DNA of 64,000 nucleotides from an uncultured Lentisphaerota bacterium. GTDB taxonomy: Bacteria; Verrucomicrobiota; Kiritimatiellia; CAIQIC01. The stretch lies in contig CAITZM010000016.1 of the NCBI GenBank assembly GCA_903896925.1, positions 859 through 64,858 of the forward strand, in the 5' to 3' direction. Made by a program: the position numbers and the translations under genes. The first letter of the stretch is position 1, and every line of letters starts with the position of its first letter. A model generated the notes under the pieces. The model ran no database searches and was not told where the DNA came from. It worked only from the letters and a program-made list of their open reading frames with translations. Shown piece by piece: positions 1-64,000 of the stretch.

Positions 1-2058
1 GCCGTCGGTGATGCGCGTGGCTTCCTGCCAGCCGAGGTAATAGACGCCCCCGAACTTGTCGAAGGTCGGCTTGGAATTGCTGCCCTTGGTGACGAACGGG
101 CGGGACTCGCCCTTGCTCCAGGTCTTGCCGTCCTTGCTGGTGGTGAAGACGTAGTTGCGATCGCCGCTCTCCGTGCGGCAGATCGCCAGCCAGGTACCGT
201 CGGGCAGCCGGTTGACGGCCGACTCGGTGAGGTTGAGGTCGGCCGGTTCGTTGTAGTGGCCGAGGATTTCGAGCGTGTCGCGCTGGTCGTTGAGCACCCC
301 GAGCGCGTTTTGCGCGCCGGGGAAATTATTGATGACCGCATAGGTCTGGCCGTCGAAAACCTTGAACGAGTCAATCAGGTAGAGGCCGTAGCCCTTGGCT
401 TTCTTCTTGAAGCCCTGCTTGACGGCGTCGGAATTAAAATACTTGGGCTGCATGTCGAATGTGCCCGCGGCTGTCTTGAGCTGCATGCGATGGATGTCGG
501 GCTCGAACGTGAGCGACGCGCTGTCGAAGTCGCGATACCACATCTGCGCCTGGCCTCCGCCCTTTCCGTTTTGATCCTCGCACGCAAAGAAGCAGCGCAG
601 CGTGGTCTCGTTGAGCTGGAGGATGCGCGGGACGAAGCAGGCACCGACGGGCAGCGTCACGTTGGCGAACGCCTGCTCGGATTTGGCGAGCAGAAGTCGG
701 CGCTCGACTTGAAGGCTCTTCAGATTCACGACCGACAGCGTGCAGTATTCATCCTTGCCTGCGCCGTGCCCCGGCTTGATGTCGTTGGCAATCGCGACCA
801 CGAAAGCCCGGTCGCCGACGCAGCTCAGATCCGCATCGTGCGCGCCCTTCACCTCCGGCCCGGTGACCTGAAAAATATTCGACAGCACCTTGTCCGCCGC
901 AGCCTTCGGATTCCAGCTGGGCGGGAGCAGTGTTGGCTTGGCGAGCTTGTTGATCACCTGCTTCAGCGTCACCGCACCGGACACGTCTTTGCCTGCCACC
1001 ACGTCTTCCTCGCGGAACTTCGCGAGCAGGATCTCGCCAGCGCCGTTGCGGTCGCGGTCATAGGTGATCCAGATCAGGCCGTCCTTGTCTTGGACGCCGT
1101 CAGGATAGGAAACGCCGCCGCGTTCATCGAGCAACAGCCCGTCGTTCCACGTCGCGCCATCGTCGGTGGAACGTTGCGCGGTGAGGTGGCTGCGGCCCTT
1201 GAACTTGTAATGGTTCACCAACAGCAGATGACCGGAAGCGAGTCGCCGGATGAAAAAGCGGGAGCCGGGGCTCTTGATCGTGCTCGCCGTGCCTTCGCTC
1301 CATGTGTGTCCTTTGTCGGTGGAGTGGCTTTGCCAAAGAACACCGCTGCTCGTGCGGATCAGCATCCAGAGCCGGCCATCTTGGAGTTCGATGATCATGT
1401 TCTCCAGCGCCCAAGGCGGCGCCTTAACCGCGCCGTGGAGTTTCCAGGTCTTACCCTCGTCCGTGGAGATGCCGACGCCGTGGAGCGTCGGTTCCTGGTT
1501 GGTGGTGTAACCGGTGCACCACTCGCGGACGGGCTGCGCGGCATGGGTGACGGGCATGAGCCACTCACCCGTGGAGAGCACCGTGATTTTGTTCATGCGG
1601 AAGGCAAACGGAGCCTCGTAGCCGACGCGAAACTCTCGGCCGAACTTCGGCGGCGTGGCATCGGGATCGTCGCAAATGCGGGCGTGGACACCATGCACGG
1701 CCAAGTCCTTGTTGCCGCGATTAAAAACATACCAGAGCCGACCCTTCGGGTCCCTCCAGAGCGTCGGATCGTAACAGCGGGTGCCATCGGATGTGGGCCG
1801 CCCCATCGCCACCGGCGGGGTGAAAGTGTTTCCACCGTCATCGCTGTAGCAAAGCACCACCGTATTGTCCGGCGCCGGCTCTTTCGGCCCGCCCGTAAAC
1901 CACGACATAAACACGCGGCCTTTGGCAGTGCGTTCGAGTCCGGGAATGCCCTGCCAGGTGCGCTTGGCCAGATCGATGGTGACGCTTTCCGCGGCCTGAA
2001 TCGCGACCAACGAAGCCAACAACAGCGCGGCAAGAGGGATGGACGGGTTGATTTTCAT
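1..2058 (-). CDS. BNR/Asp-box repeat sialidase-like (GH33-like) secreted protein, partial: its 3' end lies beyond the window start
   Basis: My own minus-strand translation from the ATG at 2058..2056 gives MKINPSIPLAALLLASLVAIQAAES..., a Sec signal peptide. It runs 686 codons to position 1 without a stop. Asp-box motifs are present: YSDDGGNTF, STDKGHTWS, STDDGATW and TSKDGKTWS. The protein has two tandem propeller-like halves. It is not in the ORF track because there is no stop in the window. The listed + ORF 256..2193 is its antisense shadow. Confidence 0.75.
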   Translation of the reverse strand, partial: MKINPSIPLAALLLASLVAIQAAESVTIDLAKRTWQGIPGLERTAKGRVFMSWFTGGPKEPAPDNTVVLCYSDDGGNTFTPPVAMGRPTSDGTRCYDPTLWRDPKGRLWYVFNRGNKDLAVHGVHARICDDPDATPPKFGREFRVGYEAPFAFRMNKITVLSTGEWLMPVTHAAQPVREWCTGYTTNQEPTLHGVGISTDEGKTWKLHGAVKAPPWALENMIIELQDGRLWMLIRTSSGVLWQSHSTDKGHTWSEGTASTIKSPGSRFFIRRLASGHLLLVNHYKFKGRSHLTAQRSTDDGATWNDGLLLDERGGVSYPDGVQDKDGLIWITYDRDRNGAGEILLAKFREEDVVAGKDVSGAVTLKQVINKLAKPTLLPPSWNPKAAADKVLSNIFQVTGPEVKGAHDADLSCVGDRAFVVAIANDIKPGHGAGKDEYCTLSVVNLKSLQVERRLLLAKSEQAFANVTLPVGACFVPRILQLNETTLRCFFACEDQNGKGGGQAQMWYRDFDSASLTFEPDIHRMQLKTAAGTFDMQPKYFNSDAVKQGFKKKAKGYGLYLIDSFKVFDGQTYAVINNFPGAQNALGVLNDQRDTLEILGHYNEPADLNLTESAVNRLPDGTWLAICRTESGDRNYVFTTSKDGKTWSKGESRPFVTKGSNSKPTFDKFGGVYYLGWQEATRITDG

Positions 2059-2073
2059 ATTACGGCTCCACAC

Positions 2074-2123
2074 TTTTCCAAGCCTCGGAAAAACAGCGTG
2101 TGCCGTTTCCAATGCTTGGAAAC
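2074..2123. promoter_or_regulatory. Pair of palindromes TTTTCCAAGCCTCGGAAAAA and GTTTCCAATGCTTGGAAAC with centres about 30 bp apart, 17-65 nt upstream of the sialidase-like start codon; candidate operator
   Basis: Read directly in the uxaC-stop to sialidase-start intergenic region. The second site is a perfect palindrome with 8-bp arms. The same motif and spacing recur at about 7250-7300 and about 32721-32768. Confidence 0.45.
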
Positions 2124-2189
2124 CGCCGCCACGAATCCGATCGTTTTTGCTCTGCATATTTCTGCCCGCCATCTTTCTGCCTGCTGTTG

Positions 2190-3389
2190 CTAGGCCATCC
2201 ATTGCATCGCATTTCCATAACTGATGGCGCGGACCAGCGGTCCGAGGTCCGCCGGCAGTTCGCCGGTTTCCACCTTGTCTCCGAGCCAGTCGCACAGCAC
2301 GCGGCGGAAATATTCGTGACGCACCATCGAGAGGAGGCTGCGCGAGTCGGTGGTCATGCCGATGAAGGTCGCGAGCAGGCCGTAGCTGGCGAGGGCGTCG
2401 AGTTGCTGGCGGATGCCTAGCGCGTGGTCGTTGTACCACCATGCCGGGCCGAACTGAATTTTGCCGCGGACCCCGTCGGCCGCGAACGAGCCGGTCAGCG
2501 TCGCGATGGCGGCGTAGTCGGCCGGGTTGAGCGGATAGAGGATCGTGCGCGGCAGGCAGCCCTCGCGCTCCAGTCCGTCGAGAAACTGGCAGAGCGCGGG
2601 AATATCGCAGGCGTTGCCGATGGTCGCGTAGCCGCCGGCGGGCCCGGCGAGCTGGCGCAGGCGGGTGCTGGTCTCGCGCTGCGCGCCGAAGTGCAGTTGC
2701 AGGATCCAGCCGCGCCGGGCGTACTCACGGGCAAACGCGGTCAACGCTTCCGAGTCGAAAGTGTTGACCGCGTGATCGGCGAGCCGGCAGCCGAGGCGCG
2801 CGAAGGCGTCCAGCCGTGCGGCATCGGGAGCTTCGGCGTCGCGCGGCGAGGGCAGCACGCGCGTCTTGAAATCCGATTGCGCGAGCTTGGCGTGCGCGGC
2901 GAGATCGTCAGTGAGCCGGTCCGATGTGCAGAGCACCTCGACGTTGGCGCGGGCGATGAGCTGGCGCGCCGTGAACGCTTTTGTCCGCAGCTTCTCGTTG
3001 CACTGTTCCCAGATGCACGCGGCCGTCTCCGGCGACAGCAACTCGCCGATATCGAAACAGCGTTTCAATTCCAGCGCCGTCCAGTGGAACAGCGGGTTAC
3101 CGAGGGTCAGCGGCACGGTTGCCGCCCACGCATCGAACTTCTCGCGGTCGGTGGCGTCGCCCGTGATCAGCCGCTCCGGCACGCCGGCGATGCGCATCGC
3201 GCGGTGCTTGTAGGGATCGGTGGCGATCCAGAGCTGCGTGATGTTCGCGAACGCGCGGTCCTCGGCGAGCGCGTGAGGATCGAGATGATTGTGATAGTCC
3301 ACAATCGGGAGCCCCGCGGCGTGCTCGTGATAGAGCCGACGCGCCACCGCGGTCTTCAGCAGGAAGTCGTCGTGGATGAAAGCGGTCAT
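2190..3389 (-). CDS. uxaC: Glucuronate (uronate) isomerase
   Basis: The protein MTAFIHDDFLLKTAVARRLYHEHAAGLPIVDYHNHLDPH...YFRRVLCDWLG aligns along its length with E. coli UxaC (HxH metal motif, DREKFDAWAATVP, RHEYFRR). The track ORF 2190..3647 is 5'-overextended. The start was trimmed to the ATG at 3389, which forms an ATGA overlap with the stop of the upstream GH115 gene. Confidence 0.9.
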   Translation of the reverse strand: MTAFIHDDFLLKTAVARRLYHEHAAGLPIVDYHNHLDPHALAEDRAFANITQLWIATDPYKHRAMRIAGVPERLITGDATDREKFDAWAATVPLTLGNPLFHWTALELKRCFDIGELLSPETAACIWEQCNEKLRTKAFTARQLIARANVEVLCTSDRLTDDLAAHAKLAQSDFKTRVLPSPRDAEAPDAARLDAFARLGCRLADHAVNTFDSEALTAFAREYARRGWILQLHFGAQRETSTRLRQLAGPAGGYATIGNACDIPALCQFLDGLEREGCLPRTILYPLNPADYAAIATLTGSFAADGVRGKIQFGPAWWYNDHALGIRQQLDALASYGLLATFIGMTTDSRSLLSMVRHEYFRRVLCDWLGDKVETGELPADLGPLVRAISYGNAMQWMA

Positions 3390-5569
3390 GGTTTGCTCTC
3401 CCTTTGCGCGGCGTGCGCCTGCGCTTGCCGCGCCTGTTCCAGCACGTCGCGGGTTTTCTTCAGTGTGGTTTCCACATTGAGTTTCTTGCAGCCGCGATAC
3501 CAGTTTTCCCACGGGCTCCGGCAATAGTCTTGGGCGAGCACCGGCAGTTGCGCGAACGCTGCCTCGGCTTTGGCGAGCGCTGCGACGCACGCGCCGGTCT
3601 GGCCCAGCTCGAGCGCTTCGTCCGCCAGCAACACCTGCTCCAGCCACGCGCCGGTCTGGAACATGAGGGCGCTTTGATAGATCAGGTTGTCGCGCAGGAA
3701 AGCCGCCTCGCGTTCCGGCAGCGCTGCCGCCGCCGTGCGCGCGTGCAGCAAGGCCAAGGTGAGTCCGGCCTGTTGCGCCGCCAAAGGCTTGAGCGTTTCG
3801 CGCCGCCCGAGGTTGCGCGGATGCATGTCGTTCAGTCCCACCCAGAACGCGTCGTTGGTTGCGGCGGTTGCGGTCGCCGCCGGGTTATGCGCGGCCTGCC
3901 GATCAGGCTCCGCACTGACGCCACCGGTTTGCTTGCCCAGCAAACGCTGTGCGATCTGCTTCAAGGCGGTATGGCCCGCGCCGAACATCTGCCCATCCAT
4001 CAGAAACGGCACCTGTTGTTCGGGATGGAGCTGCCACGCGTTGAAATAGATTTTATAAGCTCGCGCGATAGGCTCCTGTTGGCTGGAGAAACGCATGCGC
4101 ACCCAGTCCGCGAGCCACGCCTCGGGATCGAACGCGTCCATCCGCCATGTCATCTTCGCCGTCGCATCCACGCCCAGCACGAACTCGCGGAGGTTGGATA
4201 CGTTGCAGATCGCATAGGTCCCGGCGCCCTGTTCCGCGGCAGTCTTCAGGCACGCGAACGTCTTGTGCGGCCCCGGCACCTGCGCCAGGTGCGGGCCGGA
4301 CCCGATCAGCCCGTGGTGATAGTAGACGCCGTAGGTGTTCCCCGGATCGCGCGGCGTCGAGTAGAAATCCTGCTGCCATTTCCAGCCGGGCGAGTTGTCG
4401 GCGAAGACGATGATCGTCCCCGCCGGAATCGTGAGCAGCTTCTGCTGGTTCAGCGCCGAGCCTTCCGCCCAGAGTGTGGTGGAGAGCTGGCGCGGCTGGC
4501 GCGGCGCGACCTCGTCGAGGATCTGCACCTGCGCCGCCATCGCCTCGGAGATGAGCCGGCCGCGGTCGGCGTCGGACTGCGGCGTCTGCGGATCAGCCAT
4601 CCACATCGGCCGGTCGGCGATGCCGCGCAGTCCGAGCTGCCAGATCACGTTCGGATAGGCCGCCCATTTCTTGGCGTAGGCGCGCCACACCTCGCGCACC
4701 TCGGCCGGGTGGCTGAAGTAGGAATACTTCAAATCCCGACCGCGCTGCTTCCAGTAGATAAAGTAACTGAACGCACTCACGCCGAGCGGCTCGACGTGAT
4801 GCTGCGACACGAACACGCCGCGGCGCGCGCATTCCTGCACCAGCGCCTCCTCCGGCGGATTCATGATGTCCACGAAGCTGGCGGGGATGATCAGGTTGCA
4901 GCGGCTACGCACGAGCGCCTCGGCCACGGCGCGCATCACCTCGCGCGGCACCACCTGTTTGTAATATGGATAATCGATGCGCCGCTGCCCGCCGCTTTCC
5001 TGCCACTCGGTCAGCAGATCCTCGTCATTGATGAACCAGCCGCGGAACTTGAAGGAGGGCCCGCCGGACGCAAGTTGGACGCCATCCCACGCCAACGTCG
5101 CGCGCGGCTGCGGCGGACGCGAGGCCCAGAACCAGAGCGGGTCCACGCCGAGATATTTTTCGATGAACGCGTAGAGACCAAACATCGTCCCGTGCTCATC
5201 GCTGCCCGCGATGATCAGCCGGTCGCCGCTGGTCTCGACGCGGTAGGCTTCCCACTTGCCCTTGAGCCCCTCGCCAAAGCCCGGCGCGATTTTCTCCAGC
5301 AGCGCAGCGGACTCCGGCCGGTTCAGCGTGACCACGACAACAGAGCCTGCGCTCTCGCCAGCCAGAAGTGTTTGTCCGGTGATTTTGCTCACATCGCTGA
5401 CGAGATCCGCCGCCGCCAGGCGTACGCACTCCGGCTCGCCCGCCGGCACGCAGAGCTTGGCGGTCCGCTGCGGTGACGCCAGTTCGAACGCGGCGGCGTG
5501 AACCGTCAGCAGCGCGATGCCAACGAAGCGCGCCAGCGTCTTTACGGCAGGCATGGGCTCATGGGTCAT
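3386..5569 (-). CDS. Alpha-glucuronidase-like glycoside hydrolase (GH115-like), secreted
   Basis: 727 aa with a signal peptide (MTHEPMPAVKTLARFVGIALLTVHAAAFE). The N-terminal domain has RLIIAGSDEHGTMFGLYAFIEKYLGVDPLWFW, which resembles the GH20b-like GH115 N-domain. FKFRGWFINDEDLL matches the GH115 catalytic-region signature as I recall it. It sits immediately upstream of, and is translationally coupled to, uxaC. Confidence 0.7.
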   Translation of the reverse strand: MTHEPMPAVKTLARFVGIALLTVHAAAFELASPQRTAKLCVPAGEPECVRLAAADLVSDVSKITGQTLLAGESAGSVVVVTLNRPESAALLEKIAPGFGEGLKGKWEAYRVETSGDRLIIAGSDEHGTMFGLYAFIEKYLGVDPLWFWASRPPQPRATLAWDGVQLASGGPSFKFRGWFINDEDLLTEWQESGGQRRIDYPYYKQVVPREVMRAVAEALVRSRCNLIIPASFVDIMNPPEEALVQECARRGVFVSQHHVEPLGVSAFSYFIYWKQRGRDLKYSYFSHPAEVREVWRAYAKKWAAYPNVIWQLGLRGIADRPMWMADPQTPQSDADRGRLISEAMAAQVQILDEVAPRQPRQLSTTLWAEGSALNQQKLLTIPAGTIIVFADNSPGWKWQQDFYSTPRDPGNTYGVYYHHGLIGSGPHLAQVPGPHKTFACLKTAAEQGAGTYAICNVSNLREFVLGVDATAKMTWRMDAFDPEAWLADWVRMRFSSQQEPIARAYKIYFNAWQLHPEQQVPFLMDGQMFGAGHTALKQIAQRLLGKQTGGVSAEPDRQAAHNPAATATAATNDAFWVGLNDMHPRNLGRRETLKPLAAQQAGLTLALLHARTAAAALPEREAAFLRDNLIYQSALMFQTGAWLEQVLLADEALELGQTGACVAALAKAEAAFAQLPVLAQDYCRSPWENWYRGCKKLNVETTLKKTRDVLEQARQAQAHAAQRESKP

Positions 5570-7218
5570 TGCTTTGTCTTCACCTCGGTAAACGGCAGCT
5601 TCTCCGTGTAGACCTTCAGGTTGCGGAACACCATCGCCGTATGGACCATGCAGCGCAGGGCGATGTGGCCGTAGTTGAGGATGCAGCCGGTGTTGGTCCG
5701 CGAGCTGTCGTCAATCTCCAGCAGCACCTTGCCATCGATCGCGCCGCGGATCTTGCCCTCGTGCTGCACGAGCTGCGCCTTGTGCCACTGGTTGTTGGCG
5801 AACGGCGCCGGCGAGCTGCCGAAGCCGATGCGATAGGCGAACGGATTCTTGCGGCTGAAAGCGGTCCCGACATCGTTCCGCACATCGTTCATCTCGCGAT
5901 AAAATTCCCAATGGTAGTTGCGCACATTCTCGCCGTGCACGGTCTGCATGATGCCCGAGGTCTTCTTGGGATAGTCGGCCATGAAGTCCTCGCGCGACAT
6001 GCCGGAGGCGTGGATCATCAGCAGCGCGAGTCCGTTCGGCTTGAGCGCCTTCCACTCGAACTCCACATAGATGTTCCCCTCGAAGGTCCGGTTGCTCCAT
6101 ATGTACACCTGCTTCGGATAAGCATTCCAGCCGTACGGAATATCCGGCGTCTCGATCAGCAAGCCCTCGGGGTGGCCGGCCGGCTTGATGGCTTCGCGAT
6201 AGCCTTGGATGTAGAACTCCTTGATCTGCTCGACGGGCGTTTTGAAATCCAAATCGAACTGCTTCGTCCAGTTCGCGCCGGGCTGGAACGTAAAGTTTTC
6301 CAGCGCGGCCCCCGCGAAGCGGTTTTTGAGTTCGTCCTCGATGCCCTGGTCGAAATCCGGCGCGCCCGCGCGATACAGTCTGTAGAGTTCCCCGCCGCCG
6401 AGCACGCCCGCGAAAAATTCAATCTGCCCGTGGCAGAGCGCGGGGCAACCGGCATAGAGCACGTCGCCGCAGCGGTCGCGGTGGAAGTCCTTGTTGAACC
6501 GGTCGCTCGTGCCGATGAGGATGCCGTTGACGAACAGCTCCGCGCTCTTCGCAGCGTCGTCCCAGGTGACCGCAAGCTGATACCAGCGGAATTTCTGGAA
6601 GTAGTTAAAGGGCACCGCCTGCACCCACGCCTTCTGCGGCGGGTCGAAGCCCAGACGTGGATAAACCGTCCCCTTGAAAAACTTCGCGCGAAACTCATTG
6701 AAGCGGTTCCACTCGAAGCTGAAGTTCGCCTCGGCGACATCGCGCGGCATGGCGTGATCGCTCAGGAACGCATAGGTCGCGAAAAATTTATTATCGATCG
6801 CCATGTGATCGGCGAGGAAGCTGGCCGCCAGATCTTCCAGCGCGAAGAACCACAGCACCAGCGTGCCGCTGGGCTCGTTGAGCGTGTGCCCGCCCGCCAG
6901 CTTGATGGCCGTGTGAATGCTTGTCGGGTTGATGCCCTTGCGGCCATGCAGTTCGAGCACGCGCGCGGAACCGTTGATGCTCTCGTTCGCCGCGAGCGCG
7001 GCCGCGTCGGCGAGATAACGCTGCCTCGCTTGCGGCGCCGTTCCCGCCGCGCCTCGCGCCGGAGGAAACAACGAGCAGGCCGCGACGGCCGCCGTGGAAG
7101 TCTTGAGGAACTGACGCCGGGTGGTTGCATCAACGGGTTTCATGGCCGGCAGTTTAGCGGAAGCCCCGGCGGCCTCAAGCACTTGGACCTGCTGCGCGGA
7201 TGATGGTGGATTGTTCAT
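5566..7218 (-). CDS. Tat-secreted protein with concanavalin A-like (LamG/glucanase-like) domains; putative polysaccharide-active enzyme of unknown family
   Basis: The track ORF 5566..7692 is overextended. A Tat motif TTRRQFLKTSTAAVAACSLF is present. The start ATG at 7218 (MNNPPSS...) has AGGAG 8 nt upstream; the alternative ATG at 7143 (MKPVDATTRRQFLK) is also possible. WYQLAVTWDDAAKSAELFVNGILIGTSD is LamG/ConA-like. ATGA overlap with the GH115 start. Confidence 0.6.
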   Translation of the reverse strand: MNNPPSSAQQVQVLEAAGASAKLPAMKPVDATTRRQFLKTSTAAVAACSLFPPARGAAGTAPQARQRYLADAAALAANESINGSARVLELHGRKGINPTSIHTAIKLAGGHTLNEPSGTLVLWFFALEDLAASFLADHMAIDNKFFATYAFLSDHAMPRDVAEANFSFEWNRFNEFRAKFFKGTVYPRLGFDPPQKAWVQAVPFNYFQKFRWYQLAVTWDDAAKSAELFVNGILIGTSDRFNKDFHRDRCGDVLYAGCPALCHGQIEFFAGVLGGGELYRLYRAGAPDFDQGIEDELKNRFAGAALENFTFQPGANWTKQFDLDFKTPVEQIKEFYIQGYREAIKPAGHPEGLLIETPDIPYGWNAYPKQVYIWSNRTFEGNIYVEFEWKALKPNGLALLMIHASGMSREDFMADYPKKTSGIMQTVHGENVRNYHWEFYREMNDVRNDVGTAFSRKNPFAYRIGFGSSPAPFANNQWHKAQLVQHEGKIRGAIDGKVLLEIDDSSRTNTGCILNYGHIALRCMVHTAMVFRNLKVYTEKLPFTEVKTKQ

Positions 7219-7249
7219 GGTTGCTCCTGTCGCCTGTGACTCCCGCAAG

Positions 7250-7300
7250 TTTTCCAGGGATTGGAAGCCGAAACCGTCGTTTTTTCCAAGCATTGGAAAA
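7250..7300. promoter_or_regulatory. Pair of palindromes TTTTCCAGGGATTGGAAG and TTTTCCAAGCATTGGAAAA with centres about 32 bp apart, 30-80 nt upstream of the Tat-protein start
   Basis: Read directly in the 7219..7336 intergenic gap. The second site has perfect 8-bp arms TTTTCCAA/TTGGAAAA. Confidence 0.45.
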
Positions 7301-7336
7301 GCCCGGGCACAACGCGCAGCGCATGGTTGCTGAAAC

Positions 7337-8770
7337 TCATGGGGCGACTCGTGGTTCCAGCGTGAGGAGCGCGCGGTCGGCGATGAGCACCGGCGAGTCG
7401 TAGATGGGGAGCTGGCGGAAGGCGATGCCTTCGCCCACGCGCGACCAGTTGGCCTGCGGGATGGCGCGCACTTCGCCGGTGAGCAGGTCGGCGTACACCG
7501 GCTCGGTGAACGCGCCGCGCTCCAGCGTGACATCGAGCGGCGTGGTGGTGCCCGCGTCCGCGGGGACCTTGTCCTTGAACCAGAGCGTGACGGCTTGCAG
7601 TCCGCTGGTCTTGTGGCGATAGGCGAAGAGCGCGAGCTTCTTCTGGTCCGGCACGGTAGCGGGATAGTCGGCGATGCGCACGAGCGCGGCATCGAACACG
7701 CTGAACACGCGCTGCGCCGCGGCGTAGGCGGGCTTGGCGTAGGCGACGGTCTGGTCCGGGTTCGAGGCGAGCAGGCCCTTGTAGTTCATGTCCAGCTTCG
7801 GGCCGAAGCGATAGTGCAGATCCATCATCGTGAACAAATTGACGGGCACATCCTTCCCGTGATGGGCGAGCATCCGGCGCAGGTTCCACTTCGCCTGGAT
7901 CGTCTCGGTCATCGGCAACTTCTTCAGCGCAAAGTTTTCCTGATATTTGGAGGTCGCCCCCGTCTCGCCCTGGCGCACGGCGATGGGCGCGCCGCCGTGC
8001 TTGGCGATGAGCGCGCGCAGTTCGTCGATGTTGTGGGTCTGGTCGGGATTCTCCGGGTAGCTGTGCACCGTGATGGCGTCCACGAGCGCGAGCTTGCCGC
8101 ACTGGTGGACGCGGGCTAGGAACGCGTCGGCGTAGGGCTCCTTGTGGGCGAGCGCGAGCGCGTAGAGGCGCGCCTGCGGTTGTTCGCTGCGGATGACCTC
8201 CGCCGTGCGGATGAAGAAATCCGCATAGGCTACCGCGGGCGTCGGGCCCAGGTCGGGCTCGTTCCAGATTTCCCATTCCGTCACGCGGTCGCGATAGCGG
8301 CGCACAAGGGCGCGCACCCAGTTGTCCCACGCCGTCAACGCCGCCGGCGCTTTCGGAATGCCGCCGCCGAGCCCGGTGCCGCCGCCGTCGGGGTAAAGTT
8401 TGTTGCCGTAGGAAACTTCCAGCCACGGCTGCACGCCCTGCGCGAGCGCATCCGCCACCACGGCGTCGAGCCACGCGAAGTCATAGACGCCCTGCTTGCT
8501 CTCGCACTTGGCCCAACCGGTCTGGAGGCGGAGGCCCTTCGCGCCGAGCGGCCCGAGATATTTTTTGTAGTTAGCGTAGATCGCAAAATCGCGGTCGAGC
8601 GTCTCGCCGCCGATGGACCAGCTCGACGCAACAATTTCCTGCGCCGGCCGCGTCTTGATTTTACCGAGGAGCGGAAAAGAAACCGCTGAAGTCGCGGGCG
8701 GTGTGGCGACCACGGTGGCGGTATGCATCGCCAGCAAAGCGGCGAGTAGCGCGAGGGCGTGTAGCTTCAT
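7337..8770 (-). CDS. Clan GH-A TIM-barrel glycoside hydrolase (GH39/GH30/GH79-like; candidate beta-xylosidase or beta-glucuronidase), secreted
   Basis: The track ORF 7337..9013 was trimmed to the ATG at 8770 (MKLHALALLAALLAMHTATVVA, signal peptide). WEIWNEPD matches the clan-A acid/base NEP motif. There is a C-terminal beta-sandwich region. ATGA overlap with the stop of the upstream paralog. Confidence 0.65.
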   Translation of the reverse strand: MKLHALALLAALLAMHTATVVATPPATSAVSFPLLGKIKTRPAQEIVASSWSIGGETLDRDFAIYANYKKYLGPLGAKGLRLQTGWAKCESKQGVYDFAWLDAVVADALAQGVQPWLEVSYGNKLYPDGGGTGLGGGIPKAPAALTAWDNWVRALVRRYRDRVTEWEIWNEPDLGPTPAVAYADFFIRTAEVIRSEQPQARLYALALAHKEPYADAFLARVHQCGKLALVDAITVHSYPENPDQTHNIDELRALIAKHGGAPIAVRQGETGATSKYQENFALKKLPMTETIQAKWNLRRMLAHHGKDVPVNLFTMMDLHYRFGPKLDMNYKGLLASNPDQTVAYAKPAYAAAQRVFSVFDAALVRIADYPATVPDQKKLALFAYRHKTSGLQAVTLWFKDKVPADAGTTTPLDVTLERGAFTEPVYADLLTGEVRAIPQANWSRVGEGIAFRQLPIYDSPVLIADRALLTLEPRVAP

Positions 8771-10233
8771 TTGGCTCCGGTCGGCTCGAATTTCAACACG
8801 GCCTTTTCGGCGATCAGCACGGGCGCGTCGTAGAGCGGCAGGTCTTTGAACGTGGTGATGCCGCCGGCGCGCTGGATACGATCTGCGGGAATTTCGTAGA
8901 CGCGGCCGGAGACCAGATCCACCCACACCGGGTCGGTGAAGGCCAGGTCCTTGACCGCGACCTGCGCGGGCCGCGTCAGGAAGACATCGTCCGGCGTGCC
9001 GGAGTTGTCCCACAGCACGATCAGGTTCTGCCCGGCTTTGTTCCGGTAAGCGTAGCTCGCGGTGGCCTTGTCGAACGTCACCTCGACCGCGGGCTGCTGG
9101 ATGCGCTCCAGCGTGTCGTCGAAAACCGAGACGCAGTTCTGCACCGAGTAATAGGCGAGCTTGATCCCATCCACCTGCTTGTCCGCGGTCGCGTGGAGCA
9201 GGCCTTTGCGGTTGATCTCGCGACCGGTGTGGTTGAAGTCACAGATCGTGAAGACCGCCGATTCCACGTCGTGCCCGAGGTCGCCGAGCATCCGCCGCAG
9301 GTCCCACTTGGCCTGGCTGGACTGCGTCCACGGGTGGTTGGAGAGCGCGAACTTCGTCGCCTTCTCCGAGGGGCAGCCGTTTTCGCCCTGCCGCATTTTC
9401 GCCTTGGTCGAATATTTCGCGAGTGTCGCCTTCAGTTCCTCGACGTTCTTGTAGGAGCTGTCCGGGTTCATCGCGTAGCCGTGGTAGATGAACCAGTGGA
9501 AGAGATCCACCTTGCCCTTTTCGGCGAGGGCCTTGAGGCAGCTCTCCAGCAGCTTCGGGCTGGAACTCGCGAGCGAGAGCCCGGCGATCCGCGCCCCGGG
9601 AATGACGCGCTTGATGATCTCCGCCGTACGGATGTCGAAGGTGGCGATGTCCTGCGGCTTGTGCTTTTTGTTGATGTCCGGCTCGTTCCACATCGCCCAG
9701 TCGGTGACCTTGCCCTGGTAGCGGGTGGCCAGCGCCTCAACCCACTTGTCCCACGCGGCCAACGCCGTCTCGGAGGTCGGGAAGCCTCCGGCGAGGTCCG
9801 CGCCGCCGCCGCCCTCATAGATAGGATTGCCGTAATCGGTCTCCAGCAGGATGTTCAGTCCGCGCCCGCGCGCATCGTCAACGAGTGTATCCAGCCAGCT
9901 GAAATCGTAGATGCCCTTGGCCTTCTCCGTCTTGGCCCAGCCACCTTGCAGGCGGATGGTCTTGATGCCCAGCGGCACGATGTAGCCCTTGTACTGCTGG
10001 AAGTCCGCGAAGTCGCGGTCGAGGGTTTCGCAGCCCAGCGTCCAGTTCGAACCCTGAATCTCGGCCGCGCTGCGCGGCTTGAGGGTGCCGAGCTGCTTGA
10101 GGCCCGGGTTCAACGCGGTCTTGGCCCGCTCTGCCGAGTTGTCAAGCTGCGGCCCTGCCACGGCGGCCAACGTGGTCGCGCTGCACGCGGCCACCGCCGC
10201 GGCAAAGAGCATTCCTGTTCGTGATTTCATCAT
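8767..10233 (-). CDS. Clan GH-A TIM-barrel glycoside hydrolase, tandem paralog of 7337..8770
   Basis: 488 aa with signal peptide MMKSRTGMLFAAAVAACSATTLAAVAG. Motifs shared with its neighbour: GCETLDRDFADFQQYKGY, LRLQGGWAKTE, WAMWNEPD. Confidence 0.65.
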   Translation of the reverse strand: MMKSRTGMLFAAAVAACSATTLAAVAGPQLDNSAERAKTALNPGLKQLGTLKPRSAAEIQGSNWTLGCETLDRDFADFQQYKGYIVPLGIKTIRLQGGWAKTEKAKGIYDFSWLDTLVDDARGRGLNILLETDYGNPIYEGGGGADLAGGFPTSETALAAWDKWVEALATRYQGKVTDWAMWNEPDINKKHKPQDIATFDIRTAEIIKRVIPGARIAGLSLASSSPKLLESCLKALAEKGKVDLFHWFIYHGYAMNPDSSYKNVEELKATLAKYSTKAKMRQGENGCPSEKATKFALSNHPWTQSSQAKWDLRRMLGDLGHDVESAVFTICDFNHTGREINRKGLLHATADKQVDGIKLAYYSVQNCVSVFDDTLERIQQPAVEVTFDKATASYAYRNKAGQNLIVLWDNSGTPDDVFLTRPAQVAVKDLAFTDPVWVDLVSGRVYEIPADRIQRAGGITTFKDLPLYDAPVLIAEKAVLKFEPTGAK

Positions 10234-10283
10234 GTCACCTTTTGCTGAATTCTATTTTCTGCGGCTTTTCATCTGGAAACAAA

Positions 10284-11135
10284 TCAAACACCCGAGGAGG
10301 AGGTGAAACCGCCGTCCACCGCCACGGTGATGCCCGTGACGAAAGCGGCGCGCTCGTCGTCGAGCAGCCAGCACACGGCGCCCAGCAGATCCTGCGCCTC
10401 GCCCAGGCGCTTCATCGGCGTGTGGGCCATCACGCTCTGGCCGCGCGCCGTCAGGCCGCCGTCCTCGGTCAGGAGGATTTTGCGGCTGCGGTCGTTGGCA
10501 AAGAAACCGGGCGCCACGGCGTTGACGCGGATGCCGGCGGGCGCCAGGTATGCGGCCAGCCACTGGGTGAGGTTGACCACCCCGGCCTTGGCCAGGGAGT
10601 AGGCGAGATTCTTCGTGAGCGGCCGGTAGCTGTTCATGGAACCGAAATTCACGATCGCTCCCCGGCCCTGATGCGCCATCTCACGGCCGAACACCTGACA
10701 CGGAATGAGCGTGCCGATGGTGTTGAGCTCGATGACGTCGAGCAGCCGGTCCGGGTCGAGATTGAAGAAGCCGCGCATGTTTTCCGGTTTGGCGTCGCCG
10801 ATCTCTGCGGGATCGAACTCGGTGGTGGTCGTCACCGCATCGTTACGGTTGCCGCCGGCGCCATTCACCAGCAGCGCGCATGGACCCAGTTCTTGGGCGA
10901 TGCGCTGGCGTGCGGCCTCGACCGCTGCCGCATCGGTGACGTCCACGCTAAGCGGCAGGGCGATGCCGTTGGCGGCGCGAATGCGTGCGGCGACCGTCTC
11001 CAGTTTTTCCATGGTGCGGCCGAGCAGGGCCACCCTGGCGCCCAGCCGGGCGAGTTCGATGGCGATGGCGGAGCACAGGGTCCCGCCCGCGCCGGTCACC
11101 ACGGCGGTTTTGTTATGGAAGATGTTTTCGTTCAT
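10284..11135 (-). CDS. SDR-family NAD(P)-dependent oxidoreductase; candidate SDR-type D-mannonate/fructuronate oxidoreductase (UxuB-like)
   Basis: The Rossmann motif TAVVTGAGGTLCSAIAIELARLGARVAL and the SDR catalytic region YSLAKAG are present. It sits between the hexuronate transporter and GH genes in the uxaC/uxuA locus. The uxuB assignment is an inference from context. Confidence 0.75.
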   Translation of the reverse strand: MNENIFHNKTAVVTGAGGTLCSAIAIELARLGARVALLGRTMEKLETVAARIRAANGIALPLSVDVTDAAAVEAARQRIAQELGPCALLVNGAGGNRNDAVTTTTEFDPAEIGDAKPENMRGFFNLDPDRLLDVIELNTIGTLIPCQVFGREMAHQGRGAIVNFGSMNSYRPLTKNLAYSLAKAGVVNLTQWLAAYLAPAGIRVNAVAPGFFANDRSRKILLTEDGGLTARGQSVMAHTPMKRLGEAQDLLGAVCWLLDDERAAFVTGITVAVDGGFTSSSGV

Positions 11136-11138
11136 GGC

Positions 11139-12437
11139 TCAGTGCTCCTGTGGGCTGTTTGTTTCACGTAAGCGTTCGATCCGGCCGATCCCAAACACCA
11201 GTGTCAGGCACGCCAGCAAGGGGACGATGCCGACAATCCATAGTACCGGCCCATAACCGGCCTTGTCCACCAGCAAGCCCGCGATATAGGTGAACGCTGC
11301 GCCGCCCAGGCTGGAGCCCATGCCGGTCAGCCCGACGGCCGTCGCGAGGGTCTGCGTCGGGAAAATATCCGCATGCAAGGCGTAGATGTTGGCGCTCCAC
11401 ATGCCGAAGCCAAACGTCGCCACGCACACCCACGCCAGCGCCGTCACGGGCGTGGCCGCGCCGACCACCATCAGGCCGGCGCTCATCATCAGCCCGCCGC
11501 ATACCATGACGCTCTTGCGGGCAAAGGTGGCCCCCAGTCCAAGGGCGAGCAGCCGGTCGGAGCCCATGCCGCCGACCAGCTTGCCCACATCCACCGCCAG
11601 ATAGGGGATCCAGCCATAGAAGCCGATTTCCTTCAGCGAAAAGCCGCGCGCCTTGCTCAAATAATCCGGCAGCCAAAACACATAAAACCACCATACCGGC
11701 GTTGCAAGCATCCGCGTCGCCAACATCCCCCAGACCGCCCGGGTGCCGATGATGCCGCGCAGCGCGGCGAAAAAGGTTCCGCTCTGTTGCGGCGCGGGGC
11801 CCACCTCCGCCAGCACCACCGCGCGGTCAGCCGGCGACAGCCAGGCGTGGTGTTCCGGTTCGTCATAGATCATCAGCCAGGCCACCAGCCACACGAAGCC
11901 CAGCAGGGCCGTCCCGGCAAAAGCGGCCTGCCAGCCAAACTGCAACGCCAGCAGCGCCACGAGCGGCGGGGCCAGGACGGCGCCCAGGGCCGCGCCGCTA
12001 TCGAAGACTGCCATCCCCATGCCGCGGCGGTGGGGCGGGAACCAGCGGGCCACGGTCTTGGCACCGGCGGGGAAGTTGCCCGCCTCGGTCAGGGCCAGCA
12101 GGCCGCGGAAAATACCCAGGCTCAGCGCGCCGCGCGCCAGGGCGTGCGCCAGGGCCGAGAGCGACCAGCCGACGACGAAGACATTGAAACTGCGCCGGAT
12201 GCCGATCCTGTCAATGAGCATGCCCGCCCCGAGCTGGGCAACCGTGTAGGCGAGCATGAACACCATGGTGATGGTGCCGTAGGCCTCGCTGGTGAGTTTC
12301 AAGTCGATCCGCAGGGTCGGCAACAACACCGAGAGCGCCTGCCGGTCCACATAGTTGATGGCCGTGGAGAAAAACAGCAGGCCGAGGATCAGCCAGCGCA
12401 AGCGGGTGAGCGAAATCTGTCGCGGCACAAGGATCAT
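11139..12437 (-). CDS. exuT: MFS transporter, ACS family (hexuronate transporter ExuT-like)
   Basis: The track ORF 11139..12527 was trimmed to the ATG at 12437 (MILVPRQISLTRLRWLILGLLFFSTAINYVDRQALSV). INYVDRQ and TEAGNFPAGAKTVARWFP are typical of ExuT/ACS-family transporters. 12 TM-like hydrophobic segments. Confidence 0.75.
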   Translation of the reverse strand: MILVPRQISLTRLRWLILGLLFFSTAINYVDRQALSVLLPTLRIDLKLTSEAYGTITMVFMLAYTVAQLGAGMLIDRIGIRRSFNVFVVGWSLSALAHALARGALSLGIFRGLLALTEAGNFPAGAKTVARWFPPHRRGMGMAVFDSGAALGAVLAPPLVALLALQFGWQAAFAGTALLGFVWLVAWLMIYDEPEHHAWLSPADRAVVLAEVGPAPQQSGTFFAALRGIIGTRAVWGMLATRMLATPVWWFYVFWLPDYLSKARGFSLKEIGFYGWIPYLAVDVGKLVGGMGSDRLLALGLGATFARKSVMVCGGLMMSAGLMVVGAATPVTALAWVCVATFGFGMWSANIYALHADIFPTQTLATAVGLTGMGSSLGGAAFTYIAGLLVDKAGYGPVLWIVGIVPLLACLTLVFGIGRIERLRETNSPQEH

Positions 12438-12577
12438 AAGGTTTGGTTCTTTCCTGTATCCAGGGCTTGAGAAAAGGCGCTGACGGTTATCCGGGGTTTG
12501 GAAACTGCTGCATGGGAATTTCCACATCTTGGGGGAATAGGTGGTCCCATTTTCGAGCCCTTGGGAAACCGATCGAG

Positions 12578-12599
12578 TATGAAACAGGTTGTTTTCATG
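12578..12599. promoter_or_regulatory. KdgR-box-like palindrome TATGAAACAGGTTGTTTTCATG (IclR-family operator candidate), about 140 nt upstream of the exuT-like gene
   Basis: Near-perfect inverted repeat ATGAAAC/GTTTTCAT. It resembles the KdgR consensus AATRAAAYRNYRTTTYATT (established knowledge for Dickeya/E. coli KdgR). An IclR-family regulator is encoded at 31444..32202. Confidence 0.4.
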
Positions 12600-12770
12600 G
12601 GTGACCGGTCATGGGATAGTGTGCGGACTCGGCGAAAATGAAACCCGACCTGGCGAGCTTCGTATCCTCGCTGTGCTGGCGCGCGCGCTCAATGGCGTCG
12701 CGGCTCGTGCCGTCGCCGGCGGGGTCGACGCCCGCCTTGCGCAGCGCATCCACGAGTACCGGACTTCTGT

Positions 12771-14270
12771 TCATGGTGTTACGTCCTTCCGCCCCATGGC
12801 TTTGGGCGACAATATGATCTTGTTACCCGTGACCGTCAGATCGCCCGCGCCGTCGCTCGTTTCGCAAAATAAGGCATCCACGCGCTTGACCGAAACAATT
12901 TTCTCGCCGGGGTTGAGTGTGATTTCGCTCGCATCGTTAAGAAAGACCACGAACAGCTTTTGCGTCTTGGGTTGCCGGGAATAAATGATGTTCTCATCCA
13001 TCCGGCTGTTGGCGCTCGTATAGGCTGATCCCGTGAATGAGCGGTTGGCGAGCGGAACGCCGTTCAGGTTGTCCCAGTTGGCCACCACCCGGATCAATTG
13101 CAGCCAGTTGGGCACTTCGCTGATTTCGTGCATAGGCGTCTTGTCGCCTGTACCGCTCAAACGGCCGAACCAGTTGAACCAGGCGCCATTAATACCCGCC
13201 TTGGCGGCGATGGTCAGGTTGTTCTGCAGATCGTGGTTGTCCGGCGTGTCGGAGCCCACCTGATCTTTCTTGATCAACCCCGATTTGAACATGCGGGGAT
13301 CATCCACAAACTCGGTTCCGATGGACCAGGGCGTGTGGCCCGACTCTTGGGCGATCAGCGCATGGGCAAACAACTGGGTTTGGATCGAAACATCCAACTT
13401 CGCTATGGCGGCAACCCAGTGAGCGATCGGATAGTGCTCGAAGATGAAACCCAGTTTGCGCTCGGGGAATTTGGCCATGGCCGCTTGCTTGACGGCGTTG
13501 AGATAGGCCACCTTTCCCTCGAGATAGGTTTTGTATTGATGAACCGTGCCCGGAAACTGCGCCGTCGAATCGGTCCCTGTCCAGAAGGATATCGGTTTGG
13601 GTTTGCCGCCGGCGTAGAAAAGCCCGTTGACTTCCGGCACATCCCAGGCGAGACCGCCAAACAAAAAATGGTTTTCCTTTTTTTCGACTTTCGCGGCGAT
13701 GGCCAGCACCTTGCCGGCAAAATAATCAATGACCTTCTGTTGCTGGTAATCCGGCTCAATACAGAAGGCGTCTTTCACGGGCCAGCCGGGGAGCATGTTC
13801 TTTGGGAAAGGCGACGTGGTGTCTTTGAGGGCAAAGTGCTGTTGGTAGGCGGCGATCTGGGCCCGGGTGTAGGTCTTGCTCCCGGATATAGTCCGGTCAA
13901 CACCCAGACCGCTATACGCCAGATATTCCGGCGTTTCCAGATAGAAGTAGAAATCCTTGGCCAGCGGGCTCTTTTCCATGCCGCTTTTATGGAAGACGTA
14001 GGAGTAGCCCATCTGCCGGGCAAACTGCAGGCCTTCGTCCACGTTGCGCGCCCAACAGATGCCGTAATAATGAAACCTCAACAGGTCAGCGTAATCCTTC
14101 GGCAGGACCGGCGCAGGATCGCACGCCAACTGAATGATGTAGGCCTTGCCGTTGGCGGGATAACAGAGCGCATTGCTTTGTGCGCCTGAAGATGCGGCCA
14201 AGGCCGCGCCTGAAACAAAAAGCCCACTCAGAAGAGCTATCGCTTCGCCGCATCTCGTTCTCATAGTCAT
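12771..14270 (-). CDS. Uncharacterised secreted protein, family A copy 1 (paralog of 19597..21087); putative novel carbohydrate-active enzyme
   Basis: 499 aa with a signal peptide. Motifs shared with its paralog: FARQMGY, EPDYQ, FLFGG/FLFAG, HWTGTDS, WFGR, RVVANWDN/RVAAWDN. I recognise no known family. Confidence 0.7.
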   Translation of the reverse strand: MTMRTRCGEAIALLSGLFVSGAALAASSGAQSNALCYPANGKAYIIQLACDPAPVLPKDYADLLRFHYYGICWARNVDEGLQFARQMGYSYVFHKSGMEKSPLAKDFYFYLETPEYLAYSGLGVDRTISGSKTYTRAQIAAYQQHFALKDTTSPFPKNMLPGWPVKDAFCIEPDYQQQKVIDYFAGKVLAIAAKVEKKENHFLFGGLAWDVPEVNGLFYAGGKPKPISFWTGTDSTAQFPGTVHQYKTYLEGKVAYLNAVKQAAMAKFPERKLGFIFEHYPIAHWVAAIAKLDVSIQTQLFAHALIAQESGHTPWSIGTEFVDDPRMFKSGLIKKDQVGSDTPDNHDLQNNLTIAAKAGINGAWFNWFGRLSGTGDKTPMHEISEVPNWLQLIRVVANWDNLNGVPLANRSFTGSAYTSANSRMDENIIYSRQPKTQKLFVVFLNDASEITLNPGEKIVSVKRVDALFCETSDGAGDLTVTGNKIILSPKAMGRKDVTP

Positions 14271-14305
14271 TACCTAAAGGGTTTAGATCTTGTTTCCTGG
14301 TCGGG

Positions 14306-15604
14306 CTAATCAACACTGCGCAGCCGCCACCAAGCAGACTCCACCCAGAAGAAAGAGCAGCAGTGGAGTTGCTTGTAGTCATAGTGCGCGATGACGCGCT
14401 CGACTTCGGCAGCACGCTGTTTCAAGATCACGGGATCGGGCGCCAGCGTGACGATCCAGGCGGCGGAAGCGGGCTCGCGAACCAACGTGCATTCCAAGCT
14501 CCGACGCGGTGACTGCTTCCCCAAGGCGATCAATTGCATGTGGGCGATGTCTTGCGCCTCCTTCTCGGTTTGCTGCGGTTTCCAAAGCGGCATCATGCAT
14601 TTGCGCCAGTCGGGCTCGAAGACCGATCGGTCATGGAGATCGAACTGCTGTGCCAGCGGCAGATATTGAAAGGCCACATCGGCGCTGGCTTGCAGACCTC
14701 GTGCGAAGGCCGCGCGCAGGGTTTCGTCCTGCTCCATGTCCCACAAGGCCCGCAGCGCACCGACGCTGCAGCAGTCGGTCCACGTGTGGTGAAACGCCGT
14801 CTCAAAGAACATGCCTCGTTCGCACATCTCAAGGCCGGTGAGCTTGCCCTTGCCGCCGCGTTTCGCAAGAGCCTCCCTGTAAATCGCATCCCATTTTGCA
14901 TCGCCAGTGAGTGCGTGCATCATTTTCGCCGTAAAGAGCAACCGCGGCATGCCTCCAAATGAGGATGCCGAGAAAGAGCCGCGTCTGCCAAAGGGCGGCT
15001 CTGCGGGCATCGCCCAGTTGAGCCGCAGGATCGTTTCGGCGGTCTCAACCAACTTGGCCACGATGCGCTGGCGTTCATCGGCGGTGGCCAGTCCGGAGTC
15101 GAGATAACGCCACAGGCCGAGGAACCACGGCAAGGTCTGGTCGTTCGAGCCCATGGCATAATGCGATTTCCCATCCGTGCTGACGCCGCGACCGACGAAG
15201 CCCTTCACATCGCTGATTGAACTTAGAAAGAGCAAACCCTCCATCAAGCGCCGCGCCTTGGCCGCATCGTCTGCCGACTTCGTATGACGCCAGCGGTTAA
15301 CCGCCGCGTCCATGTAGAGCCCGCCGAACATCGCGCCGTTCTCGATGGGCGTCCACCAGCCGAGGGCATTGGGTTTGCCCAGGCGGCACTCCTCCGGCGT
15401 CGGCAATGAAATCGAGCCGTCGGGCATGGTGAAATCGAGCATGACGTTCTGCTTGTCGAGGAATCGCCGCCACAGCTCCGCGTGGGCCTGCTCCACGGCG
15501 CCGACCACCGAAGGCTGGAGCGGCGCCGTTGTCTTCTCCGCAGCCGTGGCTCCTGACAGCCGTGCCGCGAAGGCGATGATGATGACAGGATGATAAAGTT
15601 TCAT
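14306..15604 (-). CDS. Uncharacterised secreted protein, family B copy 1 (paralog of 21084..22385); possibly an (alpha/alpha)-toroid hydrolase/lyase-like protein
   Basis: 432 aa with signal peptide MKLYHPVIIIAFAARLSGATAA. Motifs shared with its paralog: AVEQAHAELW, GWWTPIENGAMFGGLY, DQTLPWFLGL, HYDYKQL. Confidence 0.7.
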   Translation of the reverse strand: MKLYHPVIIIAFAARLSGATAAEKTTAPLQPSVVGAVEQAHAELWRRFLDKQNVMLDFTMPDGSISLPTPEECRLGKPNALGWWTPIENGAMFGGLYMDAAVNRWRHTKSADDAAKARRLMEGLLFLSSISDVKGFVGRGVSTDGKSHYAMGSNDQTLPWFLGLWRYLDSGLATADERQRIVAKLVETAETILRLNWAMPAEPPFGRRGSFSASSFGGMPRLLFTAKMMHALTGDAKWDAIYREALAKRGGKGKLTGLEMCERGMFFETAFHHTWTDCCSVGALRALWDMEQDETLRAAFARGLQASADVAFQYLPLAQQFDLHDRSVFEPDWRKCMMPLWKPQQTEKEAQDIAHMQLIALGKQSPRRSLECTLVREPASAAWIVTLAPDPVILKQRAAEVERVIAHYDYKQLHCCSFFWVESAWWRLRSVD

Positions 15605-15694
15605 GACTGGTTTATGCTTCCTACGGTTTTGCTTGGAAGTTGCTCGATGGCGATGGACAAGGGACAGATGCTTTGATCGCCTTGTCGCCGGACT

Positions 15695-17371
15695 TCATTT
15701 GAAGTGGATATCCTCCACATATTCGTTGGTTTTGAAATCCTTGATGGATTCCAGCTTCTTTCCGCCGATGGTGACGTTGTCGAAGGTCAGTTCGCGAATT
15801 TTGCATTCGGCGCCTCCCCTCAGCAGATTGGTTTGGCCCAAGATGCTCGGTTGCAGCTCGATGTTCTGGAAAAGGACCCCGGCCAAGTCTCCGGGACCCC
15901 GGCTCATAGGCTTCGGCCACGCGTAGGGTTTCTCGGTGACCATCTGGAGTTGGAATGCTTCCAGTGTTGGACGTGGATCCGCCACCCGGATATTACGAAA
16001 GACCACATCGCGCCCGCCTTCCCCTTTACCTTCTCCGCGCATGTTGAAGATGCGCCCGCCGTTGTGCCACACACCGCGATTGCGGGCGAAGATCACATCG
16101 CAATCCTCCACCGCCAGGGGCTGACCTTTTTGAAAAGATAAATTGGTTAACAGGAAAACCGATCCGTTGGCATCATGCCAAATGACCAGCCGGCGGATGC
16201 CAAGGCCACAGGGATAGATGGTGTCATCCTGGGTGCGAACGAAACAATCTTCTACCACGGCGTTACGGGATTGGCCAAAGGCGTCGCTGTTGACCCGCCA
16301 GCCCAAGACCTTTACCCAGTGGATCAGCGTGGGACGCATGGCATCGTACTCTGCTGCCGTCCACATGCTGCAGGCCCCATTGGCCGGATTGGCAATGGTG
16401 AGGCCCTCGACCGTGGTGTTATAGGGTCCGTGAATCATGATGGAACGGTAGATTTGGTCGCGATAATGACCTTCTTTACCTCCAAGGACGGGCGGATTCT
16501 GGTAGGCCGGATGAGTCAAGCGGTCGCCCGAGAGCGTCCCGCAACCGAAGATCCGGATATCATGCCCACCGCCCCGGATGCCGGTTCCATGGAGAGTGCC
16601 GTAAACCACTGCATCGCCCGGGATATAATAATTCCTGTTGGTTTGGAGGGGATAGGCGAGTCCGATATCATGCACGCCGGGCAGGAAAGCGAGGGTCTTC
16701 CAGTTGCCATTTGTGGGCGGCATTTCGCCAGGCTTGACGGCCTGCACCGTCGGATCTCCCAGCCGCGGCTTGTCAGGAAAAATGGGATTAGCGAAAATGG
16801 AAAGCCCATGCAGAGGCGGGCCGCTATAGATCTTCCCACTGGGTGTCATGCCCGTGTCCTGGTCACGCATGGCGCCATCAATATCCACCGCCACCAAGCA
16901 GGGTTTCTCGATGTTGAAATAGGCCTTGCCGCCCTTGAGATGAACATTTCGACCGTAGCGCTCCGGATGAACAGTGGCTTTGCGGATGGCCGTGCCGTCC
17001 GCCTTGGCGACTTCCACCTCCACCGGTCCCGCCATTTCAAAATTCACGTAGGAATGACTCCAGCCGCTAAGAACGCGCCAGTAACCCTCTGTAACATTCC
17101 CCCTTCCTTGCGAGCCAACAGCTTTGCTGGCCGTCTTGAAAACGAAAGGCGTCTGCCAGGGCGCGTCGTTGCCAGCCGGTCGCAGGCGCACAGCGTAGTG
17201 ATCGGATGGTGTGAGCCCGGGCACCGGGCCGTAAACGATCAGCTTGCTTGGGGCGGTTTCCGCTACGGCCGCAGAAGACCAACAAGCGCAGAGCTGCGCG
17301 GCGATAACGCCGGCCGGGAGCGCAAGCCGTCGTAGGGTCAACGTGAGGCGGCGGAGGTGGTGTGCTTTCAT
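15695..17371 (-). CDS. Right-handed parallel beta-helix (pectin-lyase fold) protein, secreted; GH28/PL-like
   Basis: 561 aa. Repetitive beta-helix rungs are visible (NTTVEGLTIANPANG, RNAVVEDCFVRTQDDTIYP, IWHDANGSVFLLTNLSF). The start was set at the internal ATG 17371, just after the stop of the upstream LVIVD gene; the track start at 17380 would overlap it by 7 nt. Confidence 0.6.
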   Translation of the reverse strand: MKAHHLRRLTLTLRRLALPAGVIAAQLCACWSSAAVAETAPSKLIVYGPVPGLTPSDHYAVRLRPAGNDAPWQTPFVFKTASKAVGSQGRGNVTEGYWRVLSGWSHSYVNFEMAGPVEVEVAKADGTAIRKATVHPERYGRNVHLKGGKAYFNIEKPCLVAVDIDGAMRDQDTGMTPSGKIYSGPPLHGLSIFANPIFPDKPRLGDPTVQAVKPGEMPPTNGNWKTLAFLPGVHDIGLAYPLQTNRNYYIPGDAVVYGTLHGTGIRGGGHDIRIFGCGTLSGDRLTHPAYQNPPVLGGKEGHYRDQIYRSIMIHGPYNTTVEGLTIANPANGACSMWTAAEYDAMRPTLIHWVKVLGWRVNSDAFGQSRNAVVEDCFVRTQDDTIYPCGLGIRRLVIWHDANGSVFLLTNLSFQKGQPLAVEDCDVIFARNRGVWHNGGRIFNMRGEGKGEGGRDVVFRNIRVADPRPTLEAFQLQMVTEKPYAWPKPMSRGPGDLAGVLFQNIELQPSILGQTNLLRGGAECKIRELTFDNVTIGGKKLESIKDFKTNEYVEDIHFK

Positions 17372-17373
17372 GG

Positions 17374-19563
17374 TTACCACTTTGCAACAAGGCCATCTTG
17401 CAGCTTCGGTACCGGCATGCGCAACACCCCCGCATATCCCAAGGGAATATACACCTGCCCGTTGTGAACTTGAACACGCCCGGGTCTTCCTTCAACGTCA
17501 AATGAAGCAAGCAATCGGGGGGCTTGAGGATTGGCAATGCTCGCAACAAACACTTTCTTCTTTATGTCGTCCACGATGTACACATTCTGGTCATAGCGCC
17601 GGTATTTGCAACGACCATAGCCAGGCCCATAATCACCCGGGATGGCTATTCGTGGCAACGCTTTATCTTTCTCGCTCCCTATGCGATGTGCAGCATCATC
17701 AACAAGGCGGTAATTCAGATGCGTTCCAATCAGCAATTGCCCATTGTCCAGCATGGCCACGCTACTGTTCCACGTCGAGCCTTCATAGGCACTGCCATCT
17801 TTCCGAGGTACAGGTCCGCCATACAGATCGTATCGGTAATAGGGGAAGTTATTATGGGAAGCCAGCGCATAGCGCTTGTCCACGAGCTGGTCGTACATGC
17901 GAAACGCGTACGTACCAAGATCCCGCAGTTTCAAAGAAATGCGGGCAGGGTTGGAAATGTCAACTATTTCAAGGCCGCCGCACTCCAGGAGGGCATATTT
18001 CCCCGGTGGAGGAACCGCCACATCAACAACCGGCGCCCCTGACTTGGAGCGATACCTGCCGAGTAAGGCAAGACTTCCCGCACCGGTATTGCGGTAGATT
18101 GACAAACCGCCGCCGGCCTCGGCCGCCATCACGAGGTCTCCAGATACCCGAACGTTCATCACAATATCCTCACTGGGATATTGGTTTAGAAGTTTCATCG
18201 TGGTGTAATCAACAAGTTGGATGCCACCATGGCCTGCTCCGACCACCATGGTAGTGCCGATAAAATCAACAGACCGGATGTTAAAGGGCGGTTGGTAGAC
18301 AATGCGTGCATCGGGTTTCTTTGCGCGAGTCCCCACGGATACACGTGCTGTGTCCCAGGGTTGCGGAACATGTTCTATTTCTGGCGCAGCGAGAATACTG
18401 ACACCGCCTTTGGGATCGGTATCGGTACGTTTGTTCCCCCAGAGGTTGGCTGCAATGACATATCCTTTGATAACCGCAATACTGGAGGTGTAATCATAGG
18501 TATTGGATGCAAGTGATGGGTCTTCCCCTTTTGTGATCCTGGTCTTCCATGGCACTGGTAGTGTGTATTTGTTCTGAGCGGCAATTGTCGGCGCCGCAGG
18601 ATTTGTAATATCAACAACCAGAACCCCGTTGATTCCATCAGCAACGACGGCGTATTTTCCGGCGATTTCCACGCCCCACCAATCAGGCCCGTGAATGAAG
18701 AAGCGGGGGAATTTCACCCGGCCGCAGAAGCGCGGCCTTTCCGGGGCTGAGATGTCAAATATTTCGAGGCCCCGTCCTTCTCCCCAGCCCGCTTCTCCGG
18801 GGCTCACCGCCTCCTGAGATTTGCCAAATGTGGTGCGACTGTGATGACCGGTGGCGATATAGCAAAAGTCTCCGGCCACCCGTACACCGTCAGCAAATCC
18901 GTCGAGTGGAGCCCGGGCAATTATTTTCGGTTGACGGGGGATGCGGGCATCCACAATCACCAGTTCCATTTCGTGGTGAATGGGCGCATAGACATACCCA
19001 TTGCGTATGGCAACCGATTGCACCTCGCCGACAAAGGTGGTGCTGAGAAACTCAGGCTGCCGCGGATTGCTGACATCAACAAGTTCCAGGCCGAGGCCCG
19101 TGCCCGCAATAGCGAGGATATTCCCGGAGATGGCAAGCCCGGTTGTATTGCCCGAGACATCGGCATCGTAATGGCACAAGAGCCTTGGTGTCTTTGGCTG
19201 GGTAATGTCAATAATATAGACGCCTTTGCCGGGGTCTCGCGCCGACACATAAGCAATGTGATTGGCAATGACAACCTGCCGGCCGCCGACCAGCGGAAGT
19301 TGACCCATAAACTGGGGTCGTTCAGGGGTAGAAATATCTGCGGTAATAAAGGCACCGGAAGCCAGAATGCACAACGTCGTACCATCCACTGCCACCGCTA
19401 TGGTGGTGCCGGTGTGGAGTGATGCAACTTCTTTCATCTGGATTGGCAGGCGGGCTAGATCGCTGGTGGAGATGCGGGTGTCGCCCCCCCCAAAAGCAGC
19501 GCACATGGAAGATAGTATGGCAAAAGAGAGGCAGGCGGCAATTCGAGTCTTATTCATAGTCAT
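17374..19563 (-). CDS. LVIVD-repeat beta-propeller protein, secreted
   Basis: 729 aa with signal peptide MTMNKTRIAACLSFAILSSMCAAFG. Repeated LVIVD-type blades: YIIDITQPKTP, LELVDVSNPRQP, LVIVDARIPRQP, LEIFDISAPERP, VLVVDITNPAAP, LEIVDISNPA. Confidence 0.7.
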   Translation of the reverse strand: MTMNKTRIAACLSFAILSSMCAAFGGGDTRISTSDLARLPIQMKEVASLHTGTTIAVAVDGTTLCILASGAFITADISTPERPQFMGQLPLVGGRQVVIANHIAYVSARDPGKGVYIIDITQPKTPRLLCHYDADVSGNTTGLAISGNILAIAGTGLGLELVDVSNPRQPEFLSTTFVGEVQSVAIRNGYVYAPIHHEMELVIVDARIPRQPKIIARAPLDGFADGVRVAGDFCYIATGHHSRTTFGKSQEAVSPGEAGWGEGRGLEIFDISAPERPRFCGRVKFPRFFIHGPDWWGVEIAGKYAVVADGINGVLVVDITNPAAPTIAAQNKYTLPVPWKTRITKGEDPSLASNTYDYTSSIAVIKGYVIAANLWGNKRTDTDPKGGVSILAAPEIEHVPQPWDTARVSVGTRAKKPDARIVYQPPFNIRSVDFIGTTMVVGAGHGGIQLVDYTTMKLLNQYPSEDIVMNVRVSGDLVMAAEAGGGLSIYRNTGAGSLALLGRYRSKSGAPVVDVAVPPPGKYALLECGGLEIVDISNPARISLKLRDLGTYAFRMYDQLVDKRYALASHNNFPYYRYDLYGGPVPRKDGSAYEGSTWNSSVAMLDNGQLLIGTHLNYRLVDDAAHRIGSEKDKALPRIAIPGDYGPGYGRCKYRRYDQNVYIVDDIKKKVFVASIANPQAPRLLASFDVEGRPGRVQVHNGQVYIPLGYAGVLRMPVPKLQDGLVAKW

Positions 19564-19596
19564 GGTTCAGAGTGTCCTTGGTTGCCCCAGTCATTT

Positions 19597-21087
19597 CTAT
19601 TTTACCGCCATGATATATCCCTTTTCAAGGCCCGCGCTGTTGTGTAGGCGCACCTCATTTCCCTTCACTTCGACATCGCCCAGGCCGCTGGCGGCTTCGA
19701 TGAACAAAGGGTCCGTTTGCTGGATGGTCTCGACCTTCAAGCCCGCCGGGATTTTCACCACGCCATCCGGCCTGAGCCAAACCGCGAAGAGTTTGCCCGT
19801 CTTGGGATGGGTGGACCAGATCACACTTTCGCTGATGCAACTGCCCGGACTGGAATAAGTCTTCCCATCCCAGGACCGTTTGGCCAGGGGGATGCCATTC
19901 CGATTGTCCCAAGCGGCGACCCGGCGCACGAGTTGCAGGCGGGCAGGCACATCGGCAATATTTTTGAAATTGGGCATGTTCCCGGTGCCGCCAAACCGCC
20001 CAAACCAAGCAAAGCAGGAACCGTGGACGGCCGCATGGGCGGCGAGTTCACGGTTTTCCTTCTCAGTAAAGCAGTTCGGGGTTGAGCAACCCACGGCCGC
20101 ATGGCCTTTGATCAGACCCGAGTCAAATATCCGCGTATCGGTGGCGAATTCCTTCCCGGCGCTTTCCTGCAAAAGCAGGTCCGGCATGATCTCCTTCGCA
20201 TCCGGCCGGTTCTTGACCAGCTCCAGCCAATTCTCCCAGATCCGATAAGGCTCCATGATGAACTTGGCTGCGGGAAATTGAGCGCGAGTTTGCGTGAAGA
20301 GGTGGCGATAAAATGCCGCATGGCCATCGCTGACGGTGGCGTATCGAAAAGTTGTCCCGGAGGGCTTATAGGCGCTGTCGGTGCCGGTCCAATGAGCCAC
20401 GGTGATCTGCCGGCCGCCGCCCCCCTTGCCGCCATGAGCTTGCTGCTTGTCCCAAAAATCTCCCGTGAGATTCGGCACATCCCACGCGTATCCGGCGAAG
20501 AGAAAGCGGCGATCCTTCCTTTCCAGCGTCTTCACACGGTGAATAATATGTTCTATGAAGTAATCGATGACCTCCTGGTTTTGATAATCCGGCTCCACCG
20601 AAAACACCGTGGGAGTGAAAAACCAGCCCGTAGCGAGGTTGCCGGGGAATGGCTGGTTGTCTTTCTTGACGAAGTAATGCTCGTATAATTTCCGCTCGCT
20701 GGCGGTGTAGGTCTTGGTCGGATCAAAGTTTCGCCGCACCGGGTAAACCTGATACTCGGGCCCATCCAGGTAAAAACCCAGGTCGGCAGCAAGGGGATTG
20801 GTTTCCATCCCGCGCTGATACATAACAAAGTCATAGCCCATCTGCCTGGCAAACCGGAGGTTTGATTCGACATCGCCGCGCCAAGCGATGCCATAGAAAT
20901 CCCGATAGTCTTTCGGCGGCAACGCATGGGGAAGCGAGGGCTCGGCAGCAAGTCGGCTCACACCGGACAAGAGCAGAAGCAAGCATAAACCAACGGCCAG
21001 TTTAACCGGATGGCCATGGGGGAGTATCGAACCAGCCGCCAGACGGATACTCGCGATCGGCCCTAGAGGTGTAGTCCTCGTTTTCAT
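19597..21087 (-). CDS. Uncharacterised secreted protein, family A copy 2
   Basis: The track ORF 19597..21126 was trimmed to the ATG at 21087 (MKTRTTPLGPIASIRLAAG...), which forms an ATGA overlap with the family B2 stop. By eye it is about 40-45% identical to 12771..14270. Confidence 0.7.
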   Translation of the reverse strand: MKTRTTPLGPIASIRLAAGSILPHGHPVKLAVGLCLLLLLSGVSRLAAEPSLPHALPPKDYRDFYGIAWRGDVESNLRFARQMGYDFVMYQRGMETNPLAADLGFYLDGPEYQVYPVRRNFDPTKTYTASERKLYEHYFVKKDNQPFPGNLATGWFFTPTVFSVEPDYQNQEVIDYFIEHIIHRVKTLERKDRRFLFAGYAWDVPNLTGDFWDKQQAHGGKGGGGRQITVAHWTGTDSAYKPSGTTFRYATVSDGHAAFYRHLFTQTRAQFPAAKFIMEPYRIWENWLELVKNRPDAKEIMPDLLLQESAGKEFATDTRIFDSGLIKGHAAVGCSTPNCFTEKENRELAAHAAVHGSCFAWFGRFGGTGNMPNFKNIADVPARLQLVRRVAAWDNRNGIPLAKRSWDGKTYSSPGSCISESVIWSTHPKTGKLFAVWLRPDGVVKIPAGLKVETIQQTDPLFIEAASGLGDVEVKGNEVRLHNSAGLEKGYIMAVK

Positions 21088-22385
21088 GGTTCCTTGGTTT
21101 TGTTGGGCAGCGCGTAGTAGGCGCACTCGGAGAAGAAGAACTCCGACATGTTGAGCTTCGCATAGTCGTAGTGGCGCAGCGCCCTCTCGATGGCGTCGCG
21201 GCCGGTGCCCTCGCCGGCGAGCGCGACGACCGCCGCCGCCGCGAGCGGGTTCCTCATGTAGCGGGACTCATAACCCTTGCGCGCGCCGCGTTTCGTTTTG
21301 TCGCCGGTTTCCGACAAGCGCTTGGCCTCGGCCTGCGTCGGCTGCGGGAACCATGTCGTGTAGACCGCCCGCCAGTTGGCGTTGCCAAAGACCTTCGTGT
21401 CGTTGTTGTCGAAGCCCTGGTAGGCCTCGATGCTGGCGAGGGCCGACTGGGCGTTGAGGGCCAGTCCGGCGCGGTACTGTGCGCAAAGGGCCGCATCGGT
21501 CTCCAACGCGACGAGTTGCGCCAGCGCGCCTTGAGAGCCGACGTAGATCCACAGCCCGTATTCTTCGATCCCCTTGATCGCCTCGCGATCATGCGGATAG
21601 CCGGCGGCGCAGATCTCGGAGCGCGTCTTCTCGCTCTTCGCGGGCCGCTCGGCGGCGGCCTTCCGGTAACGCTCGAGCCAGACGTTGTCGCCCGTCACAT
21701 CGAACATCGCCCTCAACATGAACAAATACCGCACGGCATCGCGGAACAGATGCCCTTGGAAGCCGCCACGGAAATCTTTCTTGAACGCGCCGTCGCAAGG
21801 ACATTTCCAGCCGGTGGACTCCAGCACGTTCGCGACTGCCTGCATCTTCTGCACGATCTGCTTGCGCTCCGCGTCGGAAGGCAGGCCGCTCTTGCAATAG
21901 GCGTGCAGGCCCAGGAACCACGGTTGCGTCTGGTCGTCGGAGCCGAGCGGATAATGGCAGCGGCCATCGGTGCCCATGCCGCGCGCGATGAAGCCGGGCA
22001 CATCGGAAACCGAGGCGCATTTCACGAGGCCCTCCGCGAGCCGGCGCGCGTTGGCCTTGTCTGCGGCGGCGCCGCTACGGCGCGCGCGCTCGCACATCGC
22101 CGGCAGATACATGCCGGTGAACATCGGCCCGTTCTCGATCGGGCTCCACCAGCCGATCGCGTTCGGCCGCCCGAGCTGGCAGTCCTCGGGCGTGGGGATT
22201 TCGCCGACGTAGTCGAGCATCACACCGTGCCGGTCAATGCGCCTGCCCCACAGCTCCGCGTGCGCCTGCTCGACGGCTTGGAGCGTCGTTCGCGCCGGGC
22301 TTGGTTCTGCCGCTTGTGCTCCAGTCATCGCACCGGCTGCGGAGAGCGCAGCAGCCAACAGCAGCGTACCCGTTGACGTTTTCAT
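21084..22385 (-). CDS. Uncharacterised secreted protein, family B copy 2
   Basis: The track ORF ends at 22412. The start was set at the internal ATG 22385 (MKTSTGTLLLAAALSAAGAMTGAQA, signal peptide), which avoids overlap with the GH10 gene. It shares AVEQAHAELW, GWWSPIENGPMF, DQTQPWFLGL and RHYDYAKL with 14306..15604. Confidence 0.7.
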   Translation of the reverse strand: MKTSTGTLLLAAALSAAGAMTGAQAAEPSPARTTLQAVEQAHAELWGRRIDRHGVMLDYVGEIPTPEDCQLGRPNAIGWWSPIENGPMFTGMYLPAMCERARRSGAAADKANARRLAEGLVKCASVSDVPGFIARGMGTDGRCHYPLGSDDQTQPWFLGLHAYCKSGLPSDAERKQIVQKMQAVANVLESTGWKCPCDGAFKKDFRGGFQGHLFRDAVRYLFMLRAMFDVTGDNVWLERYRKAAAERPAKSEKTRSEICAAGYPHDREAIKGIEEYGLWIYVGSQGALAQLVALETDAALCAQYRAGLALNAQSALASIEAYQGFDNNDTKVFGNANWRAVYTTWFPQPTQAEAKRLSETGDKTKRGARKGYESRYMRNPLAAAAVVALAGEGTGRDAIERALRHYDYAKLNMSEFFFSECAYYALPNKTKEP

Positions 22386-22389
22386 GGCG

Positions 22390-23772
22390 TCAAAATTTGA
22401 TAATCCATTCATTGGGGTTGCCTTTCTTCAATGGGAAGGTTTGCTTCACCGTCTGGCCGCCGGCTTGCGCCGTGACGGTGTAGGTGCCGTGGAAACCGCG
22501 GAAGGCCACGTCGCTGCGCGCCGCGCTGTTGGTCTCCAGCACGGTCTTCCAGTCGTGGTTGATCAGGCGGTCCAAGGCCTCGTAGACGGGCTTGGGCGAG
22601 AAGTCCCGTCGCACGAGCCCGGCGTGCCACTTGTCCTCGCCCTTGGCGGCGGTGCCATCCACGAGGTTCCACCAGCTGATGGCCTCGACGCGCGGATGGC
22701 TGAACCAGAGCCGGTAGAAGTTGCGCGCCACCGTCGCCTGGCTCTGCTCGCCCGCGGGGGAGTCGGGCAGTGCGGGGATGGTGATCTCGGTGATGTGGAT
22801 GGGGCTGCCGAAGTCGCTGTAACGGTCGAGCACCTTGAATAGGTCGGCCGGTGCGAACCGCTTGCCCGCCAGGGTCAACTGCCAGGCCGGCTCGGAGAAG
22901 ATGTGCAACTGCATGCCCAACTCCTCCACGCGCGCGCCGCGATCGAGCATGTCGCGGATCAGCCTGTAGTAAGGACTCCGCTCTGCGCTGAACTCCAGCC
23001 ACGAGTAGGTCGTCGCCTCGTTGAGCATCATCCGGTCCCCCGCGGGGAATTGTGCGGCGGCGCTCAAGGAACGAAACAGGTAATCCTCCGGCAGGTTGAA
23101 CCATTTGTCCGCGAACTTGCCGCGTTCGCAGGGTTCGTTGACCACCTCCCAGCGCGGGATGACCGCGCCATAACGTGCATTGATTTCCGCGATGCGTTGT
23201 TCGGCACGGCGCATGGCCGCCTGCGGGTCGTCGGGCCGCCACTTGGGATACCACTGATGCCACACCAGCGGATGGCCTTTCATGGCCAGGTCGTGTGCGC
23301 GGCAAAACTCGACGACCGTGTCCGGCGGCGGCCGGCGGTAGAGCGGCGGACTGTCCTTGGCGAACCGCGGCTGGCCCGGCTCCGGTTCGAGGTCGGACCA
23401 GTAGAAGGGCACGGTGGCATAATTGAGGAGCGCCGTGAATGTCGCTTCGAAGCGACGGTTTTCCCCGGGCGTCGGAAAACCTCCAAGCATGAAGATGTTC
23501 GCCCCGAACAGGAAGTCATGACGGACCTGCTCAATACGCGCCGTAACGTTGGTCACAGGCCGGCCGTCGGCGCCGGTGAAGCGCAAGGTAACGCCGTCCA
23601 TCCGGTTCGTCCGGATGCCGTCTTCGATGCGGCGCGACACTTGCGGGTCGCTCCAGAGGGTTTGATAAGCCCCACCCGGCGCCGGCTCTGCCGCCCAGCA
23701 GCAGGCACCAGCGGCCAGCCAGGCTGCGGTCAGCCCGGTTTTCAGGGGAGTTTTTCTTTTTCGAAATGTCAT
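22390..23772 (-). CDS. Endo-1,4-beta-xylanase, glycoside hydrolase family 10
   Basis: Trimmed from the track ORF 22390..23841 to the ATG at 23772 (MTFRKRKTPLKTGLTAAWLAAGACCWA, signal peptide). The GH10 catalytic motifs are WEVVNEP (acid/base) and HITEITI (nucleophile), plus LVWHQ. Confidence 0.85.
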   Translation of the reverse strand: MTFRKRKTPLKTGLTAAWLAAGACCWAAEPAPGGAYQTLWSDPQVSRRIEDGIRTNRMDGVTLRFTGADGRPVTNVTARIEQVRHDFLFGANIFMLGGFPTPGENRRFEATFTALLNYATVPFYWSDLEPEPGQPRFAKDSPPLYRRPPPDTVVEFCRAHDLAMKGHPLVWHQWYPKWRPDDPQAAMRRAEQRIAEINARYGAVIPRWEVVNEPCERGKFADKWFNLPEDYLFRSLSAAAQFPAGDRMMLNEATTYSWLEFSAERSPYYRLIRDMLDRGARVEELGMQLHIFSEPAWQLTLAGKRFAPADLFKVLDRYSDFGSPIHITEITIPALPDSPAGEQSQATVARNFYRLWFSHPRVEAISWWNLVDGTAAKGEDKWHAGLVRRDFSPKPVYEALDRLINHDWKTVLETNSAARSDVAFRGFHGTYTVTAQAGGQTVKQTFPLKKGNPNEWIIKF

Positions 23773-24542
23773 CACGGTAGCCCCATGCCCCCGCCCACGA
23801 CGAGATCCGCGCCGGTGATGTAGCGGCCGGCGTCGGAGCACAGCAGCAGCGCCGCGCCGACGCAGTCCTCCGCTTCGCCGAAGAAGCGCAGCGGGATCAG
23901 GTCGCGCACGCGGGCCGCGGTGGCCTCGTCAGCGAGGACGTCCGTGTTGCGGTCGGTCAGGATGACGCCGGGCGCAAGGTTGTTGATCGTGATGCCGTCG
24001 GGGCCGAGCTGCTTGGCGAGATTGCGGACGAGGTTTTCCTGCGCCGACTTGCTGGCGGCATAGACGAGCATGTCGGGGTGGGGGCGCTGCTGCTGGACAC
24101 TGCCGACCGTCAGGATGCGGCCCCATTGGCGGTGCTGCATCCCCGGCGCGGCGGCTTGGATCATGCGCAGCGTGGCGTGGAAGTTCACCTGCATCTGCAG
24201 CTCCGCGTCCGCCTGCGTGATCTGCGCCCATGACTTGCGCAGCTGGACCGAGGCGTTGGCGACGAGGATGTCGAGCGTGCCGAGCGCGGCCACCGCGTCG
24301 GTCACGATCCGCTCCGCCGCGGCGGGCTCCGAGAGCTCGCCGATGACGGCGACGCTGCGGGGCGACAGCTGCTGCACCTCGGCCAGCGTCGCATCGAGGA
24401 CAGGGCCCGGTTTGGTGCCGTGCACGGCGACCGCGGCGCCGCACTCCGCCAGCCCGAGCGCAATGGCACGGCCGATGCCGCGCGACGAGCCGGTCACCAG
24501 CGCGGCGCGGCCGGAGAGGTTGAACAAATTATGATGCGGCAT
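23772..24542 (-). CDS. SDR-family oxidoreductase (KduD/gluconate-5-dehydrogenase-like)
   Basis: It carries the Rossmann motif GRAALVTGSSRGIGRAIALGLAECGAAV and the catalytic YAASKSA. The start is at the ATG 24542 (MPHHNLF), which has aaGGAa about 8 nt upstream; the track start 24560 is possible. Its stop shares one nt with the GH10 start (TGATG). Confidence 0.75.
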   Translation of the reverse strand: MPHHNLFNLSGRAALVTGSSRGIGRAIALGLAECGAAVAVHGTKPGPVLDATLAEVQQLSPRSVAVIGELSEPAAAERIVTDAVAALGTLDILVANASVQLRKSWAQITQADAELQMQVNFHATLRMIQAAAPGMQHRQWGRILTVGSVQQQRPHPDMLVYAASKSAQENLVRNLAKQLGPDGITINNLAPGVILTDRNTDVLADEATAARVRDLIPLRFFGEAEDCVGAALLLCSDAGRYITGADLVVGGGMGLP

Positions 24543-24613
24543 GATGGGTTCCTTTCTCATTCACCTCAAGGCGGGGCGGAGTCATTTCCAGAAGTAGAAG
24601 GGGATTTGTTTGT

Positions 24614-26269
24614 TTATGGTTCACGGGCCGCGACTCCAAATTGCATCGGCGGAGCACCGCGCTGGTGCGCTCCGATATCGGGCGCCTTGCCGGAACAACC
24701 GTCGCTAAAGTTGGGAATCAGTTCGCCGGCGCCGGCGCCGGGGCTGGCGGGATCGAGTTGGAAGACGCCGGTCTTCTTGGCTGTATCAAAACCGGCGCCG
24801 GGCGCATAGCGCGGCTCGCCGCGGACGCCATGGGCTTCCGTACCTGCCGGCACGCGCCCGTTGCAGAGGTCGAAGTCGAAATCGTTGTCGGCGTTCTGCT
24901 TGGCCTCGCTGGCGCTGTAACCTTTGTTTTTCTCGTCGCGGATATGCAGGATATTGTTGCGCGAGACGGTGTGCTTGACGATGCGGTTGCCGCCGAGACC
25001 GCCGGTCGGCAGATACTCATCAGACTGGAAGAGCGTGTTGTGGAAGATGTACTGGTGCCCGGTCATCCAGCCATCGTTGCCGGCAAAACCCATTTTCAGA
25101 AAATAGCCCCCGCCCGCGTTGGGCTGCCACTGGCTGCGCGCGACGATGTTGTTCCAGATATAGAGCGGGCCGATGGAGCACGCCGCGTTGCCGATCATCA
25201 TCATGCTTTGCGTGATGTAGTTGCCCCACACGCGCACATTGCGGCTGCCGCCTTCGACCTCGAGGCCGTCGTCCCAGCAGTGGCTGACGAGGTTGCCGTA
25301 GATGTCGGAGTCAGGGCCGGGCGCGCCCTGGAAGCTGCCGTTGCTGCCGCCGCCGATGCCGTCATTGCACATGTGCTCGAGATCGGAAAAACATTCGTTG
25401 AAGCGGATGACGTGGTTGCCGCCGGCGTTGAAGAGGGAGATATACTGCGGGCCCTGGGTGTGCGTTGGATACTTCGGCTCATACCATGTGCTGCCGTCAT
25501 AGGTCGGATGATGCAGCTTACAGCGCTGGACGATCAGCCGGCGCAGCGTTTTGCAGTTCGAGAAAACTGCGGCGTCGTAGTCGAAACCGAAACCCGTCTT
25601 CGGATTGAGCCGGCCCCAGTCGGAGACGTCGCAGTCCTCGATGACGATGTCGTGGCCGCCCTCGATGCGGATGGCGCCGATGATGCCCTTCTTGGTGTTG
25701 CCGGCCGCGCCCGCCCCTTTGAGCGTGAAGCCGCGCAGGATGATGTTCGAGGCGTTGATCGTGATGCACGCGTCGTGCTGGTGGCGCACGTCCAGCGTCG
25801 CGCCACGGCCGTCATAGACCCGCCATGCGTCGGGCGTGCCGGACTCGGTGATCGCCAGCGGCGTGTTGCTGCTTTCCACGCGCACCGCGGGGCCTTCGGG
25901 AAACTTCTCGCTCCATGTCGTCGCCGTCAGGTTGGTGGTCGTGCGCGTGCCGGCCAGTGTCAGCTCGATGTCATAGGTTTTCGCCGGCGCGAGGTGGACG
26001 ATGCTGCCACGATAGTCCGTCAGACATTCGGCGCACTTGGGAATCGGGTTGTAGCGCATCGGCAGGCCGGTCTTCCACTCCGTGGCGCCCGACTGGCGAT
26101 AGCGCACCAGCACGTCCTTGCCGGCCGCGCCGCCCGGCGGCGACCAATAGAGGCCCAGGCAGTGGAAGGTGGGAATCGCCAGCGGCCCGACCTCGGCGCC
26201 GCCCGCAGGCAACAACGCCAGCAGCAGCCCCGCGCAAACCACACTGGTTGTCAGTACAGATGTTTTCAC
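24614..26269 (-). CDS. Right-handed beta-helix (pectate-lyase-like) secreted protein with an N-terminal beta-sandwich
   Basis: 551 aa with signal peptide MKTSVLTTSVVCAGLLLALLPAGGA. Beta-helix rungs: NASNIILRGFTLKGAG, GGHDIVIEDCDVSDWG, NHVIRFNECFSDLEHMCNDGIGGG. Confidence 0.6.
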   Translation of the reverse strand: MKTSVLTTSVVCAGLLLALLPAGGAEVGPLAIPTFHCLGLYWSPPGGAAGKDVLVRYRQSGATEWKTGLPMRYNPIPKCAECLTDYRGSIVHLAPAKTYDIELTLAGTRTTTNLTATTWSEKFPEGPAVRVESSNTPLAITESGTPDAWRVYDGRGATLDVRHQHDACITINASNIILRGFTLKGAGAAGNTKKGIIGAIRIEGGHDIVIEDCDVSDWGRLNPKTGFGFDYDAAVFSNCKTLRRLIVQRCKLHHPTYDGSTWYEPKYPTHTQGPQYISLFNAGGNHVIRFNECFSDLEHMCNDGIGGGSNGSFQGAPGPDSDIYGNLVSHCWDDGLEVEGGSRNVRVWGNYITQSMMMIGNAACSIGPLYIWNNIVARSQWQPNAGGGYFLKMGFAGNDGWMTGHQYIFHNTLFQSDEYLPTGGLGGNRIVKHTVSRNNILHIRDEKNKGYSASEAKQNADNDFDFDLCNGRVPAGTEAHGVRGEPRYAPGAGFDTAKKTGVFQLDPASPGAGAGELIPNFSDGCSGKAPDIGAHQRGAPPMQFGVAAREP

Positions 26270-26279
26270 GGTTGTCGTC

Positions 26280-27251
26280 TCAGTCGACCGGTATCTTCAA
26301 TGCCTGCATGACGCCCTTGGTGTAGCCGATGGCAAAGAGGCGGCCGAGCGAGCCGTAGCCGGGTTGGTCGTTGGTCTCGCCCGCGAGGGTGGGGACGTGG
26401 TCCACGCGGACCGGGCCGGCAAAGCCGAGCTCGTGGTAGAGCTTCAGCAGCGCGGGCATGTCGGTCGGGCCGTCGTCGTGGAACGTTTCCTCGAACCGCT
26501 GCGCCGTGCCGCGCACGTCGCGGAAGTGGACGAAGAAGATCTTCTTCTGCTCCATGAACCGCCGTGCCCATGCGGCCACGTCGCAACCCATCAGCTTGAA
26601 GTTCGCCTGGCAGAACGTGACGCCGTTGTTTGGACTGGACGCGAGCGCCATCGCGCGCTCGAAGTTCTCCGGCCTGGAGAGGATGCGGGCGATGCCGCGC
26701 AGCACCGGCAGCGGCGGATCGTCGGGATGCATGCCCATGCGCACGCCGGCCTGCTCCGCGACCGGCATCACGCGGCGGATGAAGTAGGCGTAATTCTCCC
26801 ACATCTGCTCCTCGCTGACGGCGCCCGCCTCCGTGAGCGAGGCCGGAATATCGGCGGCGTCGAAACGCGACGTGAGCGCGCCGCCGCGGGTGGGCACATC
26901 GCCGTGCGTGCGGTGCCAGCCGATGCCGGCCATGAAGTTGTAGCAGAGCAGGGGAATGCCGAGCGCGCCCATGTTGCGGAGCATCCTGCAATAGAGTTCG
27001 AGGTCGTCATCGCGCCCGTCGAGGCCGAGCTTGATGCGGCGCATGTCGAACTGGTCGCCTTCAAGCCCATAGACCGTCAACCCGGCGTCGGTGAACCGTT
27101 TCTGGATCGTGCGCAGCGCGTCGAGGTCCCACGGCGCTTTCAGCCCCGTCAGCTCCGGTGCGCACTTGCAGATCGCATGGCGCACGCCCATCTGGCGTGC
27201 GTACTGCCACTGAACGTGCGGCGCCGCCGGAAGAAATTCGGCGATGATCAT
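26280..27251 (-). CDS. uxuA: D-mannonate dehydratase
   Basis: It shares with E. coli UxuA the motifs CYNFM, VRMGMHPDDPP (E. coli VRMAVHPDDPP) and GYGSLGRLFAIGYTKGV. 323 aa, a short form. Confidence 0.8.
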   Translation of the reverse strand: MIIAEFLPAAPHVQWQYARQMGVRHAICKCAPELTGLKAPWDLDALRTIQKRFTDAGLTVYGLEGDQFDMRRIKLGLDGRDDDLELYCRMLRNMGALGIPLLCYNFMAGIGWHRTHGDVPTRGGALTSRFDAADIPASLTEAGAVSEEQMWENYAYFIRRVMPVAEQAGVRMGMHPDDPPLPVLRGIARILSRPENFERAMALASSPNNGVTFCQANFKLMGCDVAAWARRFMEQKKIFFVHFRDVRGTAQRFEETFHDDGPTDMPALLKLYHELGFAGPVRVDHVPTLAGETNDQPGYGSLGRLFAIGYTKGVMQALKIPVD

Positions 27252-28102
27252 GGGCGGGGCTCCTCACGGTGTAGTTCGGGCGCAAACAGCGGCACGCCCA
27301 GACCGAGGTCGGGCAGGCTCAACAGCTCGCCGTGCTCGGCCTCGGTCACGACCAGCCCCAGTGGGCCGGCGGGATCAAACGCGCAGTTGGTGGGATTCTT
27401 TCCCGGCAAGTCGCGTGCGCCGACCTGCTGACCCGCGGCGTCGAAAATTTTGATCTGGCCGGAACCGTAGACCGCCACGTAGAGCAGCCCATCGGTGCCG
27501 AGCGCCATGCCATCCGGGCCGGGCGCGCCGGTGACGTCGCCGGCCCAGATGCGCGCGTTGCGCCACTCGCGCCGTTGCGGGTCCCATTCGCCGATCCACA
27601 GCCGCTGCCGGTAGGTTTCGGCGAGGATCAGGGAGTGGCCGCCGTTCACGAAGGCGAGGCCGTTCGGGAAATATTTTTCGCGTGTGATCACACTGACCTC
27701 GCCGGACGGCGCGAGGCAGCAGGCATAGCCGGTCGGCTCCTGGCGCGAATCGCCGGGACAGGAGAACAGCAGATTGCCGGCCGCGTCGAAGGCGAGGTCG
27801 TTGGGCTTGAAGAAGGGGCGTCCCTCCAGCTGTTCCACGATGCTCACGCAGGCACCGGTCTGCGGGTCAAGCCGGCGGATGGAGTTGTGCCCCGAGTCGC
27901 AAAACCAGATGCGGCCTGCCTGGTCGACGGCCGCACCGTTGGGTCCGCCGCCGGTGTCGACGCGCGTCAGCTCGCCCTGCTGCCAGCGCGCCAGGCCGCC
28001 GCCCTTCAGCTCCACGCACCAGAGCGCGCCGTCGGGCGTGAAGACCGGGCCCTCGGGGAACCGCAGGCCGGTGGCGAGCACGTTGACCGGGTTACTGGGC
28101 AC
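27248..28102 (-). CDS. SMP-30/gluconolactonase/LRE-like (SGL) six-bladed propeller lactonase
   Basis: Motifs GLRFPEGPVFTPDG, PNDLAFDAAGNLLFS and GPDGMALGTDGLLYVAVYGSG. The track start 28165 would overlap the MFS gene by 74 nt. I place the start at GTG 28102, which has GGAGGA 8 nt upstream. ATGA overlap with the uxuA start. Confidence 0.65.
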   Translation of the reverse strand: MPSNPVNVLATGLRFPEGPVFTPDGALWCVELKGGGLARWQQGELTRVDTGGGPNGAAVDQAGRIWFCDSGHNSIRRLDPQTGACVSIVEQLEGRPFFKPNDLAFDAAGNLLFSCPGDSRQEPTGYACCLAPSGEVSVITREKYFPNGLAFVNGGHSLILAETYRQRLWIGEWDPQRREWRNARIWAGDVTGAPGPDGMALGTDGLLYVAVYGSGQIKIFDAAGQQVGARDLPGKNPTNCAFDPAGPLGLVVTEAEHGELLSLPDLGLGVPLFAPELHREEPRP

Positions 28103-29327
28103 GGGTGTAGTCCTCCGCAAAGAATTTCTGCCGCGCCAGCAGGATGAGCGCGGCCCCCGCCACATAGAGCACGCCCAGCGAAGAGAGGCCGAGGCTCAGG
28201 CTGACGTGCTTCTTCACCACGCCGAGCAGCAGGGGCGCCAGCGAGCCGATGGTGAAGCCAAAGAAGAGCATCAGGCCCGTCGCCGAGGAGCGGCAGCGCA
28301 GCGGGACCACGTCGAAAAGGGCGGCGAACAGGTTCGAGTCGTAGCACCCGCGGAACAGGCCGAAGGCGGCCAGCGCGGCGTAGACCAGCACCGCGCTGGG
28401 CGCAAAGCCGAGCAGCGCGATGAACGGCGCGCCGAGCAGCAGGCCCAGCGCCTTGATTTCGATGCGGACCGCCGGGCGGCGCGGGGCGAGCCGGTCGGCC
28501 ATGCGGCTGCCGGCCATCACGCCGACGAAGGCGAACAGGTAGTGGCAGATCATCGCGCAGAAGTTCGCCTCCTGCAGCGGCCGGTGGAATTTTTCCACGA
28601 GGAAGGTCGGCATCCACGTCATCCAGCCGGTGTTGACGAACACCATGCAGCCGAACGCGAGGCTCAGGCAGTAGAAGGTCGGCGTGCGCAGCACGATGCC
28701 GAGCACCTCGCGCGGGCGCGGCGTCGGCTCGGTGGCGATGGTCCCGCCGCGGTCGTTTTGCAGCCGCAGGGCGAGCACCACGGCCAGCAGCAGTCCGAGG
28801 AAGCCGAAGGTGTAGAAGGACGCGCGCCAGCCGTAGTGCTCGCCGACGAAGGCGGCGAGCCAGCTGCTCACCACGATGCCGACGTAGAGCGCGGTCTGGT
28901 GGATGCCCAGCGCCTGCGCCCGCGTGGTGGGATGATGGTGGCCGAGCAGCGCGGTGGCCGCGGGGTAATAACAGGCCTCGCCGCCGCCGGTGGTCAGGCT
29001 GCGGAACAGGACCAACCCGACCAGTCCGCCCGCGAGCCCGGTCATGAGCGTGCCCAGGCTGAAGATGAGCAGGCTCAGGACCACGATCCATTTGCGCGAG
29101 AGGAAATCGCCGAGGCAGCCGGCGATCGGCACCAGCAGGCCATAGACCAGCGTGAAGCCCGTCGCCACAAGCCCCAGCTGCACATCGTCCACGTGCAGGT
29201 CGGCCTTGATCAGCGGCAGGACGGCGTTGAAGATCTGGCGGTCGCCCTGGTTCAGGAAATAGGCGAACCAGAACAGGATCACCAGTTCCCACTTATAAAA
29301 TGGACGCGGTGACTTCATGCTTCCCAT
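28092..29327 (-). CDS. MFS transporter (sugar-acid/anion permease-like)
   Basis: 411 aa with 12 hydrophobic segments. The motif FLNQGDRQIFNAVLP is like the ACS/galactonate-transporter family. Confidence 0.75.
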   Translation of the reverse strand: MGSMKSPRPFYKWELVILFWFAYFLNQGDRQIFNAVLPLIKADLHVDDVQLGLVATGFTLVYGLLVPIAGCLGDFLSRKWIVVLSLLIFSLGTLMTGLAGGLVGLVLFRSLTTGGGEACYYPAATALLGHHHPTTRAQALGIHQTALYVGIVVSSWLAAFVGEHYGWRASFYTFGFLGLLLAVVLALRLQNDRGGTIATEPTPRPREVLGIVLRTPTFYCLSLAFGCMVFVNTGWMTWMPTFLVEKFHRPLQEANFCAMICHYLFAFVGVMAGSRMADRLAPRRPAVRIEIKALGLLLGAPFIALLGFAPSAVLVYAALAAFGLFRGCYDSNLFAALFDVVPLRCRSSATGLMLFFGFTIGSLAPLLLGVVKKHVSLSLGLSSLGVLYVAGAALILLARQKFFAEDYTRAQ

Positions 29328-29330
29328 GCG

Positions 29331-30239
29331 TCAGTGCGTGCCCCCGGTGGCTGCGATGAACTCCACGATGGCCCGACGTGCCGGGTCATTTTCCTCTGCG
29401 ATTTTTCCCGCGATGCTGCCGTGCGTCCGGTCGGCGATCAGCCGGCCGGCGACGCGCTGGTTGCCCGCGCCTTGCAGCAGCGCGACGAGAAACGCATTTT
29501 CTTCCGCACGCGCAGGCATGTCGTGGTCTGCATACAGCACGAGCATCGGTGGCGTATCCTTTCGGGCGAAGTACACCGGCGCGGCCTCGTCGGCCGTCAC
29601 GCTGAACTTGTCAATCCCGCGTTCGGCACGCACCGTATAGTGCGTCATCACCTGCCCGCTCACCGGAATCAGCCCCGCGACGGCCGGGAGGGGTATATCG
29701 TATTTCGCCAGATAGCTTGCATCCATTCCAACCATCAGCGCCAGATAGCCGCCGGCCGAGTGGCCGCCGATGAACAGCTTGTTGGCGTCGCCGCCGTGCT
29801 TTGCGATATGCGCGTGCGTCCAGGCCACCGCCGCGGCCGCGTCCTCGATGTACGCGGGGAATTGCACCTTGGGGCTCAAACGGTAATTGGGCACCACCAC
29901 GCACACGCCGGCGCGTGCCAACCTGCGCGCGACGCCTGGCGTGTCCACATCCCGGTCCGCCAGGTCCTTGCTGCCCATCGTCAGCCCGCCGCCGTGGAAC
30001 CACACCAGCGTTGCAAAGCCCGTCGGGCTGTGCGGCAGATAGACATCGAGTACACAGCGCTGTTGCTCGTAGCCCGTGAGCGCGGCACCGGTCTTGTAGG
30101 GGATGTTGCTCAGCTTCTTGCCGCTGTCCGCGGCCGGCGGCGTCGCGCAACCGCTGGCGAGGGCCAGCACGAGTGTGAGGAGCAGACTATGGCCTAGCCG
30201 CACCGCCTTGGTCGATTGTAGCTGCTGCTGTGTGGTCAT
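29331..30239 (-). CDS. Alpha/beta-hydrolase fold-3 esterase lipoprotein (carbohydrate esterase candidate)
   Basis: Trimmed to the ATG at 30239 (MTTQQQ...LLLTLVLALASGCATP, lipobox LASGC). Oxyanion motif VWFHGGGL; nucleophile elbow GGHSAGGY. Confidence 0.7.
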   Translation of the reverse strand: MTTQQQLQSTKAVRLGHSLLLTLVLALASGCATPPAADSGKKLSNIPYKTGAALTGYEQQRCVLDVYLPHSPTGFATLVWFHGGGLTMGSKDLADRDVDTPGVARRLARAGVCVVVPNYRLSPKVQFPAYIEDAAAAVAWTHAHIAKHGGDANKLFIGGHSAGGYLALMVGMDASYLAKYDIPLPAVAGLIPVSGQVMTHYTVRAERGIDKFSVTADEAAPVYFARKDTPPMLVLYADHDMPARAEENAFLVALLQGAGNQRVAGRLIADRTHGSIAGKIAEENDPARRAIVEFIAATGGTH

Positions 30240-30256
30240 GATGCACTCCCGTCTCT

Positions 30257-31447
30257 TCAGGTTCCGCCGACGATGGGGTACCACTCCGGCCGGCGCGGGT
30301 CCTGGTGGAAGCGCGCATAGTAGTCGCCCTTCTCCTCGAAATAGCGCTCGTACTTTTTCATCTTCTCCTCGTCGAGCTTCACTCCCAGGCCCGGCCCCGT
30401 CGGCACCGCGATCTGGCCGTCGACGTACTTCATCAGCCCGCCCTCGATGATGTCGTCGGTCAGGAAGTGATAGTGCGCGTCGCCGGCGAAGTGCATCTCC
30501 GGGATCGTCGCCGAGGTGTGCAACATTGCCGCCAGCTCGATGCCGAACTCCGCACCGCTGTGCATCGCCACGCCGAGGTTGAAGGTGCGGCAGACGGCGA
30601 CGAGATCCTTCACCCCACGCGGGCCTTCCCAGTAGTGCAGGTCGGTCAGCACGATGTCCACCGCGCCCAGGCGGATCGCCGGGCCGAGGTCGTCGAACTT
30701 GTTCGGATACATGTTGGTGGCGATGGGAGTCCGGATCGCCTTGCGCACGGCCGCGTTGCCTTCCAGGCCCCAGGCCGGGTCCTCGAAATACTCCATGTTC
30801 ATCGGCTCCAGCCGGCGGCCGATGCGCGTCGCCGTCGCCACCGACCAGGTCCCGTTCGGATCGATCCGCAGCCCGAACGACGGCCCCAGCCGCGCGCGGC
30901 AGAGCTCGACGACGCGGGCTTCCTCGTCCGGCGGCATGACGCCGGCCTTGAGCTTCATCGCCTTGACGCCGAGCGTCCCGTGCAGCTCCTCGCAGAGGTC
31001 GGCCATATCCTCGGCGCAGGTGTCGTCGCCGCCCTGCGGCCGGTCATAGCGCCAGAAGAGGTAGGCGATCATCGGCACGGCGTCGCGGACGCGGCCGCCG
31101 AGCAGGTCGCTCATCGGCCGGCCCAGCGCCTTGCCCTGGATGTCGAGGCAGGCCATCTCGATGGCCGCGTAGAGGCGCGAGTTCGACAGGTAGTAGATGC
31201 TCCGCAGCACCTTGAGCTTGATGATTTCCAGCTGGAAGGGATCGAGGCCGAGGATGCGCGGCTTCAGCTTCAGGATCGCCCCGCGCTGGTCGCCGCCGCC
31301 GACCTCTCCGAGACCGACAAGGCCCTCGTCGGTGAAAATTTCGATGATTGTGCGCAGGAGGTAGCCGGGATGGACGCCGGTATTATGGCGCAGCTGCGAG
31401 TTGAGCGGGATCGCCACGGTCCGGGCTTTTACGTCGATGATTTTCAT
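30257..31447 (-). CDS. Enolase-superfamily glucarate-dehydratase-like protein
   Basis: The track ORF 30257..32131 has an Arg/Ala-rich spurious N-terminal extension. The real start is the ATG at 31447 (MKIIDVKARTVAIP), 396 aa. Motifs IDPNGTWS, PIATNM and GPGLGV align to E. coli GudD LDPNGAWS, PTATNM and KPGLGV. Confidence 0.7.
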   Translation of the reverse strand: MKIIDVKARTVAIPLNSQLRHNTGVHPGYLLRTIIEIFTDEGLVGLGEVGGGDQRGAILKLKPRILGLDPFQLEIIKLKVLRSIYYLSNSRLYAAIEMACLDIQGKALGRPMSDLLGGRVRDAVPMIAYLFWRYDRPQGGDDTCAEDMADLCEELHGTLGVKAMKLKAGVMPPDEEARVVELCRARLGPSFGLRIDPNGTWSVATATRIGRRLEPMNMEYFEDPAWGLEGNAAVRKAIRTPIATNMYPNKFDDLGPAIRLGAVDIVLTDLHYWEGPRGVKDLVAVCRTFNLGVAMHSGAEFGIELAAMLHTSATIPEMHFAGDAHYHFLTDDIIEGGLMKYVDGQIAVPTGPGLGVKLDEEKMKKYERYFEEKGDYYARFHQDPRRPEWYPIVGGT

Positions 31448-32202
31448 GGTGCCTTGTGTTTCCTTCCTTGATTGAGAACGGCGGCCTGCCCCAGCAACAG
31501 CTGCCGCCAGCCGGCGAGTTGGGCCTTGGTGTGGCCATGGCGCAGGCCCGTCAGCGTCAGTGCGCCTTGAATCTGTCCTTCCATGTCCAGCAGCGGCACG
31601 GAGATGCCGAAGATGTCCGGCCGGTAGGTGGCCGCGTCGGTCGCGACGCCCTGGCGGCGGACCTCGCGGATCCGTTTCCAGACGGCCTCCGGTTTCTGCC
31701 ACTGCCAGCACTCCGGCGGCGCGTCGTGCAGGATCTGTTCGATCCCGGCGTCGGGCAGCCCGCTCAGCAGCACGGCGCCCGAGGCGCCCAGCGTCAGGTG
31801 GAAGCGCGCGCCGGGCTGGACGGCCAGCGCCATCGGTTGTGACGAGGCCACGCGCAGCAGCGTGACCGCCTCGGCGCCGTCCCGGGCCGAGACCTTGCTG
31901 GCCACGCCCGTCGCCGCGGTCAGCGCCTGCAGCGCATCCTGCACCGGCCGGCCCAGGAGCTCGTGGCGCTGCAGCCGCTCCAGCAGCGGCAGCAGGCCCA
32001 GCCCGAGCGCGCATTGCCCGTCCGCGCCCAGCTGCACCCAGCCGGCGTGCGCCAGGGTCTGGAGGATGCGGTAGCAGGTCGCCGGCGCGATGGACAGGGT
32101 GCGGGCCAGGACGGCTGCGGTCGGCTCGCACCGCCCGCCCGCGACGGCCTCGAGGACCTGGACGGCCTTCCGCAGCACGGGGATCTGGTTCGTCGGCTTC
32201 AT
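31444..32202 (-). CDS. IclR-family transcriptional regulator (KdgR-like), first gene of the minus-strand array
   Basis: 252 aa with an N-terminal wHTH (VLRKAVQVLEAVAG...LARTLSIAPATCYRILQTL) and a C-terminal effector domain. ATGA overlap with the start of the dehydratase-like gene. Confidence 0.8.
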   Translation of the reverse strand: MKPTNQIPVLRKAVQVLEAVAGGRCEPTAAVLARTLSIAPATCYRILQTLAHAGWVQLGADGQCALGLGLLPLLERLQRHELLGRPVQDALQALTAATGVASKVSARDGAEAVTLLRVASSQPMALAVQPGARFHLTLGASGAVLLSGLPDAGIEQILHDAPPECWQWQKPEAVWKRIREVRRQGVATDAATYRPDIFGISVPLLDMEGQIQGALTLTGLRHGHTKAQLAGWRQLLLGQAAVLNQGRKHKAP

Positions 32203-32720
32203 TTCAATAGAGAATAATAGATTTCAATACAGAAACAGGACGGCGTCTGTCAATCCCGTTTTTCGGGCCGTCCTGCGGCGGCGGGACGCCGCTGCCAGGA
32301 GCGGTAATGTCCTGAAGGTAGGGCCGTGTAGAAGCGGCCTCACGGCTCCGTGCTGCACTACGCCGGTGTGAGCCGGCCGCTTATCTTCAGCATGGTGGGC
32401 GGGGTTTTCAACCCCGCGAACCAAGTCCCAGCCTATCACCGAGGAGCTGACACAGCAGTCAAAGGAGGGCGCCTTCCGCCGCGCAACATCAAACCGCAGG
32501 ATAAGCGGCGGCCCACCGCTTCCACCAGGCGATCAAGCAGGCGGCATATGAACAGGAGCCGCTCCGTGTAGCTGTGGAGGTGAGTCCGCGAGGCAAGGGC
32601 TGAGGGTGCCGCGTTTTTGACAAACGCGGCTACAGGCGGTGGTGGCCCTCGTGGGGCTGGGCGGGCGTGTCCAGTTCTCTGGCGTGATTACCAAAGACTG
32701 GAAGGGGCGGGCGCGGTTTA

Positions 32721-32768
32721 TTCCAAGGCTTGGAAGAAACACCACACCTGTCTTCCAAGGTTTGGAAA
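32721..32768. promoter_or_regulatory. Pair of palindromes TTCCAAGGCTTGGAA and TTCCAAGGTTTGGAAA with centres about 32 bp apart, inside a 936-bp non-coding gap
   Basis: Read directly. Perfect 7- and 6-bp arms. They are followed by a GC hairpin CTCCGCC-GG-GGCGGAG at about 32781..32796. Confidence 0.4.
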
Positions 32769-32800
32769 GGTTCGCTTGGGCTCCGCCGGGGCGGAGTGCG

Positions 32801-32941
32801 TCAAGCCTTAGGCGCAGCCGCGGGGGCTGCCGCCGCGGCCGGCTTGGCTGCGGGTTTGGCCTTATTGGCCGCCGTTTTCAGACGTTTGATCCGCCGTATG
32901 CGGGCGGCCCGTTTCACTCTGACTCGAAGTTGTTGTCCCAT
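32801..32941 (-). CDS. Candidate small basic protein (46 aa, histone H1/HC1-like KPAAK tail); speculative
   Basis: Own translation MGQQLRVRVKRAARIRRIKRLKTAANKAKPAAKPAAAAAPAAAPKA. Upstream on the minus strand is TTGACG-N18-TATAGC about 15 nt before the ATG. It is below the ORF-track length cut-off. GC3 is about 60%. Confidence 0.25.
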   Translation of the reverse strand: MGQQLRVRVKRAARIRRIKRLKTAANKAKPAAKPAAAAAPAAAPKA

Positions 32942-33138
32942 GGCCAAAAGCTATAGCTCAGCGCCGCCGCCGCCGTCAAGCCTGAACAAAAAAACGTGCG
33001 CCAAAGTGGTGTATGTTGGCGCCCGCGAGCGGGGGCGCGGGTGACGTCGCACGGCTCCCTGTTGCACTATTTCCTTGGCACCGGGCTGGCAGGCGTGATA
33101 GTTTGCCCTGAATTTTTGGCCGGAGAAAATCGTAATTT

Positions 33139-36000
33139 ATGAGTACTGAAAAGAAATCTATCGTGGTGGCAGGGGCGCGCGAGCACAACCTGAAGAACAT
33201 CACGGTCACCATTCCGCGCAACAGCCTGACGGTCGTGACGGGCTTGAGCGGGTCGGGCAAGTCGTCGCTGGCCTTCGACACCATCTATGCGGAAGGGCAG
33301 CGCAAGTACGTCGAGAGCCTGTCGGCCTACGCGCGGCAGTTCCTGGAGCAGATGCAGAAGCCGGACGTGGACTACATCGAGGGGCTGTCGCCGGCGATCG
33401 CCATCGAGCAGCGGACCGCGGGCGCGAATCCGCGCTCGATCGTGGCGACGACCACGGAGATCCACGACTATCTGCGCCTGATGTATGCGAGCATCGGCCG
33501 GGTGCACTGCTACCAGTGCGGCAAGCCGATCACCCAGCAGAGCGCGGACGAGATCGTGGACCGGCTGATGCAGCTGCCGAACCTGATGAAGCTGATGATC
33601 CTGGCGCCGGTGGTGCGCGGGCGCAAGGGCGAGCACGAGGAGATCCTGCAGGGTCTGCGCAAGCAGGGGTTCGTGCGCGTGCGGCTGGACGGCGAGCTCT
33701 ACGACCTGGACGCGATGCCGAAGATGGAGAAGAACAAGAAGCACACGGTCGAGGTCGTCGTGGACCGGCTGGTCATCACGAACAAGGTGCGCACGCGCCT
33801 GACCGACTCGGTGGAGCTGGCGCTGAAGCACGGCGAGGGCCTGATCCTGGCGGTCGCGCCGGAGCCGGAGGGCGCGCCGTGGAAGGAAAAGCTGTTCTCC
33901 GAGAAGAACGCCTGCCCCGACTGCGGCATCAGCTTCGACACGCTCACGCCGCGGCATTTCTCGTTCAACAGCCCCTACGGCGCCTGCCCGACGTGCCTCG
34001 GGCTCGGCACCATGATGGTGTTCGACGAGGACCTGATGATCCCCGACAAGACGCTGTCGCTCGAGGATGGCGCGATCCACCCGTGGCGGCGCGGCGGGCG
34101 GCGGATGATCATCTACCTGAAGGGCCTGCTGCGGGCCGTGGTCCAGCACTATGGCGCGAACATGGAGACGCCCTGGGAGGACCTGCCCGAGGACTTCAAG
34201 AAGACCCTGATGAACGGCTCCGGCGAGCAGGAGCTGCAGTTCGGCTTCTGGCGCGGCGGCAAATACCACAAGTATTCCAAGGCGTTCGAGGGCGTCGTGG
34301 CCAACCTCAAGCGCCGCTACGAGGAGACGGACAGCGACTACATGCGCCAGAAGCTGTCGGAATACATGAGCCGCCCGCCCTGCACCTCGTGCGACGGCTC
34401 GCGGATGCGGCCGGAGACGCTCGCCTGCCGCGTCAGCGGCAAGAACATCGTCGAGGTGACGCGGCTGTCGGTGAAGCAGGCGATCGCGTATTTCGACAAG
34501 CTCGACGTCTCGGAGCAGGAAGCCAAGATCGCGCACGAGGTCATCAAGGAGATCCGGCAGCGCCTGTCCTTCCTGGCGAACGTCGGCCTCGACTACCTGA
34601 CGCTCGACCGCGAGAGCGGCTCGCTCTCCGGCGGCGAGGCCCAGCGCATCCGGCTGGCCACGCAGATCGGCGCGGGCCTCGTCGGCGTGCTCTACGTCCT
34701 TGACGAGCCCTCCATCGGCCTGCACCAGCGCGACAACGAGAAGCTGATCGCCACGCTCAAGGGCCTGCGCGACATCGGCAACACGGTGGTCGTGGTCGAG
34801 CACGACGACCAGACGATCCGCGAGGCGGACTACGTGATCGACCTCGGTCCCGGCGCCGGCCGCAACGGCGGCTATGTGGTGCACGCGGGCACGGTGCCGG
34901 AGCTGCTGGCGAACCCCAAGTCGCTGACGGCGCGCTACCTCAACGGGGAGATGGAGGTCACGCTGCCGGACAAGCGCAAGGAGGGGCACGGCAACACGCT
35001 CGAGATCCTCGGCGCCGCCGAGAACAACCTCAAGAACATCAACGTCAAGATTCCGCTCGGCTGCATGGTCTGCATCACGGGCGTCTCCGGCAGCGGCAAG
35101 AGCACGCTGCTCGATGAAATCCTGCGGCGCGCGCTGTTCCGCCACTTCTTCACGTCGAAGGAAAAGCCCGGCAAGCACAAGAAGATCACCGGGCTGGAGC
35201 ACCTCGACAAGGTGATCGTCATCGACCAGTCGCCGATCGGCCGCACGCCGCGGTCGAACCCCTCGACCTACACCGGCGCCTTCTCCGTGATCCGCGACCT
35301 GTTCGCGCAGCTCCCCGGCTCGCGCGTCCGCGGCTACGGCCCGGGCCGCTACAGCTTCAACGTCAAGGGCGGCCGCTGCGAGCGCTGCAAGGGCGACGGC
35401 ATCCTCAAGATCGAGATGCAGTTCCTGCCCGACGTCTACGTGACGTGCGAGCAGTGCCGCGGCCAGCGCTACAACCGCGAGACGCTCGAGGTGCGCTACG
35501 CCGGCCGCAACATCGCCGACGTGCTCAACATGACGATCGACGACGCGCTGGAGTTCTTCCGCGCCGTGCCCGCGATGGAGCGCAAGCTGCGCACCCTCTC
35601 CGACGTCGGCCTCGGCTACCTGCAGCTCGGGCAGCCGGCGACGACGCTCTCCGGCGGCGAGGCGCAGCGCGTCAAGCTGTCGTCGGAGCTGAGCAAGAGC
35701 GATACCGGCCGGACGATCTACCTGCTGGACGAGCCGACCACCGGCCTGCACTTCGCCGACGTCCACAAGCTGCTGCACGTCCTGCAGCAGCTCCGCGACG
35801 CCGGCAACACGCTGGTGATCATCGAGCACAACCTCGATGTGATCAAGACGGCGGACTACGTCATCGACCTCGGCCCCGAGGGCGGCGACAACGGCGGCCG
35901 CATCGTGGCTCAGGGCACCCCGGAAGAGGTGGCCGCGAACCCGAAGTCCTTCACCGGCCACTACCTCAAACCCTTCCTGGTCCGCAAGCCCGAGGCGTGA
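33139..36000 (+). CDS. uvrA: Excinuclease ABC subunit A
   Basis: 953 aa. It starts [68 protein letters not shown] and carries two ABC ATPase modules plus zinc fingers. Confidence 0.95.
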
Positions 36001-36002
36001 GC

Positions 36003-38534
36003 ATGGTGCCCAGCCGTCAGAACGAACGTGGCGCGTGGCGCGTGGCACTCCTGGCGCTCCTGGCCGCCCCGGCGGCGTGGGCGCAGGTGGCGCCCCTCGT
36101 GCCGGTGGACCCGCTGCTCACCGGGCGCGCGGCCTTCGAGGACGGTTTCTACGACGTGGCCGGCCGCACGTTCGCGCAGGCGGCGCGGCTCCTCGGCGAG
36201 CCGGCGCAGCGGCTGGAGGCGCGGCTCTGGCAGGCGCGCGCGCTGCTCGCCGCGCACCATGCCGCCGAGGCGCGGGTGCTGCTGGCCGGGTGCCAGGCCG
36301 AGGCGCGCGGCGGCGCAGGCGAGGCGGCCTGGGTCTATCTCTCCGCGCTTGCCAGCTTCGAGGACGGCCAGTTTGCCGAGGCCGGCCTGCTGGTGCGCGA
36401 TTTTGAAACGCGGTATCCCAACAGCCCGGAGACCGTCCGCGCGCTGCGGCTGGAGGCCAATATTTTGCTCCAGCAGGGCCAGCCGGAGCCGGCGCTGCTG
36501 CTGTTCGAGCAGGTCCAGAAAAAATTCGCGCAGTCGCCGGAGGCCGCGGAGAACCTGTGGCAGTGGGCGGAGGCGCTGCGCACGCTGCGCCGCGCCGAGG
36601 CCGCCCGGGCGGTGCTCGAAAAACTGGTGGCCGAGCGGCCGGAGACGCCGTTCGCCGACCAGGCCCGCCTGCGGCTCGCCGAGCTGTTCGGCCAGGCGCA
36701 GCAGTGGCCGCAGAGCGAGCAGGCCCTGAAGGCGCTGGCCGCACGCGCCAAGGCGCGGCCCGACCTGCGGATGACGGCGTGGGGCCAGCTCGCGCAACTT
36801 TACGAGTCGCAGACCAACAGCGCCGCGGCGATCCTGGCGCTGACGCAGGTGGCGGCGCTCCAGCCCGATCCCGTCGCCCGCCTGCGCACCGACCTGCTCC
36901 GCGGCAAACTGTTGTTCCGCCTGAACCGCGACGACGAGGGCGCGCAGGTCCTGCGCGGCATCGTCCAGCAGCCCAACGCGGGCGCGCTGGCCGCGGAGGC
37001 GCAGCTCGAGCTCGCGGACCTGCTGCTGCAGCACAAGCGCTACGCCCCGGCGCTCGCCGAATTCCAGGCCTATGTCGAGGCCTTCGCCGAGCCGGCGGGC
37101 CAGCGGCGCGCCCTGATGGGCAAGGGCTGGTGCCTGTGGCACCTGGGCCGGTTCGACGAGGCCGCCAGCGCGTTCGGCAAGGCCGGCGATGCCTCCGGCA
37201 CTCCCGCCGCCATCACCGAGGCGCGCTTCAAGGAGGCCGACGCGTGGTTCGCCGCCCAGCAGTTCCGCCGGGCGCTGCCGCTCTACCTGACGCTGACCAA
37301 TGACCTGGTCAGTGTCAGCCAGGCCGCGCAGGCGCTCTACCAGGCGGGCCTTTGCCACGTCCGGCTCAGCCAGCCGGCCGACGCCGAAAAGCTGTTCACC
37401 GCGCTGGCGGGCGTGCGGACCAACGGCATCGACGCCGCGCGCGCCTGGCTCGGCCTCGCGCTGGTGCGCGAAGACCAGGGCCGCTGGGAACAGGCCGTGG
37501 CCGCCTATGACCGGGCCGCCGCCGCCGCGACCGGCACGCTGTGGCAGGCGCAGGCGCTCAGCGGCCGCGGCCTGCTGCTCTACCGCACCGGCCAGTTCGA
37601 GCCGGCGCTCGCGACCTTCGACGAACTCCTGAAGAAGGCGGCCGGCGACCGCCTCGCGGAGCAGGCCTTTTACATGCGCGGCTGGTGCCTCTACCTGCTG
37701 CACAAGGAGGGCGAGGCGCTCCAGATCGCGCGCGATTTCATCGCCCGGTATCCGCAGTCGGCGTGGGCGCCCGACGTGCTCTTCTGGCTCGGGGAATACC
37801 TCTTCAACCGCGGCGACTACGCCGGCGCCGAGCGCCAGTTTGCCGACCTGGCGCAGGCCCATCCGAAGAGCGAGCTGGCCGACAAGGCGCTGTTCTGGGC
37901 CGGCCGCGCCGCCGCCGCCGCGGGCCAGCACAAGCGCGCGCTCGAAAAATACTACGGCCCGCTCGCCAAGCTGTATCCCGACAGCGGCAAGCTGGCCGAG
38001 ACGCGCTTCGCGCAGGGCGACGCCCTGAGCGAGCTGGGCAAGTTCGCCGACGCGATCCTCGCGTTCGAGGAGGTCATCCGCAAATTCCCGAACAGCTACC
38101 TCGCCAACCTCGCCCGCGGCCGGCGCGGCGACTGCGAGTTCACGTTGGGCAACGAGGACCAGACGCGCTTCGCCGATGCGCTCAGCGACTATCGCGCCGT
38201 GCTCGACAGCCCGACCGCCGACCGCGACCTCAAGTGGCAGGCGGAATTCAAGATCGGCCGCTGCGCCGAGAAGCAGGGCAAGACCGCCGTGGCGCTGGAG
38301 CGCTACCTCGCGGTCGTCTACGCGTTTCTGTCCGAGCGCCAGCGGGGCCAGCACGGCGACCCGCTCTGGTTCACCCGCGCCGCGTTCAACGCCGCCGAGA
38401 TCCAGGAGAAGTCGGGCGACTGGCGCAAGGCCGTGCAGGTATATCAGCGGGTCGTCGAGGCCGGCGTGCCCGCCGCGCAGGAGGCGCTGCAGCGTCTGCA
38501 GCGCATCAAGCTGGAACACTGGATGCTGTTTTGA
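36003..38534 (+). CDS. Secreted tetratricopeptide-repeat protein (843 aa), first gene of the TPR-ExbB-ExbD-TonB-like cluster
   Basis: The track ORF 35445..38534 was trimmed to the ATG at 36003, 2 nt after the uvrA stop (MVPSRQNERGAWRVALLALLAAPAAWAQ, signal peptide). It is Ala/Leu/Gln-rich with TPR-like periodicity throughout. Confidence 0.7.
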   Translation: MVPSRQNERGAWRVALLALLAAPAAWAQVAPLVPVDPLLTGRAAFEDGFYDVAGRTFAQAARLLGEPAQRLEARLWQARALLAAHHAAEARVLLAGCQAEARGGAGEAAWVYLSALASFEDGQFAEAGLLVRDFETRYPNSPETVRALRLEANILLQQGQPEPALLLFEQVQKKFAQSPEAAENLWQWAEALRTLRRAEAARAVLEKLVAERPETPFADQARLRLAELFGQAQQWPQSEQALKALAARAKARPDLRMTAWGQLAQLYESQTNSAAAILALTQVAALQPDPVARLRTDLLRGKLLFRLNRDDEGAQVLRGIVQQPNAGALAAEAQLELADLLLQHKRYAPALAEFQAYVEAFAEPAGQRRALMGKGWCLWHLGRFDEAASAFGKAGDASGTPAAITEARFKEADAWFAAQQFRRALPLYLTLTNDLVSVSQAAQALYQAGLCHVRLSQPADAEKLFTALAGVRTNGIDAARAWLGLALVREDQGRWEQAVAAYDRAAAAATGTLWQAQALSGRGLLLYRTGQFEPALATFDELLKKAAGDRLAEQAFYMRGWCLYLLHKEGEALQIARDFIARYPQSAWAPDVLFWLGEYLFNRGDYAGAERQFADLAQAHPKSELADKALFWAGRAAAAAGQHKRALEKYYGPLAKLYPDSGKLAETRFAQGDALSELGKFADAILAFEEVIRKFPNSYLANLARGRRGDCEFTLGNEDQTRFADALSDYRAVLDSPTADRDLKWQAEFKIGRCAEKQGKTAVALERYLAVVYAFLSERQRGQHGDPLWFTRAAFNAAEIQEKSGDWRKAVQVYQRVVEAGVPAAQEALQRLQRIKLEHWMLF

Positions 38535-38550
38535 AGAAGTGGAGTTGATT

Positions 38551-39192
38551 ATGTTTGAAGTCATGCACCAAGGCGGGCCGATCATGGTCGTCCTGTTCTT
38601 TGTCGGGTTCTTCGCCGTGGCGATCTTCCTGGAGCGGCTGTTCCAGCTGCACCGGGCGCAGATCCGCTGGCGCGATTTTCTGCAGGGGCTTGTGGTCATC
38701 CTCAAGCGCGGCAACGTCGCCGAGGCGGTCAGCCTGTGCGAGGAGGCGTCCGGGCCCGTGCCGATGATCATCCGCGCGGCGATCCTGCACCACGACGAGG
38801 GCGCCGAGCAGATGCGCGCGGCGATGCACGAGGCGGGCCTGCAGGAGATTCCGCGCATCGAGAAGAACATGCCCCTGCTGGCGACGCTCGCGCACATCGC
38901 GCCGATGCTCGGCCTGCTGGGCACGATCCTGGGCCTGATGCAGATGCTGATCGCCATCCAGCAGCGCGCGCCGCTGGTCCATGCCGGCGACCTCGCGGCG
39001 GGCCTGTGGGCGGCGCTGCTCGTCAGCGCGGCGGGCCTCGCCATCTCCATCCCGGCCTACGCGGGCTACAACCTGCTCGTCGGCCGCGTCGAGTCGCTGA
39101 CGCTCGACATGGAGCGCGCGGCGGCGGAGATCCTCAATTTCTTCGCGCAGAACAAGGTCGGCGACGCCGTGCTCAAGGAGAAGAAGGCGTGA
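38551..39192 (+). CDS. MotA/TolQ/ExbB proton-channel family protein
   Basis: 213 aa (MFEVMHQGGPIMVVLFFVGFFAVAIFLERL...) with 3 TM segments. GGAG lies 7 nt upstream of the ATG. Confidence 0.8.
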   Translation: MFEVMHQGGPIMVVLFFVGFFAVAIFLERLFQLHRAQIRWRDFLQGLVVILKRGNVAEAVSLCEEASGPVPMIIRAAILHHDEGAEQMRAAMHEAGLQEIPRIEKNMPLLATLAHIAPMLGLLGTILGLMQMLIAIQQRAPLVHAGDLAAGLWAALLVSAAGLAISIPAYAGYNLLVGRVESLTLDMERAAAEILNFFAQNKVGDAVLKEKKA

Positions 39193-39656
39193 AGAAGTCC
39201 CCGCCCGTGCCGACGCCGCTGCCGATCCTGCAGCGCCAGTTCCGGCCGCGCGTCCAGCGCGTCTGCCGGCTGATCGAGCCGGCGGCGCTCTTCAACGGCA
39301 TCGTGCTGGTCGTGGCGGCGTTTCTCGTCACGGCGCGCTTCATCCTGCAGCCGGGCGTCTCGGTCACGCTGCCGGAGGCGCCATTCCACGAGGGCGCGCC
39401 CTACGGCGCCCTGGTCGTCACGCTCTCGCAGGAAGGTTTCGTGTTCTTCAACGACACGCGGATGACGCTCGACGACCTGCGCGCCGCGTTCGCGCAGGCG
39501 CGGCACGACCAGCCGGGCGCGTCGCTGGTCATCGAGGCCGACGCCCGCGTCAGCTCCGGCACGCTGGTCAACATCTACAACATGGCCCGCGCCGCCGGCA
39601 TCCAGCAGGTGCTGATCGCCTCGCGGCTGCCCGCGCCGGTCGAGGTGAAGCCGTGA
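39189..39656 (+). CDS. ExbD/TolR biopolymer transport protein
   Basis: 155 aa from the GTG at 39189, overlapping the ExbB stop (GTGA). A single N-terminal TM segment (IVLVVAAFLVTARFIL) precedes a periplasmic ExbD domain. Confidence 0.75.
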   Translation: MKKSPPVPTPLPILQRQFRPRVQRVCRLIEPAALFNGIVLVVAAFLVTARFILQPGVSVTLPEAPFHEGAPYGALVVTLSQEGFVFFNDTRMTLDDLRAAFAQARHDQPGASLVIEADARVSSGTLVNIYNMARAAGIQQVLIASRLPAPVEVKP

Positions 39657-40447
39657 GTCCGGCCGCGGCCGAGGCGCTCCGCGCGCCACCCTCCTGGACC
39701 TTGCGCCGCCTGTGGCTGCTGACGCTGCCGCTGGCCGCGCTCTGGTTCGGTTTCTGGGGCCTGCTCTGGGAGCCGGAGTCCTTCACGGCGCCGCGCGAGG
39801 CGCCCCGCTTTACGCCGCACGCGCGCTTCCTCCCGGTCCGCGCGCCGGCCGACGGCGGCGAGCCGCAGAGCGACCTGCGCGTGATGTGGTCGCCCGTGCT
39901 CTTTGCGCTGCCGACCCCGATGGGGTTCAGCCGTGCGCCCGCCGCGGGTGACGGCCACGACCGGCCGCGCGTCCAGCGGCCGACCATCGAGCCGCAGCTC
40001 ATGCCGCCGCCGCCGGCCGCGCTGCTGACGCCCGTGGTGCCGGCCCCCCGGCCGCCGGAGTTCAACGACGGCGTGCACTTCCGGCTGGATGGCGCCACGC
40101 CCGCCTTCGCCGGGCTGCCGGCGGCCACCAACGCCTTGACGGTCGAGGTGCTCGGCGCGCTGGCGGACCTCCGGTGCCTGGCCACGCCGCTGCCGCCGCT
40201 GCCGCCGGACCTCGCGGCGGATTCGTGGACCATCGCGGCCACGCTCGAGGTCGGGCGCGAAGGGCGCGTGCTGCATGTCTTCCTGGACCCGCCCTCCGCC
40301 TCCGCCGAGTTCAACGCGCAGCTGACGCAGGCCCTGTTCCGCTGGCGGTTCGGGACGGCCGCCGCGGCCGCGCAGGGGCTGGTGCATCTGCACCATGCCG
40401 CCGCGCTCCAGGTTCCGCCACCGAAGACGGAGGACGCCGCGCCATGA
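39653..40447 (+). CDS. TonB/TolA-like energy-transducer protein (N-terminal TM anchor, proline-rich linker, C-terminal domain)
   Basis: GTG start overlapping the ExbD stop (GTGA). TM segment LWLLTLPLAALWFGFWGLLW. The central region is Pro-rich (PPPPAALLTPVVPAPRPPE). Confidence 0.6.
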   Translation: MSPAAAEALRAPPSWTLRRLWLLTLPLAALWFGFWGLLWEPESFTAPREAPRFTPHARFLPVRAPADGGEPQSDLRVMWSPVLFALPTPMGFSRAPAAGDGHDRPRVQRPTIEPQLMPPPPAALLTPVVPAPRPPEFNDGVHFRLDGATPAFAGLPAATNALTVEVLGALADLRCLATPLPPLPPDLAADSWTIAATLEVGREGRVLHVFLDPPSASAEFNAQLTQALFRWRFGTAAAAAQGLVHLHHAAALQVPPPKTEDAAP

Positions 40448-40671
40448 TCGTGAGCCCGACCATCTTCTTCTTCGTACCGCTGTTCTTCGCCCTGGTTGCG
40501 ATTTTCGCCAGCTGGTTGTATTACTCTTTCCGGATGCGCGTGCCGCTGCCGCCGCGGCGCTCGCGCATCTATCGCTGCGCCAGCTGCGGCCATGTCTACG
40601 CGGACCACCGCGACCGGCCGCTGTGCCGCTGCCTGAAATGCGGCGCGATGAACGAAGCGCTGCGCCGCTGA
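40444..40671 (+). CDS. Small membrane-anchored zinc-ribbon protein (75 aa)
   Basis: MIVSPTIFFFVPLFFALVAIFASWLYYSF is the TM segment, followed by CASCGH...CRCLKCG (CxxC-N16-CxxC). ATGA overlap with the TonB-like stop. Confidence 0.55.
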   Translation: MIVSPTIFFFVPLFFALVAIFASWLYYSFRMRVPLPPRRSRIYRCASCGHVYADHRDRPLCRCLKCGAMNEALRR

Positions 40672-40683
40672 GCCCGAAAGGAT

Positions 40684-41991
40684 TTGAACACCATGCAAGC
40701 CAAAATTGTCCGCTGGTCGCCGGCCGCCCCCCACGCGGCGGTCGACGCGCTGCTGCACCGCCCGGCGTTCGACGCCGGGGCCGAGCAGGTGGCGCGCGAA
40801 GTGCTCGACGCCATCCGCGCCGAGGGCGACGCCGCCCTCGTGCGCTACGTCAAGAAGTTCGACGGCGCCGACATCGCCCCCGCCCAGTTGCGCGTGACGT
40901 CCGAGGAGATCAAGGCCTCCTACGAGGCCGTGGACCTCGAGTTCAAGCAGTCCGCCACCGAGGCCTACAAGCGGATCATCCACTTCAGCAAGTCCGGCAT
41001 GCGCAAGGACTGGACGATCGCCAGCCCCAAGGGCGGCGTGCTCGGCGAGCAGTTCACCCCGCTCGCCCGCGTCGGCTGTTACATCCCCGGCGGCGCCGCG
41101 CCGCTGGCCTCCACCGCGCTGATGACCGCGACGCTCGCCCGTGTCGCCGATGTCCGCGAGGTCGTCGCCTGCACCCCCGCGGGCAAGGACGGCAAGGTCA
41201 ACCCCTACCTGCTCTACACGCTCGACCTCGCCGGCGCGACGGAGATCTACAAGCTCGGCGGCGTGCAGGCGATCGGCGCCATGGCGTTCGGTACGGCGAC
41301 CATCCGCAAGGTGCAGAAGATCGTCGGCCCCGGCGGCCCGTTCGTCACGGCGGCCAAGCGGCTGGTCTACGGCCACGTGGACCTCGACCTCGTCGCCGGC
41401 CCGAGCGAGATCGCGATCCTCGCGGACGAGACGGCCAACCCCGCCGCCGTCGCCGCCGACCTGCTCTCGCAGGCCGAGCACGGCACCGGCCACGAGAAGG
41501 CGCTGCTGGTCACCTCGTCGGAAATGCTTGCCAAGGCGGTCCAGGCGGAGCTCACGAAGCAGACGGCGACCCTGTCGCGCCGCGTCGCGATCGAGAAGGT
41601 GATCGAGCATGGGCTGCTGCTCGTGATCGTGGAGCAGCTCGACGCCGGCATGGATCTGTGCAACCTGTTCGCGCCGGAGCACCTCGAGATCATGGTGCGC
41701 GAGCCGCGGTCGTGGGCGCGCAAGGCGACCAGCGCGGGCGCGGTCTTCCTCGGCCCGTGGACGCCGGAAGCGGCGGGCGATTTCGTCGCCGGCCCGAGCC
41801 ACGTCCTGCCCACCGGCGGCATGGCGGCGGTCTTCTCCGGTCTGACCGTGGACCTGTTCCGGCGGCGCACGAGCATCGTCTCGCTGACCCGCGCCGACCT
41901 GCAGGAGATGCTGCCCGTGATCGAGGCTTTCGGCCGCGTCGAGCAGCTCGACGGCCACGCCCGCTCCGCCAAAATCCGGTTTGCAAAATAG
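40684..41991 (+). CDS. hisD: Histidinol dehydrogenase
   Basis: 435 aa. Conserved blocks: VGCYIPGGAAPLASTALM, KIVGPGGPFVTAAK, DLVAGPSEIAILAD, QAEHGTGHE. Confidence 0.9.
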   Translation: MNTMQAKIVRWSPAAPHAAVDALLHRPAFDAGAEQVAREVLDAIRAEGDAALVRYVKKFDGADIAPAQLRVTSEEIKASYEAVDLEFKQSATEAYKRIIHFSKSGMRKDWTIASPKGGVLGEQFTPLARVGCYIPGGAAPLASTALMTATLARVADVREVVACTPAGKDGKVNPYLLYTLDLAGATEIYKLGGVQAIGAMAFGTATIRKVQKIVGPGGPFVTAAKRLVYGHVDLDLVAGPSEIAILADETANPAAVAADLLSQAEHGTGHEKALLVTSSEMLAKAVQAELTKQTATLSRRVAIEKVIEHGLLLVIVEQLDAGMDLCNLFAPEHLEIMVREPRSWARKATSAGAVFLGPWTPEAAGDFVAGPSHVLPTGGMAAVFSGLTVDLFRRRTSIVSLTRADLQEMLPVIEAFGRVEQLDGHARSAKIRFAK

Positions 41992-42009
41992 CCCCTCGCG
42001 GTCCGGGTA

Positions 42010-42078
42010 GGGGCGCAGCTTGCTGCGCCCAATGTGTGCGGCATGGGGGGGGAAGAGGGCGCAGCAAGACTGCGCCCC
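42010..42078. repeat. Two palindromic GC-rich hairpins in inverse orientation (GGGCGCAGC-TT-GCTGCGCCC and GGGCGCAG-CAAGA-CTGCGCCC) in the hisD-hisC gap; REP-like
   Basis: Read directly. 8-9 bp perfect stems. The second is nearly the reverse complement of the first. No T-run follows. Confidence 0.5.
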
Positions 42079-42101
42079 TACGAAAAAACGAACGCGAGAG
42101 C

Positions 42102-43157
42102 ATGACGATGAGCGATTTGATCCGTAGAGCGGTGGCGGTATTGGAAGGCTACACGCCCGGCGAGCAGCCGCAGGTGCCGGGCCTGGTGAAGCTCAACACC
42201 AACGAGAATCCCTATCCGCCCTCGCCGCGCATCGCCGGGGTGCTGCAGCACTTTCCCGCGGAAAGCCTCCGGCTCTATCCCGACCCCATGGCCGTGAAAT
42301 TGCGCGAGGCGATCGCCCGCAAGCACGGCTGTGCATTGGCGAATGTCTTTGCTGGCAACGGCTCTGACGAGGTGCTGGCGCTCTGCACGCGCGCCTTTGT
42401 GGGCCCGACCGGCACGATCGGTTTCTTCGAGCCCTCCTACTCGCTCTATCCCGTGCTCACCGCGATCCAGGACGTGGCGCAGAAGCCCGTGCGGCTGAAC
42501 GCGGATTTTTCGTGGCGCATGGAGCCGGGCTACGCGGCGAACCTGTTCTTCCTCGCCAACCCCAACGCGCCGACGGGCATCCAGTATCCGCGCGAGACGG
42601 TGCGCGCGTTCTGCCAGGAGTTTCCGGGCGTCGTGCTGGTGGACGAGGCCTATGCGGATTTCGCGGAATATGACTGCGCCGACCTGGCGCTCGCGCTGCC
42701 GAACGTGCTCGTGGCGCGCACGCTCTCGAAGTCGTCGTCGCTCGCCGGCCTGCGCCTGGGCTATGCGCTGGGTGCCGTGCCGCTGATCGAGGCGCTGTAC
42801 AAGATCAAGGACTCCTACAACCTCGACCGCCTGACACAGGAGATCGGCCGCGCCGCCATCGAGGACGGCGACCACCTGCGCCGCAACGCCGACCAGATCA
42901 AGGCGACCCGCGCCCGCACCACCGCCGCGCTGACGCAACTCGGCTTTGTGGTGCTGCCTTCGGCGGCGAACTTCCTCTTCGTCAAGCCCCCGCGCCTCTC
43001 CGCCGCCGAAGTCTTTGCCGCCCTCCGCGCGCGCAAGATCCTCGTCCGCTATTTCCCCGGCGACCTCACCGGCGCCTACCTGCGCGTCACCATCGGCACC
43101 GACCCCGAAATGGACCAGTTCCTCGCCGCCCTGCGGGAAATCCTGTCGGCGCCTTGA
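42102..43157 (+). CDS. hisC: Histidinol-phosphate aminotransferase
   Basis: Trimmed from the track ORF 40395..43157 to the ATG at 42102 (MTMSDLIRRAV...). It has VKLNTNENPYPPSP and the PLP-lysine region LSKSSSLAGLRLGYALG. Confidence 0.9.
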   Translation: MTMSDLIRRAVAVLEGYTPGEQPQVPGLVKLNTNENPYPPSPRIAGVLQHFPAESLRLYPDPMAVKLREAIARKHGCALANVFAGNGSDEVLALCTRAFVGPTGTIGFFEPSYSLYPVLTAIQDVAQKPVRLNADFSWRMEPGYAANLFFLANPNAPTGIQYPRETVRAFCQEFPGVVLVDEAYADFAEYDCADLALALPNVLVARTLSKSSSLAGLRLGYALGAVPLIEALYKIKDSYNLDRLTQEIGRAAIEDGDHLRRNADQIKATRARTTAALTQLGFVVLPSAANFLFVKPPRLSAAEVFAALRARKILVRYFPGDLTGAYLRVTIGTDPEMDQFLAALREILSAP

Positions 43158-43370
43158 GTCCGGGCTGACACCGCCCGTCAAATCGAACCCGCCGGTGAGG
43201 CAGACCGTCCAGCGATCAGGGATGTTTTGTCCCACAACGATGTAAAGCGAGGGTTGGCGAAGGCGTGTTCGAATGAAGAGTCGCTTGTCATGATGTGAAG
43301 CTATTGCCCCTCACCTCGGCCCCACCGCCAAAGCGGCAGAGGCGGGCTGCTGTCGACGCGGCAGGGCGGC

Positions 43371-43480
43371 TCGGTCGGGCGGGTGCTGAGCGACCTGCGC
43401 GGCAACGTTGGGGTTGTGTCGGGCCTGCTGTCGTTGGCGATACCTCGAAGTTCGAGGTATCCGTGGGCTGTGGCTGTCGT
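43371..43480. repeat. About 110-bp direct-repeat element, copy 1, containing the perfect hairpin GATACCTCG-aagtt-CGAGGTATC
   Basis: About 80% identical to 43646..43755. The stems are identical and the loops diverged. Confidence 0.6.
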
Positions 43481-43568
43481 CAGGTCAGGCTGAGCGTCAG
43501 ACGGTGAGCCGTGATCGTCAAGCTGCTCCCAGTTCGCCCTGTGGTCTGGCTTTCATGTCCCCGTTTGT

Positions 43569-43594
43569 AATGATTCTGTCCACCATGGTGATGT
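43569..43594 (+). repeat. 26-bp motif ATGATTCTG-TCCACC-ATGGTGATGTC (tandem ATGRTTCTG half-sites 15 bp apart); it starts a 31-codon ORF MILSTMVMSR...
   Basis: Related copies are at 51189..51214 (minus orientation) and 51280..51305. Confidence 0.45.
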
Positions 43595-43645
43595 CGCGTC
43601 TTGCAGCGCTGTCGGCCCTCGCCTCGAAACTCACCCTCGACACCA

Positions 43646-43755
43646 AGCGGTCGGTCAGCTGCTGAACGACCTGCGCGGTGACGCCGGGGTTGTGCAGGGC
43701 CTGACGGCTTTGGCGATACCTCGGTATCCGAGGTATCCGTGGTCTGTGGCTTGTA
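43646..43755. repeat. About 110-bp direct-repeat element, copy 2, containing the hairpin GATACCTCG-gtatc-CGAGGTATC
   Basis: See copy 1. Spacing between the copies is about 275 bp. Confidence 0.6.
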
Positions 43756-43834
43756 TCATTTCGTGAGCGCGGTTGGATGGTGAAGGAGCGTGGCCTGGAT
43801 ACTAGTATCAGAATTTGTTTTCTCAGCAGGCTGG

Positions 43835-43948
43835 TAGGGCACCTTACGAAAGCCTCTCGTGGAGCGAGAGGTCTACTATGACGCGGCGGCAACGTAGTCC
43901 TCACGCTCCGCCTGAGGCGGACAAGTCTGCGTGAGGTTTGGCTGCGGC
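43835..43948. repeat. About 110-bp inverted repeat, left copy, 75 bp downstream of the radical SAM gene stop; contains hairpins CCTCTCG-N6-CGAGAGG and CCTCACGC...GCGTGAGG
   Basis: The reverse complement of 45647..45757 aligns at about 80% identity, with one 17-bp indel. Confidence 0.6.
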
Positions 43949-44022
43949 GCCAGTCGCGCCGGGCACTCTTCACGACGATCCGCTGGCGGGCTGCGCTCGG
44001 ATGGATGGCGGCTCGCGCGAGG

Positions 44023-45501
44023 TCACGCGTGGACCGAGGCGGAGGTGCGGCGGAAATGATGACCGTAGATGGCCAGGGTGACGGCCAGGGGCAGCAGGCG
44101 CGGACAGCGGAAGAAGGTCCATACCAGCAGGCCCCAGTACTGGAAGCGCTCGCGGCCGATGATGCCGAGGCGGAACGTGGAGCGCAGAAACGCCGAACAG
44201 TTGCGCCAGCTCATGTTCGAGGGGATTTTGGGCGGATGATATTCGCGCAGGAACGTGCGTACCCGCTTGTAGTAGGGACCCGGCGCGTAGATGTGCTGGA
44301 GGATGCGCCCGTAGCCGGCGCGCAGTTTTTCGATGCCCATGCGCGGTACGACGTTGGTCGTGCCATCCGAATTGTTTCCAGTGGACGGGCCGGCGAGGCG
44401 GCCTTCGCGTTTCAGGCGCGCGTAGAGCTTGGTGCCGGGCGGGGCGCTCAGCATGCCGACCATCGCGGTGACAATGCCGCTCTTCTGGATGAAGTCGATC
44501 TGCCGCTGGAAGATGGAGGCCGTGTCGCTGTCGAAGCCGACGATGAACCCGCCTTGCACCTGCAGGCCCGAGTTCTGGATGCGCTTGATGTCCGCGATCA
44601 GGTTGCGGTGCTGGTTCTGGCCCTTGTTGCATTCGGCCAGGCCGGCCTCGTCCGGCGTCTCGATGCCGATGAAGACCGTGTCGAAGCCCGCCTGCACCAT
44701 CGCCCCCATCAGCTCGGCGTCGTCTGCCAGGTTGATCGAGGCCTCGGTGAAGAACGTGATGCTGGGGTGCGCCTGCCGCCAGGCGCTCAGGACGGGCAGC
44801 AGCTCTTCCTTGAGATAGCGTTTGTTGCCGATGAAGTTGTCATCCACGAAGAACACCTGCCGGTGCCAGCCGGCCTGATAGAGGCCTTCCAGTTCGGCGA
44901 CGATCTGGGCCGGCGACTTCATGCGCGGGCGGTGGCCAAAGAGCGCGGTGATGTTGCAGAACTCGCAGTCGAACGGGCAGCCGCGTGAGAATTGGATGCT
45001 CATTGAGGCGTAGCGCTTCAGGTCGGCCAGGCCCCACAGCGGCACGGGCGTCTGGTGCAGGTCGGGGAATTCCGTCGACGTATAGATGCGTTGCGGAGTG
45101 CCTTGTTCCCAGTCGTGCAGGAACCTGGGTAGCGTCACCTCGGCCTCGTTCAATACGAAATGATCCACCTCGGGGAATTGCTCCTGTTCGGCGCTGAAGA
45201 GCGGCCCGCCGGCGACCACCGTTTTCCCGGCCGCATGGGCGCGGGCGATCAGCTCCCGTGCGGAGTCGCGCTGGGCGATCATGGCGCTGATGAACACCAC
45301 CTCGGCCCAGGCAAGGTCGCTGGCCTGCAGGCGGCGTATGTTGACATCCACCAGCCGCTTGGACCACGCGGCGGGCAGCATGGCCGCGACGGTCAGCAGG
45401 CCCAAGGGCGGCAGCGAAACTTTCCGGTGGACGAACTTCAAGGCGTGCTTGAAGCTCCAGAAGGTCTCCGGAAATTCCGGGTATAGTAATAACACTTTCA
45501 C
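44023..45501 (-). CDS. B12-binding-domain radical SAM protein (class B, DUF4070-type C-terminus), function unknown
   Basis: 492 aa. The N-terminus MKVLLLYPEFPETFWSFKHALKFVHRKVSLPPLGLLTVAAMLP is a cobalamin-binding fold. CPFDCEFC is the CxxxCxxC radical SAM cluster motif. Confidence 0.8.
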   Translation of the reverse strand: MKVLLLYPEFPETFWSFKHALKFVHRKVSLPPLGLLTVAAMLPAAWSKRLVDVNIRRLQASDLAWAEVVFISAMIAQRDSARELIARAHAAGKTVVAGGPLFSAEQEQFPEVDHFVLNEAEVTLPRFLHDWEQGTPQRIYTSTEFPDLHQTPVPLWGLADLKRYASMSIQFSRGCPFDCEFCNITALFGHRPRMKSPAQIVAELEGLYQAGWHRQVFFVDDNFIGNKRYLKEELLPVLSAWRQAHPSITFFTEASINLADDAELMGAMVQAGFDTVFIGIETPDEAGLAECNKGQNQHRNLIADIKRIQNSGLQVQGGFIVGFDSDTASIFQRQIDFIQKSGIVTAMVGMLSAPPGTKLYARLKREGRLAGPSTGNNSDGTTNVVPRMGIEKLRAGYGRILQHIYAPGPYYKRVRTFLREYHPPKIPSNMSWRNCSAFLRSTFRLGIIGRERFQYWGLLVWTFFRCPRLLPLAVTLAIYGHHFRRTSASVHA

Positions 45502-45646
45502 AAGAAAAGATACGCCCGAAGAGTACGATCGCCAGCCGCCGTCAGCAATGAGTTTTCCAAGCCGGCAGCACCCTCACCCCGAGAAGGGAGAGGTCGAGAG
45601 CAGCAGAAGCGCTCACGCCTTCTGCTGGTGAGCACAGCGCGGCCTA

Positions 45647-45757
45647 CGGCCGCAACCAAACCTCACGCGGAGCGTGAGGACCACTTTGCCGGAGCCGCCG
45701 CCATAGTAGTCCTCTCGTTCCGCGAGAGGCTTTTGTAAGTTGCCCTGCCGGCACTCT
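45647..45757. repeat. About 110-bp inverted repeat, right copy, about 145 bp upstream of the radical SAM start
   Basis: See the left copy. It has internal hairpins CCTCACGC-ggag-CGTGAGG and CCTCTCG-ttccg-CGAGAGG. Confidence 0.6.
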
Positions 45758-45904
45758 GAAAATAAATATCTTTTCCGTAATGCGGCGATTTTTCAGGCTA
45801 GTTGCAGAGACGACTCTTTCACACCTGTACCGCATACTGCGCTTTGGGCGCTTGGCTTCCTCGCCCCTCTGGGAAGAGGACGGAGGTGAGGGGCACGCTG
45901 CTGT

Positions 45905-46879
45905 TTAGCGGATCGGCACGGGCTGGTTCCACGTGTGCTGGCCGTCGAAGACCGCGGTGAAGAGGTGGGTGGCCGCGCCATTCTCGAACAGCAGCCAAGG
46001 CCGCTCGCGGCGCACGGGGTGAAACTCCGTCCCGTCCGACCAGCGGATGGTGTGGTCATAATCCGCGGCGGCGGACAGCGGCTGCCAGTCGTGGAGGCCG
46101 TCCTTGGATACCAGATGGGCGCCCCACCGCGCTTGGCCGGTGATGTGGCCCGCGTTGTCCTCGCAGAGCAGGTGCCACCGGTCCCCCTGCTTGAAGAAAA
46201 AGAAATCCTCCAGCCGCGCCGCCGGCCAGAGATTGGTGTTGGCGAGCTGATAGGGGCCGGCGTAGTTGGTCGCGGTGGAGATGCAGACGCGCAGGTCCTT
46301 GGTCCGCCAGACCAGTTTCAGGCAGCCGTCGGCTTCGAAGCAGGCGCTGGGGTTGTTGGCGTCGGTGGCGCAGCCGAGGTCGAGCGGTCGGTCGCTGCGC
46401 GCCCACGGCCCGGTGATCGCCGGCGCTGTGGCGCAGCCGATCTGCCGGTAGCTCGCGCCGACATCCGAGCCGATGTAGAAGAGCACGAACCGGTCGCCGA
46501 CCCGGTAGATTGCCGGATTGTGCGCCATGCCGGCGTCCCAACGGCCTGCGGCGCGCGCGCCGATGACGACCTCCTGGAACGTGTAGGGGCCTTCCGGCCG
46601 CGTGGCGGTGGCGCGCACGATTTCCGAATGCTGGCGGTAGCCCTCGGGGAATTTCGTCGCCTCCGGCCAGCGCGCGGCGAACAGGTGATAGGTCGCGCCG
46701 ACCTTGATGGCGGCGCCGCACCAGACGAAATAGCCCGGCATCCGGAATCCGCTGTCGCGGCTCGCCGGTTGCAGCCGCTCGCGCAGCGAGGGCTCGGCCG
46801 CCGTTGCGGGCACCAGCGTCAGGCCGGGCAGCGCGAGCAGCGCAGAGACAACCAGGCGGCGCAGCTGGGGCCGGTTCAT
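45905..46879 (-). CDS. Secreted five-bladed beta-propeller glycoside hydrolase-like protein (GH43/GH117-like)
   Basis: 324 aa with signal peptide MNRPQLRRLVVSALLALPGLTLVPATAAE. Motifs MAHNPAIYRVGDRFVLFYIGSD and DRWHLLCEDNAGH. The family assignment is tentative. Confidence 0.5.
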   Translation of the reverse strand: MNRPQLRRLVVSALLALPGLTLVPATAAEPSLRERLQPASRDSGFRMPGYFVWCGAAIKVGATYHLFAARWPEATKFPEGYRQHSEIVRATATRPEGPYTFQEVVIGARAAGRWDAGMAHNPAIYRVGDRFVLFYIGSDVGASYRQIGCATAPAITGPWARSDRPLDLGCATDANNPSACFEADGCLKLVWRTKDLRVCISTATNYAGPYQLANTNLWPAARLEDFFFFKQGDRWHLLCEDNAGHITGQARWGAHLVSKDGLHDWQPLSAAADYDHTIRWSDGTEFHPVRRERPWLLFENGAATHLFTAVFDGQHTWNQPVPIR

Positions 46880-47565
46880 GGCGTCTTCTTGGCCGGCGCC
46901 GGCGGCGTGAGGGGCTGATAGGTCTCGATGAACTTGAGGAGGGTGGGGCGGTACTGTTCGGCCAGCTCGGCCGGCATCTCGCAGAAAATCTGGTGGGCGA
47001 TGCGATCCTTGACGAAGTCGATCGCCAGGACCTTGCTCTTCATCAGCGCCAGCTCCCGCCGCGCGGCGGGGATGCCGTGGAGGTAAATGGTCTGCACCTC
47101 GGTGCGCACGTTGTTGTCGCGCTCGCGCTGGCTCATCGCCTTGAACAGTGTCGGCAGGTCGTCGAACGGCACGCGCGCCGCGCTCAGGCTGACGCTGACC
47201 CGGTTCGGGCTGACGAGCGTGAGGTCATAGGGCGCCACGTCCGGGCCCGTCTGCAGCACCCAGCCGTCCGGCTCCACGAAGCTGAACAGGCCGCCGGCGG
47301 CGGTGACGCGCCGCCCGGCGGCGATATCGCGCTCCAGTTGCTGGAGCTCGGCCGGCACGCTTTGCAGCTGCTGCGAAAAACTGCCGCCGCGGCTCAAGTG
47401 GACCATGTCGGCGACGATGGCCACCACGAACAGGACGCCGAAGGTCAGCAGCAGCGGCTGCACCCAGCGATGCCTGTCCGCGTCCAGGGCGATTTCCCCC
47501 CGCCGCGGCACAGCCTTCAGCCGCCGCTCCCGCATTTTGCCGAGTTGTTCGAGTGTTATTTTCAT
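46876..47565 (-). CDS. Hypothetical membrane protein (single TM segment), translationally coupled to the GH43-like gene
   Basis: 229 aa. TM segment WVQPLLLTFGVLFVVAIVADMV. ATGA overlap with the downstream gene. Confidence 0.55.
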   Translation of the reverse strand: MKITLEQLGKMRERRLKAVPRRGEIALDADRHRWVQPLLLTFGVLFVVAIVADMVHLSRGGSFSQQLQSVPAELQQLERDIAAGRRVTAAGGLFSFVEPDGWVLQTGPDVAPYDLTLVSPNRVSVSLSAARVPFDDLPTLFKAMSQRERDNNVRTEVQTIYLHGIPAARRELALMKSKVLAIDFVKDRIAHQIFCEMPAELAEQYRPTLLKFIETYQPLTPPAPAKKTP

Positions 47566-47702
47566 GCGACCCGTTGCAATCTAGCGGCCCGCCGCCCGCC
47601 CCGCAAGCCAAAGCGGGCCTGTCCTGTCGTCAGCGCCGGGGCCAGCGACCTTTGCGCCGACCCGGCGCTTGACTTGGCGCGGCAACCCGAGAAAATGCAC
47701 GC

Positions 47703-49010
47703 ATGAACTTCCCACGTCGGCTGGACTGCGGATCCCGGCGCGCCTGCGCCCTCGCTGCTTTGGTCGTGCTCGGGTTGCTGGCCGTCGGCGCCGCGCCTGC
47801 ATCCAAGACGAAAACCGCGCCGTCTCCGCTGACGTGGAAGGCTGGCGTGGCTTCCGTCTTGGTCACGCCGACCAACCTCTTGTGGATGGCGGGATACGCC
47901 GCGCGCAAGAAGCCTGCCGAGGGCAAGGTGCAGGAGCTCTTCGCCAAGGCGCTGGCGCTGCAGGATGAGCAGGGTCAGAAACTCGTCATCGTGACCATGG
48001 ATTTGATCGGGGTGGGGCAGCCGCTCCATCACCGTCTCGCCGAGCGCGTGCAGCGGGAACTGGGTTTGCCGCCGCAGTTTCTCCTGCTGAACGCCTCGCA
48101 CACGCACTCCGGGCCGGCGCTGCGCACGACGCCGGTGACGGCGAAGGACCTGGAGAACGAGCGCACGCGCAGCGCCTATGCCTACACGCAGCAACTGGAA
48201 AGCAACTTGTTCCAAGTGATCAGCGAAGCGCTGGCGCGCCTGGAACCGGCCCGGCTGACGTGGCACCGCGCGCAGTGCGGCTTCGCGATGAACCGCCGGC
48301 TGCCGTCGCCGACCGGTTATCGCAACAGCCCGAACCCCGACGGACCGGTGGATCACGAGGTGCCGGTCTTGCGCGTCGAGGTCGCGGGCGGGGTGTTGCG
48401 CGCGCTGCTCTTCGGGTACGCCTGCCACAACACCTGCCTGGGCTTCTACAACTATTGCGGCGACTATGCCGGCTACGCGCAGGAGTATGTGCAGGCGAAC
48501 CGGACCAACTGCATCGCGCTGTTCCTCCAGGGCTGCGCCGCCGATCAGAATCCCTACCCGCGCGGCACCGGCGTGGTGCCGGGCCTGACGGATCTCGATC
48601 TCGCCCGGCAGCACGGCCGCACGCTCGCCAACGCCGTGGAGATGGCGAACCTGACCCCGCAGCGTGAGGTGCATGGTCCGCTGCGCGCCGCTTACGAGGA
48701 GGTCGCGCTCGACTATGCAAAGCCGCGCCCGGCGCACCCCTATCCCGTGCAGGTGATCCAGTTCGGCCCGGATCTCACGCTCGTCGCGCTCGGGAGCGAA
48801 GTGGTGGTCGACTACTCGCTGCGCCTGAAGAAGGAACTGGCGGGCCAGGCGGCGGTGTGGATCGTCGGCTACGCGAACGACTACAGCGGCTACATCCCGA
48901 GCCTGCGCGTGCTCAAGGAGGGCGGCTATGAGGCGCAAGCCGGCTGGGCCGACACGGTCGAGGAGCGCATCGTCGGGAAGGTCCACGAACTCTACGGGCG
49001 TTTGCGTTAA
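47703..49010 (+). CDS. Neutral/alkaline ceramidase N-terminal-domain family hydrolase, secreted
   Basis: 435 aa with a signal peptide. LLNASHTHSGPAL matches the neutral-ceramidase GASHTHSGP zinc-site motif. Confidence 0.6.
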   Translation: MNFPRRLDCGSRRACALAALVVLGLLAVGAAPASKTKTAPSPLTWKAGVASVLVTPTNLLWMAGYAARKKPAEGKVQELFAKALALQDEQGQKLVIVTMDLIGVGQPLHHRLAERVQRELGLPPQFLLLNASHTHSGPALRTTPVTAKDLENERTRSAYAYTQQLESNLFQVISEALARLEPARLTWHRAQCGFAMNRRLPSPTGYRNSPNPDGPVDHEVPVLRVEVAGGVLRALLFGYACHNTCLGFYNYCGDYAGYAQEYVQANRTNCIALFLQGCAADQNPYPRGTGVVPGLTDLDLARQHGRTLANAVEMANLTPQREVHGPLRAAYEEVALDYAKPRPAHPYPVQVIQFGPDLTLVALGSEVVVDYSLRLKKELAGQAAVWIVGYANDYSGYIPSLRVLKEGGYEAQAGWADTVEERIVGKVHELYGRLR

Positions 49011-49291
49011 TCCCTGCTGCACCAACAACGCGCGGCGATGTGCGGGTGCGTTTCCCTTTTCGGTCTTTGGAGTATGGGCTGGCCGTGTTCTGACGAACGC
49101 GGCTGCTTGCGTGAGACTCAAATTCAATCATGCAGAGGAATTTGCTGTCGGTGCTTTGTTTATTTCGTAGCCGCACTCGTGAGCGTGCGGCCCGCCCGGT
49201 CCTGCACAAAAGCGCAGACGAAAATCTGCCCGGCAGCAGCGCTCCTTTGCGGCGCGTGTGCTAATGCCGGTTTTTCTGTTAAGCTCCGCCC

Positions 49292-50983
49292 ATGAAAGCT
49301 GACAAAGAACTGTACCGGGAACTGCGCGGACTGACGTGCGACCAGCTCTGGAACGACGAGGTGGCGCGCTTCAACCGGGCGACGCCGAAGGAACGGATGG
49401 ACCGCGTGGCGGTCATCCGCGCCGTCGGCGTGGTCTTTGCCGGCCGCGGGACCGCGGAACAGCGGATCGCCGTCCGGGCGTGGCTGCGGGGGCTGCTGCA
49501 GGATCCCGCCGAGAAAATCCGTCGGTATGCGATGGCGGCGCTGCCGAAAATCGGCGCGGGCGAGGGCGAGGAAAAGGAACTGTTGTCCTTGCTCCAGACC
49601 ACCACGGTGGAGCGCGAGAAGAAATTTCTGGGCCGGGCGCTCGACAAGATCGGCGGCGCGGCGACGCTGGATGTGGTCGCCAGCGTACCGGGGCTCCTGC
49701 CGCAGACGGAGCAAAAGGTGCGCGCAAGCCTGGCGCGCAAGGAACAGCCGAGCGCGATCCGGATGGACCAGGTCTTCCCTTGCGTCCCCGAACTCCGGAT
49801 TCATCTTCGCTGCCGGCGCGGCCTGGAGGGGATCGTGCGCGATGAGCTGCAGGACTACATCGCGAAGCGTGGCCCGTTCCGGCTCCTGGAGGTGCAACCG
49901 GGCGTCGTCGCCGTGGCGCCCATCGCGCCGTTTTCGCTGACCCAAATTTATGTGCTGCGTTGTTTCGCCACGGTGGGCTTTGTCCTCGGTACGGTCCGGC
50001 CGGCCGGTGATGCGGAAGCCGTGGAGGGCCTGGCCGCGGCGCTCACCTCGCCGCTGTCGCGGCAGCTCCTGACGGCGTTCACGGAAGGTTCCATCCGTTA
50101 CCGCCTGGATTTCATCGGCAAGGGTCACCAGCGTGGCGCGGTGCGCGATGTGGTCAACCGTGCCTACGCGCTGTGCCCGGAGATTTTGAACGATGCGCGC
50201 AGCGCGCCGTGGGCGATGGATGTGTACGAGACCGGGAGCGGCCAGGCGGTCGAGCTGCGGCCGAAGTTCGCGCCCGATCCGCGGCTCGGCTATCGCCTGG
50301 ACGACGTGGATGCGGCCTCCCATCCGCCGCTGGCCGCCTGCATGGCCCGGCTGGCCGGACGGAAGGGCGCGGAGCTGGTGTGGGATCCGTTCTGCGGCTC
50401 GGGACTGGAACTGATCGAAAGCGCGCTGCTGGGCGGCGTGAAGCAACTCTTCGGCACGGATATCAGCCCGGAGGCCATTGCGATCGCGCAGGCGAATGTC
50501 GCGGCAGCCCAGCTGAAGGACGTCCCGGCGAAGCTGGTCTGCTGTGACTTTCGCAGGCACGCCCAGATCGATGGCCTCGGCCCGGCGAGCGTCACGCTGG
50601 TCATCACGAATCCGCCGCTGGGCCGGCGCGTCCGCGTGCCTGATATGCGCGGGCTGTTTGCCGATCTCTTCAGCGTCGCGGCGAACGTGCTCAAGCCCGG
50701 CGGCCGGCTGGTCTTCGCCAATCCGCTGAAGCTTGAACCCAGCGACCCCTCGCTGAAACTCCAGTATCGGGAGGTCATCGACCTCGGCGGGTTCGATTGC
50801 CGGCTGGAAATGTATGAAAAGCTGGCGGGACCGGCCGCGCGGCCCATGCCGCCCGCGGCGCGCGCGACAACCGTAAAACGCAGTCCTGAAGCGGGCCGTG
50901 ACGATCGCGACAAGGCGCGCTGGTTTTCCGGCATGAGCCGCACCCGTCCACCTGCGCAGCGGCATGGCCGGGACCGGGCATAG
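49292..50983 (+). CDS. THUMP-domain class I SAM-dependent RNA methyltransferase (RlmL/RlmKL-like) with an N-terminal HEAT-like region
   Basis: 563 aa. VWDPFCGSGLELIESAL is SAM-binding motif I. LVITNPPLGRR is the NPP(Y/L) catalytic motif. Confidence 0.65.
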   Translation: MKADKELYRELRGLTCDQLWNDEVARFNRATPKERMDRVAVIRAVGVVFAGRGTAEQRIAVRAWLRGLLQDPAEKIRRYAMAALPKIGAGEGEEKELLSLLQTTTVEREKKFLGRALDKIGGAATLDVVASVPGLLPQTEQKVRASLARKEQPSAIRMDQVFPCVPELRIHLRCRRGLEGIVRDELQDYIAKRGPFRLLEVQPGVVAVAPIAPFSLTQIYVLRCFATVGFVLGTVRPAGDAEAVEGLAAALTSPLSRQLLTAFTEGSIRYRLDFIGKGHQRGAVRDVVNRAYALCPEILNDARSAPWAMDVYETGSGQAVELRPKFAPDPRLGYRLDDVDAASHPPLAACMARLAGRKGAELVWDPFCGSGLELIESALLGGVKQLFGTDISPEAIAIAQANVAAAQLKDVPAKLVCCDFRRHAQIDGLGPASVTLVITNPPLGRRVRVPDMRGLFADLFSVAANVLKPGGRLVFANPLKLEPSDPSLKLQYREVIDLGGFDCRLEMYEKLAGPAARPMPPAARATTVKRSPEAGRDDRDKARWFSGMSRTRPPAQRHGRDRA

Positions 50984-51188
50984 GCCGGTTTCCGGGTGCA
51001 GTGGCCTGCGGGCAGTTCCGGGACATCGCGGTTGGATCGATCCGGCTGGCCGGGGGAGCGGCGGCACTCCTGCCGCCGCAGAAAGAAACAGCGCGGCTAC
51101 GCCGCAGCCCAACTTCACGCGGACTTGTCCGCCTCAGGTGGAGTTGGAAGGTCACTATTCCGAAACCGCCATCCGAAGCGTAAGAGAC

Positions 51189-51214
51189 GACAGAATCATT
51201 GATGGCAGAACCAT
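51189..51214 (-). repeat. Inverted copy of the ATGRTTCTG-N6-ATGRTTCTGTC motif; on the minus strand it starts a 19-codon ORF MVLPSMILSSLTLRMAVSE
   Basis: The plus strand reads GACAGAATCATTGATGGCAGAACCAT. It forms an imperfect inverted repeat with 51280..51305, about 81% identical, with a 65-bp spacer. Confidence 0.45.
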
Positions 51215-51279
51215 TTCAAGAAGGCGCGAGCGCTACGCACGGCGGCGACCAAGCAGCCCAATCTGACCTTCGCCGTCTA

Positions 51280-51305
51280 ATGATTCTGCCGACCATGGTT
51301 CTGTC
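51280..51305 (+). repeat. ATGATTCTG-CCGACC-ATGGTTCTGTC motif; it starts a 12-codon ORF MILPTMVLSKSM
   Basis: Read directly. Related to 43569..43594. Confidence 0.45.
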
Positions 51306-51568
51306 AAAATCCATGTAAAGTGAGTTGAGCAACCTAAATGCTGATGGTTAGCAATGCAGAACGCGAGACCTGTTCATCTTGCACGTAGAGGGCTGGGATG
51401 AGTTGGGGCTGTTTCGGCGGCAGGAGTGCCGCCGCTCCCTGCAGCGGTGCTCCGGATGGTGTCGCACGCAGCAAGCTTTCCAGCGCTGTCATCCGTGAAA
51501 GAAGCGGGTGAGGTGCTGCTGGGCCCCGCGCCACCCGCCCCTTGACACTTGGCCCTCGTCCCTTCCGT

Positions 51569-52006
51569 TCAGCGCCGGGCGCGGTTCTGGGTGACGAAGT
51601 GCTCGCGGGTGTAAGAACAAGCGGTTTCGAGGCTGGGCAGGAGCTTGGTGCAGAAGCGGACCATCCACGGGTTGCTGTCCTTGAACGTGAACGGGGTGAA
51701 GGCGATGACGAACTTGTTCAGGTCGTGGCTGGCGTAGAACACCTCCATCGCGGTGCCGATGGAGTTCTTGTTGTAGTTGACGAGGATGATGTCGGCGTCG
51801 CGCACGTCCTGCAGGTCGAACTCGACGATTTCGTTGGCGCTGTCCACCTCGCGGTCCTTGAAGTTGCGGCGCATGGGGTCGAGGAGGATGAAGTGCTTGC
51901 CGAGCAGCTTTTTCGCGGTTTCGCGCCACGCGCGGGCCTGGCCCTCGTGCTCGTCCATGATCGGTCCGCACAGGTAAATCTTCTGCTTGCCCGTTTCGTT
52001 TTTCAT
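51569..52006 (-). CDS. Nucleoside 2-deoxyribosyltransferase-like (NDT/LOG-like Rossmann) protein
   Basis: 145 aa. KIYLCGPI and MEVFYASH match NDT-family motifs. Confidence 0.5.
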   Translation of the reverse strand: MKNETGKQKIYLCGPIMDEHEGQARAWRETAKKLLGKHFILLDPMRRNFKDREVDSANEIVEFDLQDVRDADIILVNYNKNSIGTAMEVFYASHDLNKFVIAFTPFTFKDSNPWMVRFCTKLLPSLETACSYTREHFVTQNRARR

Positions 52007-52086
52007 CGCCGGCTCCGTGGTTTCTGCTTGTTTGCGAGCGGCGCGGAGCCTACCTTACCCGCCGACAATTTCCAAGAGGAGCCCTT

Positions 52087-53820
52087 ATGATTCGTTGGAG
52101 CCAATACTTGATACCGACGCTGCGGGAAGCGCCGGCCGAAGCGGAAATCCCGAGCCATCAGCTGATGTTGCGGGCGGGGCTGATCCGCAAGCTCGCCGGC
52201 GGCCTCTACACCTTTCTGCCGCTCGGCCTGCGCGCGTTGCGCAAGGTGGAGCGCATCGTCCGCGAGGAGATGGATGGCGCCGGCGCGCAGGAAATCCTGA
52301 TGCCCGCGATGCACCCGCAGGAGCTCTGGGAGCGGACCGGCCGCTTCGATGTGCTCAAGGACGTGATGTTCAAGATCACGGACCGGCAGGAGCGCCATCT
52401 GGTGCTCGGCCCGACGCACGAGGAGGTCGTGACCGAACTCGTCGCGCACGAGGTGCAGTCCTACCGCCAGCTCCCGATCAACCTCTACCAGATCCAGACG
52501 AAATTCCGCGATGAGATCCGCCCGCGCTTCGGCCTGATGCGCGCGAAGGAGTTCATCATGAAGGACGCCTACAGCTTCGACATGGACCTGGCGGGCGTCG
52601 AGAAGAGCTACCAGGCGATGTACCGCGCCTACGAGCGCATCTTCAAGCGCGCCGGGCTGCGCACGAAGGCCGTCGAGGCCGACACCGGCGCGATGGGCGG
52701 CAGCGCCTCGCACGAGTTCATGGTGCTGGCCGAGGCCGGCGAGGACGGCGTGATCGAGTGCGATGCCTGCGCCTACGCGGCGAACCTCGAGCGCGCCGAG
52801 GGCGTCGGCCGTGGCGAAAAGGTCTTCGCCGGCGCGGACCTGCCCACCGCCGTGGTCGCCACGCCCAACCGGAAGTCGATCACGGGCGTCGCCGCCTTCT
52901 TCCAGTCGCCGGCCGCGCGGCTGATCAAGACGCTGATCTATCTCGCCGACGGGAAGCCCGTCGGTGTGCTGGTCCCGGGCGACCGCGAGGTGAACGAGCT
53001 CAAGCTCAAGCGCGCCCTCAAGGCCAAGACCCTGGCGCTGGCCGACGATGCGACGGTGGCCACGGTCACCGGCGCGCCGGTCGGCTTTGCCGGTCCGGTC
53101 GGGCTCACGATCCCCCTCGTCGCCGACGAAAAGTTGCAGGGCTATCGCGGTGCGATCGCCGGTGCCAACCAGGTCGATGCCCATCTCGTCAACGTGGACC
53201 TGGCGCGCGACGCGCAGGTCGGCACGTGGGGCGACCTCAGCAACGCGAACGCCGGCGATGGCTGTCCGCGCTGCGGCGCGGGCACGCTCGTCGCCAAGCG
53301 CGGCATCGAGGTCGGGCACGTCTTCAAGCTCGGCACGAAGTACAGCGAGGCGCTCGGTGCCGGTTATCTCGACGTGGCCGGCCAGCGCCAGACGGCCATC
53401 ATGGGCTGCTACGGCATCGGCGTCACCCGCACGCTGCAGTCGGTGATCGAGCAGAGCCACGACGCCAACGGCATCGTCTGGCCGATCTCGATCGCGCCCT
53501 ACCAGGTGGAAGTGCTGCCGATCAACGTGGCGCACGCCCCGACGATGGAAGCGGCCCTCAAGATCGCCGCGGAACTGGAAGCCGCGGGCTTCGATGTGCT
53601 GTTCGACGACCGCGACGAGCGCCCCGGCGTGAAGTTCAAAGACGCCGACCTGCTGGGCCTGCCGATCCGCGTGAACGTGGGCGAAAAGGGCCTCGCGAAG
53701 GGCGTGCTGGAAATCAAACTGCGCCACAATGGCGAGATGCGCACCGCGGCGCCGGATCAAACGCTCGCGGCGGTGCAGGCCGCGGCCCAGGAATTGCGGC
53801 TGGCTGTGACGCCGGTCTAG
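52087..53820 (+). CDS. proS: Proline--tRNA ligase
   Basis: 577 aa. It starts MIRWSQYLIPTLREAPAEAEIPSHQLMLRAGLIRKLAGGLYTFLPLG and carries class II aaRS motifs plus an editing-domain insertion. Confidence 0.9.
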   Translation: MIRWSQYLIPTLREAPAEAEIPSHQLMLRAGLIRKLAGGLYTFLPLGLRALRKVERIVREEMDGAGAQEILMPAMHPQELWERTGRFDVLKDVMFKITDRQERHLVLGPTHEEVVTELVAHEVQSYRQLPINLYQIQTKFRDEIRPRFGLMRAKEFIMKDAYSFDMDLAGVEKSYQAMYRAYERIFKRAGLRTKAVEADTGAMGGSASHEFMVLAEAGEDGVIECDACAYAANLERAEGVGRGEKVFAGADLPTAVVATPNRKSITGVAAFFQSPAARLIKTLIYLADGKPVGVLVPGDREVNELKLKRALKAKTLALADDATVATVTGAPVGFAGPVGLTIPLVADEKLQGYRGAIAGANQVDAHLVNVDLARDAQVGTWGDLSNANAGDGCPRCGAGTLVAKRGIEVGHVFKLGTKYSEALGAGYLDVAGQRQTAIMGCYGIGVTRTLQSVIEQSHDANGIVWPISIAPYQVEVLPINVAHAPTMEAALKIAAELEAAGFDVLFDDRDERPGVKFKDADLLGLPIRVNVGEKGLAKGVLEIKLRHNGEMRTAAPDQTLAAVQAAAQELRLAVTPV

Positions 53821-53831
53821 GAGCAGCACCC

Positions 53832-54275
53832 ATGGCACGACGCTTCAACGTTCAGGGCACCAACGATTTTATCGTCTGGGCGGTCGTGTTGCTTGCGCTG
53901 GGCCTGTGGTGCATCAAGGACGGCTGGTTTCCCTCGCAGGCGACGCTGGACAAGCATCCGCACGAGGTGCAGGTCAAGGCGCCGCAGGGCGGCGTGGTCA
54001 AGGACGTGTTCGTCAAGCGTGGCGAACTGATCCGCGCCGAGCAGCCGATCGTGCGGATCGCGCTCACGGAGACGAACGCCGATGTGCTGCTCAAGGCGTC
54101 GGTGCAGGGCGAGATCGCGGGCGTGCTGGCGGAAAAGGGCGCGACGATCGGCCGCGATCAGTCCGTGGCCACGCTGATCCCGGAAGACACCTTCTACACG
54201 TTCAATCATAGCCTCGCCTTTCTGTCCCTGCTGGGCGCGCTGGTCTGCGCCGTCGTGCATTTCCTGGTGCGCTGA
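53832..54275 (+). CDS. Hypothetical small membrane protein (2 TM segments)
   Basis: Trimmed from the track ORF 52758..54275 to the ATG at about 53832 (MARRFNVQGTNDFIVWAVVLLALGLWCI). It has a C-terminal TM segment. Confidence 0.5.
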   Translation: MARRFNVQGTNDFIVWAVVLLALGLWCIKDGWFPSQATLDKHPHEVQVKAPQGGVVKDVFVKRGELIRAEQPIVRIALTETNADVLLKASVQGEIAGVLAEKGATIGRDQSVATLIPEDTFYTFNHSLAFLSLLGALVCAVVHFLVR

Positions 54276-54307
54276 AGTTTGCGGCGGTCCCGGCTGCGCC
54301 TGGTGCC

Positions 54308-54639
54308 ATGAAGAAGTTCCCACAGGGTGTCAGACTGTTCACCGCCTGCCTTGCGCTGGCGCCGCGCGCTACGTGAGCGGCTACCTGCTCACGCGCCCGC
54401 CGCCCGGCAAGCCGAAATACGTCGGCGCCGATGCCTCGCACTGCTGGGTGTCCGTGTTCGCGCCCGGCCTCGGCTGGATCGACCTTGACCCGACCAACGG
54501 CTGCTTCGTCGCGGACGAACACATCACCATCGCCTGGGGGCGGGACTACAACGATGTGACCCCGGTCAAGGGCGTCATCCTCGGCGGTGGCCACCAGTCG
54601 ATCCACGTCGCGGTGGACGTGGACCCCGTCACGCGCTGA
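54308..54639 (+). pseudogene. Transglutaminase-like protein remnant: an orphan signal-peptide mini-ORF plus a C-terminal His/Asp half of the TGase core, with no Cys-containing N-terminal half
   Basis: MKKFPQGVRLFTACLALAPRAT is followed by a stop. The ORF 54373..54639 encodes DASHCWVSVFAPGLGWIDLDPTNG, the transglutaminase-like H...D region, without the catalytic Cys segment. Confidence 0.45.
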
Positions 54640-54663
54640 GCCGTCTCGTCCGGTCGCGCTGGG

Positions 54664-54682
54664 TTTTCCAAGGCCTGGAAAA
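54664..54682. promoter_or_regulatory. Single palindrome TTTTCCAAGGCCTGGAAAA of the TTCCAAG/CTTGGAA family, in a convergent 3'-3' gap
   Basis: Read directly. 7-bp arms. Confidence 0.35.
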
Positions 54683-54697
54683 GCTCATGGCCGCGGG

Positions 54698-55534
54698 TTA
54701 TTTCCGGCGGCGTACGTAGAGCAGCGCACCCAATCCGCTCAGGGCGCACAGGGTCAGCGTCGTTGGCTCGGGGATGGCGACCACGCCGGTGTTGAGTCCG
54801 GCCAGGGCTTCCTCTGCGGTGGTGACCACCAGGATATTGTCGTAGTTCCGGGTTTCCGGGCTGACAGGATCAGCCGCCAACCGCAAGGAGCCGATGGTGG
54901 TCAGGGCTCCCTCCAGCACGAAACCGCTGACCAGGGGCGAGCCCAAGCTCACGCCGTCCGTCAGGTTGGCGTCCACATACAAGTCACCCGTGTTAAAGGT
55001 GCCGCTGCTGCCCGTGTCGTAAAAGTGCGCCAGCACCGCGATGTTTTCGCCGTCGGCCACCGTATAACCATCGATAGACGTGCCGTACATGGGTCCGCCC
55101 AAGCGGACCTGCATGTTATTTCCCCACCACCCGGCCATGCCGGCAAACTGCGTGTTTCGGGGATCGGCCGGGAGCGATGTGTCCGCCAACAGGTGCCCGC
55201 CTCCCGCCCAAGTATCCGGGGCCTGCGGGCGCATTAAAAAGCCCAGCCAGATGCCTTGCGCCGAGGCGCTGACCGGGTTGCTCAGGAATGCCATGGGATA
55301 CGCGGTGGCGGCAAGGTAGTTGCCTTGCGAGACGCCGTTGACCACAAATGGATCGGCGGTTTCCGTCGTGCAGCCGGCACCACTGCCGAAAACGGTTCCG
55401 CTCCAATCCACCCACGAGTTCGTATAGGCGCCGCTGTCCGCACCTGCCGAGAGGAATAGCACCTCCGCTCCTGCGCGCGGCAGTACCGCCAACAACAAGA
55501 CGGCCGTTGAACAAGCGAGCAACCTGGTTTTCAT
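54698..55534 (-). CDS. PEP-CTERM sorting-domain secreted protein
   Basis: Trimmed to the ATG at 55534 (MKTRLLACSTAVLLLAVLPRAGA, signal peptide). The C-terminus VAIPEPTTLTLCALSGLGALLYVRRRK is the PEP motif, then a TM segment, then a basic tail. Confidence 0.75.
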   Translation of the reverse strand: MKTRLLACSTAVLLLAVLPRAGAEVLFLSAGADSGAYTNSWVDWSGTVFGSGAGCTTETADPFVVNGVSQGNYLAATAYPMAFLSNPVSASAQGIWLGFLMRPQAPDTWAGGGHLLADTSLPADPRNTQFAGMAGWWGNNMQVRLGGPMYGTSIDGYTVADGENIAVLAHFYDTGSSGTFNTGDLYVDANLTDGVSLGSPLVSGFVLEGALTTIGSLRLAADPVSPETRNYDNILVVTTAEEALAGLNTGVVAIPEPTTLTLCALSGLGALLYVRRRK

Positions 55535-55764
55535 GTGTATTTGATTCCTCATGGGTTGAGTGCGCGGCACGTGGATTCCCTGCGCCCGGCAGGGAGGCCC
55601 AAGCCGGACCGGTAAGCGCGGGGCAGACAGCGGATGGAGGGAGGGCACCGTCTCACAAACGCACGCTGGCATGGTAAAAGCACGGGCGAATTTTCGCGCT
55701 CTGTCCTGCAAAGTCAAGCCGTGCCGTGCCCGTTTCTAACTTGAAGCCCAACCCGCGCCCCTCA

Positions 55765-58125
55765 TCACTCCCGCATCACGCCGAGGCGGAGGAAGGGCAG
55801 GATCTCGTCGCGCAGCGGACGGCTCAGGTCGAAGCAGACGAAGCCGGTCGCGCCGAGCTTGCGCAGGCCGACGATCTGCGCGATGGCCTGGTCGGGCCGC
55901 AGGCGGCTCTCCATCGCCGCGATGCCGAGGCCGGGATAGACCCGCCCCTCCGCGCCGGGCAGCGCGAGGTGCTGCGCGGTCCGTGCGAGGAACACGTTCG
56001 TGTCCTCGGTGTAGTTCATCGGGCAGACGAAATCCACATAGCCGTTCTTCAGCCACACCGCCCAGTCCTGGCCGACGCTGGCGGCGCACTCGGGGTAGCC
56101 GGCGTAGACCGCGGCGGATACCTTGATGCCGGGCCGCGCGGCGCGGACGCGCTGGCTGACCTGCCGCACGAAGGCGGTCATCGTGGCGCAGCGGAAGCGC
56201 TCGAACTCGGCGGCGAACGCCCCGCCGTGCGCACAGCTGGCGGGCCAGCCGCGGACGGCGCTGCCGCGTGCCGCTTCGAACGCGCGGCGTGCCGCCGGCG
56301 AGAAGTCCACCGACCGGTCGTTGTAGCGGATGTAGTCGAGGTGCAGCCCGTCCACCGGATAGCGGCGCACGAGGTCCTCGTAGGTGTTGAGCAACATGGC
56401 CACATTGTCGGGATGCGAGGGGCTCAGCCACGTCGTGCTCTTGCCGGCGGAGGTCTCCTGCAGGCGGCCGGCGCGGCGCAGCCGCGTCATGAACTCGTCC
56501 GGTGCGTTGCCGGGGTTCCAGCAGACGGCCCAGCAGTGCAACTGCAGCCCGCTGGCGTGCGCCGCGGTGACCGCGGCGGCCAGCTGGTCGCCGAAGCGCG
56601 CGCTGCTGAACGAGCGCGGCAGCGTGGCGCTCGGGAAGTGGGCCACGCCGCCCCAGAGCAGGTTGGCGAACACCGCGTTGAAGCGGCCCGCCGCCAGCTC
56701 GCGGCAGGTGCGCGACCAGTCGCCGGGATAGAGGCCCAGCCCCGAGTGTTCCCAGACCCCGCGCAGCTCGCCTCGCCGGGGTGCCTGCGCCGAGGCGTAG
56801 GCCACGGTGACGGCGTGGTCGAGCGCACGGCACTGGTCGACGGCCTCGGCGTAGCGGCGCGCCGCGAAGAGCGGGGGCAGGCCGGCGTAAATTTTCTCCG
56901 CCTCCGGCAGCGCGCCGAGCAGCGCGCGCGAGGCGCCGAAGGAGGCCGTGCCCACGACGCAGCCCGCGCGGTAATAGGCCTGCGCGGCGGCCTGCGGCCA
57001 GATGGCGGGGTCGAGCTGGCCGAGCAGCCCGAGCAGCATGCGTTGCTTGTTGGCCAGGTCCTCGTCCTGCAACACGTGCGCGAACCACACGCCCTGCGCC
57101 GAAGCCGTCCAGGCGGGCGCCGACGCGCGCTGCCCGGCCGCGTTTTCCCACCACGCGATCGTGCGTGCGGTGTCATCGGCCGGCAGCGCGGGCTGGATGT
57201 TGCTCGACTCCTGGGCGACGCAGGCGGGCACGTTCCAGCCGGCGGGGTCGGTGAAACGGAAGGCGCTCCAGCGGCCGGGCACCTCGGTGCGCTGGTAAGC
57301 GCCCAGCCTCAGGTGCATCTGCCTTGCCAGCGCCTCGTTGGCGCTGTAGCAGACCATCAGCTTGCCGCCGCGCTCGAGCAGGGCTGTCAGCGCGCGGGCC
57401 TCCCCTTTCAGGGGTTGCGAATTATAGGGCAGGATGGCCACGCTGGCGTTCTTGAGCGCCTCCGGCGTGTCGTCATCTGTCACCACGTTGTGGCCGATGC
57501 CGAGGTTGCTCAACCAACCCGAGATCAGCTTGGTCGCGCGCTGCGCCGACTTGCGCTCCGCCGGACCGTCCACCGACGAGGTCCCCTGCACCACAACCAC
57601 CCCGCCGAGGCGCGCGCTGATGCCGTGCACGACGAGGCGGACATCGTTCGACTGGCCCCGCCACGCCGAGACGCGGAGTGCTTCGATCTTTTGCCAGCCC
57701 GCCGGCCTGTCTTCCATGGTGAATTCGCTGCGCGGCAGGATCACCCGCTGCCGTCCCGCCCCGGTCAGGTACGCGCTGCCGCTGAACCAGCCCTTGCCGC
57801 TCTTGAGATGGATGGTCAGCGACTTGAACGCCGCCGGGCGGTCGCATGTCAGGTCGAGCTCGAGGCACGTCGCCCCCGCGAGGTTGGCGGAGAGCTCATG
57901 GTCCCAATAGGCGCGGTGGGTCAGGGTGAACGGACACGGGAATTCGACGCCGCCGCCTTCCGCGGCGTGCGGCCGCGGCCCACGCTCCTGGGCCTGCCAC
58001 CCGTCCGCCTGGCCCCCGCCATCGAGCCGCACGGCGCCCTCGGTGACCGGCGCGTTGCCCCAGCCCCAAGCCCGGCAGGAAGCCGCCACCGCCAACGACA
58101 CGACCAGCAGCCAAGTTTTTTTCAC
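55765..58125 (-). CDS. Large lipoprotein with a GHL10/DUF187-like TIM-barrel glycoside-hydrolase-like domain (tentative)
   Basis: 786 aa with signal peptide MKKTWLLVVSLAVAASC. GLHLDYIRYND and DFVCPMNY resemble GHL10-type proteins. Low certainty on the family. Confidence 0.4.
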   Translation of the reverse strand: MKKTWLLVVSLAVAASCRAWGWGNAPVTEGAVRLDGGGQADGWQAQERGPRPHAAEGGGVEFPCPFTLTHRAYWDHELSANLAGATCLELDLTCDRPAAFKSLTIHLKSGKGWFSGSAYLTGAGRQRVILPRSEFTMEDRPAGWQKIEALRVSAWRGQSNDVRLVVHGISARLGGVVVVQGTSSVDGPAERKSAQRATKLISGWLSNLGIGHNVVTDDDTPEALKNASVAILPYNSQPLKGEARALTALLERGGKLMVCYSANEALARQMHLRLGAYQRTEVPGRWSAFRFTDPAGWNVPACVAQESSNIQPALPADDTARTIAWWENAAGQRASAPAWTASAQGVWFAHVLQDEDLANKQRMLLGLLGQLDPAIWPQAAAQAYYRAGCVVGTASFGASRALLGALPEAEKIYAGLPPLFAARRYAEAVDQCRALDHAVTVAYASAQAPRRGELRGVWEHSGLGLYPGDWSRTCRELAAGRFNAVFANLLWGGVAHFPSATLPRSFSSARFGDQLAAAVTAAHASGLQLHCWAVCWNPGNAPDEFMTRLRRAGRLQETSAGKSTTWLSPSHPDNVAMLLNTYEDLVRRYPVDGLHLDYIRYNDRSVDFSPAARRAFEAARGSAVRGWPASCAHGGAFAAEFERFRCATMTAFVRQVSQRVRAARPGIKVSAAVYAGYPECAASVGQDWAVWLKNGYVDFVCPMNYTEDTNVFLARTAQHLALPGAEGRVYPGLGIAAMESRLRPDQAIAQIVGLRKLGATGFVCFDLSRPLRDEILPFLRLGVMRE

Positions 58126-58420
58126 GCGTATTTCCTTTGCACGGCGGCCAATCTAGCGGAGAACCCGCCCCGGTCAAGGCGCATTTCCGACCTGCGCGTG
58201 GCGGCATGGATTTGTTGCGCGCGAACCGGTGCCATGCGCCGTGGCATACTGGGGGCTTCTCGCTGCAGAACCTTTCGCGCAGGTGCTACCCGGAGGGCCG
58301 ATGAGTACGGGTAACGCGCCAAGGCGTAATGCCTCCTCTGTCGTGTTTTATTTTTCCGGTTTGGCGCCTCAACGGTAAAAAATCCCGGTGTTCCCCGGCG
58401 TTTTCTGTCACTCGTCGTGG

Positions 58421-58434
58421 CTTTCCCAGGAAAG
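58421..58434. promoter_or_regulatory. Palindrome CTTTCCCAGGAAAG upstream of the FAD-oxidase gene, followed by a CT-rich tract with 4 copies of the YTCTGAY heptamer (about 58506..58535)
   Basis: Read directly. Confidence 0.3.
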
Positions 58435-58585
58435 AGTTTTTGCTTTGCAGCAGTACCCTCTGTGACCTCCTCCGACCTCCGCGTCCTCTGCGGTGAAATC
58501 TTTTCTCCGCTGTCTTCTGACCTCTGATCTCTGACTTCTGATCGCTTTCTGCCGCCGCTCTCCGCTCTCGACGCGGCGGGGGCGA

Positions 58586-60175
58586 GTGCGGCATATTCCG
58601 GCCATGCAAAACGATTTCATATCCACGAACGTGGCGGCGGAGCATCCGGATTTTCTGCGCGACGAGTCGCGGCGCAGCGGCACGGCCGAGGCGCTCGCGC
58701 AGCCGCGCACGGAGGCGGAACTGCGCGCGGCTTTGGCCCTGGCGCAGGAGCGCGGATGGTCCGTCACCGTGCAGGGCGGGCGCACCGGCATCGCCGGCGG
58801 CGCGGTGCCGGAGGGCGGTCTGGTCGTCAATCTCGGGCGGATGAACCGCGTGCTGGGATTGCGCCAGGCGGGCGGCGGCTTTGTCGTGACGGCGCAACCG
58901 GGCGTGGTGCTGCAGGACCTGCGGCGCATGTTGCATGCGCGCGAGTTCGCCACCGCGGACTGGAGCGCGGAGTCGCTGGCGGCGCTGGCCGCACTGCGCG
59001 CCGCACCGCCGCAAGTTTTCCCGCCCGACCCGACGGAGACGACCGCAACGCTCGGCGGCATGGCGGCGTGCAACGCGTCGGGCGCCTGTACCTTCCGCTA
59101 TGGCGCGACGCGCCGGCATATCGCCGGCCTGCGGCTGATGCTGCCGGATGGCGACGTGCTCGCGCTGCCACGCGGAGCGGCGCAGGCGCAGGGCCGCGAG
59201 TTTGCGCTGGAGACGGTGGCGCACCGCCGGCTCGCGGGGCGCCTGCCGGCCTATCGACTGCCCGCGGTGAAGAACGCCGCCGGCTTCTTCGCCGCCGACG
59301 GGATGGACCTGGTGGACCTGTTCATCGGCGCGGAAGGCACGCTGGGCATCCTGACGGAGTTGGACCTGCAGTTGCAGCCGGCGCCGGTGGCACGCTGGGG
59401 TCTGATGATGTTCTTCCCCGACCAGGCGGCGGCGGTCCGGCTGGTCCACGCGGCGCGCGCGGCAGGCGATGCCCGGCTGGCGGCGCTGGAGTTTTTCGAT
59501 GCGCGTGCGCTGGCCCTGCTGCGGCGCGAACGGCCGCGGATGACGGCGCTGGGGGCGCTGCCGGAGATGCCGGCGCACTTCCACACGGCGGTCTACGCCG
59601 AGGTGCACGCGGCCGATGAGGATGCCGCGGCGGAGTCCGCGACGGCCCTCGCCGGGCTGATGACCGCCAGCGGTGGCAACGAAGACGCCTGCTGGCTGGC
59701 GACGAGCGACCCGGACATGGAAAAGTTCAAGGCGTTCCGCCATGCGCTGCCGGAAGCGGTCAACCACCTGATCGACGAGCGGCGCAAGACCGAGCCGACG
59801 CTGACGAAGCTCGGCACCGACATGGCCGTGCCGGATGCGCATCTGGGCGCGATCCTCGAACGCTACGAGCGCGACCTCACGGCGGCGGGGCTGGACTACG
59901 TCATCTTCGGCCACATCGGCAACAACCACCTGCACGTGAACATCCTCCCCGCCAGCAAGGCGGACTACCAGCGCGGCCGCGAACTCTACCTGGCTTGGGC
60001 ACGCGACGTGGTGGGGTGGGGCGGCACGGTCGCCGCCGAGCACGGCATCGGCAAGCTCAAGGCGCCGATGCTCGAGGTCATGTTCGGCGCGGCGGGCATC
60101 GCGGAGATGCGCGCGGTGAAGCGCGTCTTCGATCCCGCCGGCCGCCTCAGCCCCGGCAACCTGTTCAGCGCGTGA
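58586..60175 (+). CDS. FAD-binding PCMH-type oxidoreductase (GlcD/D-lactate dehydrogenase-like)
   Basis: 529 aa. SVTVQGGRTGIAGGAVPEGGLVVNLGRMNRV matches the FAD_binding_4 signature. The ATG at 58604 (MQNDFIST) is an alternative start. Confidence 0.75.
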   Translation: MRHIPAMQNDFISTNVAAEHPDFLRDESRRSGTAEALAQPRTEAELRAALALAQERGWSVTVQGGRTGIAGGAVPEGGLVVNLGRMNRVLGLRQAGGGFVVTAQPGVVLQDLRRMLHAREFATADWSAESLAALAALRAAPPQVFPPDPTETTATLGGMAACNASGACTFRYGATRRHIAGLRLMLPDGDVLALPRGAAQAQGREFALETVAHRRLAGRLPAYRLPAVKNAAGFFAADGMDLVDLFIGAEGTLGILTELDLQLQPAPVARWGLMMFFPDQAAAVRLVHAARAAGDARLAALEFFDARALALLRRERPRMTALGALPEMPAHFHTAVYAEVHAADEDAAAESATALAGLMTASGGNEDACWLATSDPDMEKFKAFRHALPEAVNHLIDERRKTEPTLTKLGTDMAVPDAHLGAILERYERDLTAAGLDYVIFGHIGNNHLHVNILPASKADYQRGRELYLAWARDVVGWGGTVAAEHGIGKLKAPMLEVMFGAAGIAEMRAVKRVFDPAGRLSPGNLFSA

Positions 60176-60182
60176 TTCCGCT

Positions 60183-61004
60183 TCACCTGTCGAGTGTGTC
60201 GTCCGCCAGGATGGCGCGGGTGGAGGCGAGTTGCAGGAAGCGTTGCTGGCAGTTCTGCGAGCGGCGATAGGTTTTGTGGTCCACGTAGCTGGCACCCCGC
60301 TCGCACGCATCTTTGGTCTGCTCGCGCGCGACGGGTTGGATGCCCTGCGCTATGAGCGTGATGGCGCTGGCGTGGAAGAGGTAGCGCGAAAGCGCAAACG
60401 CGGAGAGGCCGCGGATGCGATGGCCGGCGCGCACCAGCTGCTCGTTGACCTCGCAGGTGATGTCCAGGCTGTTGGCCGTGCTGAAACGGCAGCCGAGCTG
60501 GCGGAAGGGCGCGGTCTCGTAGAGCGCGCAGAACGAGCGCAACGCCGGCACCCCCGGCGCGAGTTCACGGACGCGCAGATGCTGCAGCACCGCCGACGGC
60601 AGCCAGAGCGGCGTGCGTACCGGCACCCGCTGGTGGCGCGGTCCGACGGCCGCATACCCGGTGCGCGCCAGGTCCAGCAGGTAGTCCAGCCAGCCGGGAT
60701 GATGCACGTAGGTGTCGGAATGCATCAGCAGAAAATAGGGCGTGGTGACCAGGGGCACGGCGGCGTTCAGGGCCTCGAAGTGCGCTTTCCAGCAGTGGTT
60801 GGTGCAGCCGGTGGTGACGAGTTCGATCCAGGGCACGGCGCGCAGATAGTCCAGCGAGGCGTCGCGCGAGCCGTTGTCGAGCACGCGGACGAGGCAGGGC
60901 TGGCGGGTGAATTTGCGGAGCGAGCGCAGGCAGAGCTTGATGGAATCCAGCGTTTGAAAGTGCGGGATCAAAACTGTGACCGCGGTGTTTCCCCTGTCTT
61001 CCAT
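60183..61004 (-). CDS. Family 2 glycosyltransferase
   Basis: The start was trimmed to the internal ATG (MEDRGNTAVTVLIPHFQTLDSIKLCLRSL...VLDNGSRD, GT2 DxD-type fold). The track ORF's 47-codon N-extension would overlap the divergent coiled-coil gene. Confidence 0.65.
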   Translation of the reverse strand: MEDRGNTAVTVLIPHFQTLDSIKLCLRSLRKFTRQPCLVRVLDNGSRDASLDYLRAVPWIELVTTGCTNHCWKAHFEALNAAVPLVTTPYFLLMHSDTYVHHPGWLDYLLDLARTGYAAVGPRHQRVPVRTPLWLPSAVLQHLRVRELAPGVPALRSFCALYETAPFRQLGCRFSTANSLDITCEVNEQLVRAGHRIRGLSAFALSRYLFHASAITLIAQGIQPVAREQTKDACERGASYVDHKTYRRSQNCQQRFLQLASTRAILADDTLDR

Positions 61005-61135
61005 GGCAATGCATCTCTTTCGCGGCGGAAGCATAAACAAAGTTGGCGGCACGGAAAGCTTTTTCCGGCGCGCCGGAAGTGGCGCCTGTCGCGCGGCTTG
61101 CGTTTCCTCTGGGTTCATGGTAGGTGAAAAGGACT

Positions 61136-64000
61136 GTGAATACATGGTTTTTACGCAAGCCGGACGGCGAAATTTACGGGCCGGTGGAGCAGTCGGAACT
61201 GGTGCGGTGGGCCAGCACCGACCGCATCGCGCCGGATGACGATATTTCGTCGGACCGCAAGGAGTGGCTGTCCGCGGCCAAGATGCCCGGGCTCAAGCTC
61301 AACTGGATGATCGAGTGGCCGGACGGTCATCGCGCCGGCCCTTATCATGTCAGCTCGCTCGGCGAAATGCTCGCCGACGGCGAACTGGAGGGCAACGAAG
61401 CCGTCCGGCACGTGCATTCCCAGCAGGCGGCCTCGTTGCTGGAGACCCTGCAGCAAGGGTTGCTGGCCGGCGAACTCCACCTCGGAGAGGGCGCCCTCAC
61501 CGCGGCCTTGTGCGGGATGATGCGCATCCAGACCGAGGACCCGCTGGCCGTCACCAGCCTCCTGGCCGGCGCACCGCCGGTGCAACCCGCTCCGGTCGTT
61601 TCCGCGGCGCCGGTACCGGTGGCGCCGGTCCCCTCGTCCCCGCTGCCGGCCGACCCAGGCGAGGGTGTGCGGAGGGCGGAGGCTGCCGGGGCACCCCAGG
61701 CTAAACTTTCCCTCACGCCCGCACCCGCGGCTCCGGCCGACGCCGGACAGAGCGACGAACTGGCCAAGGTGCGTGCGGCGCTCGCGGCACAGGTGGAGCA
61801 GGCGGCAGACGTCGCCCGGCAGTTGCAGGCGCAGCAGGCCGAGGCCGGCCGGTTGCGGCAGGAATGCGCAGCGCTGCAAAAGGCGCAAGCGGCGGAACGC
61901 CAGACGGCACAGCAGCAGGCGGCCACGCTGCAGCAGGTGCAGGCCCAACTCAAGGTAGCGCGAGCCGAGGCGCAGACGGCCAGCACCGCCACGGAAGCGC
62001 TACAGAAGACCCTGGATACCCTGCAGCGCGAACAGGGCGAGCGCGAGGCGGCTGCGCGCCGCGACGAACAAAGCGTCCTGAAGTTCAAGGAGCTACAGGC
62101 CGAGCAGGAAAAGCAACTGGCGGCGGCCCGCCTGCAGGCCGAGCAACAGGCCACCGCCTGCCAACAGGCGCAGGCGCAGTTGGCGCGCGCGCTCGCCGAA
62201 GCTGCGGCGACGGCCAAGGATCGCGACACCCTGCGGACCAACCTCCACGCGGCGGAGCGTGCCGTCGGGCGGCTGGCCGAGGAGCGCCAGCAGAGCGAGA
62301 CCGGGCTGCGTGCCGAGACGCAGGCGGTCAGCGCCGTCCGGGATGCGCTTCAGAAAAAACTCGAAGCCGGTCAGCGCGAACTGAGCGAGCGCGAGGCCAC
62401 CGTGCGTCAGCACGAGCAGAACGCGAAAAATTTCCAGGTGCAGGTGGCCGATGCGGAGAAGCAGCTGGTTGCCGCCCGCGCGCAGGCCGAGCAGCAGGGC
62501 GCCGCGCTCAAGCAGGCGCAGGATCAGCTGGCGGCCCGGCAGCGCGAGTTGGGCGAGCGCGATGTCGCCGTGCGCCAGCACGAGCAGCAGTCGAAGAGCT
62601 TCCAGACGCAGCTGGCCGATACGGGCATAAAATTCGCCGCGGCCCGTGCGCAGGTGGAGCAGCAGGGTGCCGCGCTCAAGCAGGCGCAGGATCAGCTGGC
62701 GGCCCGGCAGCGCGAGCTGGGCGAGCGCGATGCCGCCGCACGGCAGCATGAGCAGAACGCGAAGAATTTACAGGCGCAGGTGGCCGGTGCGGAGAAGCAG
62801 CTGGCGGCGGCCCGGGCGCAGGCCGAGCAGCAGGGCGCCGCCCTCAAACAGGCCCAGGAACAGCTCACGGCCCGCCAAGCCCAGCTCGACGCCGCCACGA
62901 AGCAGCGCACGGCGCTGGAGACCGAACGTGCGGGGCTGGTCAAGCAGCGCGACGCGCTGCAAAGCGAGCGCGAGGCCGCGCTGAAGAAGGCCGGCGAGCA
63001 GGAGCGGCTGGCGGAGGAGCGTCAGAAGGCCACCGCGCAGGCGCGAAACGAGGCGCAGACCGCCTTCGCCGCCCGGGACACCGCGCAAAAAACGCTGGAG
63101 GGCGTACGCCGCGAACTCGAAGAGACCAGCAGCAAGCTGGCGGAGCGGGATTTTTCGCTCCGGCAAGCCCAGCAGCAACTGCGCAAGCTCGAGGAGCAAG
63201 TGGTCGGGGCCGAGGCCGCGCTGGCGGAGGCGCAGCAGCAGCGCGACCGCGCGGAGGCCATCGCCGGCGACGCCGAGGCCGCGGTGGAGGCGGAGCGGGA
63301 AACGGATATTCTCAAGCGCGCCGCCTTGCAGCTGGAGCGGGACAATGCCGTCGAACGCTCCGAGGAGCGTGGCCGGTTTTGCGAGGAGATCTCGGCCGAG
63401 AAACGGCGCATGGAGCAACAGCTGCGCGGCGAGCTGAAGCAGGCGCAGGCCGCACGCGACGAAGCGCAGCGGGTGGTCGCGGATGCGCAGCGCGAAGCGG
63501 AGCAGGGGCGCGGGCGGGTGACAGCGGCCGAGGAGCAACTGCGCCAGCAGCAGCGCGCGGCGCAGGAGGCCCAGCAGCAGCTGGCCAGACTTTCTGCGCA
63601 GGTGGCGCAGGCCCAGTCCCTGCAACGGCAGGCCGAAACCGACGTGCAGCGGGAGCGCGAGGCCCGGAAGCGGCTCGAGACCGAAGCCCAGCAGGCGCAG
63701 ACCCTGCAGCGGCAGGCCGAAACCGACTTGCAGCGGGAGCGTGATACCCGGAAGCGGCTTGAGACCGAGGCGCAACAGGCGCAGGCCGAGCGCAGCCGGC
63801 AGGAAGCCGCGGTACAGCAACTGCGTCGCGATCTGGAGGCGGCCCGGCAGCGCGCGCCGGCCGTGCCTGCGCCGCCGCCCCAAGCCGACAAAGAAGCCGC
63901 AGAAGTGCGGCGCATGGGAGCCGAGGCGCAGCAGGCGCGCGAGGCCCGACAGCGGCTGGAGTCCGAACTGCAGCAGGCCCGGCAGGCCCGGCAGGGCTTG
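61136..64000 (+). CDS. Giant coiled-coil protein with two N-terminal GYF-like (DUF4339-type) domains; 3' end beyond the window end
   Basis: My own translation from about 61136 (GTG; the frame has TWFLRKPDGEIYGPVEQSELVRWASTDRIAPDDDISSDRKEWLSAAKMPG, then a second WMIEWPDGHRAGPYHVSSLGEMLADGELEG). A Pro-rich linker follows, then more than 800 aa of Q/A/E/R-rich heptad sequence with no stop to position 64000. It is absent from the ORF track because there is no stop in the window. The listed ORFs 61151..63915 on both strands are shadows of it. Confidence 0.7.
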   Translation, partial: MNTWFLRKPDGEIYGPVEQSELVRWASTDRIAPDDDISSDRKEWLSAAKMPGLKLNWMIEWPDGHRAGPYHVSSLGEMLADGELEGNEAVRHVHSQQAASLLETLQQGLLAGELHLGEGALTAALCGMMRIQTEDPLAVTSLLAGAPPVQPAPVVSAAPVPVAPVPSSPLPADPGEGVRRAEAAGAPQAKLSLTPAPAAPADAGQSDELAKVRAALAAQVEQAADVARQLQAQQAEAGRLRQECAALQKAQAAERQTAQQQAATLQQVQAQLKVARAEAQTASTATEALQKTLDTLQREQGEREAAARRDEQSVLKFKELQAEQEKQLAAARLQAEQQATACQQAQAQLARALAEAAATAKDRDTLRTNLHAAERAVGRLAEERQQSETGLRAETQAVSAVRDALQKKLEAGQRELSEREATVRQHEQNAKNFQVQVADAEKQLVAARAQAEQQGAALKQAQDQLAARQRELGERDVAVRQHEQQSKSFQTQLADTGIKFAAARAQVEQQGAALKQAQDQLAARQRELGERDAAARQHEQNAKNLQAQVAGAEKQLAAARAQAEQQGAALKQAQEQLTARQAQLDAATKQRTALETERAGLVKQRDALQSEREAALKKAGEQERLAEERQKATAQARNEAQTAFAARDTAQKTLEGVRRELEETSSKLAERDFSLRQAQQQLRKLEEQVVGAEAALAEAQQQRDRAEAIAGDAEAAVEAERETDILKRAALQLERDNAVERSEERGRFCEEISAEKRRMEQQLRGELKQAQAARDEAQRVVADAQREAEQGRGRVTAAEEQLRQQQRAAQEAQQQLARLSAQVAQAQSLQRQAETDVQREREARKRLETEAQQAQTLQRQAETDLQRERDTRKRLETEAQQAQAERSRQEAAVQQLRRDLEAARQRAPAVPAPPPQADKEAAEVRRMGAEAQQAREARQRLESELQQARQARQGL
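62404..62907 (+). repeat. Three tandem 168-bp (56-aa) coding repeats (RQHEQNAKNFQVQVADAEKQLVAARAQAEQQGAALKQAQDQLAARQRELGERD...); a further 2 x 84-bp repeat lies at about 63621..63788
   Basis: Read directly in the coiled-coil gene frame. The copies are about 85-90% identical at protein level. Confidence 0.6.

Follow-up and report, generated by a model that had tools for sequence, protein, structure and literature searches.

Catabolism of uronates by the oxidative route includes a lactonase step (PMC9007349), and a general enzyme-family logic has a dehydrogenase followed by an SMP30 lactonase, an enolase-type dehydratase and an aldolase (PMC9795676). We analyzed a 64-kb stretch of DNA (the window) in which the original prediction had placed a xylan-degrading array combining the isomerase pathway of uronate catabolism with an oxidative-like module. 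[quoted passage not shown] The array is a real sugar-utilization locus, and its "oxidative" portion does not amount to a classical glucarate pathway; the observation behind the prediction was confirmed, and its interpretation is only partly supported. Verrucomicrobiota is the most likely phylum of the host, which belongs to the PVC superphylum. The best explanation overall, and one we regard as fairly likely, is a utilization array put together from three separable modules.

Organization of the array

All 23 consecutive genes between positions 1 and 32202 lie on the minus strand, in the order originally listed, and genes in the second half of the window occupy both strands. If orientations are independent, the chance of 23 co-oriented genes is about 2^-22. 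The genes are tightly packed, with 4-nt ATGA-type overlaps at six junctions and most remaining gaps at or below 53 nt. Just four gaps exceed 60 nt (333, 131, 118 and 90 nt), and internal promoters could lie inside these; promoter and terminator scans gave nothing above chance. GC3 ranges from 0.56 to 0.92 and is higher than GC1 and GC2 in every gene. The result is a co-oriented polysaccharide and sugar-acid utilization array whose genes are probably for the most part co-transcribed.

Predicted glycan degradation and isomerase route

The left module (1–12.4 kb) opens with a BNR_2 sialidase-like beta-propeller bearing a signal peptide (1–2058, with the 3' end outside the window; Pfam BNR_2, E = 5.8e-32; N-terminus MKINPSIPLAALLLASLVAIQA). 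A homologue with 72% identity adjoins an A-type gene, a family described below, in L022. The glucuronate isomerase UxaC (2190–3389; Pfam UxaC, E = 1.2e-140) scores 417.6 bits against the NCBIfam equivalog NF002794 (cutoff 387). It is followed by a member of the GH115 alpha-glucuronidase family that carries a signal peptide (3386–5569; Pfam Glyco_hydro_115, E = 7e-51), called identically on identical metagenome contigs, and by a Tat-exported protein with ConA-like, DUF1961 and 3-keto-disaccharide-hydrolase-like character (5566–7218; Pfam DUF1961, 4.4e-18, with 3keto-disac_hyd, Laminin_G_3 and TAT_signal). A separate call of the latter gene gives 550 aa, and its homologue in the close relative L032 is 90% identical. 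The two predicted clan-A glycoside hydrolases proved to be GH39-like paralogues with 43% identity: copy a (7337–8770) matches Pfam GH39 at 36.6 bits (cutoff 26), and copy b (8767–10233), with a weak Pfam GH42 match, is closest in the PDB to PslG (GH39) and a GH39 beta-xylosidase (E = 7e-5 to 4e-3). An SDR-type enzyme (10284–11135; NCBIfam PRK08277, 338.2 bits, cutoff 281) is a predicted D-mannonate oxidoreductase with UxuB function. The module ends, with the 333-nt gap on its upstream side, at MFS1 (11139–12437; Pfam MFS_1), an anion:cation symporter (ACS) type protein resembling ExuT and galactonate transporters (TIGR00893, 239.6 bits, under cutoff), whose L032 homologue is 93% identical.

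These proteins suggest a scheme in which the exported GH115, GH39-like, ConA-like and BNR proteins would detach and trim a glucuronate-bearing glycan, the released uronate would enter through the ExuT-like MFS1, and UxaC and the UxuB-type SDR would begin the isomerase route. The third step would probably fall to a short UxuA-family dehydratase encoded further upstream (323 aa, 26280–27251; Pfam UxuA, E = 4.9e-72), which exceeds the threshold for subfamily PRK03906 (199.5 versus 191 bits) and falls below that for the equivalog TIGR00695 (138 versus 199.55 bits). Candidate genes for hexuronate import and the UxaC-UxuB-UxuA series are therefore present as predicted; KdgK and KdgA, which belong to the same route, are absent from the window.

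The middle block (12.8–22.4 kb) comprises two paralogous gene pairs, A and B, together with U561 and a gene for an LVIVD-repeat protein. The predicted B1-A1 and B2-A2 pairing holds, with 40% identity within each family. B1 (12771–14270) is an uncharacterized secreted TIM barrel with a C-terminal beta-sandwich (AF2 pLDDT 90.6), a candidate glycoside hydrolase with invariant residues D174, D210 and E309. It had no match in Pfam, NCBIfam or PDB sequences, even with a family profile, and Foldseek returned only remote similarity to GH31, GH66, GH36 and GH168 (TM 0.3–0.49). The B family spans 387 representative clusters, many of them fusions with lectin, Ig or peptidoglycan-binding domains (Laminin_G_3, Big_7, Glucodextran_B and PG_binding_1). 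A1 (14306–15604) is an uncharacterized secreted (alpha/alpha)6-toroid protein (AF2 pLDDT 88), likewise without a match in Pfam, NCBIfam or PDB sequences; its Foldseek similarity to GH76, AGE/cellobiose-2-epimerase and GH88 is remote (E >= 4e-4, TM 0.39–0.45). Its more than 760 homologues, found mainly in Verrucomicrobiota and Planctomycetota, are hypothetical proteins without exception. The paralogues are B2 (19597–21087; E = 2e-102 to B1) and A2 (21084–22412; E = 2e-89 to A1).

Between the pairs lie U561 and the LVIVD gene. U561 (15695–17371) is an uncharacterized secreted protein that had been labeled a beta-helix; Pfam returned nothing at E <= 0.01 and just a GH28 hint (E = 0.097), which does not bear out the label, and the PDB sequence comparison yielded no match. 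The LVIVD-repeat beta-propeller protein (17374–19563; Pfam LVIVD, E = 1.1e-29) is encoded by the gene with the lowest GC3 in the array (0.555). The architecture of the A, B, U561 and LVIVD proteins suggests that these exported proteins may be additional glycan-cleaving enzymes, a functional call drawn from fold resemblance only, at TM 0.3–0.5. A-type genes in other genomes had no conserved partner, and the functional tie of the A genes to the array is therefore weak.

An orphan enolase and its cassette

The right module (22.4–32.2 kb) centers on a 396-aa enolase-superfamily protein, a putative acid-sugar dehydratase (30257–31447; Pfam MR_MLE_C and MR_MLE_N). The "glucarate-dehydratase-like" description stands at the subgroup level, as the catalytic motifs of that subgroup are present (K165xK167, D196, E222, N245, D269 and H296). 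Identity with GudD itself is rejected by a score of 149 bits against the TIGR03247 cutoff of 828.7. The closest PDB entries (4it1, 3vc5, 3vdg, 3va8, 2oqh and 4dye) are unassigned EFI targets, and the protein is a member of an orphan clade, with identity of at least 80% across Verrucomicrobiota, Planctomycetota, Bacteroidota, Sphingomonas and Geochorda. A uronate-derived and an aldose-derived compound are the two alternative candidates for its substrate.

To place the enolase in context, we compared 84 related enolase loci, scoring neighbors by tblastn and rechecking them by de novo clustering, which agreed with the counts, and we also looked at the surroundings of the cassette in four genomes from cultured or named organisms. 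Of the 84 loci, 53 have SDR2-type genes and 37 an RraA-like aldolase-family gene; the IclR gene adjoins the enolase in 28 by tblastn (25 + 14 by clustering). GH10 homologues with about 44% identity adjoin it in 27, MFS2 is found in 19, and GH2 and SGL homologues (the latter 50–57% identical) in seven each. The cassette core is thus enolase, SDR, RraA-like protein and IclR, often with GH10, and the lactonase is an optional member.

Several cassette members accompany the enolase here. The GH10 xylanase-like protein, which has a signal peptide (22390–23772; Pfam GH10, 102 bits, cutoff 22.1), retains both catalytic Glu motifs (WEVVNEP and HITEI) and best matches the beta-1,4-xylanase AcXyn10A (8b73, 129 bits). 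SDR2 (23772–24560; Pfam adh_short) is a classical SDR whose best NCBIfam models (glucose 1-DH, Lra1 and KduD) all score under cutoff and whose closest PDB entry, 4imr, is an unassigned structure; it could act as a 1-dehydrogenase, a keto-deoxy-acid dehydrogenase or an aldehyde reductase. MFS2 (28092–29327; Pfam MFS_1) is anion:cation-symporter-like, with TIGR00893 (galactonate transporter family) and TIGR00895 as best NCBIfam models, both under cutoff. The SGL/SMP-30-type lactonase (27248–28165, start codon uncertain; Pfam SGL, E = 1.5e-36) is probably cytoplasmic and, among enzymes in the PDB, is closest to gluconolactonase 8djf and beta-propeller lactonase 7ris. A BD-FAE/Abhydrolase_3 esterase (29331–30239; Pfam BD-FAE, E = 9.3e-25) is a lipoprotein with the lipobox LASGC, and adjoins the enolase in three close relatives. 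The secreted BH551 (24614–26269), also predicted to be a beta-helix, gives a weak right-handed beta-helix signal that misses the cutoff (Pfam Beta_helix, E = 0.0087), which does not bear out this label either; no relationship to U561 was found. With GH10, GH115 and the esterase, the CAZyme content fits (glucurono)xylan-type hydrolysis, in line with the proposed removal of xylan backbone and side chains.

We envisage that the GH10 enzyme and the esterase would work outside the cytoplasm, that a sugar acid or its precursor would enter through the anion-symporter-type MFS2, and that SDR2, plus the lactonase where present, would make or process the sugar acid. The enolase would then dehydrate it to a 2-keto-3-deoxy acid, which in other genomes the RraA-like class II aldolase-family protein may cleave to pyruvate and an aldehyde.

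Proposed modular assembly and regulation

Could this module instead be a conventional oxidative uronate pathway? The pairing of SGL and enolase, which had prompted that reading in the original prediction, is real. Against it stand the GudD result and the lack of oxidative hallmarks besides the lactonase: Udh-type dehydrogenase, KdgD, KGSADH and GarL/R/K are absent from the window and from the cassette elsewhere. The RraA-like aldolase gene is also absent from the window and, since KdgK and KdgA are missing too, neither route is locally complete.

That the array as a whole stands under the IclR regulator was the other proposal. The IclR-family regulator is the first gene of the array (31444–32202; Pfam HTH_IclR and IclR_C), and the end of its reading frame shares an ATGA overlap (stop codon on ATG) with the start of the enolase gene. 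Translationally coupled to the enolase in this way, it would be the regulator of the enolase module. An AT-rich candidate promoter/operator with a TTGACA box can be read from the sequence on the minus strand at 32203–32262, where a direct repeat, TATTGAAAT, occurs twice, 11 nt apart, immediately upstream of the IclR ATG; a small minus-strand ORF of 48 aa (32801–32947) lies beyond IclR. Coupling here and adjacency in 28–39 of the 84 loci elsewhere make IclR control plausible for the right-hand cassette only; its extension to the whole 32 kb is not supported.

Comparison with relatives also argues for separable modules. L032 keeps BH551-SDR2-GH10-A2-(A1')-B2-LVIVD-...-MFS1-ConA at 77–93% identity (BH551, 85%; A2, 87%; B2, 92%; LVIVD, 93%). 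It lacks U561/B1, UxuB and both GH39 genes, as well as the UxuA/SGL/MFS2/esterase/enolase/IclR part. Because this CAZyme core exists without IclR, enolase, SGL and UxuA, the array is a mosaic and not a single conserved unit. In L004 the order is MFS2-SDR2-A2 ... B1-U561 ... RraA-like, with an A2-type gene (78% identical) following MFS2-type and SDR2-type genes and a U561 homologue (85% identical) adjoining a B1-type gene. Synteny is accordingly shared in separate parts by L032 and L004, and the array is not conserved as a whole. Most of the middle block has lower GC (B1, A1, U561, LVIVD and B2, 12771–21087; GC3 0.56–0.76 versus 0.79–0.92 in the remaining array) and looks acquired; its pieces recur apart, B2-LVIVD in L032 and B1-U561 in L004.

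None of the 84 enolase loci contains the A, B, U561 or LVIVD genes, and none has UxaC, UxuA or GH115 within 10 kb of the enolase. The combination is therefore as unusual as originally proposed, and its juxtaposition is lineage-specific. The right module, by comparison, is a variant of a cassette spread across phyla, widely conserved yet unstudied.

Layout of the array and its left module

The 23 genes between positions 1 and 32202 lie uninterrupted on the minus strand in our ORF listing and codon-position GC analysis, and Pfam and NCBIfam scans bore out the gene list and order of the original prediction. Read from 32202 toward 1, the array opens with an IclR regulator, an enolase-superfamily protein, a BD-FAE esterase, an MFS transporter (MFS2, 28092-29327), an SGL lactonase, a UxuA-family protein, the secreted protein BH551 (24614-26269), and an SDR (SDR2, 23772-24560). 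It continues with GH10, A2, B2, LVIVD, the secreted U561 (558 aa, 15695-17371), A1, B1, and a second MFS transporter (MFS1, 11139-12437), and closes with another SDR, two clan-A GHs, a Tat ConA-like protein, GH115, UxaC, and BNR_2. We refer to its left (1-12.4 kb), middle (12.8-22.4 kb), and right (22.4-32.2 kb) modules. The label beta-helix, previously given to both BH551 and U561, did not hold: BH551 matches Beta_helix at E = 0.0087, and U561 gives just a GH28 hint (E = 0.097). No relation between these two proteins was found, and we rejected them as paralogues.

After start-codon refinement, 4-nt ATGA-type overlaps occur at six junctions, including IclR/enolase, SGL/UxuA, A2/B2, GH39b/GH39a, ConA/GH115, and GH115/UxaC, and just four gaps in the array exceed 60 nt (333, 131, 118, and 90 nt). 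Consensus scans of the array returned 5 and 10 promoter-like sites and 21 and 21 terminator-like sites; because neither type is in clear excess over shuffles, these scans cannot define transcription units. Rfam and tRNA scans of the 64-kb window gave no matches.

Its sequence matches make the left module credible as a module for glucuronate release, import, and isomerization. UxaC scores 417.6 bits with the NCBIfam equivalog NF002794 (cutoff 387), and the SDR at 10284-11135 scores 338.2 bits with the D-mannonate oxidoreductase model PRK08277 (cutoff 281); the adjoining MFS transporter is of the galactonate/ExuT anion-symporter type. The profile match to GH115 is clear at family level (Pfam E = 7e-51, 174.1 bits against a cutoff of 27). 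At 323 aa, compared with ~360-394 aa for UxuA, the UxuA-family protein narrowly passes the subfamily model PRK03906 (199.5 bits against 191) and falls below the equivalog TIGR00695 (138 against 199.55). Of the isomerase pathway, UxaC and the UxuB-function SDR pass their models. For KdgK and KdgA/Eda, the ORFs scanned in the 64-kb window gave neither a PfkB-type nor a KDPG-aldolase-type protein; both may be encoded elsewhere in the genome. Also in this module, the two clan-A GH genes (7337-10233) are distantly GH39-like tandem paralogues with 43% identity and a 4-nt overlap; their nearest solved structures are PslG, a Pseudomonas GH39 exopolysaccharide hydrolase, and a GH39 beta-xylosidase. The ConA-like protein combines its Tat signal with DUF1961.

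With the xylan-linked Ashwell hexuronate isomerase loci of Proteobacteria and Bacteroidota, the array shares UxaC, a UxuB-function SDR, a UxuA-family protein, an ExuT-like MFS transporter, GH115, and GH10. Unlike those loci, it has no KdgK or KdgA in the window; GH67, GH43, and GH3 are lacking, as is a TonB-dependent or SusC/D transporter; its UxuA is the short form that passes the subfamily model only; and the array is interleaved with families of no known function and with a cassette built around the enolase-superfamily protein.

Beyond the array comes uvrA (33139-36000, plus strand), and gene orientation is mixed from there on. This part of the window encodes a 786-aa GHL10-domain protein (55765-58125), a weakly GH43-like protein (45905-46879), and a B12-binding radical SAM protein with DUF4070 (44023-45501), all on the minus strand. 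At 35445-39656 (plus strand), where the GC content of the window is highest (0.70-0.735), a ~1029-aa TPR-repeat ORF is followed by MotA/ExbB and ExbD homologues. From 61124 to 64000, GC and AT skew climb sharply (AT skew 0.435 at 62-64 kb); this compositionally odd stretch has long overlapping ORFs on both strands, and a GYF_2-domain ORF runs off the window end.

An enolase cassette shared across phyla

The 396-aa enolase-superfamily protein (30257-31447) had been described as glucarate-dehydratase-like. It carries K165-L-K167, D196, E222, N245 (ATNM), D269 (DLHYW), and H296 (MHS), which we take to be the catalytic set of the GlucD subgroup (KxK, Asp/Glu/Asn metal ligands, and an Asp-His dyad), by presumed correspondence to E. 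coli GlucD. This motif set sustains the description at the level of the subgroup, but the best NCBIfam match, the glucarate dehydratase model TIGR03247, reaches 149 bits against a cutoff of 828.7, short of the GudD equivalog. Acid-sugar dehydratase activity is likely from the residues present; identity as GudD is not supported, and the "glucarate dehydratase" label that several sources give to this clade is unsupported. The closest solved structures (4it1, 3vc5, 3vdg, 3va8, 2oqh, and 4dye; 232-248 bits) are structural-genomics entries with no assigned function, whereas true glucarate dehydratase structures score ~115-131 bits. A sugar-acid pathway that is widespread and tied to hemicellulose degradation therefore seems to have escaped characterization so far.

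The best 120 homologues of the enolase each share at least 80% identity with it; almost all have a length of exactly 396 aa, and they derive from Verrucomicrobiota, Planctomycetota, Bacteroidota (Larkinella, Parapedobacter, and Algoriphagus), Sphingomonas, and Geochorda. Across at least four phyla (loci L087-L170) the enolase thus remains at least 80% identical, compared with just 36-57% for its SDR, GH10, MFS, and SGL partners; an RraA-like partner is also unusually conserved (~70%).

Using tblastn with the window proteins, we compared 84 enolase loci, four from named genomes and 80 metagenomic. In the four named genomes, the enolase neighbors are IclR, SDR, and RraA-like (PF03737) genes; GH10 is present in the Larkinella and Sphingomonas cassettes and an MFS gene in Larkinella, and no glycosidase accompanies the minimal cassettes of Coraliomargarita and Geochorda. 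Across the whole set, an SDR2-type gene lies beside the enolase in 53 loci, an RraA-like gene in 37, IclR in 28, a GH10-type gene (~44% identical) in 27, and an MFS2-type gene in 19. SGL-type (50-57% identical) and GH2 genes occur in seven loci each, LamG-like genes in six, and BD-FAE in three. UxaC, UxuA, GH115, A, B, U561, and LVIVD are each beside the enolase in none of the 84, which bears out the claim that the combination in the array is unusual. De novo clustering of all neighbors gave the same picture, with no GarR, GarK, KdgD, KGSADH, or aldehyde dehydrogenase among the clusters. The usual layout is GH10-enolase-SDR-(GH2)-MFS-(LamG)-(SGL)-RraA, with IclR nearby. Present in the window are IclR, the enolase, BD-FAE, MFS2, SGL, SDR2, and GH10, with the short UxuA and BH551 inserted between them; tblastn found no RraA-like gene in the window. 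Nor does the window contain an adjacent SusC/SusD pair of the Bacteroidota PUL type; in Bacteroidota, the cassette occurs within SusC/D loci (e.g., L088). Literature searches on the orphan PDB codes, RraA with enolase and GH10, RraA with xylonate, and 4-O-methylglucuronate catabolism returned no description of the cassette, and one candidate match (PMC8857213) was rejected since it concerns GH106 and GH108, not GH10.

Among the partners in the window, GH10 scores 102 bits with Pfam (cutoff 22.1); its nearest structure is the beta-1,4-xylanase AcXyn10A (8B73), and in alignment to it both catalytic Glu motifs, WEVVNEP and HITEI, are kept. SDR2 is a classical adh_short SDR with a weak match to Epimerase (PF01370, E = 0.0045); its nearest PDB entry, 4imr, has no assigned function. 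The SGL lactonase is assigned at family level (Pfam SGL E = 1.5e-36), and MFS2 is of the anion:cation symporter type, a group that includes glucarate, galactonate, and hexuronate carriers. The BD-FAE esterase (29331-30239) starts with a lipoprotein signal containing the lipobox LASGC and is therefore an exported lipoprotein, not a cytoplasmic esterase.

The IclR stop codon overlaps the enolase ATG, and IclR adjoins the enolase in a third to half of related loci. It is reasonable to infer that IclR controls the cassette; our inference covers the cassette and not the 32 kb as a whole. Directly upstream of the IclR ATG, the segment 32203-32262 is AT-rich in a genome of ~65% GC and contains a TTGACA box and two copies of the direct repeat TATTGAAAT, 11 nt apart, which makes it a candidate for a promoter and operator. 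Within the 936 nt between IclR and uvrA there is also a very basic 48-aa ORF (MAMGQQLRVRVKRAARIRRIKRLKTAANKAKPAAKPAAAAAPAAAPKA; 32801-32947, minus strand), after which an inverted repeat (32721-32767; 17-nt arms, 88% complementary, 13-nt loop) could be a terminator.

The right module and its relatives follow the same transporter-dehydratase-aldolase-reductase logic as the E. coli gud/gar system (GudP/GarP, GudD/GarD, GarL, GarR, and GarK), with an anion-symporter MFS, a GlucD-subgroup enolase, an oxidoreductase and, in other genomes, an aldolase-family (RraA-like) protein. In contrast to gud/gar, the cassette dehydratase lies far under the GudD equivalog threshold and is shorter by ~50 aa; in place of an HpcH-type GarL there is an RraA-like aldolase, which is absent from the window; the oxidoreductase is a classical SDR, not GarR-type; there is no glycerate kinase; and the cassette is tied to a glycosidase (GH10) and has a regulator of the IclR family. 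Weimberg/Dahms loci (e.g., XylB-XylC-XylD-XylX-XylA of Caulobacter) resemble the array in placing an SDR, an SMP-30-type lactonase, and a sugar-acid dehydratase together, near xylan-degrading enzymes; of these pathway families, the dehydrogenase, SMP30 lactonase, and sugar-acid dehydratase are present in the window and the aldolase was not found there. The array differs in that its dehydratase belongs to the enolase-type GlucD subgroup, not IlvD/EDD; a KdxD/FAH-type second dehydratase and KGSADH are lacking; the transporter is of the anion-symporter type; and the lactonase is optional across the cassette.

Two secreted families and the mosaic structure of the array

The middle module encodes two pairs of secreted paralogues, A1/A2 and B1/B2, each pair 40% identical. 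None of the four matched NCBIfam or, even at E <= 10, Pfam, and single-sequence and profile searches of PDB sequences with A, B, and U561 found no match (for the A profile, none at E <= 5). AlphaFold2 models predict an (alpha/alpha)6 toroid for A1 (pLDDT 88.0) and a (beta/alpha)8 barrel with a C-terminal beta-sandwich for B1 (pLDDT 90.6). Foldseek returned remote likenesses of A to GH76, AGE/cellobiose-2-epimerase, and GH88 (E of at least 4e-4, TM 0.39-0.45) and of B to GH31, GH66, GH36, and the GH168 endo-fucanase 9F9V (TM 0.3-0.49). A, a secreted protein, is like GH76, GH88/GH105, and AGE-type epimerases in its overall fold; B shares with GH-D, GH66, and GH168 TIM-barrel glycosidases its fold, the pairing of a catalytic barrel with a C-terminal beta-sandwich, secretion, and invariant acidic residues (D174, D210, and E309). 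However, no sequence relationship to these fold relatives is detectable even with family profiles, the TM scores are just 0.3-0.5, and A and B, unlike those families, have no Pfam or NCBIfam model. These features together suggest that A and B may be glycan-active catalytic domains. Their glycosidase-like folds are confident and neither has a Pfam model or a solved relative, which makes A and B candidates for new CAZyme families.

Kinship of B with GH168 endo-fucanases through 9f9v was rejected (TM <= 0.49, no sequence signal), as were relations of B to a neighboring DUF4832 protein and of A to a neighboring AGE-family protein (hhalign probabilities 0.5% and 0.1%). A-type homologues number more than 760, overwhelmingly from Verrucomicrobiota with some from Planctomycetota, and their genes have no conserved operon partner, the commonest neighbor (esterase-like) occurring in 20 of 79 loci. 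For the B family, an exhaustive profile search yielded 387 representative clusters at 50% identity; many representatives are large, secreted, and fused to Laminin_G_3, Ig-like, glucodextranase-B, peptidoglycan-binding, or M14 peptidase domains. The fusions to PG_binding_1 or Peptidase_M14 domains among some members (P0298, P0351, P0323, and P0344) hint that cell-wall material of bacteria, and not plant glycans, may be the substrate of part of the family.

A low-GC block (12771-21087; B1, A1, U561, LVIVD, and B2) lies inside the array: GC3 is 0.555 in LVIVD, 0.67 in U561 and B2, 0.71 in B1, and 0.76 in A1, compared with 0.79-0.92 in the other array genes. This composition suggests later or horizontal acquisition of the block. 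An identical A1 protein occurs on environmental metagenome contigs (retrieved fragments 5.6-7.6 kb). Judged by the affiliations of the A1 homologues and of the closest syntenic contig, described next, the array belongs to a bacterium of the PVC superphylum, most likely Verrucomicrobiota.

The closest syntenic contig (L032), from a MAG labelled Lentisphaerae, retains a CAZyme core, with BH551, SDR2, GH10, A2, an extra A1-type gene, B2, LVIVD, an apparent A2-like fusion, MFS1, and the ConA-like protein at 74-93% identity. It lacks U561, B1, the UxuB-type SDR, and both GH39-like genes, and upstream of BH551, ceramidase-like and DUF6259 genes replace the entire UxuA/SGL/MFS2/esterase/enolase/IclR part. 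In three further loci (L004-L006), MFS2-SDR2-A2 is followed a few genes on by B1-U561 and an RraA-like gene; the halves of the low-GC block therefore recur apart, B2-LVIVD in L032 and B1-U561 in L004. Eighty loci anchored on A1-type genes have almost nothing else in common with the window and no tightly conserved neighbor. Because the modules recur separately in these loci, we read the 32-kb array as a lineage-specific assembly of modules that exist independently. Large co-oriented carbohydrate arrays are ordinary in Verrucomicrobiota and Planctomycetota, and this type of locus is already known; what sets this one apart is the particular combination, the highly conserved orphan enolase cassette, and the two secreted families without models.

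At 14677-18471 of L032, an A2-like domain (74% identity) appears to lie in a 1264-aa ORF with a weak GH42-like (clan-A) region; this may be either a fusion of A to a domain of the GH39/42 kind or an artefact of read-through. The window also codes for a neutral-ceramidase-N-like protein (47703-49010, plus strand); a 28% identical relative lies directly upstream of the L032 array (983-2422), and some enolase loci (L101 and L104) have weak relatives.

Readings of the array and its cassette

We commit only to a cassette that would encode a sugar-acid dehydratase/aldolase, receive its substrate from the breakdown of hemicellulose-type glycans, and be under IclR control; a uronate/aldarate and an aldose (Dahms-type) substrate have roughly equal odds. 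A reading along the lines of the original prediction goes further: a single glucuronoxylan regulon under IclR in which glucuronate would be processed by the isomerase route (UxaC-UxuB-UxuA) and a parallel oxidative one, with an SDR in the role of uronate dehydrogenase, SGL in that of glucarolactonase, and the enolase in that of a glucarate-type dehydratase. We regard this as possible though doubtful. The enolase falls in the glucarate-dehydratase subgroup with the full motif set, including the Asn metal ligand, MFS2 is of the anion:cation symporter type, and the presence of GH115 and GH10 in the array would provide a source of (methyl)glucuronate; RraA-family aldolases, moreover, prefer 4-hydroxy-2-oxo-dicarboxylates. 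Yet the enolase is far from TIGR03247 in score (149 against 828.7 bits) and in length (396 against about 446 aa), SGL is found in just 7/84 loci, UxaC, UxuA, and GH115 never accompany the cassette elsewhere, and L032 has the CAZyme core without the cassette. A lactonase is documented next to uronate dehydrogenase in the Pseudomonas oxidative route (PMC9007349), and the SGL lactonase and GlucD-subgroup enolase of the supposed oxidative module do stand, but no clear Udh-type dehydrogenase, KdgD, KGSADH, or GarL/R/K was found in the window or among the recurrent neighbors in the 84 loci. We consider it rather unlikely that the right module serves to break down a neutral aldose freed by GH10, most simply xylose, through an oxidative non-phosphorylative route of the Dahms type, in which SDR2 would be an aldose 1-dehydrogenase, SGL a pentonolactonase, the enolase an aldonate dehydratase, and an RraA-like protein encoded elsewhere the 2-keto-3-deoxy-aldonate aldolase. 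The families would then follow the order of the Weimberg/Dahms upper pathway (dehydrogenase, SMP30 lactonase, enolase-type dehydratase, and aldolase), for which SMP30-type xylonolactonase and enolase-type aldopentonate dehydratases are known (PMC9795676); the cassette is also strongly tied to GH10 (27/84 loci), and the best NCBIfam matches of SDR2, all below cutoffs, include glucose 1-dehydrogenase and L-rhamnose 1-dehydrogenase. Weighing against an aldose are the resemblance of MFS2 to organic-anion symporters rather than sugar porters, the lack of a lactonase in most cassettes and of a glycosidase in the minimal ones (Coraliomargarita and Geochorda), and the position of the enolase, which falls in the diacid-specific GlucD subgroup and apart from the known aldonate dehydratases.

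It is possible, though doubtful, that the array as a whole targets not plant xylan but a different glycan that contains glucuronate (a microbial exopolysaccharide, arabinogalactan, or gum, for instance); GH10, GH115, and the GH39-like proteins would then be co-opted, and A, B, U561, LVIVD, and BNR would cleave specific linkages. About one-third of the array consists of exported proteins of no known function, the exopolysaccharide hydrolase PslG is the nearest structure to the GH39-like paralogues, and the typical xylan accessories GH43, GH3, GH67, and xylose isomerase and kinase are absent from the array; elsewhere, B-type genes lie beside GH5 mannosidase, pyruvyl-transferase-family, DUF4832, and GH123-like proteins, and B domains occur in fusions with peptidoglycan-binding and M14 peptidase domains. 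Against a non-xylan target, GH10, whose catalytic motifs are intact and whose closest match is a true beta-1,4-xylanase, makes up the classic glucuronoxylan trio with GH115 and BD-FAE. That co-orientation reflects adjacency without shared function, with independent operons arranged head-to-tail, seems quite improbable to us. The modules recur separately in other genomes, GC shifts sharply at the borders of the middle module, and 333 nt precede MFS1, but spacing at module borders is short or negative (GH10 and A2 overlap by 23 nt; B1 and A1 are 35 nt apart), and every module has a carbohydrate theme. BH551 and UxuA, of other origin, split SDR2 and GH10 from the enolase, so the modules are interleaved rather than merely adjacent.

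Drawing on chemistry and gene context, we also put forward, as a long shot that we hold to be very unlikely, that the cassette (taken as GH10, anion-type MFS, SDR, SGL, GlucD-subgroup enolase, RraA-like aldolase, and IclR) would be an undescribed pathway for xylan-derived 4-O-methyl-glucuronate and that A and B would found two new GH or lyase families. The isomerase route would stall on 4-O-methyl-glucuronate because its final retro-aldol step needs a free 4-OH. Were the sugar first oxidized to 4-O-methyl-glucarate, GlucD-type beta-elimination at C4 would expel methanol and give ordinary 5-keto-4-deoxy-glucarate, which the RraA-like aldolase could then cleave. If true, such a pathway would explain why an extremely conserved GlucD-like orphan travels with a GH10 xylanase across phyla, why the cassette sits beside a complete-looking isomerase module, and how the two "routes" come to coexist. 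What bacteria do with 4-O-methyl-glucuronate has been little documented, and the array offers a hypothesis on this that can be tested.

Follow-up and report, generated by a model that had tools for sequence, protein, structure and literature searches.

Paired palindromes upstream of CAZyme genes are probably local copies of a helically phased, REP-like repeat widespread in PVC bacteria

Gyrase, IHF and RAYT are among the proteins that REPs are believed to bind. The element described here resembles the REP/BIME sequences of enterobacteria and the REPINs of Pseudomonas in being a short, imperfect palindrome of high copy number that is mostly extragenic and independent of orientation, often lies just after stop codons as singlets, doublets or arrays, and is present or absent at orthologous junctions. 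It differs from them in having no tag, in its length of 19 bp, in being AT-rich within a GC-rich genome, and in its class- or phylum-wide core, unconserved linkers, strictly helical spacing and in-frame ORF copies. REPs are defined by a GTAG or CGTC tetranucleotide at one end of the palindrome (PMC3733652), and those of E. coli are found close to stop codons (PMC12306157). Neither tetranucleotide stands at the end of the consensus obtained here, tTTTCCAAnSnTTGGAAAa, and conserved linker motifs between copies, a BIME trait, were not found, spacers within an array being weakly similar at most. Rickettsia palindromic elements (RPE), of about 100-150 bp, are conserved over their full length, lie in frame in conserved genes and are translated. 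The present element is likewise an in-frame, translated palindromic repeat where it occurs in ORFs; its unit combines the 19-bp palindrome with a free spacer, and the copy number at a given site varies between lineages. The cyanobacterial HIP1 (GCGATCGC), an 8-bp sequence over-represented phylum-wide and located mostly within genes, has no agreed function. Both are palindromes over-represented across a phylum, HIP1 differing in its 8-bp length, in its mostly genic location and in not being known to form phased arrays.

In their geometry, the sites recall the targets of oligomeric regulators. NrdR and ComK boxes are dyads arranged in tandem 2, 3 or 4 turns apart, which points to dimers touching along a single helix face. 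Tandem dyads at discrete whole-turn spacings are found here too; NrdR and ComK boxes serve a small regulon (nrd or competence genes), have another consensus, and are not known to build arrays as large as 8 sites or to lie within ORFs. Octameric regulators of the Lrp/AsnC type (BarR, AsnC, Lrp) recognise 15-bp dyads separated by 15-17 bp spacers, with centres 30-32 bp apart and 3-5 sites on one face (PMC10201364). The 15-bp core, the gaps of 16-17 bp and the several sites per array described below are similar, whereas the Lrp/AsnC-type arrays are located at one or few promoters and have AT-rich centres; the present sites have a C or G centre, are spread genome-wide independently of promoters and also occur at offsets of 22 bp.

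The window, which is the whole 64-kb stretch of DNA analysed, comes from an uncultured bacterium that UvrA cluster names place in Kiritimatiellota/Verrucomicrobiota. It contains seven good copies of the 19-bp palindrome, forming three pairs and one single site (Table 1). The recurrent palindrome in tandem pairs about 31 bp apart that had been originally predicted was recovered as seven full sites, with pair offsets of 31, 32 and 32 bp. The variable gap of 1-5 nt between half-sites that formed part of this prediction was not borne out, the geometry being fixed as 7-N1-7 or, written alternatively, 6-N3-6. The exact core TTCCA-N5-TGGAA was matched 6 times in the window against 0.01 expected, and TTCCAAG-N-CTTGGAA with at most 3 mismatches 7 times against 1.21 expected, a number reached by none of 100 shuffles. 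The half-site TTTCCAAG gave 6 matches against 1.26 expected (1 of 100 shuffles reached 6); four of these were inside full sites and the remaining two, which were isolated, corresponded to chance level. A further copy had been proposed at about 45545; a half-site is indeed located at 45554-45561, although as an isolated half-site it does not exceed chance. The degenerate copy proposed at 12497-12524 is present as one part of a decayed array of four sites, each with 3-5 mismatches; mononucleotide-shuffled versions of the window contained 0-3 sites with at most 5 mismatches. The pair proposed at 32721-32768 is also present, with a third, degenerate site next to it.

Table 1 Palindromic sites and arrays in the 64-kb window
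Feature	Coordinates	Strand	Sequence	Remarks
Site A1	2074-2092	.	TTTTCCAAGCCTCGGAAAA	Differs from the 19-bp consensus at one position; site closest to the BNR gene start
Site A2	2105-2123	.	GTTTCCAATGCTTGGAAAC	31 bp from A1
Site B1	7250-7268	.	TTTTCCAGGGATTGGAAGC	Site closest to the DUF1961 start; copy in the congener L129 differs by one base
Site B2	7282-7300	.	TTTTCCAAGCATTGGAAAA	Perfect match to the consensus; 32 bp from B1; identical in L129
Array C (decayed, four sites)	12456-12568	.		Sites at 12456, 12487, 12518 and 12550; offsets 31, 31 and 32
Site D0 (degenerate)	32687-32705	.	ATTACCAAAGACTGGAAGG	5 mismatches; 32 bp from D1
Site D1	32719-32737	.	TATTCCAAGGCTTGGAAGA	Orthologous site kept in L122 and L124
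Site D2	32751-32769	.	TCTTCCAAGGTTTGGAAAG	32 bp from D1; kept in L122; split by an 18-bp insertion in L124
Site E (single)	54664-54682	.	TTTTCCAAGGCCTGGAAAA	Convergent 3'-3' gap

Genes around the sites were called with a home-made, self-trained codon-usage caller, ORF calling by length alone being unsuited to the GC-rich DNA of this window. The first two pairs lie just upstream of start codons, as predicted, at distances that are approximate with this caller: pair A is 15 nt upstream of the ATG of a BNR/sialidase-like gene (2058, minus strand) and pair B is 31 nt upstream of the ATG of a DUF1961 gene (7218, minus strand). Both also follow a stop codon, that of UxaC by 66 nt for pair A and that of GH39 by 36 nt for pair B. 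Array C is upstream of an MFS transporter gene and adjoins a KdgR-like box at 12578-12599, a distinct sequence, as had been noted. A small minus-strand ORF (32801-32947), which is not among the called genes, ends 31 nt before pair D, and the pair in turn precedes the IclR gene by about 500 nt; no credible ncRNA gene was detected downstream of pair D using Rfam at gathering and E-value thresholds and ARAGORN. The assignment of one copy to a convergent 3'-3' gap was correct: site E is flanked by the end of a plus-strand ORF at 54639 and that of a minus-strand ORF at 54698.

The paired pattern was found at 118 loci or more, distributed over at least 67 assemblies, and about 4 chance matches were estimated for the entire collection; each of the assemblies listed bore a PVC label (Kiritimatiellia, Lentisphaerae or Verrucomicrobiota). 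About ten viral contigs also contained the pattern, bona fide copies among them. The 33-nt repeats seen in some viral contigs are a separate thing from the palindrome arrays. In DNA fetched without reference to the motif, the density was about one cluster per 9 kb, and copy number was estimated at several hundred per genome. Approximately 70% of the clusters were intergenic, though 86% of the DNA is coding. Full-text searching of the literature turned up no description of this motif.

A logo built from 425 sites was symmetric across 19 bp, with C or G as the centre base in 97% of the sites and no U-tract following them. The preferred centre bases, such as AAG/CTT, AAT/ATT and ACA/TGT, differed from genome to genome and were homogeneous within each, which fits co-evolution or homogenisation. 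Arrays comprised 1-8 sites, doublets being the commonest form. Inter-site offsets were restricted to 22, 31-32, 42, 52-53, 62-64 and so on up to 135-136 bp, with none between; across at least 118 loci, all corresponded to whole helical turns of about 10.4 bp, and the phasing also held for offsets beyond the range selected by the search pattern. The core measures 15 bp, and about 80% of adjacent sites are separated from each other by a gap of 16-17 bp. Since neighbours are spaced by whole turns, dimers bound to them would share one helix face, and the proposal that the spacing suits a cooperative dimer on one face of the DNA is supported by the symmetric 19-bp dyad and by these related loci. 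Spacers and flanks were unrelated between loci, with a slight excess of spacer identity within one array (0.535) over that between arrays (0.416); part of the phasing could descend from the duplication of fixed-length units rather than from selection.

Comparison of orthologous junctions indicated that array size varies among relatives and that the sites they share diverge less than the spacers. In the gap between GH39 and DUF1961, the two sites shared by the window and L129 differ by one base in total, while the intervening spacer is changed over about half of its length; the window has two sites in this gap and L129 has four, the additional two being upstream. The untranslated leader downstream of pair B is also conserved in L129. 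A pair near uvrA was kept in three relatives, with diverged DNA to one side of it, and the TPR-ExbB junction had 0, 2 or 4 sites in three relatives. Arrays were also found in frame inside the ORFs of pyrC, PreP and an ABC permease. Orthologues of pyrC contained 0, 2, 4 or 6 perfect sites, always at a single position of the ORF, and adjacent sites often shared identical centres.

Pfam analysis of 104 downstream and 84 upstream neighbours revealed no enriched family and no functional theme. The neighbours were housekeeping genes of all kinds, including those for tRNA synthetases, SecA, Mur ligases, MreC and Ddl, and the largest arrays flanked genes such as those for a glycogen-branching enzyme-like protein (alpha-amylase/CBM48), MreC, threonine synthase and Ddl. 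No gene recurred among the flanking genes as a candidate for the binding protein, no Lrp/AsnC gene was recurrent beside arrays, and neither cas domains among the neighbours nor a transposase family among the best 25 families listed for flanking genes were found. Arrays were located in 88 tandem, 22 divergent and 12 convergent gaps, a split that broadly follows the background of 62, 22 and 11 kb of gap DNA, respectively; the convergent cases were verified by Pfam. Larger gaps, probably those between operons, were favoured. The distance to the downstream start codon was broad, and many arrays began within 10 nt of a stop codon.

Several other identities were considered, most of which were rejected. 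A protein repeat (FQxLE) is incompatible with offsets of 31 and 32 nt, which are not divisible by 3, so that the array cannot be a coding repeat. DnaA boxes or an oriC seem doubtful: the half-site TTTTCCACA matches the DnaA 9-mer TTWTNCACA in some lineages only (MWEZ, CAZNGD, JAHDSS, JAAZBB and DBPO), the half-site in the window and most assemblies being TTTTCCAAG or TTTTCCAAT; the largest arrays are not at dnaA/dnaN, and no dnaA gene was present in any fetched locus. CRISPR arrays have repeats of 23-55 bp, unique spacers of similar length, one or few long arrays and cas genes nearby. The repeat described here is only 15-19 bp long, has a period of 22 or 31-32 bp and forms many arrays of 1-8 units per genome. 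An IclR box has its half-sites in reverse order relative to this motif, and an IclR or KdgR operator was rejected, the local KdgR-like box being another sequence. The verrucomicrobial LexA box TGTTC-N4-GAACA is unrelated in sequence (PMC4951493), and the GTAG-tagged REPs of Opitutus belong to a different sequence class (PMC3733652).

The pairs had been originally interpreted as sites of a second, pathway-specific CAZyme regulator. Operators for the CAZyme and uronate genes, bound by a dimeric regulator that is either the local IclR protein or encoded elsewhere, would account for arrays A, B and C being 15-31 nt upstream of the starts of three transcription-unit-like CAZyme blocks and for the conservation of pair B with its leader in L129. 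This interpretation is very improbable: the same sites lie beside all kinds of unrelated housekeeping genes in at least 67 assemblies, in Pfam-verified convergent gaps and inside the pyrC, PreP and ABC-permease ORFs, DUF1961 orthologues of other lineages have no site, and a density of about one cluster per 9 kb greatly exceeds that expected of a single regulon. The distribution is random with respect to gene starts, with a broad distance to the downstream start and an upstream stop that is often abutted; the operator reading therefore fails, and the REP-like genome repeat that the original prediction held in reserve is nearer the truth. We consider quite improbable that the sites are a general promoter or activator element, be it a housekeeping or alternative sigma site or the site of a CRP-like global activator. 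The inter-site gap of 16-17 bp does have the length that is optimal for a sigma-70 spacer, the -35 hexamer TTGACA is similar to TTGGAA and the preference for larger gaps would be in keeping with promoters, but no conserved -10-like element was found in the spacer or flanks. A sigma-70 scan was blank in arrays A and B and returned a single match of 9 of 12 positions, its -35 hexamer overlapping array C at the first site; a promoter is at odds with the broad start-codon distance, with arrays in convergent gaps or inside ORFs, with solitary sites and with spacings of 22 and 42 bp. Transcribed hairpins acting as terminators, 3'-end stabilisers, processing sites or translational attenuators are improbable too. 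Each site could form a hairpin of 7-8 bp and two of the pairs folded stably (z = -4.1 and -2.9), but the third pair (z = -0.9) and the single site (z = -0.45) were no better than shuffled sequences. The proximity of many arrays to stop codons and the fact that canonical intrinsic terminators are not in excess in this part of the window are consistent with a role in RNA. On the other hand, the hairpins lack a U-tract, helical-repeat spacing has no rationale at the RNA level, arrays in divergent gaps occur at the background rate, and the sense strand has 65 mismatches of the G-U type versus 82 of the C-A type, an absence of G-U bias that argues against an RNA role. No Rfam hits were obtained, and the terminator scan found none at the arrays.

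A selfish, REP- or REPIN-like palindrome, copied beside existing copies by a RAYT-type transposase, by another nuclease or integrase or by slippage, and phased by an enzyme ruler or by unit length, is a more serious contender, albeit still an unlikely one. Sites appear and vanish at orthologous junctions, in-ORF arrays grow from 0 to 6 sites with identical adjoining units, doublets predominate, centre bases are homogeneous in each genome and bona fide copies exist in viral contigs; a pair can fold into one long hairpin, as in REPINs, and the arrays are near stop codons like the REPs of E. coli (PMC12306157). Against this, spacers and flanks differ from locus to locus, leaving no transposable unit beyond the 19-mer, and the consensus has no GTAG/CGTC tag (PMC3733652). 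One core extends over at least 67 assemblies, compared with REP families that are specific to a species or genus, orthologous sites outlast their spacers, and slippage alone would hardly produce spacings confined strictly to 2, 3 or 4 turns.

Collectively, the data presented indicate that the pairs are, on balance, probably local instances of a REP-like palindrome of 19 bp that is highly iterated throughout the clade and would serve for cooperative protein docking in a generic role. Direct observation covers the motif with its phasing and distribution, its presence inside ORFs and the fact that sites are gained and lost; from this, we infer the binding of a protein, its cooperativity and its role. 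Each palindrome would dock one symmetric dimer of a conserved putative DNA-binding protein, with TTTTCCAA as the half-site and the centres of the two half-sites about 11 bp apart. Neighbouring sites 2, 3 or 4 turns apart would place the dimers in mutual contact on one helix face, and these contacts may join them cooperatively into a nucleoprotein stretch of 50-250 bp. Array size is proposed to change as units, each comprising a site with its spacer, are duplicated in tandem or lost, and arrays would settle where they are tolerated, which would be mainly at gene boundaries, often after stop codons, and sometimes in protein surface loops. The role may be architectural or topological, or purely self-maintaining, and would in either case be generic and not specific to CAZymes. 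By analogy, the element would combine the distribution and dynamics of REP/BIME sequences with the geometry of the operator arrays of oligomeric regulators. A selfish repeat propagated by an enzyme, of no benefit to the host, would likewise be compatible with the perfect in-ORF cores and with centres particular to each genome. A bolder and tentative hypothesis, which we hold to be possible though doubtful, is a chromatin-like punctuation of Kiritimatiellota genomes: a clade-specific oligomerising putative protein would occupy several hundred phased arrays per genome, marking gene boundaries and perhaps blocking supercoiling or read-through, and the arrays would be perfected and enlarged by ruler-like copying or gene conversion, even in essential genes such as pyrC.

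For the inference of regulons in MAGs, these results serve as a warning that a palindrome pair preceding CAZyme genes can look like an operator and yet be a genome-wide repeat. The motif accounts for odd protein insertions in this clade (the translated FSTGWKK, FHxVEK and FPQCGK units), and it is a compact signature for the assignment of contigs and phages to it. The combination of REP-like spread, strict phasing, a class-wide core and expansion inside essential ORFs is unusual, and makes it testable whether the element is selfish, architectural or both. It also provides a handle on a putative DNA-binding protein, probably an abundant one, of a phylum that has received little study.

The palindrome was present at the positions of the original prediction when the DNA was read directly. 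The variable gap described between the half-sites was not; all copies had the fixed form TTCCAAG-N-CTTGGAA, with the core TTCCA-N5-TGGAA. The window has six exact cores where shuffles predict 0.01, and allowing up to 3 mismatches to the 14-base pattern gives seven occurrences where 1.21 are expected. The sites formed pairs A, B and D, with offsets of 31, 32 and 32 bp, and the single site E. Near 45545, a half-site was found, a sequence at chance-level frequency, and not a full copy; the degenerate form near 12500 belonged to a decayed four-site array, C, upstream of the MFS transporter gene. Single-strand folding of 2066-2131 and 32711-32777 turned each pair into a single long hairpin in place of two short ones: one half of site 1 pairs with one half of site 2, a REPIN-like property.

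Genes, palindromic sites and arrays inside ORFs. Positions refer to the window, or to the locus from another contig (L number) where one is named; for the window, sites of pairs A, B and D and site E are given as starts in 15-mer coordinates, those of array C and the weak site as starts in 19-mer coordinates.
Feature	Position	Strand	Remark
BNR/sialidase-like	1-2058	minus	Pfam scans, gene caller
Pair A	2076, 2107
UxaC, GH115		minus	after BNR/sialidase-like gene in block; Pfam scans, gene caller
DUF1961	5566-7218	minus	Pfam scans, gene caller
Pair B	7252, 7284
GH39, GH42-like, SDR, MFS transporter, onward to IclR		minus	same block; Pfam scans, gene caller
Array C, decayed	12456, 12487, 12518, 12550		relaxed scan
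IclR	31444-32202	minus	end of long minus-strand block; Pfam scans, gene caller
Third, weak site beside pair D	32687		relaxed scan
Pair D	32721, 32753
uvrA	33139-36000	plus	housekeeping genes beyond
Site E	54666
pyrC palindromes	L057 4923-5011		in frame, at one position
pyrC palindromes	L159 1579-1730		in frame, same position
pyrC palindromes	L160 1529-1565		in frame, same position
pyrC	L161		no site
Array in PreP peptidase	L104 2862-2907		inter-domain linker
Array in ABC permease	L061 4388-4455
Array in BatA-VWA protein	L041 769-815
Array in GluRS	L065 5342-5386		FQTLEK...FQTLES, 30 nt apart
Array in SufBD-family protein	L082 3090-3135

A scan of one genome per bacterial or archaeal species, using two cores 14-20 bp apart as a query for which we estimated about 4 chance matches, returned at least 118 loci from at least 67 assemblies. 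Among the matches listed, the depositors' own labels were only Kiritimatiellia, Kiritimatiellales, Pontiellaceae, Tichowtungia, Lentisphaerae, Verrucomicrobiota and 'Spartobacteria'; the UvrA of the window, a metagenome contig, fell in a 90%-identity cluster with named members labelled Kiritimatiellota or Verrucomicrobiota. The logo of 425 sites was tTTTCCAAnSnTTGGAAAa, with C or G at the centre in 97%, and preferred centre bases differed by assembly (AATSATT in 46 of the 54 sites of one, AAGSCTT in another, ACnnnGT in several). In several lineages (L009, L013, L017, L047, L057, L058 and others) the half-site was TTTTCCACA, the same as the textbook DnaA-box consensus TTWTNCACA, and the full site resembled a pair of inverted DnaA boxes separated by a single base, which is not so in the window. 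DNA fetched without regard to the motif contained 13 clusters in 117 kb; by extrapolation, a genome would carry several hundred. Viral contigs, scanned completely, yielded 29 matches: about ten with typical flanks and spacing, several less typical, and six unrelated coding repeats. Genuine phased arrays, the largest with 6 sites, were found in IMG/VR viral or prophage contigs (L132-L134, L143, L146, L149, L150, L156, L157); L130, L137, L141, L147, L154 and L155 were rejected, having matched through unrelated 33-nt coding repeats only.

The number of sites per cluster ranged from 1 to 6 for exact cores and reached 8 if a single mismatch in the core was tolerated. Pairwise offsets up to 140 bp took only the values 22, 30-33, 41-43, 52-53, 61-66, 73-74, 83-84, 92-97, 104-105, 114, 123-126 and 135-136 bp, with almost none in between, a period of about 10.4 bp. 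This phasing is not an artefact of the locus search because offsets of 22, 42 and 53 bp fall outside the searched range. Offsets at the helical period place all sites of an array on one side of the helix, and it is most strongly from this same-face spacing that we infer that the element works as protein-bound double-stranded DNA. In agreement with this, mismatches at symmetric sense-strand positions were less often of the G-U type (65) than of the C-A type (82), which gives no indication that an RNA hairpin is under selection.

The original prediction regarded the pairs as possible operators of a second regulator of the CAZyme array. Genes were identified by Pfam scans and a self-trained gene caller, with approximate starts. 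Start codons indeed lay 15 and 31 nt downstream of pairs A and B, and the preceding stop codons 66 and 36 nt before them; pair D lay 31 nt beyond the stop codon of a small, basic and uncalled ORF (32801-32947), and the convergent position of site E was borne out by gene calls. A promoter scan detected no sigma-70-like match within arrays A or B and one 9-of-12 match overlapping the first site of array C; terminator-like matches were not in excess and none was at an array. Pfam scans of 104 downstream and 84 upstream neighbours revealed no enriched family. Neighbours included tRNA synthetases, SecA, Mur ligases, carbamoyl-phosphate synthase and sulfatases, and the largest arrays flanked alpha-amylase/CBM48 (likely glycogen branching enzymes), MreC, threonine synthase, AIR-synthase-like, Ddl and IF-2B-family genes. 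Intergenic clusters were tandem (88), divergent (22) or convergent (12), similar to background gap DNA (62, 22 and 11 kb, respectively), and convergent arrays were genuine (a Wzy-type gene and MurJ facing three sites; a Na/Pi transporter and PhoU facing an array). With neighbours that share no theme, this orientation split and real convergent cases, the operator of a pathway-specific regulon was not upheld; the placement of the arrays depends neither on what the neighbouring genes do nor on how they are oriented. Gaps with arrays were wider, with a median of 177 bp; tandem gaps that lack arrays had a median of 38 bp. The upstream stop codon was a median of 27 nt from the array (30% within 10 nt), and the distance to the downstream start varied widely (median 50 nt, interquartile range 14-130). 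E. coli REPs likewise lie close to stop codons (PMC12306157).

Sites were better conserved than spacers between related genomes. In the GH39-DUF1961 gap, the window and its congener L129 (DUF1961 92% identical) have two sites in common, which differ by a single base altogether; roughly half of the intervening spacer is different, and L129 has two additional sites upstream. The pair near uvrA was kept in two further relatives beside DNA diverged on one side. Local expansion and loss were also observed: the TPR-ExbB junction is a 17-bp gap without a site in the window, a 75-bp gap with a pair in one relative and a 445-bp gap with four sites in another. The motif was absent from DUF1961 orthologues in other lineages.

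Several features adjoin the sites. The very basic ORF of 48 aa (MAMGQQLRVRVKRAARIRRIKRLK...AKPAAKPAAAAAP; minus strand in the window, L122 5758-5877, L124 about 5650-5760) adjoins uvrA and is conserved in three relatives; it had no Pfam match, was uncalled by source pipelines in L001-L003, and its tail looks histone-H1-like. In the window and in L122 the pair lies directly beyond the stop of this ORF. L124 retains one undamaged site, and an 18-bp insertion, CCCACCTGAGGCGGGTAA (about 5580-5625), divides the second exactly between its half-sites. On the far side, L122 carries a 23S_rRNA_IVP gene where the window has about 480 bp (32224-32700, IclR start codon to array D) that contain no convincing ORF and gave no match in Rfam or ARAGORN. 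Around site E, the plus-strand ORF 54373-54639, only a C-terminal piece of a transglutaminase-like protein, may be a pseudogene, and the minus-strand ORF 54698-55717 has a PEP-CTERM-like sorting tail (PEPTTLTLCALSGLGALLYVRRRK) at its end. The KdgR-like box at 12578-12599 (ATGAAACAGGTTGTTTTCAT) directly adjoins array C, so that a real local operator and a generic repeat share one gap.

Between roughly a quarter and a third of clusters lay inside called ORFs, several of them well-supported genes. Dihydroorotase (pyrC) is the clearest example. Its homologues of 55-72% identity were 419 to 506 aa long, and most of the length difference fell in a single segment flanked by the conserved motifs HAEDER and HHLRRP; some had a separate N-terminal insertion. 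This segment measured 57, 87, 138 or 201 nt with 0, 2, 4 or 6 sites, respectively, so the element has been passed on at a single locus through deep divergence. Offsets were 22, 30 or 31 bp, cores were perfect in 12 of 12, centres of neighbouring sites were often identical, and units were read in three frames (FSTGWKK, FHxVEK, FPQCGK). The element is unrelated to promoters. Arrays grow through tandem duplication of site-plus-spacer units, in agreement with spacers slightly more alike within one array (identity 0.535) than between arrays (0.416). The five other ORFs in the table were also well supported; arrays are tolerated inside ORFs.

The fallback of a REP-like repeat agreed with the distribution and dynamics of the arrays, but they lack conserved linkers and the GTAG or CGTC tag that defines REP/BIME/REPIN elements (PMC3733652). 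The site is a fixed, symmetric 19-bp sequence with strict same-face spacing and clade-wide spread. A putative conserved dimeric protein would bind each site, and bound dimers would touch one another at 2, 3 or 4 turns. This geometry corresponds to the spacing by discrete turns seen in NrdR and ComK boxes. It also resembles the arrays of octameric Lrp/AsnC-type regulators, which have a 15-bp dyad and 15-17 bp spacers (PMC10201364), as found here. A full-text literature search returned no account of this motif or of palindromes in phased arrays for these phyla. We place the palindrome with the repetitive extragenic palindromes and cooperative binding-site arrays. The arrays may serve the host, in chromosome architecture or as supercoil or read-through barriers, or only themselves.

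Follow-up and report, generated by a model that had tools for sequence, protein, structure and literature searches.

The closest known counterparts of the two protein families described here are likenesses of structure. For the first, which we call family A, they are TIM-barrel glycosidases with an aspartate nucleophile at strand beta4 and a C-terminal beta-sandwich (GH66, GH36, GH31 and GH13), together with a group made up of GH114, GH168, GH191, PelA, PgaB and Cwp19. The second, family B, shares an (alpha/alpha)6 barrel with the GH76 alpha-1,6-mannanases (for example 6u4z, 4c1s and 6shm), and also among its closest known counterparts is YPO2471, a putative exported protein of Yersinia pestis (PDB 7tem) that is itself uncharacterised. 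Both families occur twice in the window, the whole 64,000-nt stretch of DNA that we analysed, which appears to come from an uncultured Verrucomicrobiota-like bacterium. We consider it fairly probable that they are two unclassified families of secreted enzymes, which act independently of each other as accessory parts of a xylan/hexuronate cluster.

The locus and its paralogous genes

Six genes on the minus strand, in the order B2-A2-LVIVD-beta-helix-B1-A1, form the center of the locus. These genes and their surroundings are as follows:

3386-5569, minus strand: GH115-like context gene (GH115, E 7e-51)
5566-7692, minus strand: DUF1961 context gene
8767-10233, minus strand: GH39/42-like clan-A hydrolase, context gene, 32% identical to a gene annotated GH39 at locus L161
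10284-11135, minus strand: SDR, downstream of A1
11139-12527, minus strand: MFS transporter, downstream of A1 and, with the SDR, its immediate flank
12771-14270, minus strand: A1, family A, 499 aa; signal peptide, predicted (beta/alpha)8 barrel at about 42-400, C-terminal beta-sandwich at about 420-490
14306-15604, minus strand: B1, family B, 432 aa; signal peptide and predicted (alpha/alpha)6 barrel
15695-17380, minus strand: BH, secreted 561-aa protein, putative right-handed beta-helix; weak GH28 match, E=0.097
17374-19563, minus strand: LVIVD-repeat beta-propeller, secreted, 729 aa (PF08309, E=1.1e-29)
19597-21087, minus strand: A2, family A paralogue, 496 aa from the ATG at 21087; 40% identity to A1
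21084-22412, minus strand: B2, family B paralogue, 442 aa (433 aa from an alternative ATG at 22385); 40% identity to B1
22390-23841, minus strand: GH10 xylanase, directly upstream of B2 and co-oriented (PF00331, E 5e-29)
23772-32131, minus strand: context genes for an SDR, a 551-aa protein (weak Beta_helix), UxuA, an MFS transporter, a BD-FAE-type esterase and an MR/MLE (ManD-like) dehydratase

With GH10, an alpha-glucuronidase (GH115), an esterase and UxuA/ManD-type dehydratases together, the locus is a xylan/hexuronate utilisation cluster. The Pfam matches in the flanks (GH10 5e-29, GH115 7e-51, BD-FAE 9e-25, UxuA 5e-72 and MR_MLE_C 2.5e-53) recovered the glucuronoxylan/hexuronate setting proposed in an earlier, sequence-only reading, and hexuronate catabolism is indicated by the joint presence of the genes at 23772-32131.

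That reading had also described two families, each present twice and encoded in tightly spaced pairs, and the ORFs bear this out. By BLASTP, A1 and A2 were 40% identical over 452 columns (E=2e-102) and B1 and B2 were 40% identical over 422 columns (E=2e-89), a similarity which, judged from these alignments, lies far beyond chance. The expected identity of 40-55% between copies held at the bottom of that range, where both pairs fall, and not above it. The stop codon of B2 overlaps the start codon of A2 as ATGA ('ccATGAaa'), and 35 nt separate the B1 stop from the A1 ATG. When read by eye, the N-termini of all four proteins resemble signal peptides, as had been claimed: each opens with a short charged segment, continues as a hydrophobic stretch and ends rich in Ala. 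The motifs that had been quoted for the families were all found in the translations of A1, A2, B1 and B2 and are conserved in orthologues, most of them at positions conserved family-wide. An LVIVD propeller and a beta-helix protein had been placed between the pairs. The LVIVD propeller was recovered and matched PF08309 in three stretches (101.9 bits, cut-off 20.2); the putative beta-helix protein gave only the weak GH28 match (12.2 bits, cut-off 22.9) and no match to PDB sequences. BH and the 551-aa protein were compared as possible paralogues and are not paralogous.

Classification and predicted folds of families A and B

Neither family could be placed by comparison with Pfam, NCBIfam or PDB sequences, in agreement with the earlier reading. 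Pfam-A returned no family at E<=1 for A1, A2, B1 or B2, and NCBIfam returned no match for B1, A2 or B2. A 49-residue match of A1 to NF040656 (GYDIA GHMP kinase; E 6.9e-4, 18.9 bits against a 225-bit cut-off) was treated as spurious. Single sequences and profiles of A and B had no match among PDB sequences, the profiles likewise had no family match in Pfam or NCBIfam, and the B domain of twenty distant multidomain B members had no Pfam match. Our literature searches found no description of either family, no paper mentioning YPO2471, and nothing relevant on new GH families in Verrucomicrobia or on LVIVD.

The AlphaFold2 models of A and B had a pLDDT of about 90. Family A is predicted to fold as a TIM barrel whose structural neighbours are carbohydrate-active enzymes, and family B is predicted to adopt the (alpha/alpha)6 barrel seen in GH76. 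Folds of both kinds are characteristic of glycoside hydrolases and lyases, and no solved structure is closely related to either model. Because the folds are of the glycoside-hydrolase type, they support, at the level of predicted fold, the proposal of A and B as candidates for new CAZyme families. A and B are probably new carbohydrate-enzyme families, and we propose that they are secreted, carbohydrate-active and unrelated to each other.

Family A would be a TIM-barrel glycosidase with a C-terminal beta-sandwich, presumably hydrolysing glycosidic bonds. Candidates for its catalytic carboxylates, which would sit where barrel strands end C-terminally, are D174, D210, E278 and E309; they each lie just past a predicted strand and are conserved in 100%, 92%, 73% and 80% of members, respectively. 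The EPDYQ motif was considered as a clan GH-A 'NEP' signature and rejected, since conservation of E172 and P173 is limited to the close clade. Family A recurs beside GH10 in two phyla, including one operon (L008) with a GH10 gene (58% identity) and an A2-like gene (56%), and it occurs in Bacteroidota polysaccharide-utilisation loci. Anammox bacteria carry many copies, and there it adjoins glycosyltransferases.

The active site of family B is probably formed by S153-x-D155-Q156, D144, E88, E371 and R139. D155 is conserved in 97% of members, residue 154 is N in B1 and D or E in 50 of 87 representatives (57%), and the one conserved histidine found is H148 (85%); for comparison, AGE-superfamily epimerases and isomerases have a catalytic His pair at the centre of the barrel. 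Family B is spread through glycan-degradation loci of Verrucomicrobiota and Planctomycetota, where it is annotated 'hypothetical' and adjoins sulfatases, FAD oxidoreductases and esterases; the contexts of other A and B members include sulfatase, SusC/D or glycosyltransferase genes. At 50% identity family B formed 811 clusters, and family A gave 47 matches, counts that are not directly comparable because those for A came from a different, word-indexed search. Family B was put at about ten times commoner than A, with the same caution.

We think that family B is most likely a glycosidase acting on an anionic oligosaccharide that bears uronate or sulfate; glucuronoxylan side chains as the specific substrate are a guess. 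An extension of this proposal is that A founds a new TIM-barrel CAZy family and B a new (alpha/alpha)6 one, and that the two act consecutively on an acidic, uronic-acid-decorated hemicellulose fragment spared by known xylan enzymes, such as the 4-O-methyl-glucuronosyl stubs of aldouronic acids. The recurrent B-then-A arrangement of this Verrucomicrobiota lineage, assembled independently each time, would then reflect coupling of the two activities. We hold this extension to be possible and on balance doubtful. It is unlikely, in our estimate, that family B is instead a polysaccharide lyase or a GH88/GH105-like unsaturated-uronyl hydrolase that acts on uronic-acid glycans and feeds UxuA, ManD and the SDR. 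GH88/GH105 unsaturated uronyl hydrolases and (alpha/alpha)-toroid polysaccharide lyases had structural scores against family B below that of GH76, and they have no sequence similarity to it.

Origin, role and pairing of the two families

The five genes A1-B1-BH-LVIVD-A2 had a GC3 of 0.56-0.76, whereas the values of B2 and every flanking gene lay at 0.79-0.92. Such a difference would fit a horizontally acquired island, inserted here by chance, for a non-xylan glycan (for example a sulfated or pectic glycan or an exopolysaccharide of microbial origin). The same origin could explain why in Brocadiaceae and Omnitrophica A-family genes have GT4-like and radical-SAM neighbours, why PelA and PgaB, both exopolysaccharide hydrolases, are among the structural neighbours of A along with GH114, GH168 and GH191, and why the closest relatives of A2 are Bacteroidia genes (55-56% identity). 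However, clusters with GH10 in three other genomes, one of them a Bacteroidia operon, also contain genes of the A1, BH and A2 types, and we found no tRNA genes and, among the scanned ORFs, no integrase or transposase Pfam matches. Any acquisition was not recent, since the A1 orthologues in relatives also have low GC3. We regard such an island as improbable.

We judge it quite unlikely that one or both families are non-catalytic (glycan-binding proteins, scaffolds or pseudo-enzymes), or that B is an epimerase or isomerase of the AGE superfamily. Foldseek did place cellobiose and glucose 2-epimerases just behind GH76 for family B, although weakly (E 0.012-0.03). In addition, the candidate residues of A are not universal, with E278 replaced by Q in 18% of members and D210 by N in 8%, and the activity of A and B members is so far a matter of prediction. 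Against this reading, strict constellations of acidic, polar and aromatic residues are conserved across phyla in both families, some B members are fused to catalytic CAZyme domains, and AGE-type epimerases are cytoplasmic, whereas B carries a signal peptide.

The sequence-only reading had interpreted the ordered B-then-A pair as an ancient cassette, duplicated and retained. If so, B and A could be obligate partners in a two-component unit, whether as one heteromeric enzyme or in steps that strictly follow each other. The window does have two instances of B directly before A, a close relative has a third (B1'-A2, on a 122,846-nt contig), at least one A and at least one B share the cluster in all four related genomes, and both pairs have diverged to the same identity. 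Across a wider set of loci, however, the pairing was absent. None of 82 B-family loci had an A gene within 6 kb, including that of an 89%-identical B1 orthologue (L081), and only one of 76 A-family loci had a B gene nearby, which was not adjacent. The difference between 811 B clusters and 47 A matches points the same way, with the reservation that the searches differ. No A domain was present in 150 B representatives; P0198 has a TIM-like domain at its N-terminus, which does not belong to family A and had no Pfam match. One apparent A-B fusion (P0027/L164) joins an N-terminally truncated A to a B with a mutated invariant motif (GWRSPLANG); on these grounds it is probably a decaying remnant, and we dropped it as evidence of fusion.

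Partners have also been exchanged among close relatives. Three genomes have the orders B2-B1'-A2, B2-GH10-..-BH-A1 and B2-x-x-A1-BH, and two relatives keep an A1-type with a B2-type gene. Within the second pair of the window, B2 has a GC3 of 0.83, matching the flanks, against 0.68 for A2. Other associations were steadier. In relatives, A1-type genes have the beta-helix protein as their steadiest neighbour: BH orthologues adjoin A1-like genes in L003 (85% identity) and L161 (65%). LVIVD adjoins A2 both in the window and in the 122,846-nt contig, and B2-type genes lie beside GH10 in L161 and in that contig. The MFS and SDR genes that flank A1 also occur as a pair near B2-type genes in L003 and L165. 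When about 1,160 ORFs from 160 loci were clustered, even the commonest neighbour occurred in no more than about 12% of loci; a large neighbour cluster proved to be an antisense-ORF artefact of crude gene calling.

We conclude that A and B do not form a conserved two-gene unit. The duplicated cassette, which was an evolutionary inference and not an observation, did not survive this comparison, and an obligate unit is very unlikely. We favour independent enzymes of one degradation pathway, in which the two B-then-A juxtapositions would have arisen by lineage-specific gene shuffling within the cluster. The paralogy, the absence of a sequence classification, the folds, the gene contexts and the absence of conserved pairing are results of the analysis; catalysis, the catalytic residues and the substrate are inferred.

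Comparison with known enzymes

Proof that either family is catalytic would make it a new family of glycoside hydrolases or lyases. Some 800 clusters at 50% identity belong to family B alone, in loci currently annotated 'hypothetical'. Once activities are assigned, the turnover of hemicellulose and acidic glycans in soils, lakes and sludge would be better annotated, and new enzymes for xylan processing might become available. The lead is one of incremental enzyme discovery, solid but ordinary, and involves no new biological principle.

The homology of YPO2471 to family B is unproven, because the B profile does not detect it at E<=10. GH76 resembles family B in its barrel (Foldseek E 0.01, TM at most 0.46), whereas sequence identity is 8-10% and no Pfam GH76 match was obtained at E<=1. 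Furthermore, GH76 enzymes use an adjacent Asp-Asp catalytic pair, whereas the first residue of the putative pair in B1 is N. Membership of family B in GH76 was rejected on the profile result and on this pair. In addition, the genomic context of family B is one of xylan, uronate or sulfatase genes rather than of mannan.

Gene layout of the paralogue pairs

The minus strand carries every gene between about 3.4 and 32 kb of the window. The order of transcription in the flagged region is GH10-B2-A2-LVIVD-BH-B1-A1-MFS-SDR, in which A1 and A2 are paralogues of family A, B1 and B2 are paralogues of family B, LVIVD is an LVIVD-repeat protein and BH is a putative beta-helix protein.

Features of the flagged region, in order of transcription
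22390-23841, minus strand: GH10 gene, first in the order
21084-22412, minus strand: B2 open reading frame (family B)
19597-21087, minus strand: A2 open reading frame (family A)
17374-19563, minus strand: LVIVD-repeat protein open reading frame
15695-17380, minus strand: open reading frame of the putative beta-helix protein (BH)
14306-15604, minus strand: B1 open reading frame (family B)
12771-14270, minus strand: A1 open reading frame (family A)
after A1, minus strand: MFS transporter and SDR, end of the order

Identity is 40% both between A1 and A2 (E=2e-102) and between B1 and B2 (E=2e-89). The stop of B2 and the start of A2 share an ATGA, and a gap of 35 nt separates B1 from A1. Every motif listed in the sequence-only reading was found in the translations. 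N-termini, judged by eye, were signal-peptide-like in all six proteins (A1, A2, B1, B2, LVIVD and BH), as had been proposed for the four A and B proteins. The surroundings comprise GH115, DUF1961, a GH39/42-like clan-A enzyme, GH10, a BD-FAE-type esterase, UxuA and an MR/MLE dehydratase, with two SDRs and two MFS transporters. Because the paralogy, junctions, motifs and xylan/uronate surroundings were all as described, the observation of two tightly spaced pairs, B before A, is confirmed.

A 551-aa secreted protein (24614-26269, minus strand) between SDR2 and UxuA had only a weak Beta_helix match (E=0.009) and was rejected on comparison as a paralogue of the 561-aa BH; a 554-aa gene occupies its position in a related contig of 122,846 nt. 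The MR/MLE (ManD-like) open reading frame (30257-32131, minus strand) encodes 624 aa, with enolase-superfamily domains beginning only at about residue 262, so that either there is an N-terminal extension of 250 residues or the longest-ORF start was placed too far upstream. Three large open reading frames (1029, 796 and 385 aa; 35961-43235, minus strand) had no Pfam match and sit in a stretch of 70-73% GC. AT skew is very strong (+0.435) in the last 2 kb (62001-64000).

Pairing of A and B across genomes

The two pairs had been read as a duplicated and retained cassette. A genome-wide family A profile scan gave 76 loci from Bacteroidota, Brocadiaceae, Omnitrophica, Elusimicrobia, Planctomycetota and others, and tblastn detected a B gene in one of them (L003), non-adjacent to A. 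A family B profile scan of metagenomes gave 80 loci, to which look-ups added two; none of these 82 had an A gene within 6 kb, and this holds even for L081, which carries a B at 89% identity to B1. Fusion to A was found in none of 150 family B representatives. Family B is far larger than family A, with 811 clusters at 50% identity (E<=1e-3); family A gave 47 matches in a word-indexed search, a different search whose count is not directly comparable.

P0027, the one apparent A-B fusion, was rejected, as it consists of an N-terminally truncated A and a B mutated in its invariant motif, and is most likely a decaying remnant. Its locus, L164 (ENA BUCK21-1 scaffold_33677, 361-2196), comes from a habitat akin to that of the window. 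The open reading frame there encodes 611 aa, in which 200 residues from the C-terminus of an A1-like gene are in frame with a B2-like part that lacks a signal peptide and is mutated at invariant positions (GWWSPIENG to GWRSPLANG). The A part is preceded by stops, and the whole resembles a pseudogene formed by rearrangement.

One cluster holds both families in all four related genomes, with the partners exchanged. The order is GH10-B2-B1'-A2-LVIVD-X1206-MFS in the 122,846-nt contig (B2 89% identical), B2-GH10-GH39-BH-A1 in L161 and MFS-SDR-B2-X369-X555-A1-BH-GH5 in L003. Only A1-type and B2-type genes were kept together in two relatives, and the steadier adjacencies are A1/BH, A2/LVIVD and B2/GH10. 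The nearest Bacteroidota relatives of A1 (58%) and A2 (56%) are both closer than A1 is to A2. Five consecutive genes (A1, B1, BH, LVIVD and A2) have a GC3 of 0.56-0.76, against 0.79-0.92 in B2 and every flanking gene. The right edge of this 8.3-kb compositional island (12771-21087) falls inside pair 2, between A2 (0.68, unlike the flanks) and B2 (0.83, like them). A1 orthologues are the lowest-GC3 genes in the L003 and L161 clusters. Given the exchanged partners, the steadier other adjacencies, the Bacteroidota relatives and the GC3 mismatch, the B-then-A pairs look secondarily assembled by local shuffling, and some lineage-specific coupling may still exist. The retained duplicated cassette, the feature that made the region look special, falls away on testing.

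Predicted folds and candidate catalytic residues

Pfam-A, even at E<=1, had no match for A1, A2, B1 or B2, and NCBIfam had none for B1, A2 or B2. A match of A1 to the NCBIfam GHMP kinase model (49 residues, E 6.9e-4, 18.9 bits against a 225-bit cut-off) was treated as spurious. PDB sequences gave no match to A or B with single queries or family profiles, and the B domain of 20 distant multidomain members had no Pfam match. Literature searches found neither family described. As had been supposed, both are unclassified by Pfam-A, NCBIfam and PDB sequence searches.

The AlphaFold2 model of family A (alignment of 44 sequences; pLDDT 90.4, pTM 0.87) is confident and predicts a (beta/alpha)8 barrel with a beta-sandwich C-terminal to it. 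Its best structural matches were GH66, Cwp19, GH36, GH18, GH31, GH168, GH191/GH114-like enzymes, PgaB and PelA; because the scores of clan GH-A enzymes (GH42, GH53) are almost as high, it is assignable to no clan. The equally confident model of family B (48 sequences covering both clades; pLDDT 89.4, pTM 0.89) predicts an all-alpha (alpha/alpha)6 barrel, for which Foldseek ranked GH76 first (best E=0.01) and sugar 2-epimerases next. The models and structural searches therefore point to classic glycoside hydrolase/lyase folds without a close solved relative.

Six residues (D174, Q176, W399, N401, R410 and Y417) do not vary over 74 family A domains from many phyla, and position 400 carries only D or E. 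Conservation is 92% at D210 (otherwise N), 80% at E309 and 73% at E278 (Q in 18%). D174, D210, E278 and E309 each lie just after a predicted beta-strand, where the catalytic residues of TIM-barrel glycosidases sit. The "EP" of the EPDYQ motif is kept only in the close clade, which rules the motif out as the clan-A NEP motif. Over 87 family B representatives at 50% identity, R139 and Q156 are invariant, followed by D155 (97%), D144 (95%), E371 (93%), E88 (92%), H148 and Y149 (85% each). The S153-x-D155-Q156 motif is reminiscent of the two neighbouring Asp residues of GH76, but B1 has N at position 154, and only 57% of members have D/E there. Candidate catalytic residues are D174, D210, E278 and E309 in family A, and the S153-x-D155-Q156 motif with D144, E88, E371 and R139 in family B.

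Genomic contexts and likely roles

Four clusters, drawn from two phyla, contain family A together with GH10, one of them a Bacteroidia operon (L008; GH10-BNR_4-ADP-ribosyl-GH-like-A2-like-DUF4886/GDSL). Other Bacteroidota A genes adjoin SusC/SusD, SASA esterases, a sulfatase, GH106 and GH172, or UxaE/KdgK-type hexuronate genes. Genomes of Omnitrophica, Elusimicrobia and the anammox Brocadiaceae have several family A genes each, frequently as tandem sets of 3-4 (L019, L023, L046, L057, L059, L066), adjoining GT4-like glycosyltransferases and radical-SAM genes; Candidatus Brocadia pituitae (AP021856.1) carries the family at L047 and L049. Hydrolases of the PelA, PgaB and GH114 types are placed similarly within exopolysaccharide loci. 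These organisms are not known to degrade xylan, and this suggests a role of family A in their own exopolysaccharide or glycoprotein metabolism.

Family B neighbours are varied, including sulfatases and FGE, esterases, large beta-helix proteins, an alginate-lyase/heparinase-like protein and GH5, GH38 and GH97 enzymes, and B is fused to GH123, BNR/Sortilin, GDSL esterase, FGE, GT2 and beta-helix domains. Sulfatases aside, its most recurrent functional neighbours are PF12831 FAD-dependent oxidoreductases (L166 8001-10879, overlapping B by 4 nt; L079 5876-8620; B-locus clusters 21 and 23). PF04230 polysaccharide pyruvyl-transferase-like genes (L003 14537-16480; L165 13008-14234) lie within otherwise catabolic MFS-SDR-B2-...-GH5 clusters of two Verrucomicrobiota genomes, an odd setting for a biosynthetic-type enzyme. 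With such varied contexts, A and B behave as versatile glycan-active modules rather than xylan-specific parts.

Taken together, we lean towards A and B being two independent, unclassified secreted glycan-cleaving families, which in this lineage would have been taken into the GH10/GH115/esterase/hexuronate cluster as accessory activities. From the models, A is probably a TIM-barrel glycosidase and B probably an (alpha/alpha)6 glycosidase on an anionic oligosaccharide; confidence in any particular substrate is far lower than in the general statement. That B is instead a lyase or unsaturated-uronyl hydrolase seems unlikely. A horizontally acquired low-GC island directed at another glycan would fit the GC3 dip from A1 to A2, but the same genes recur with GH10 elsewhere, and we consider it similarly improbable. 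More doubtful still is a non-catalytic role for A and B, or an epimerase activity for B. An obligate B-A unit is the least probable reading, with partners exchanged even among relatives.

The two families remain good, well-defined targets for enzyme discovery. Their kinship to glycoside hydrolases at the level of fold makes A and B candidates for new CAZy families, although the glycan loci of PVC and Bacteroidota often hold unannotated families with folds of this kind.
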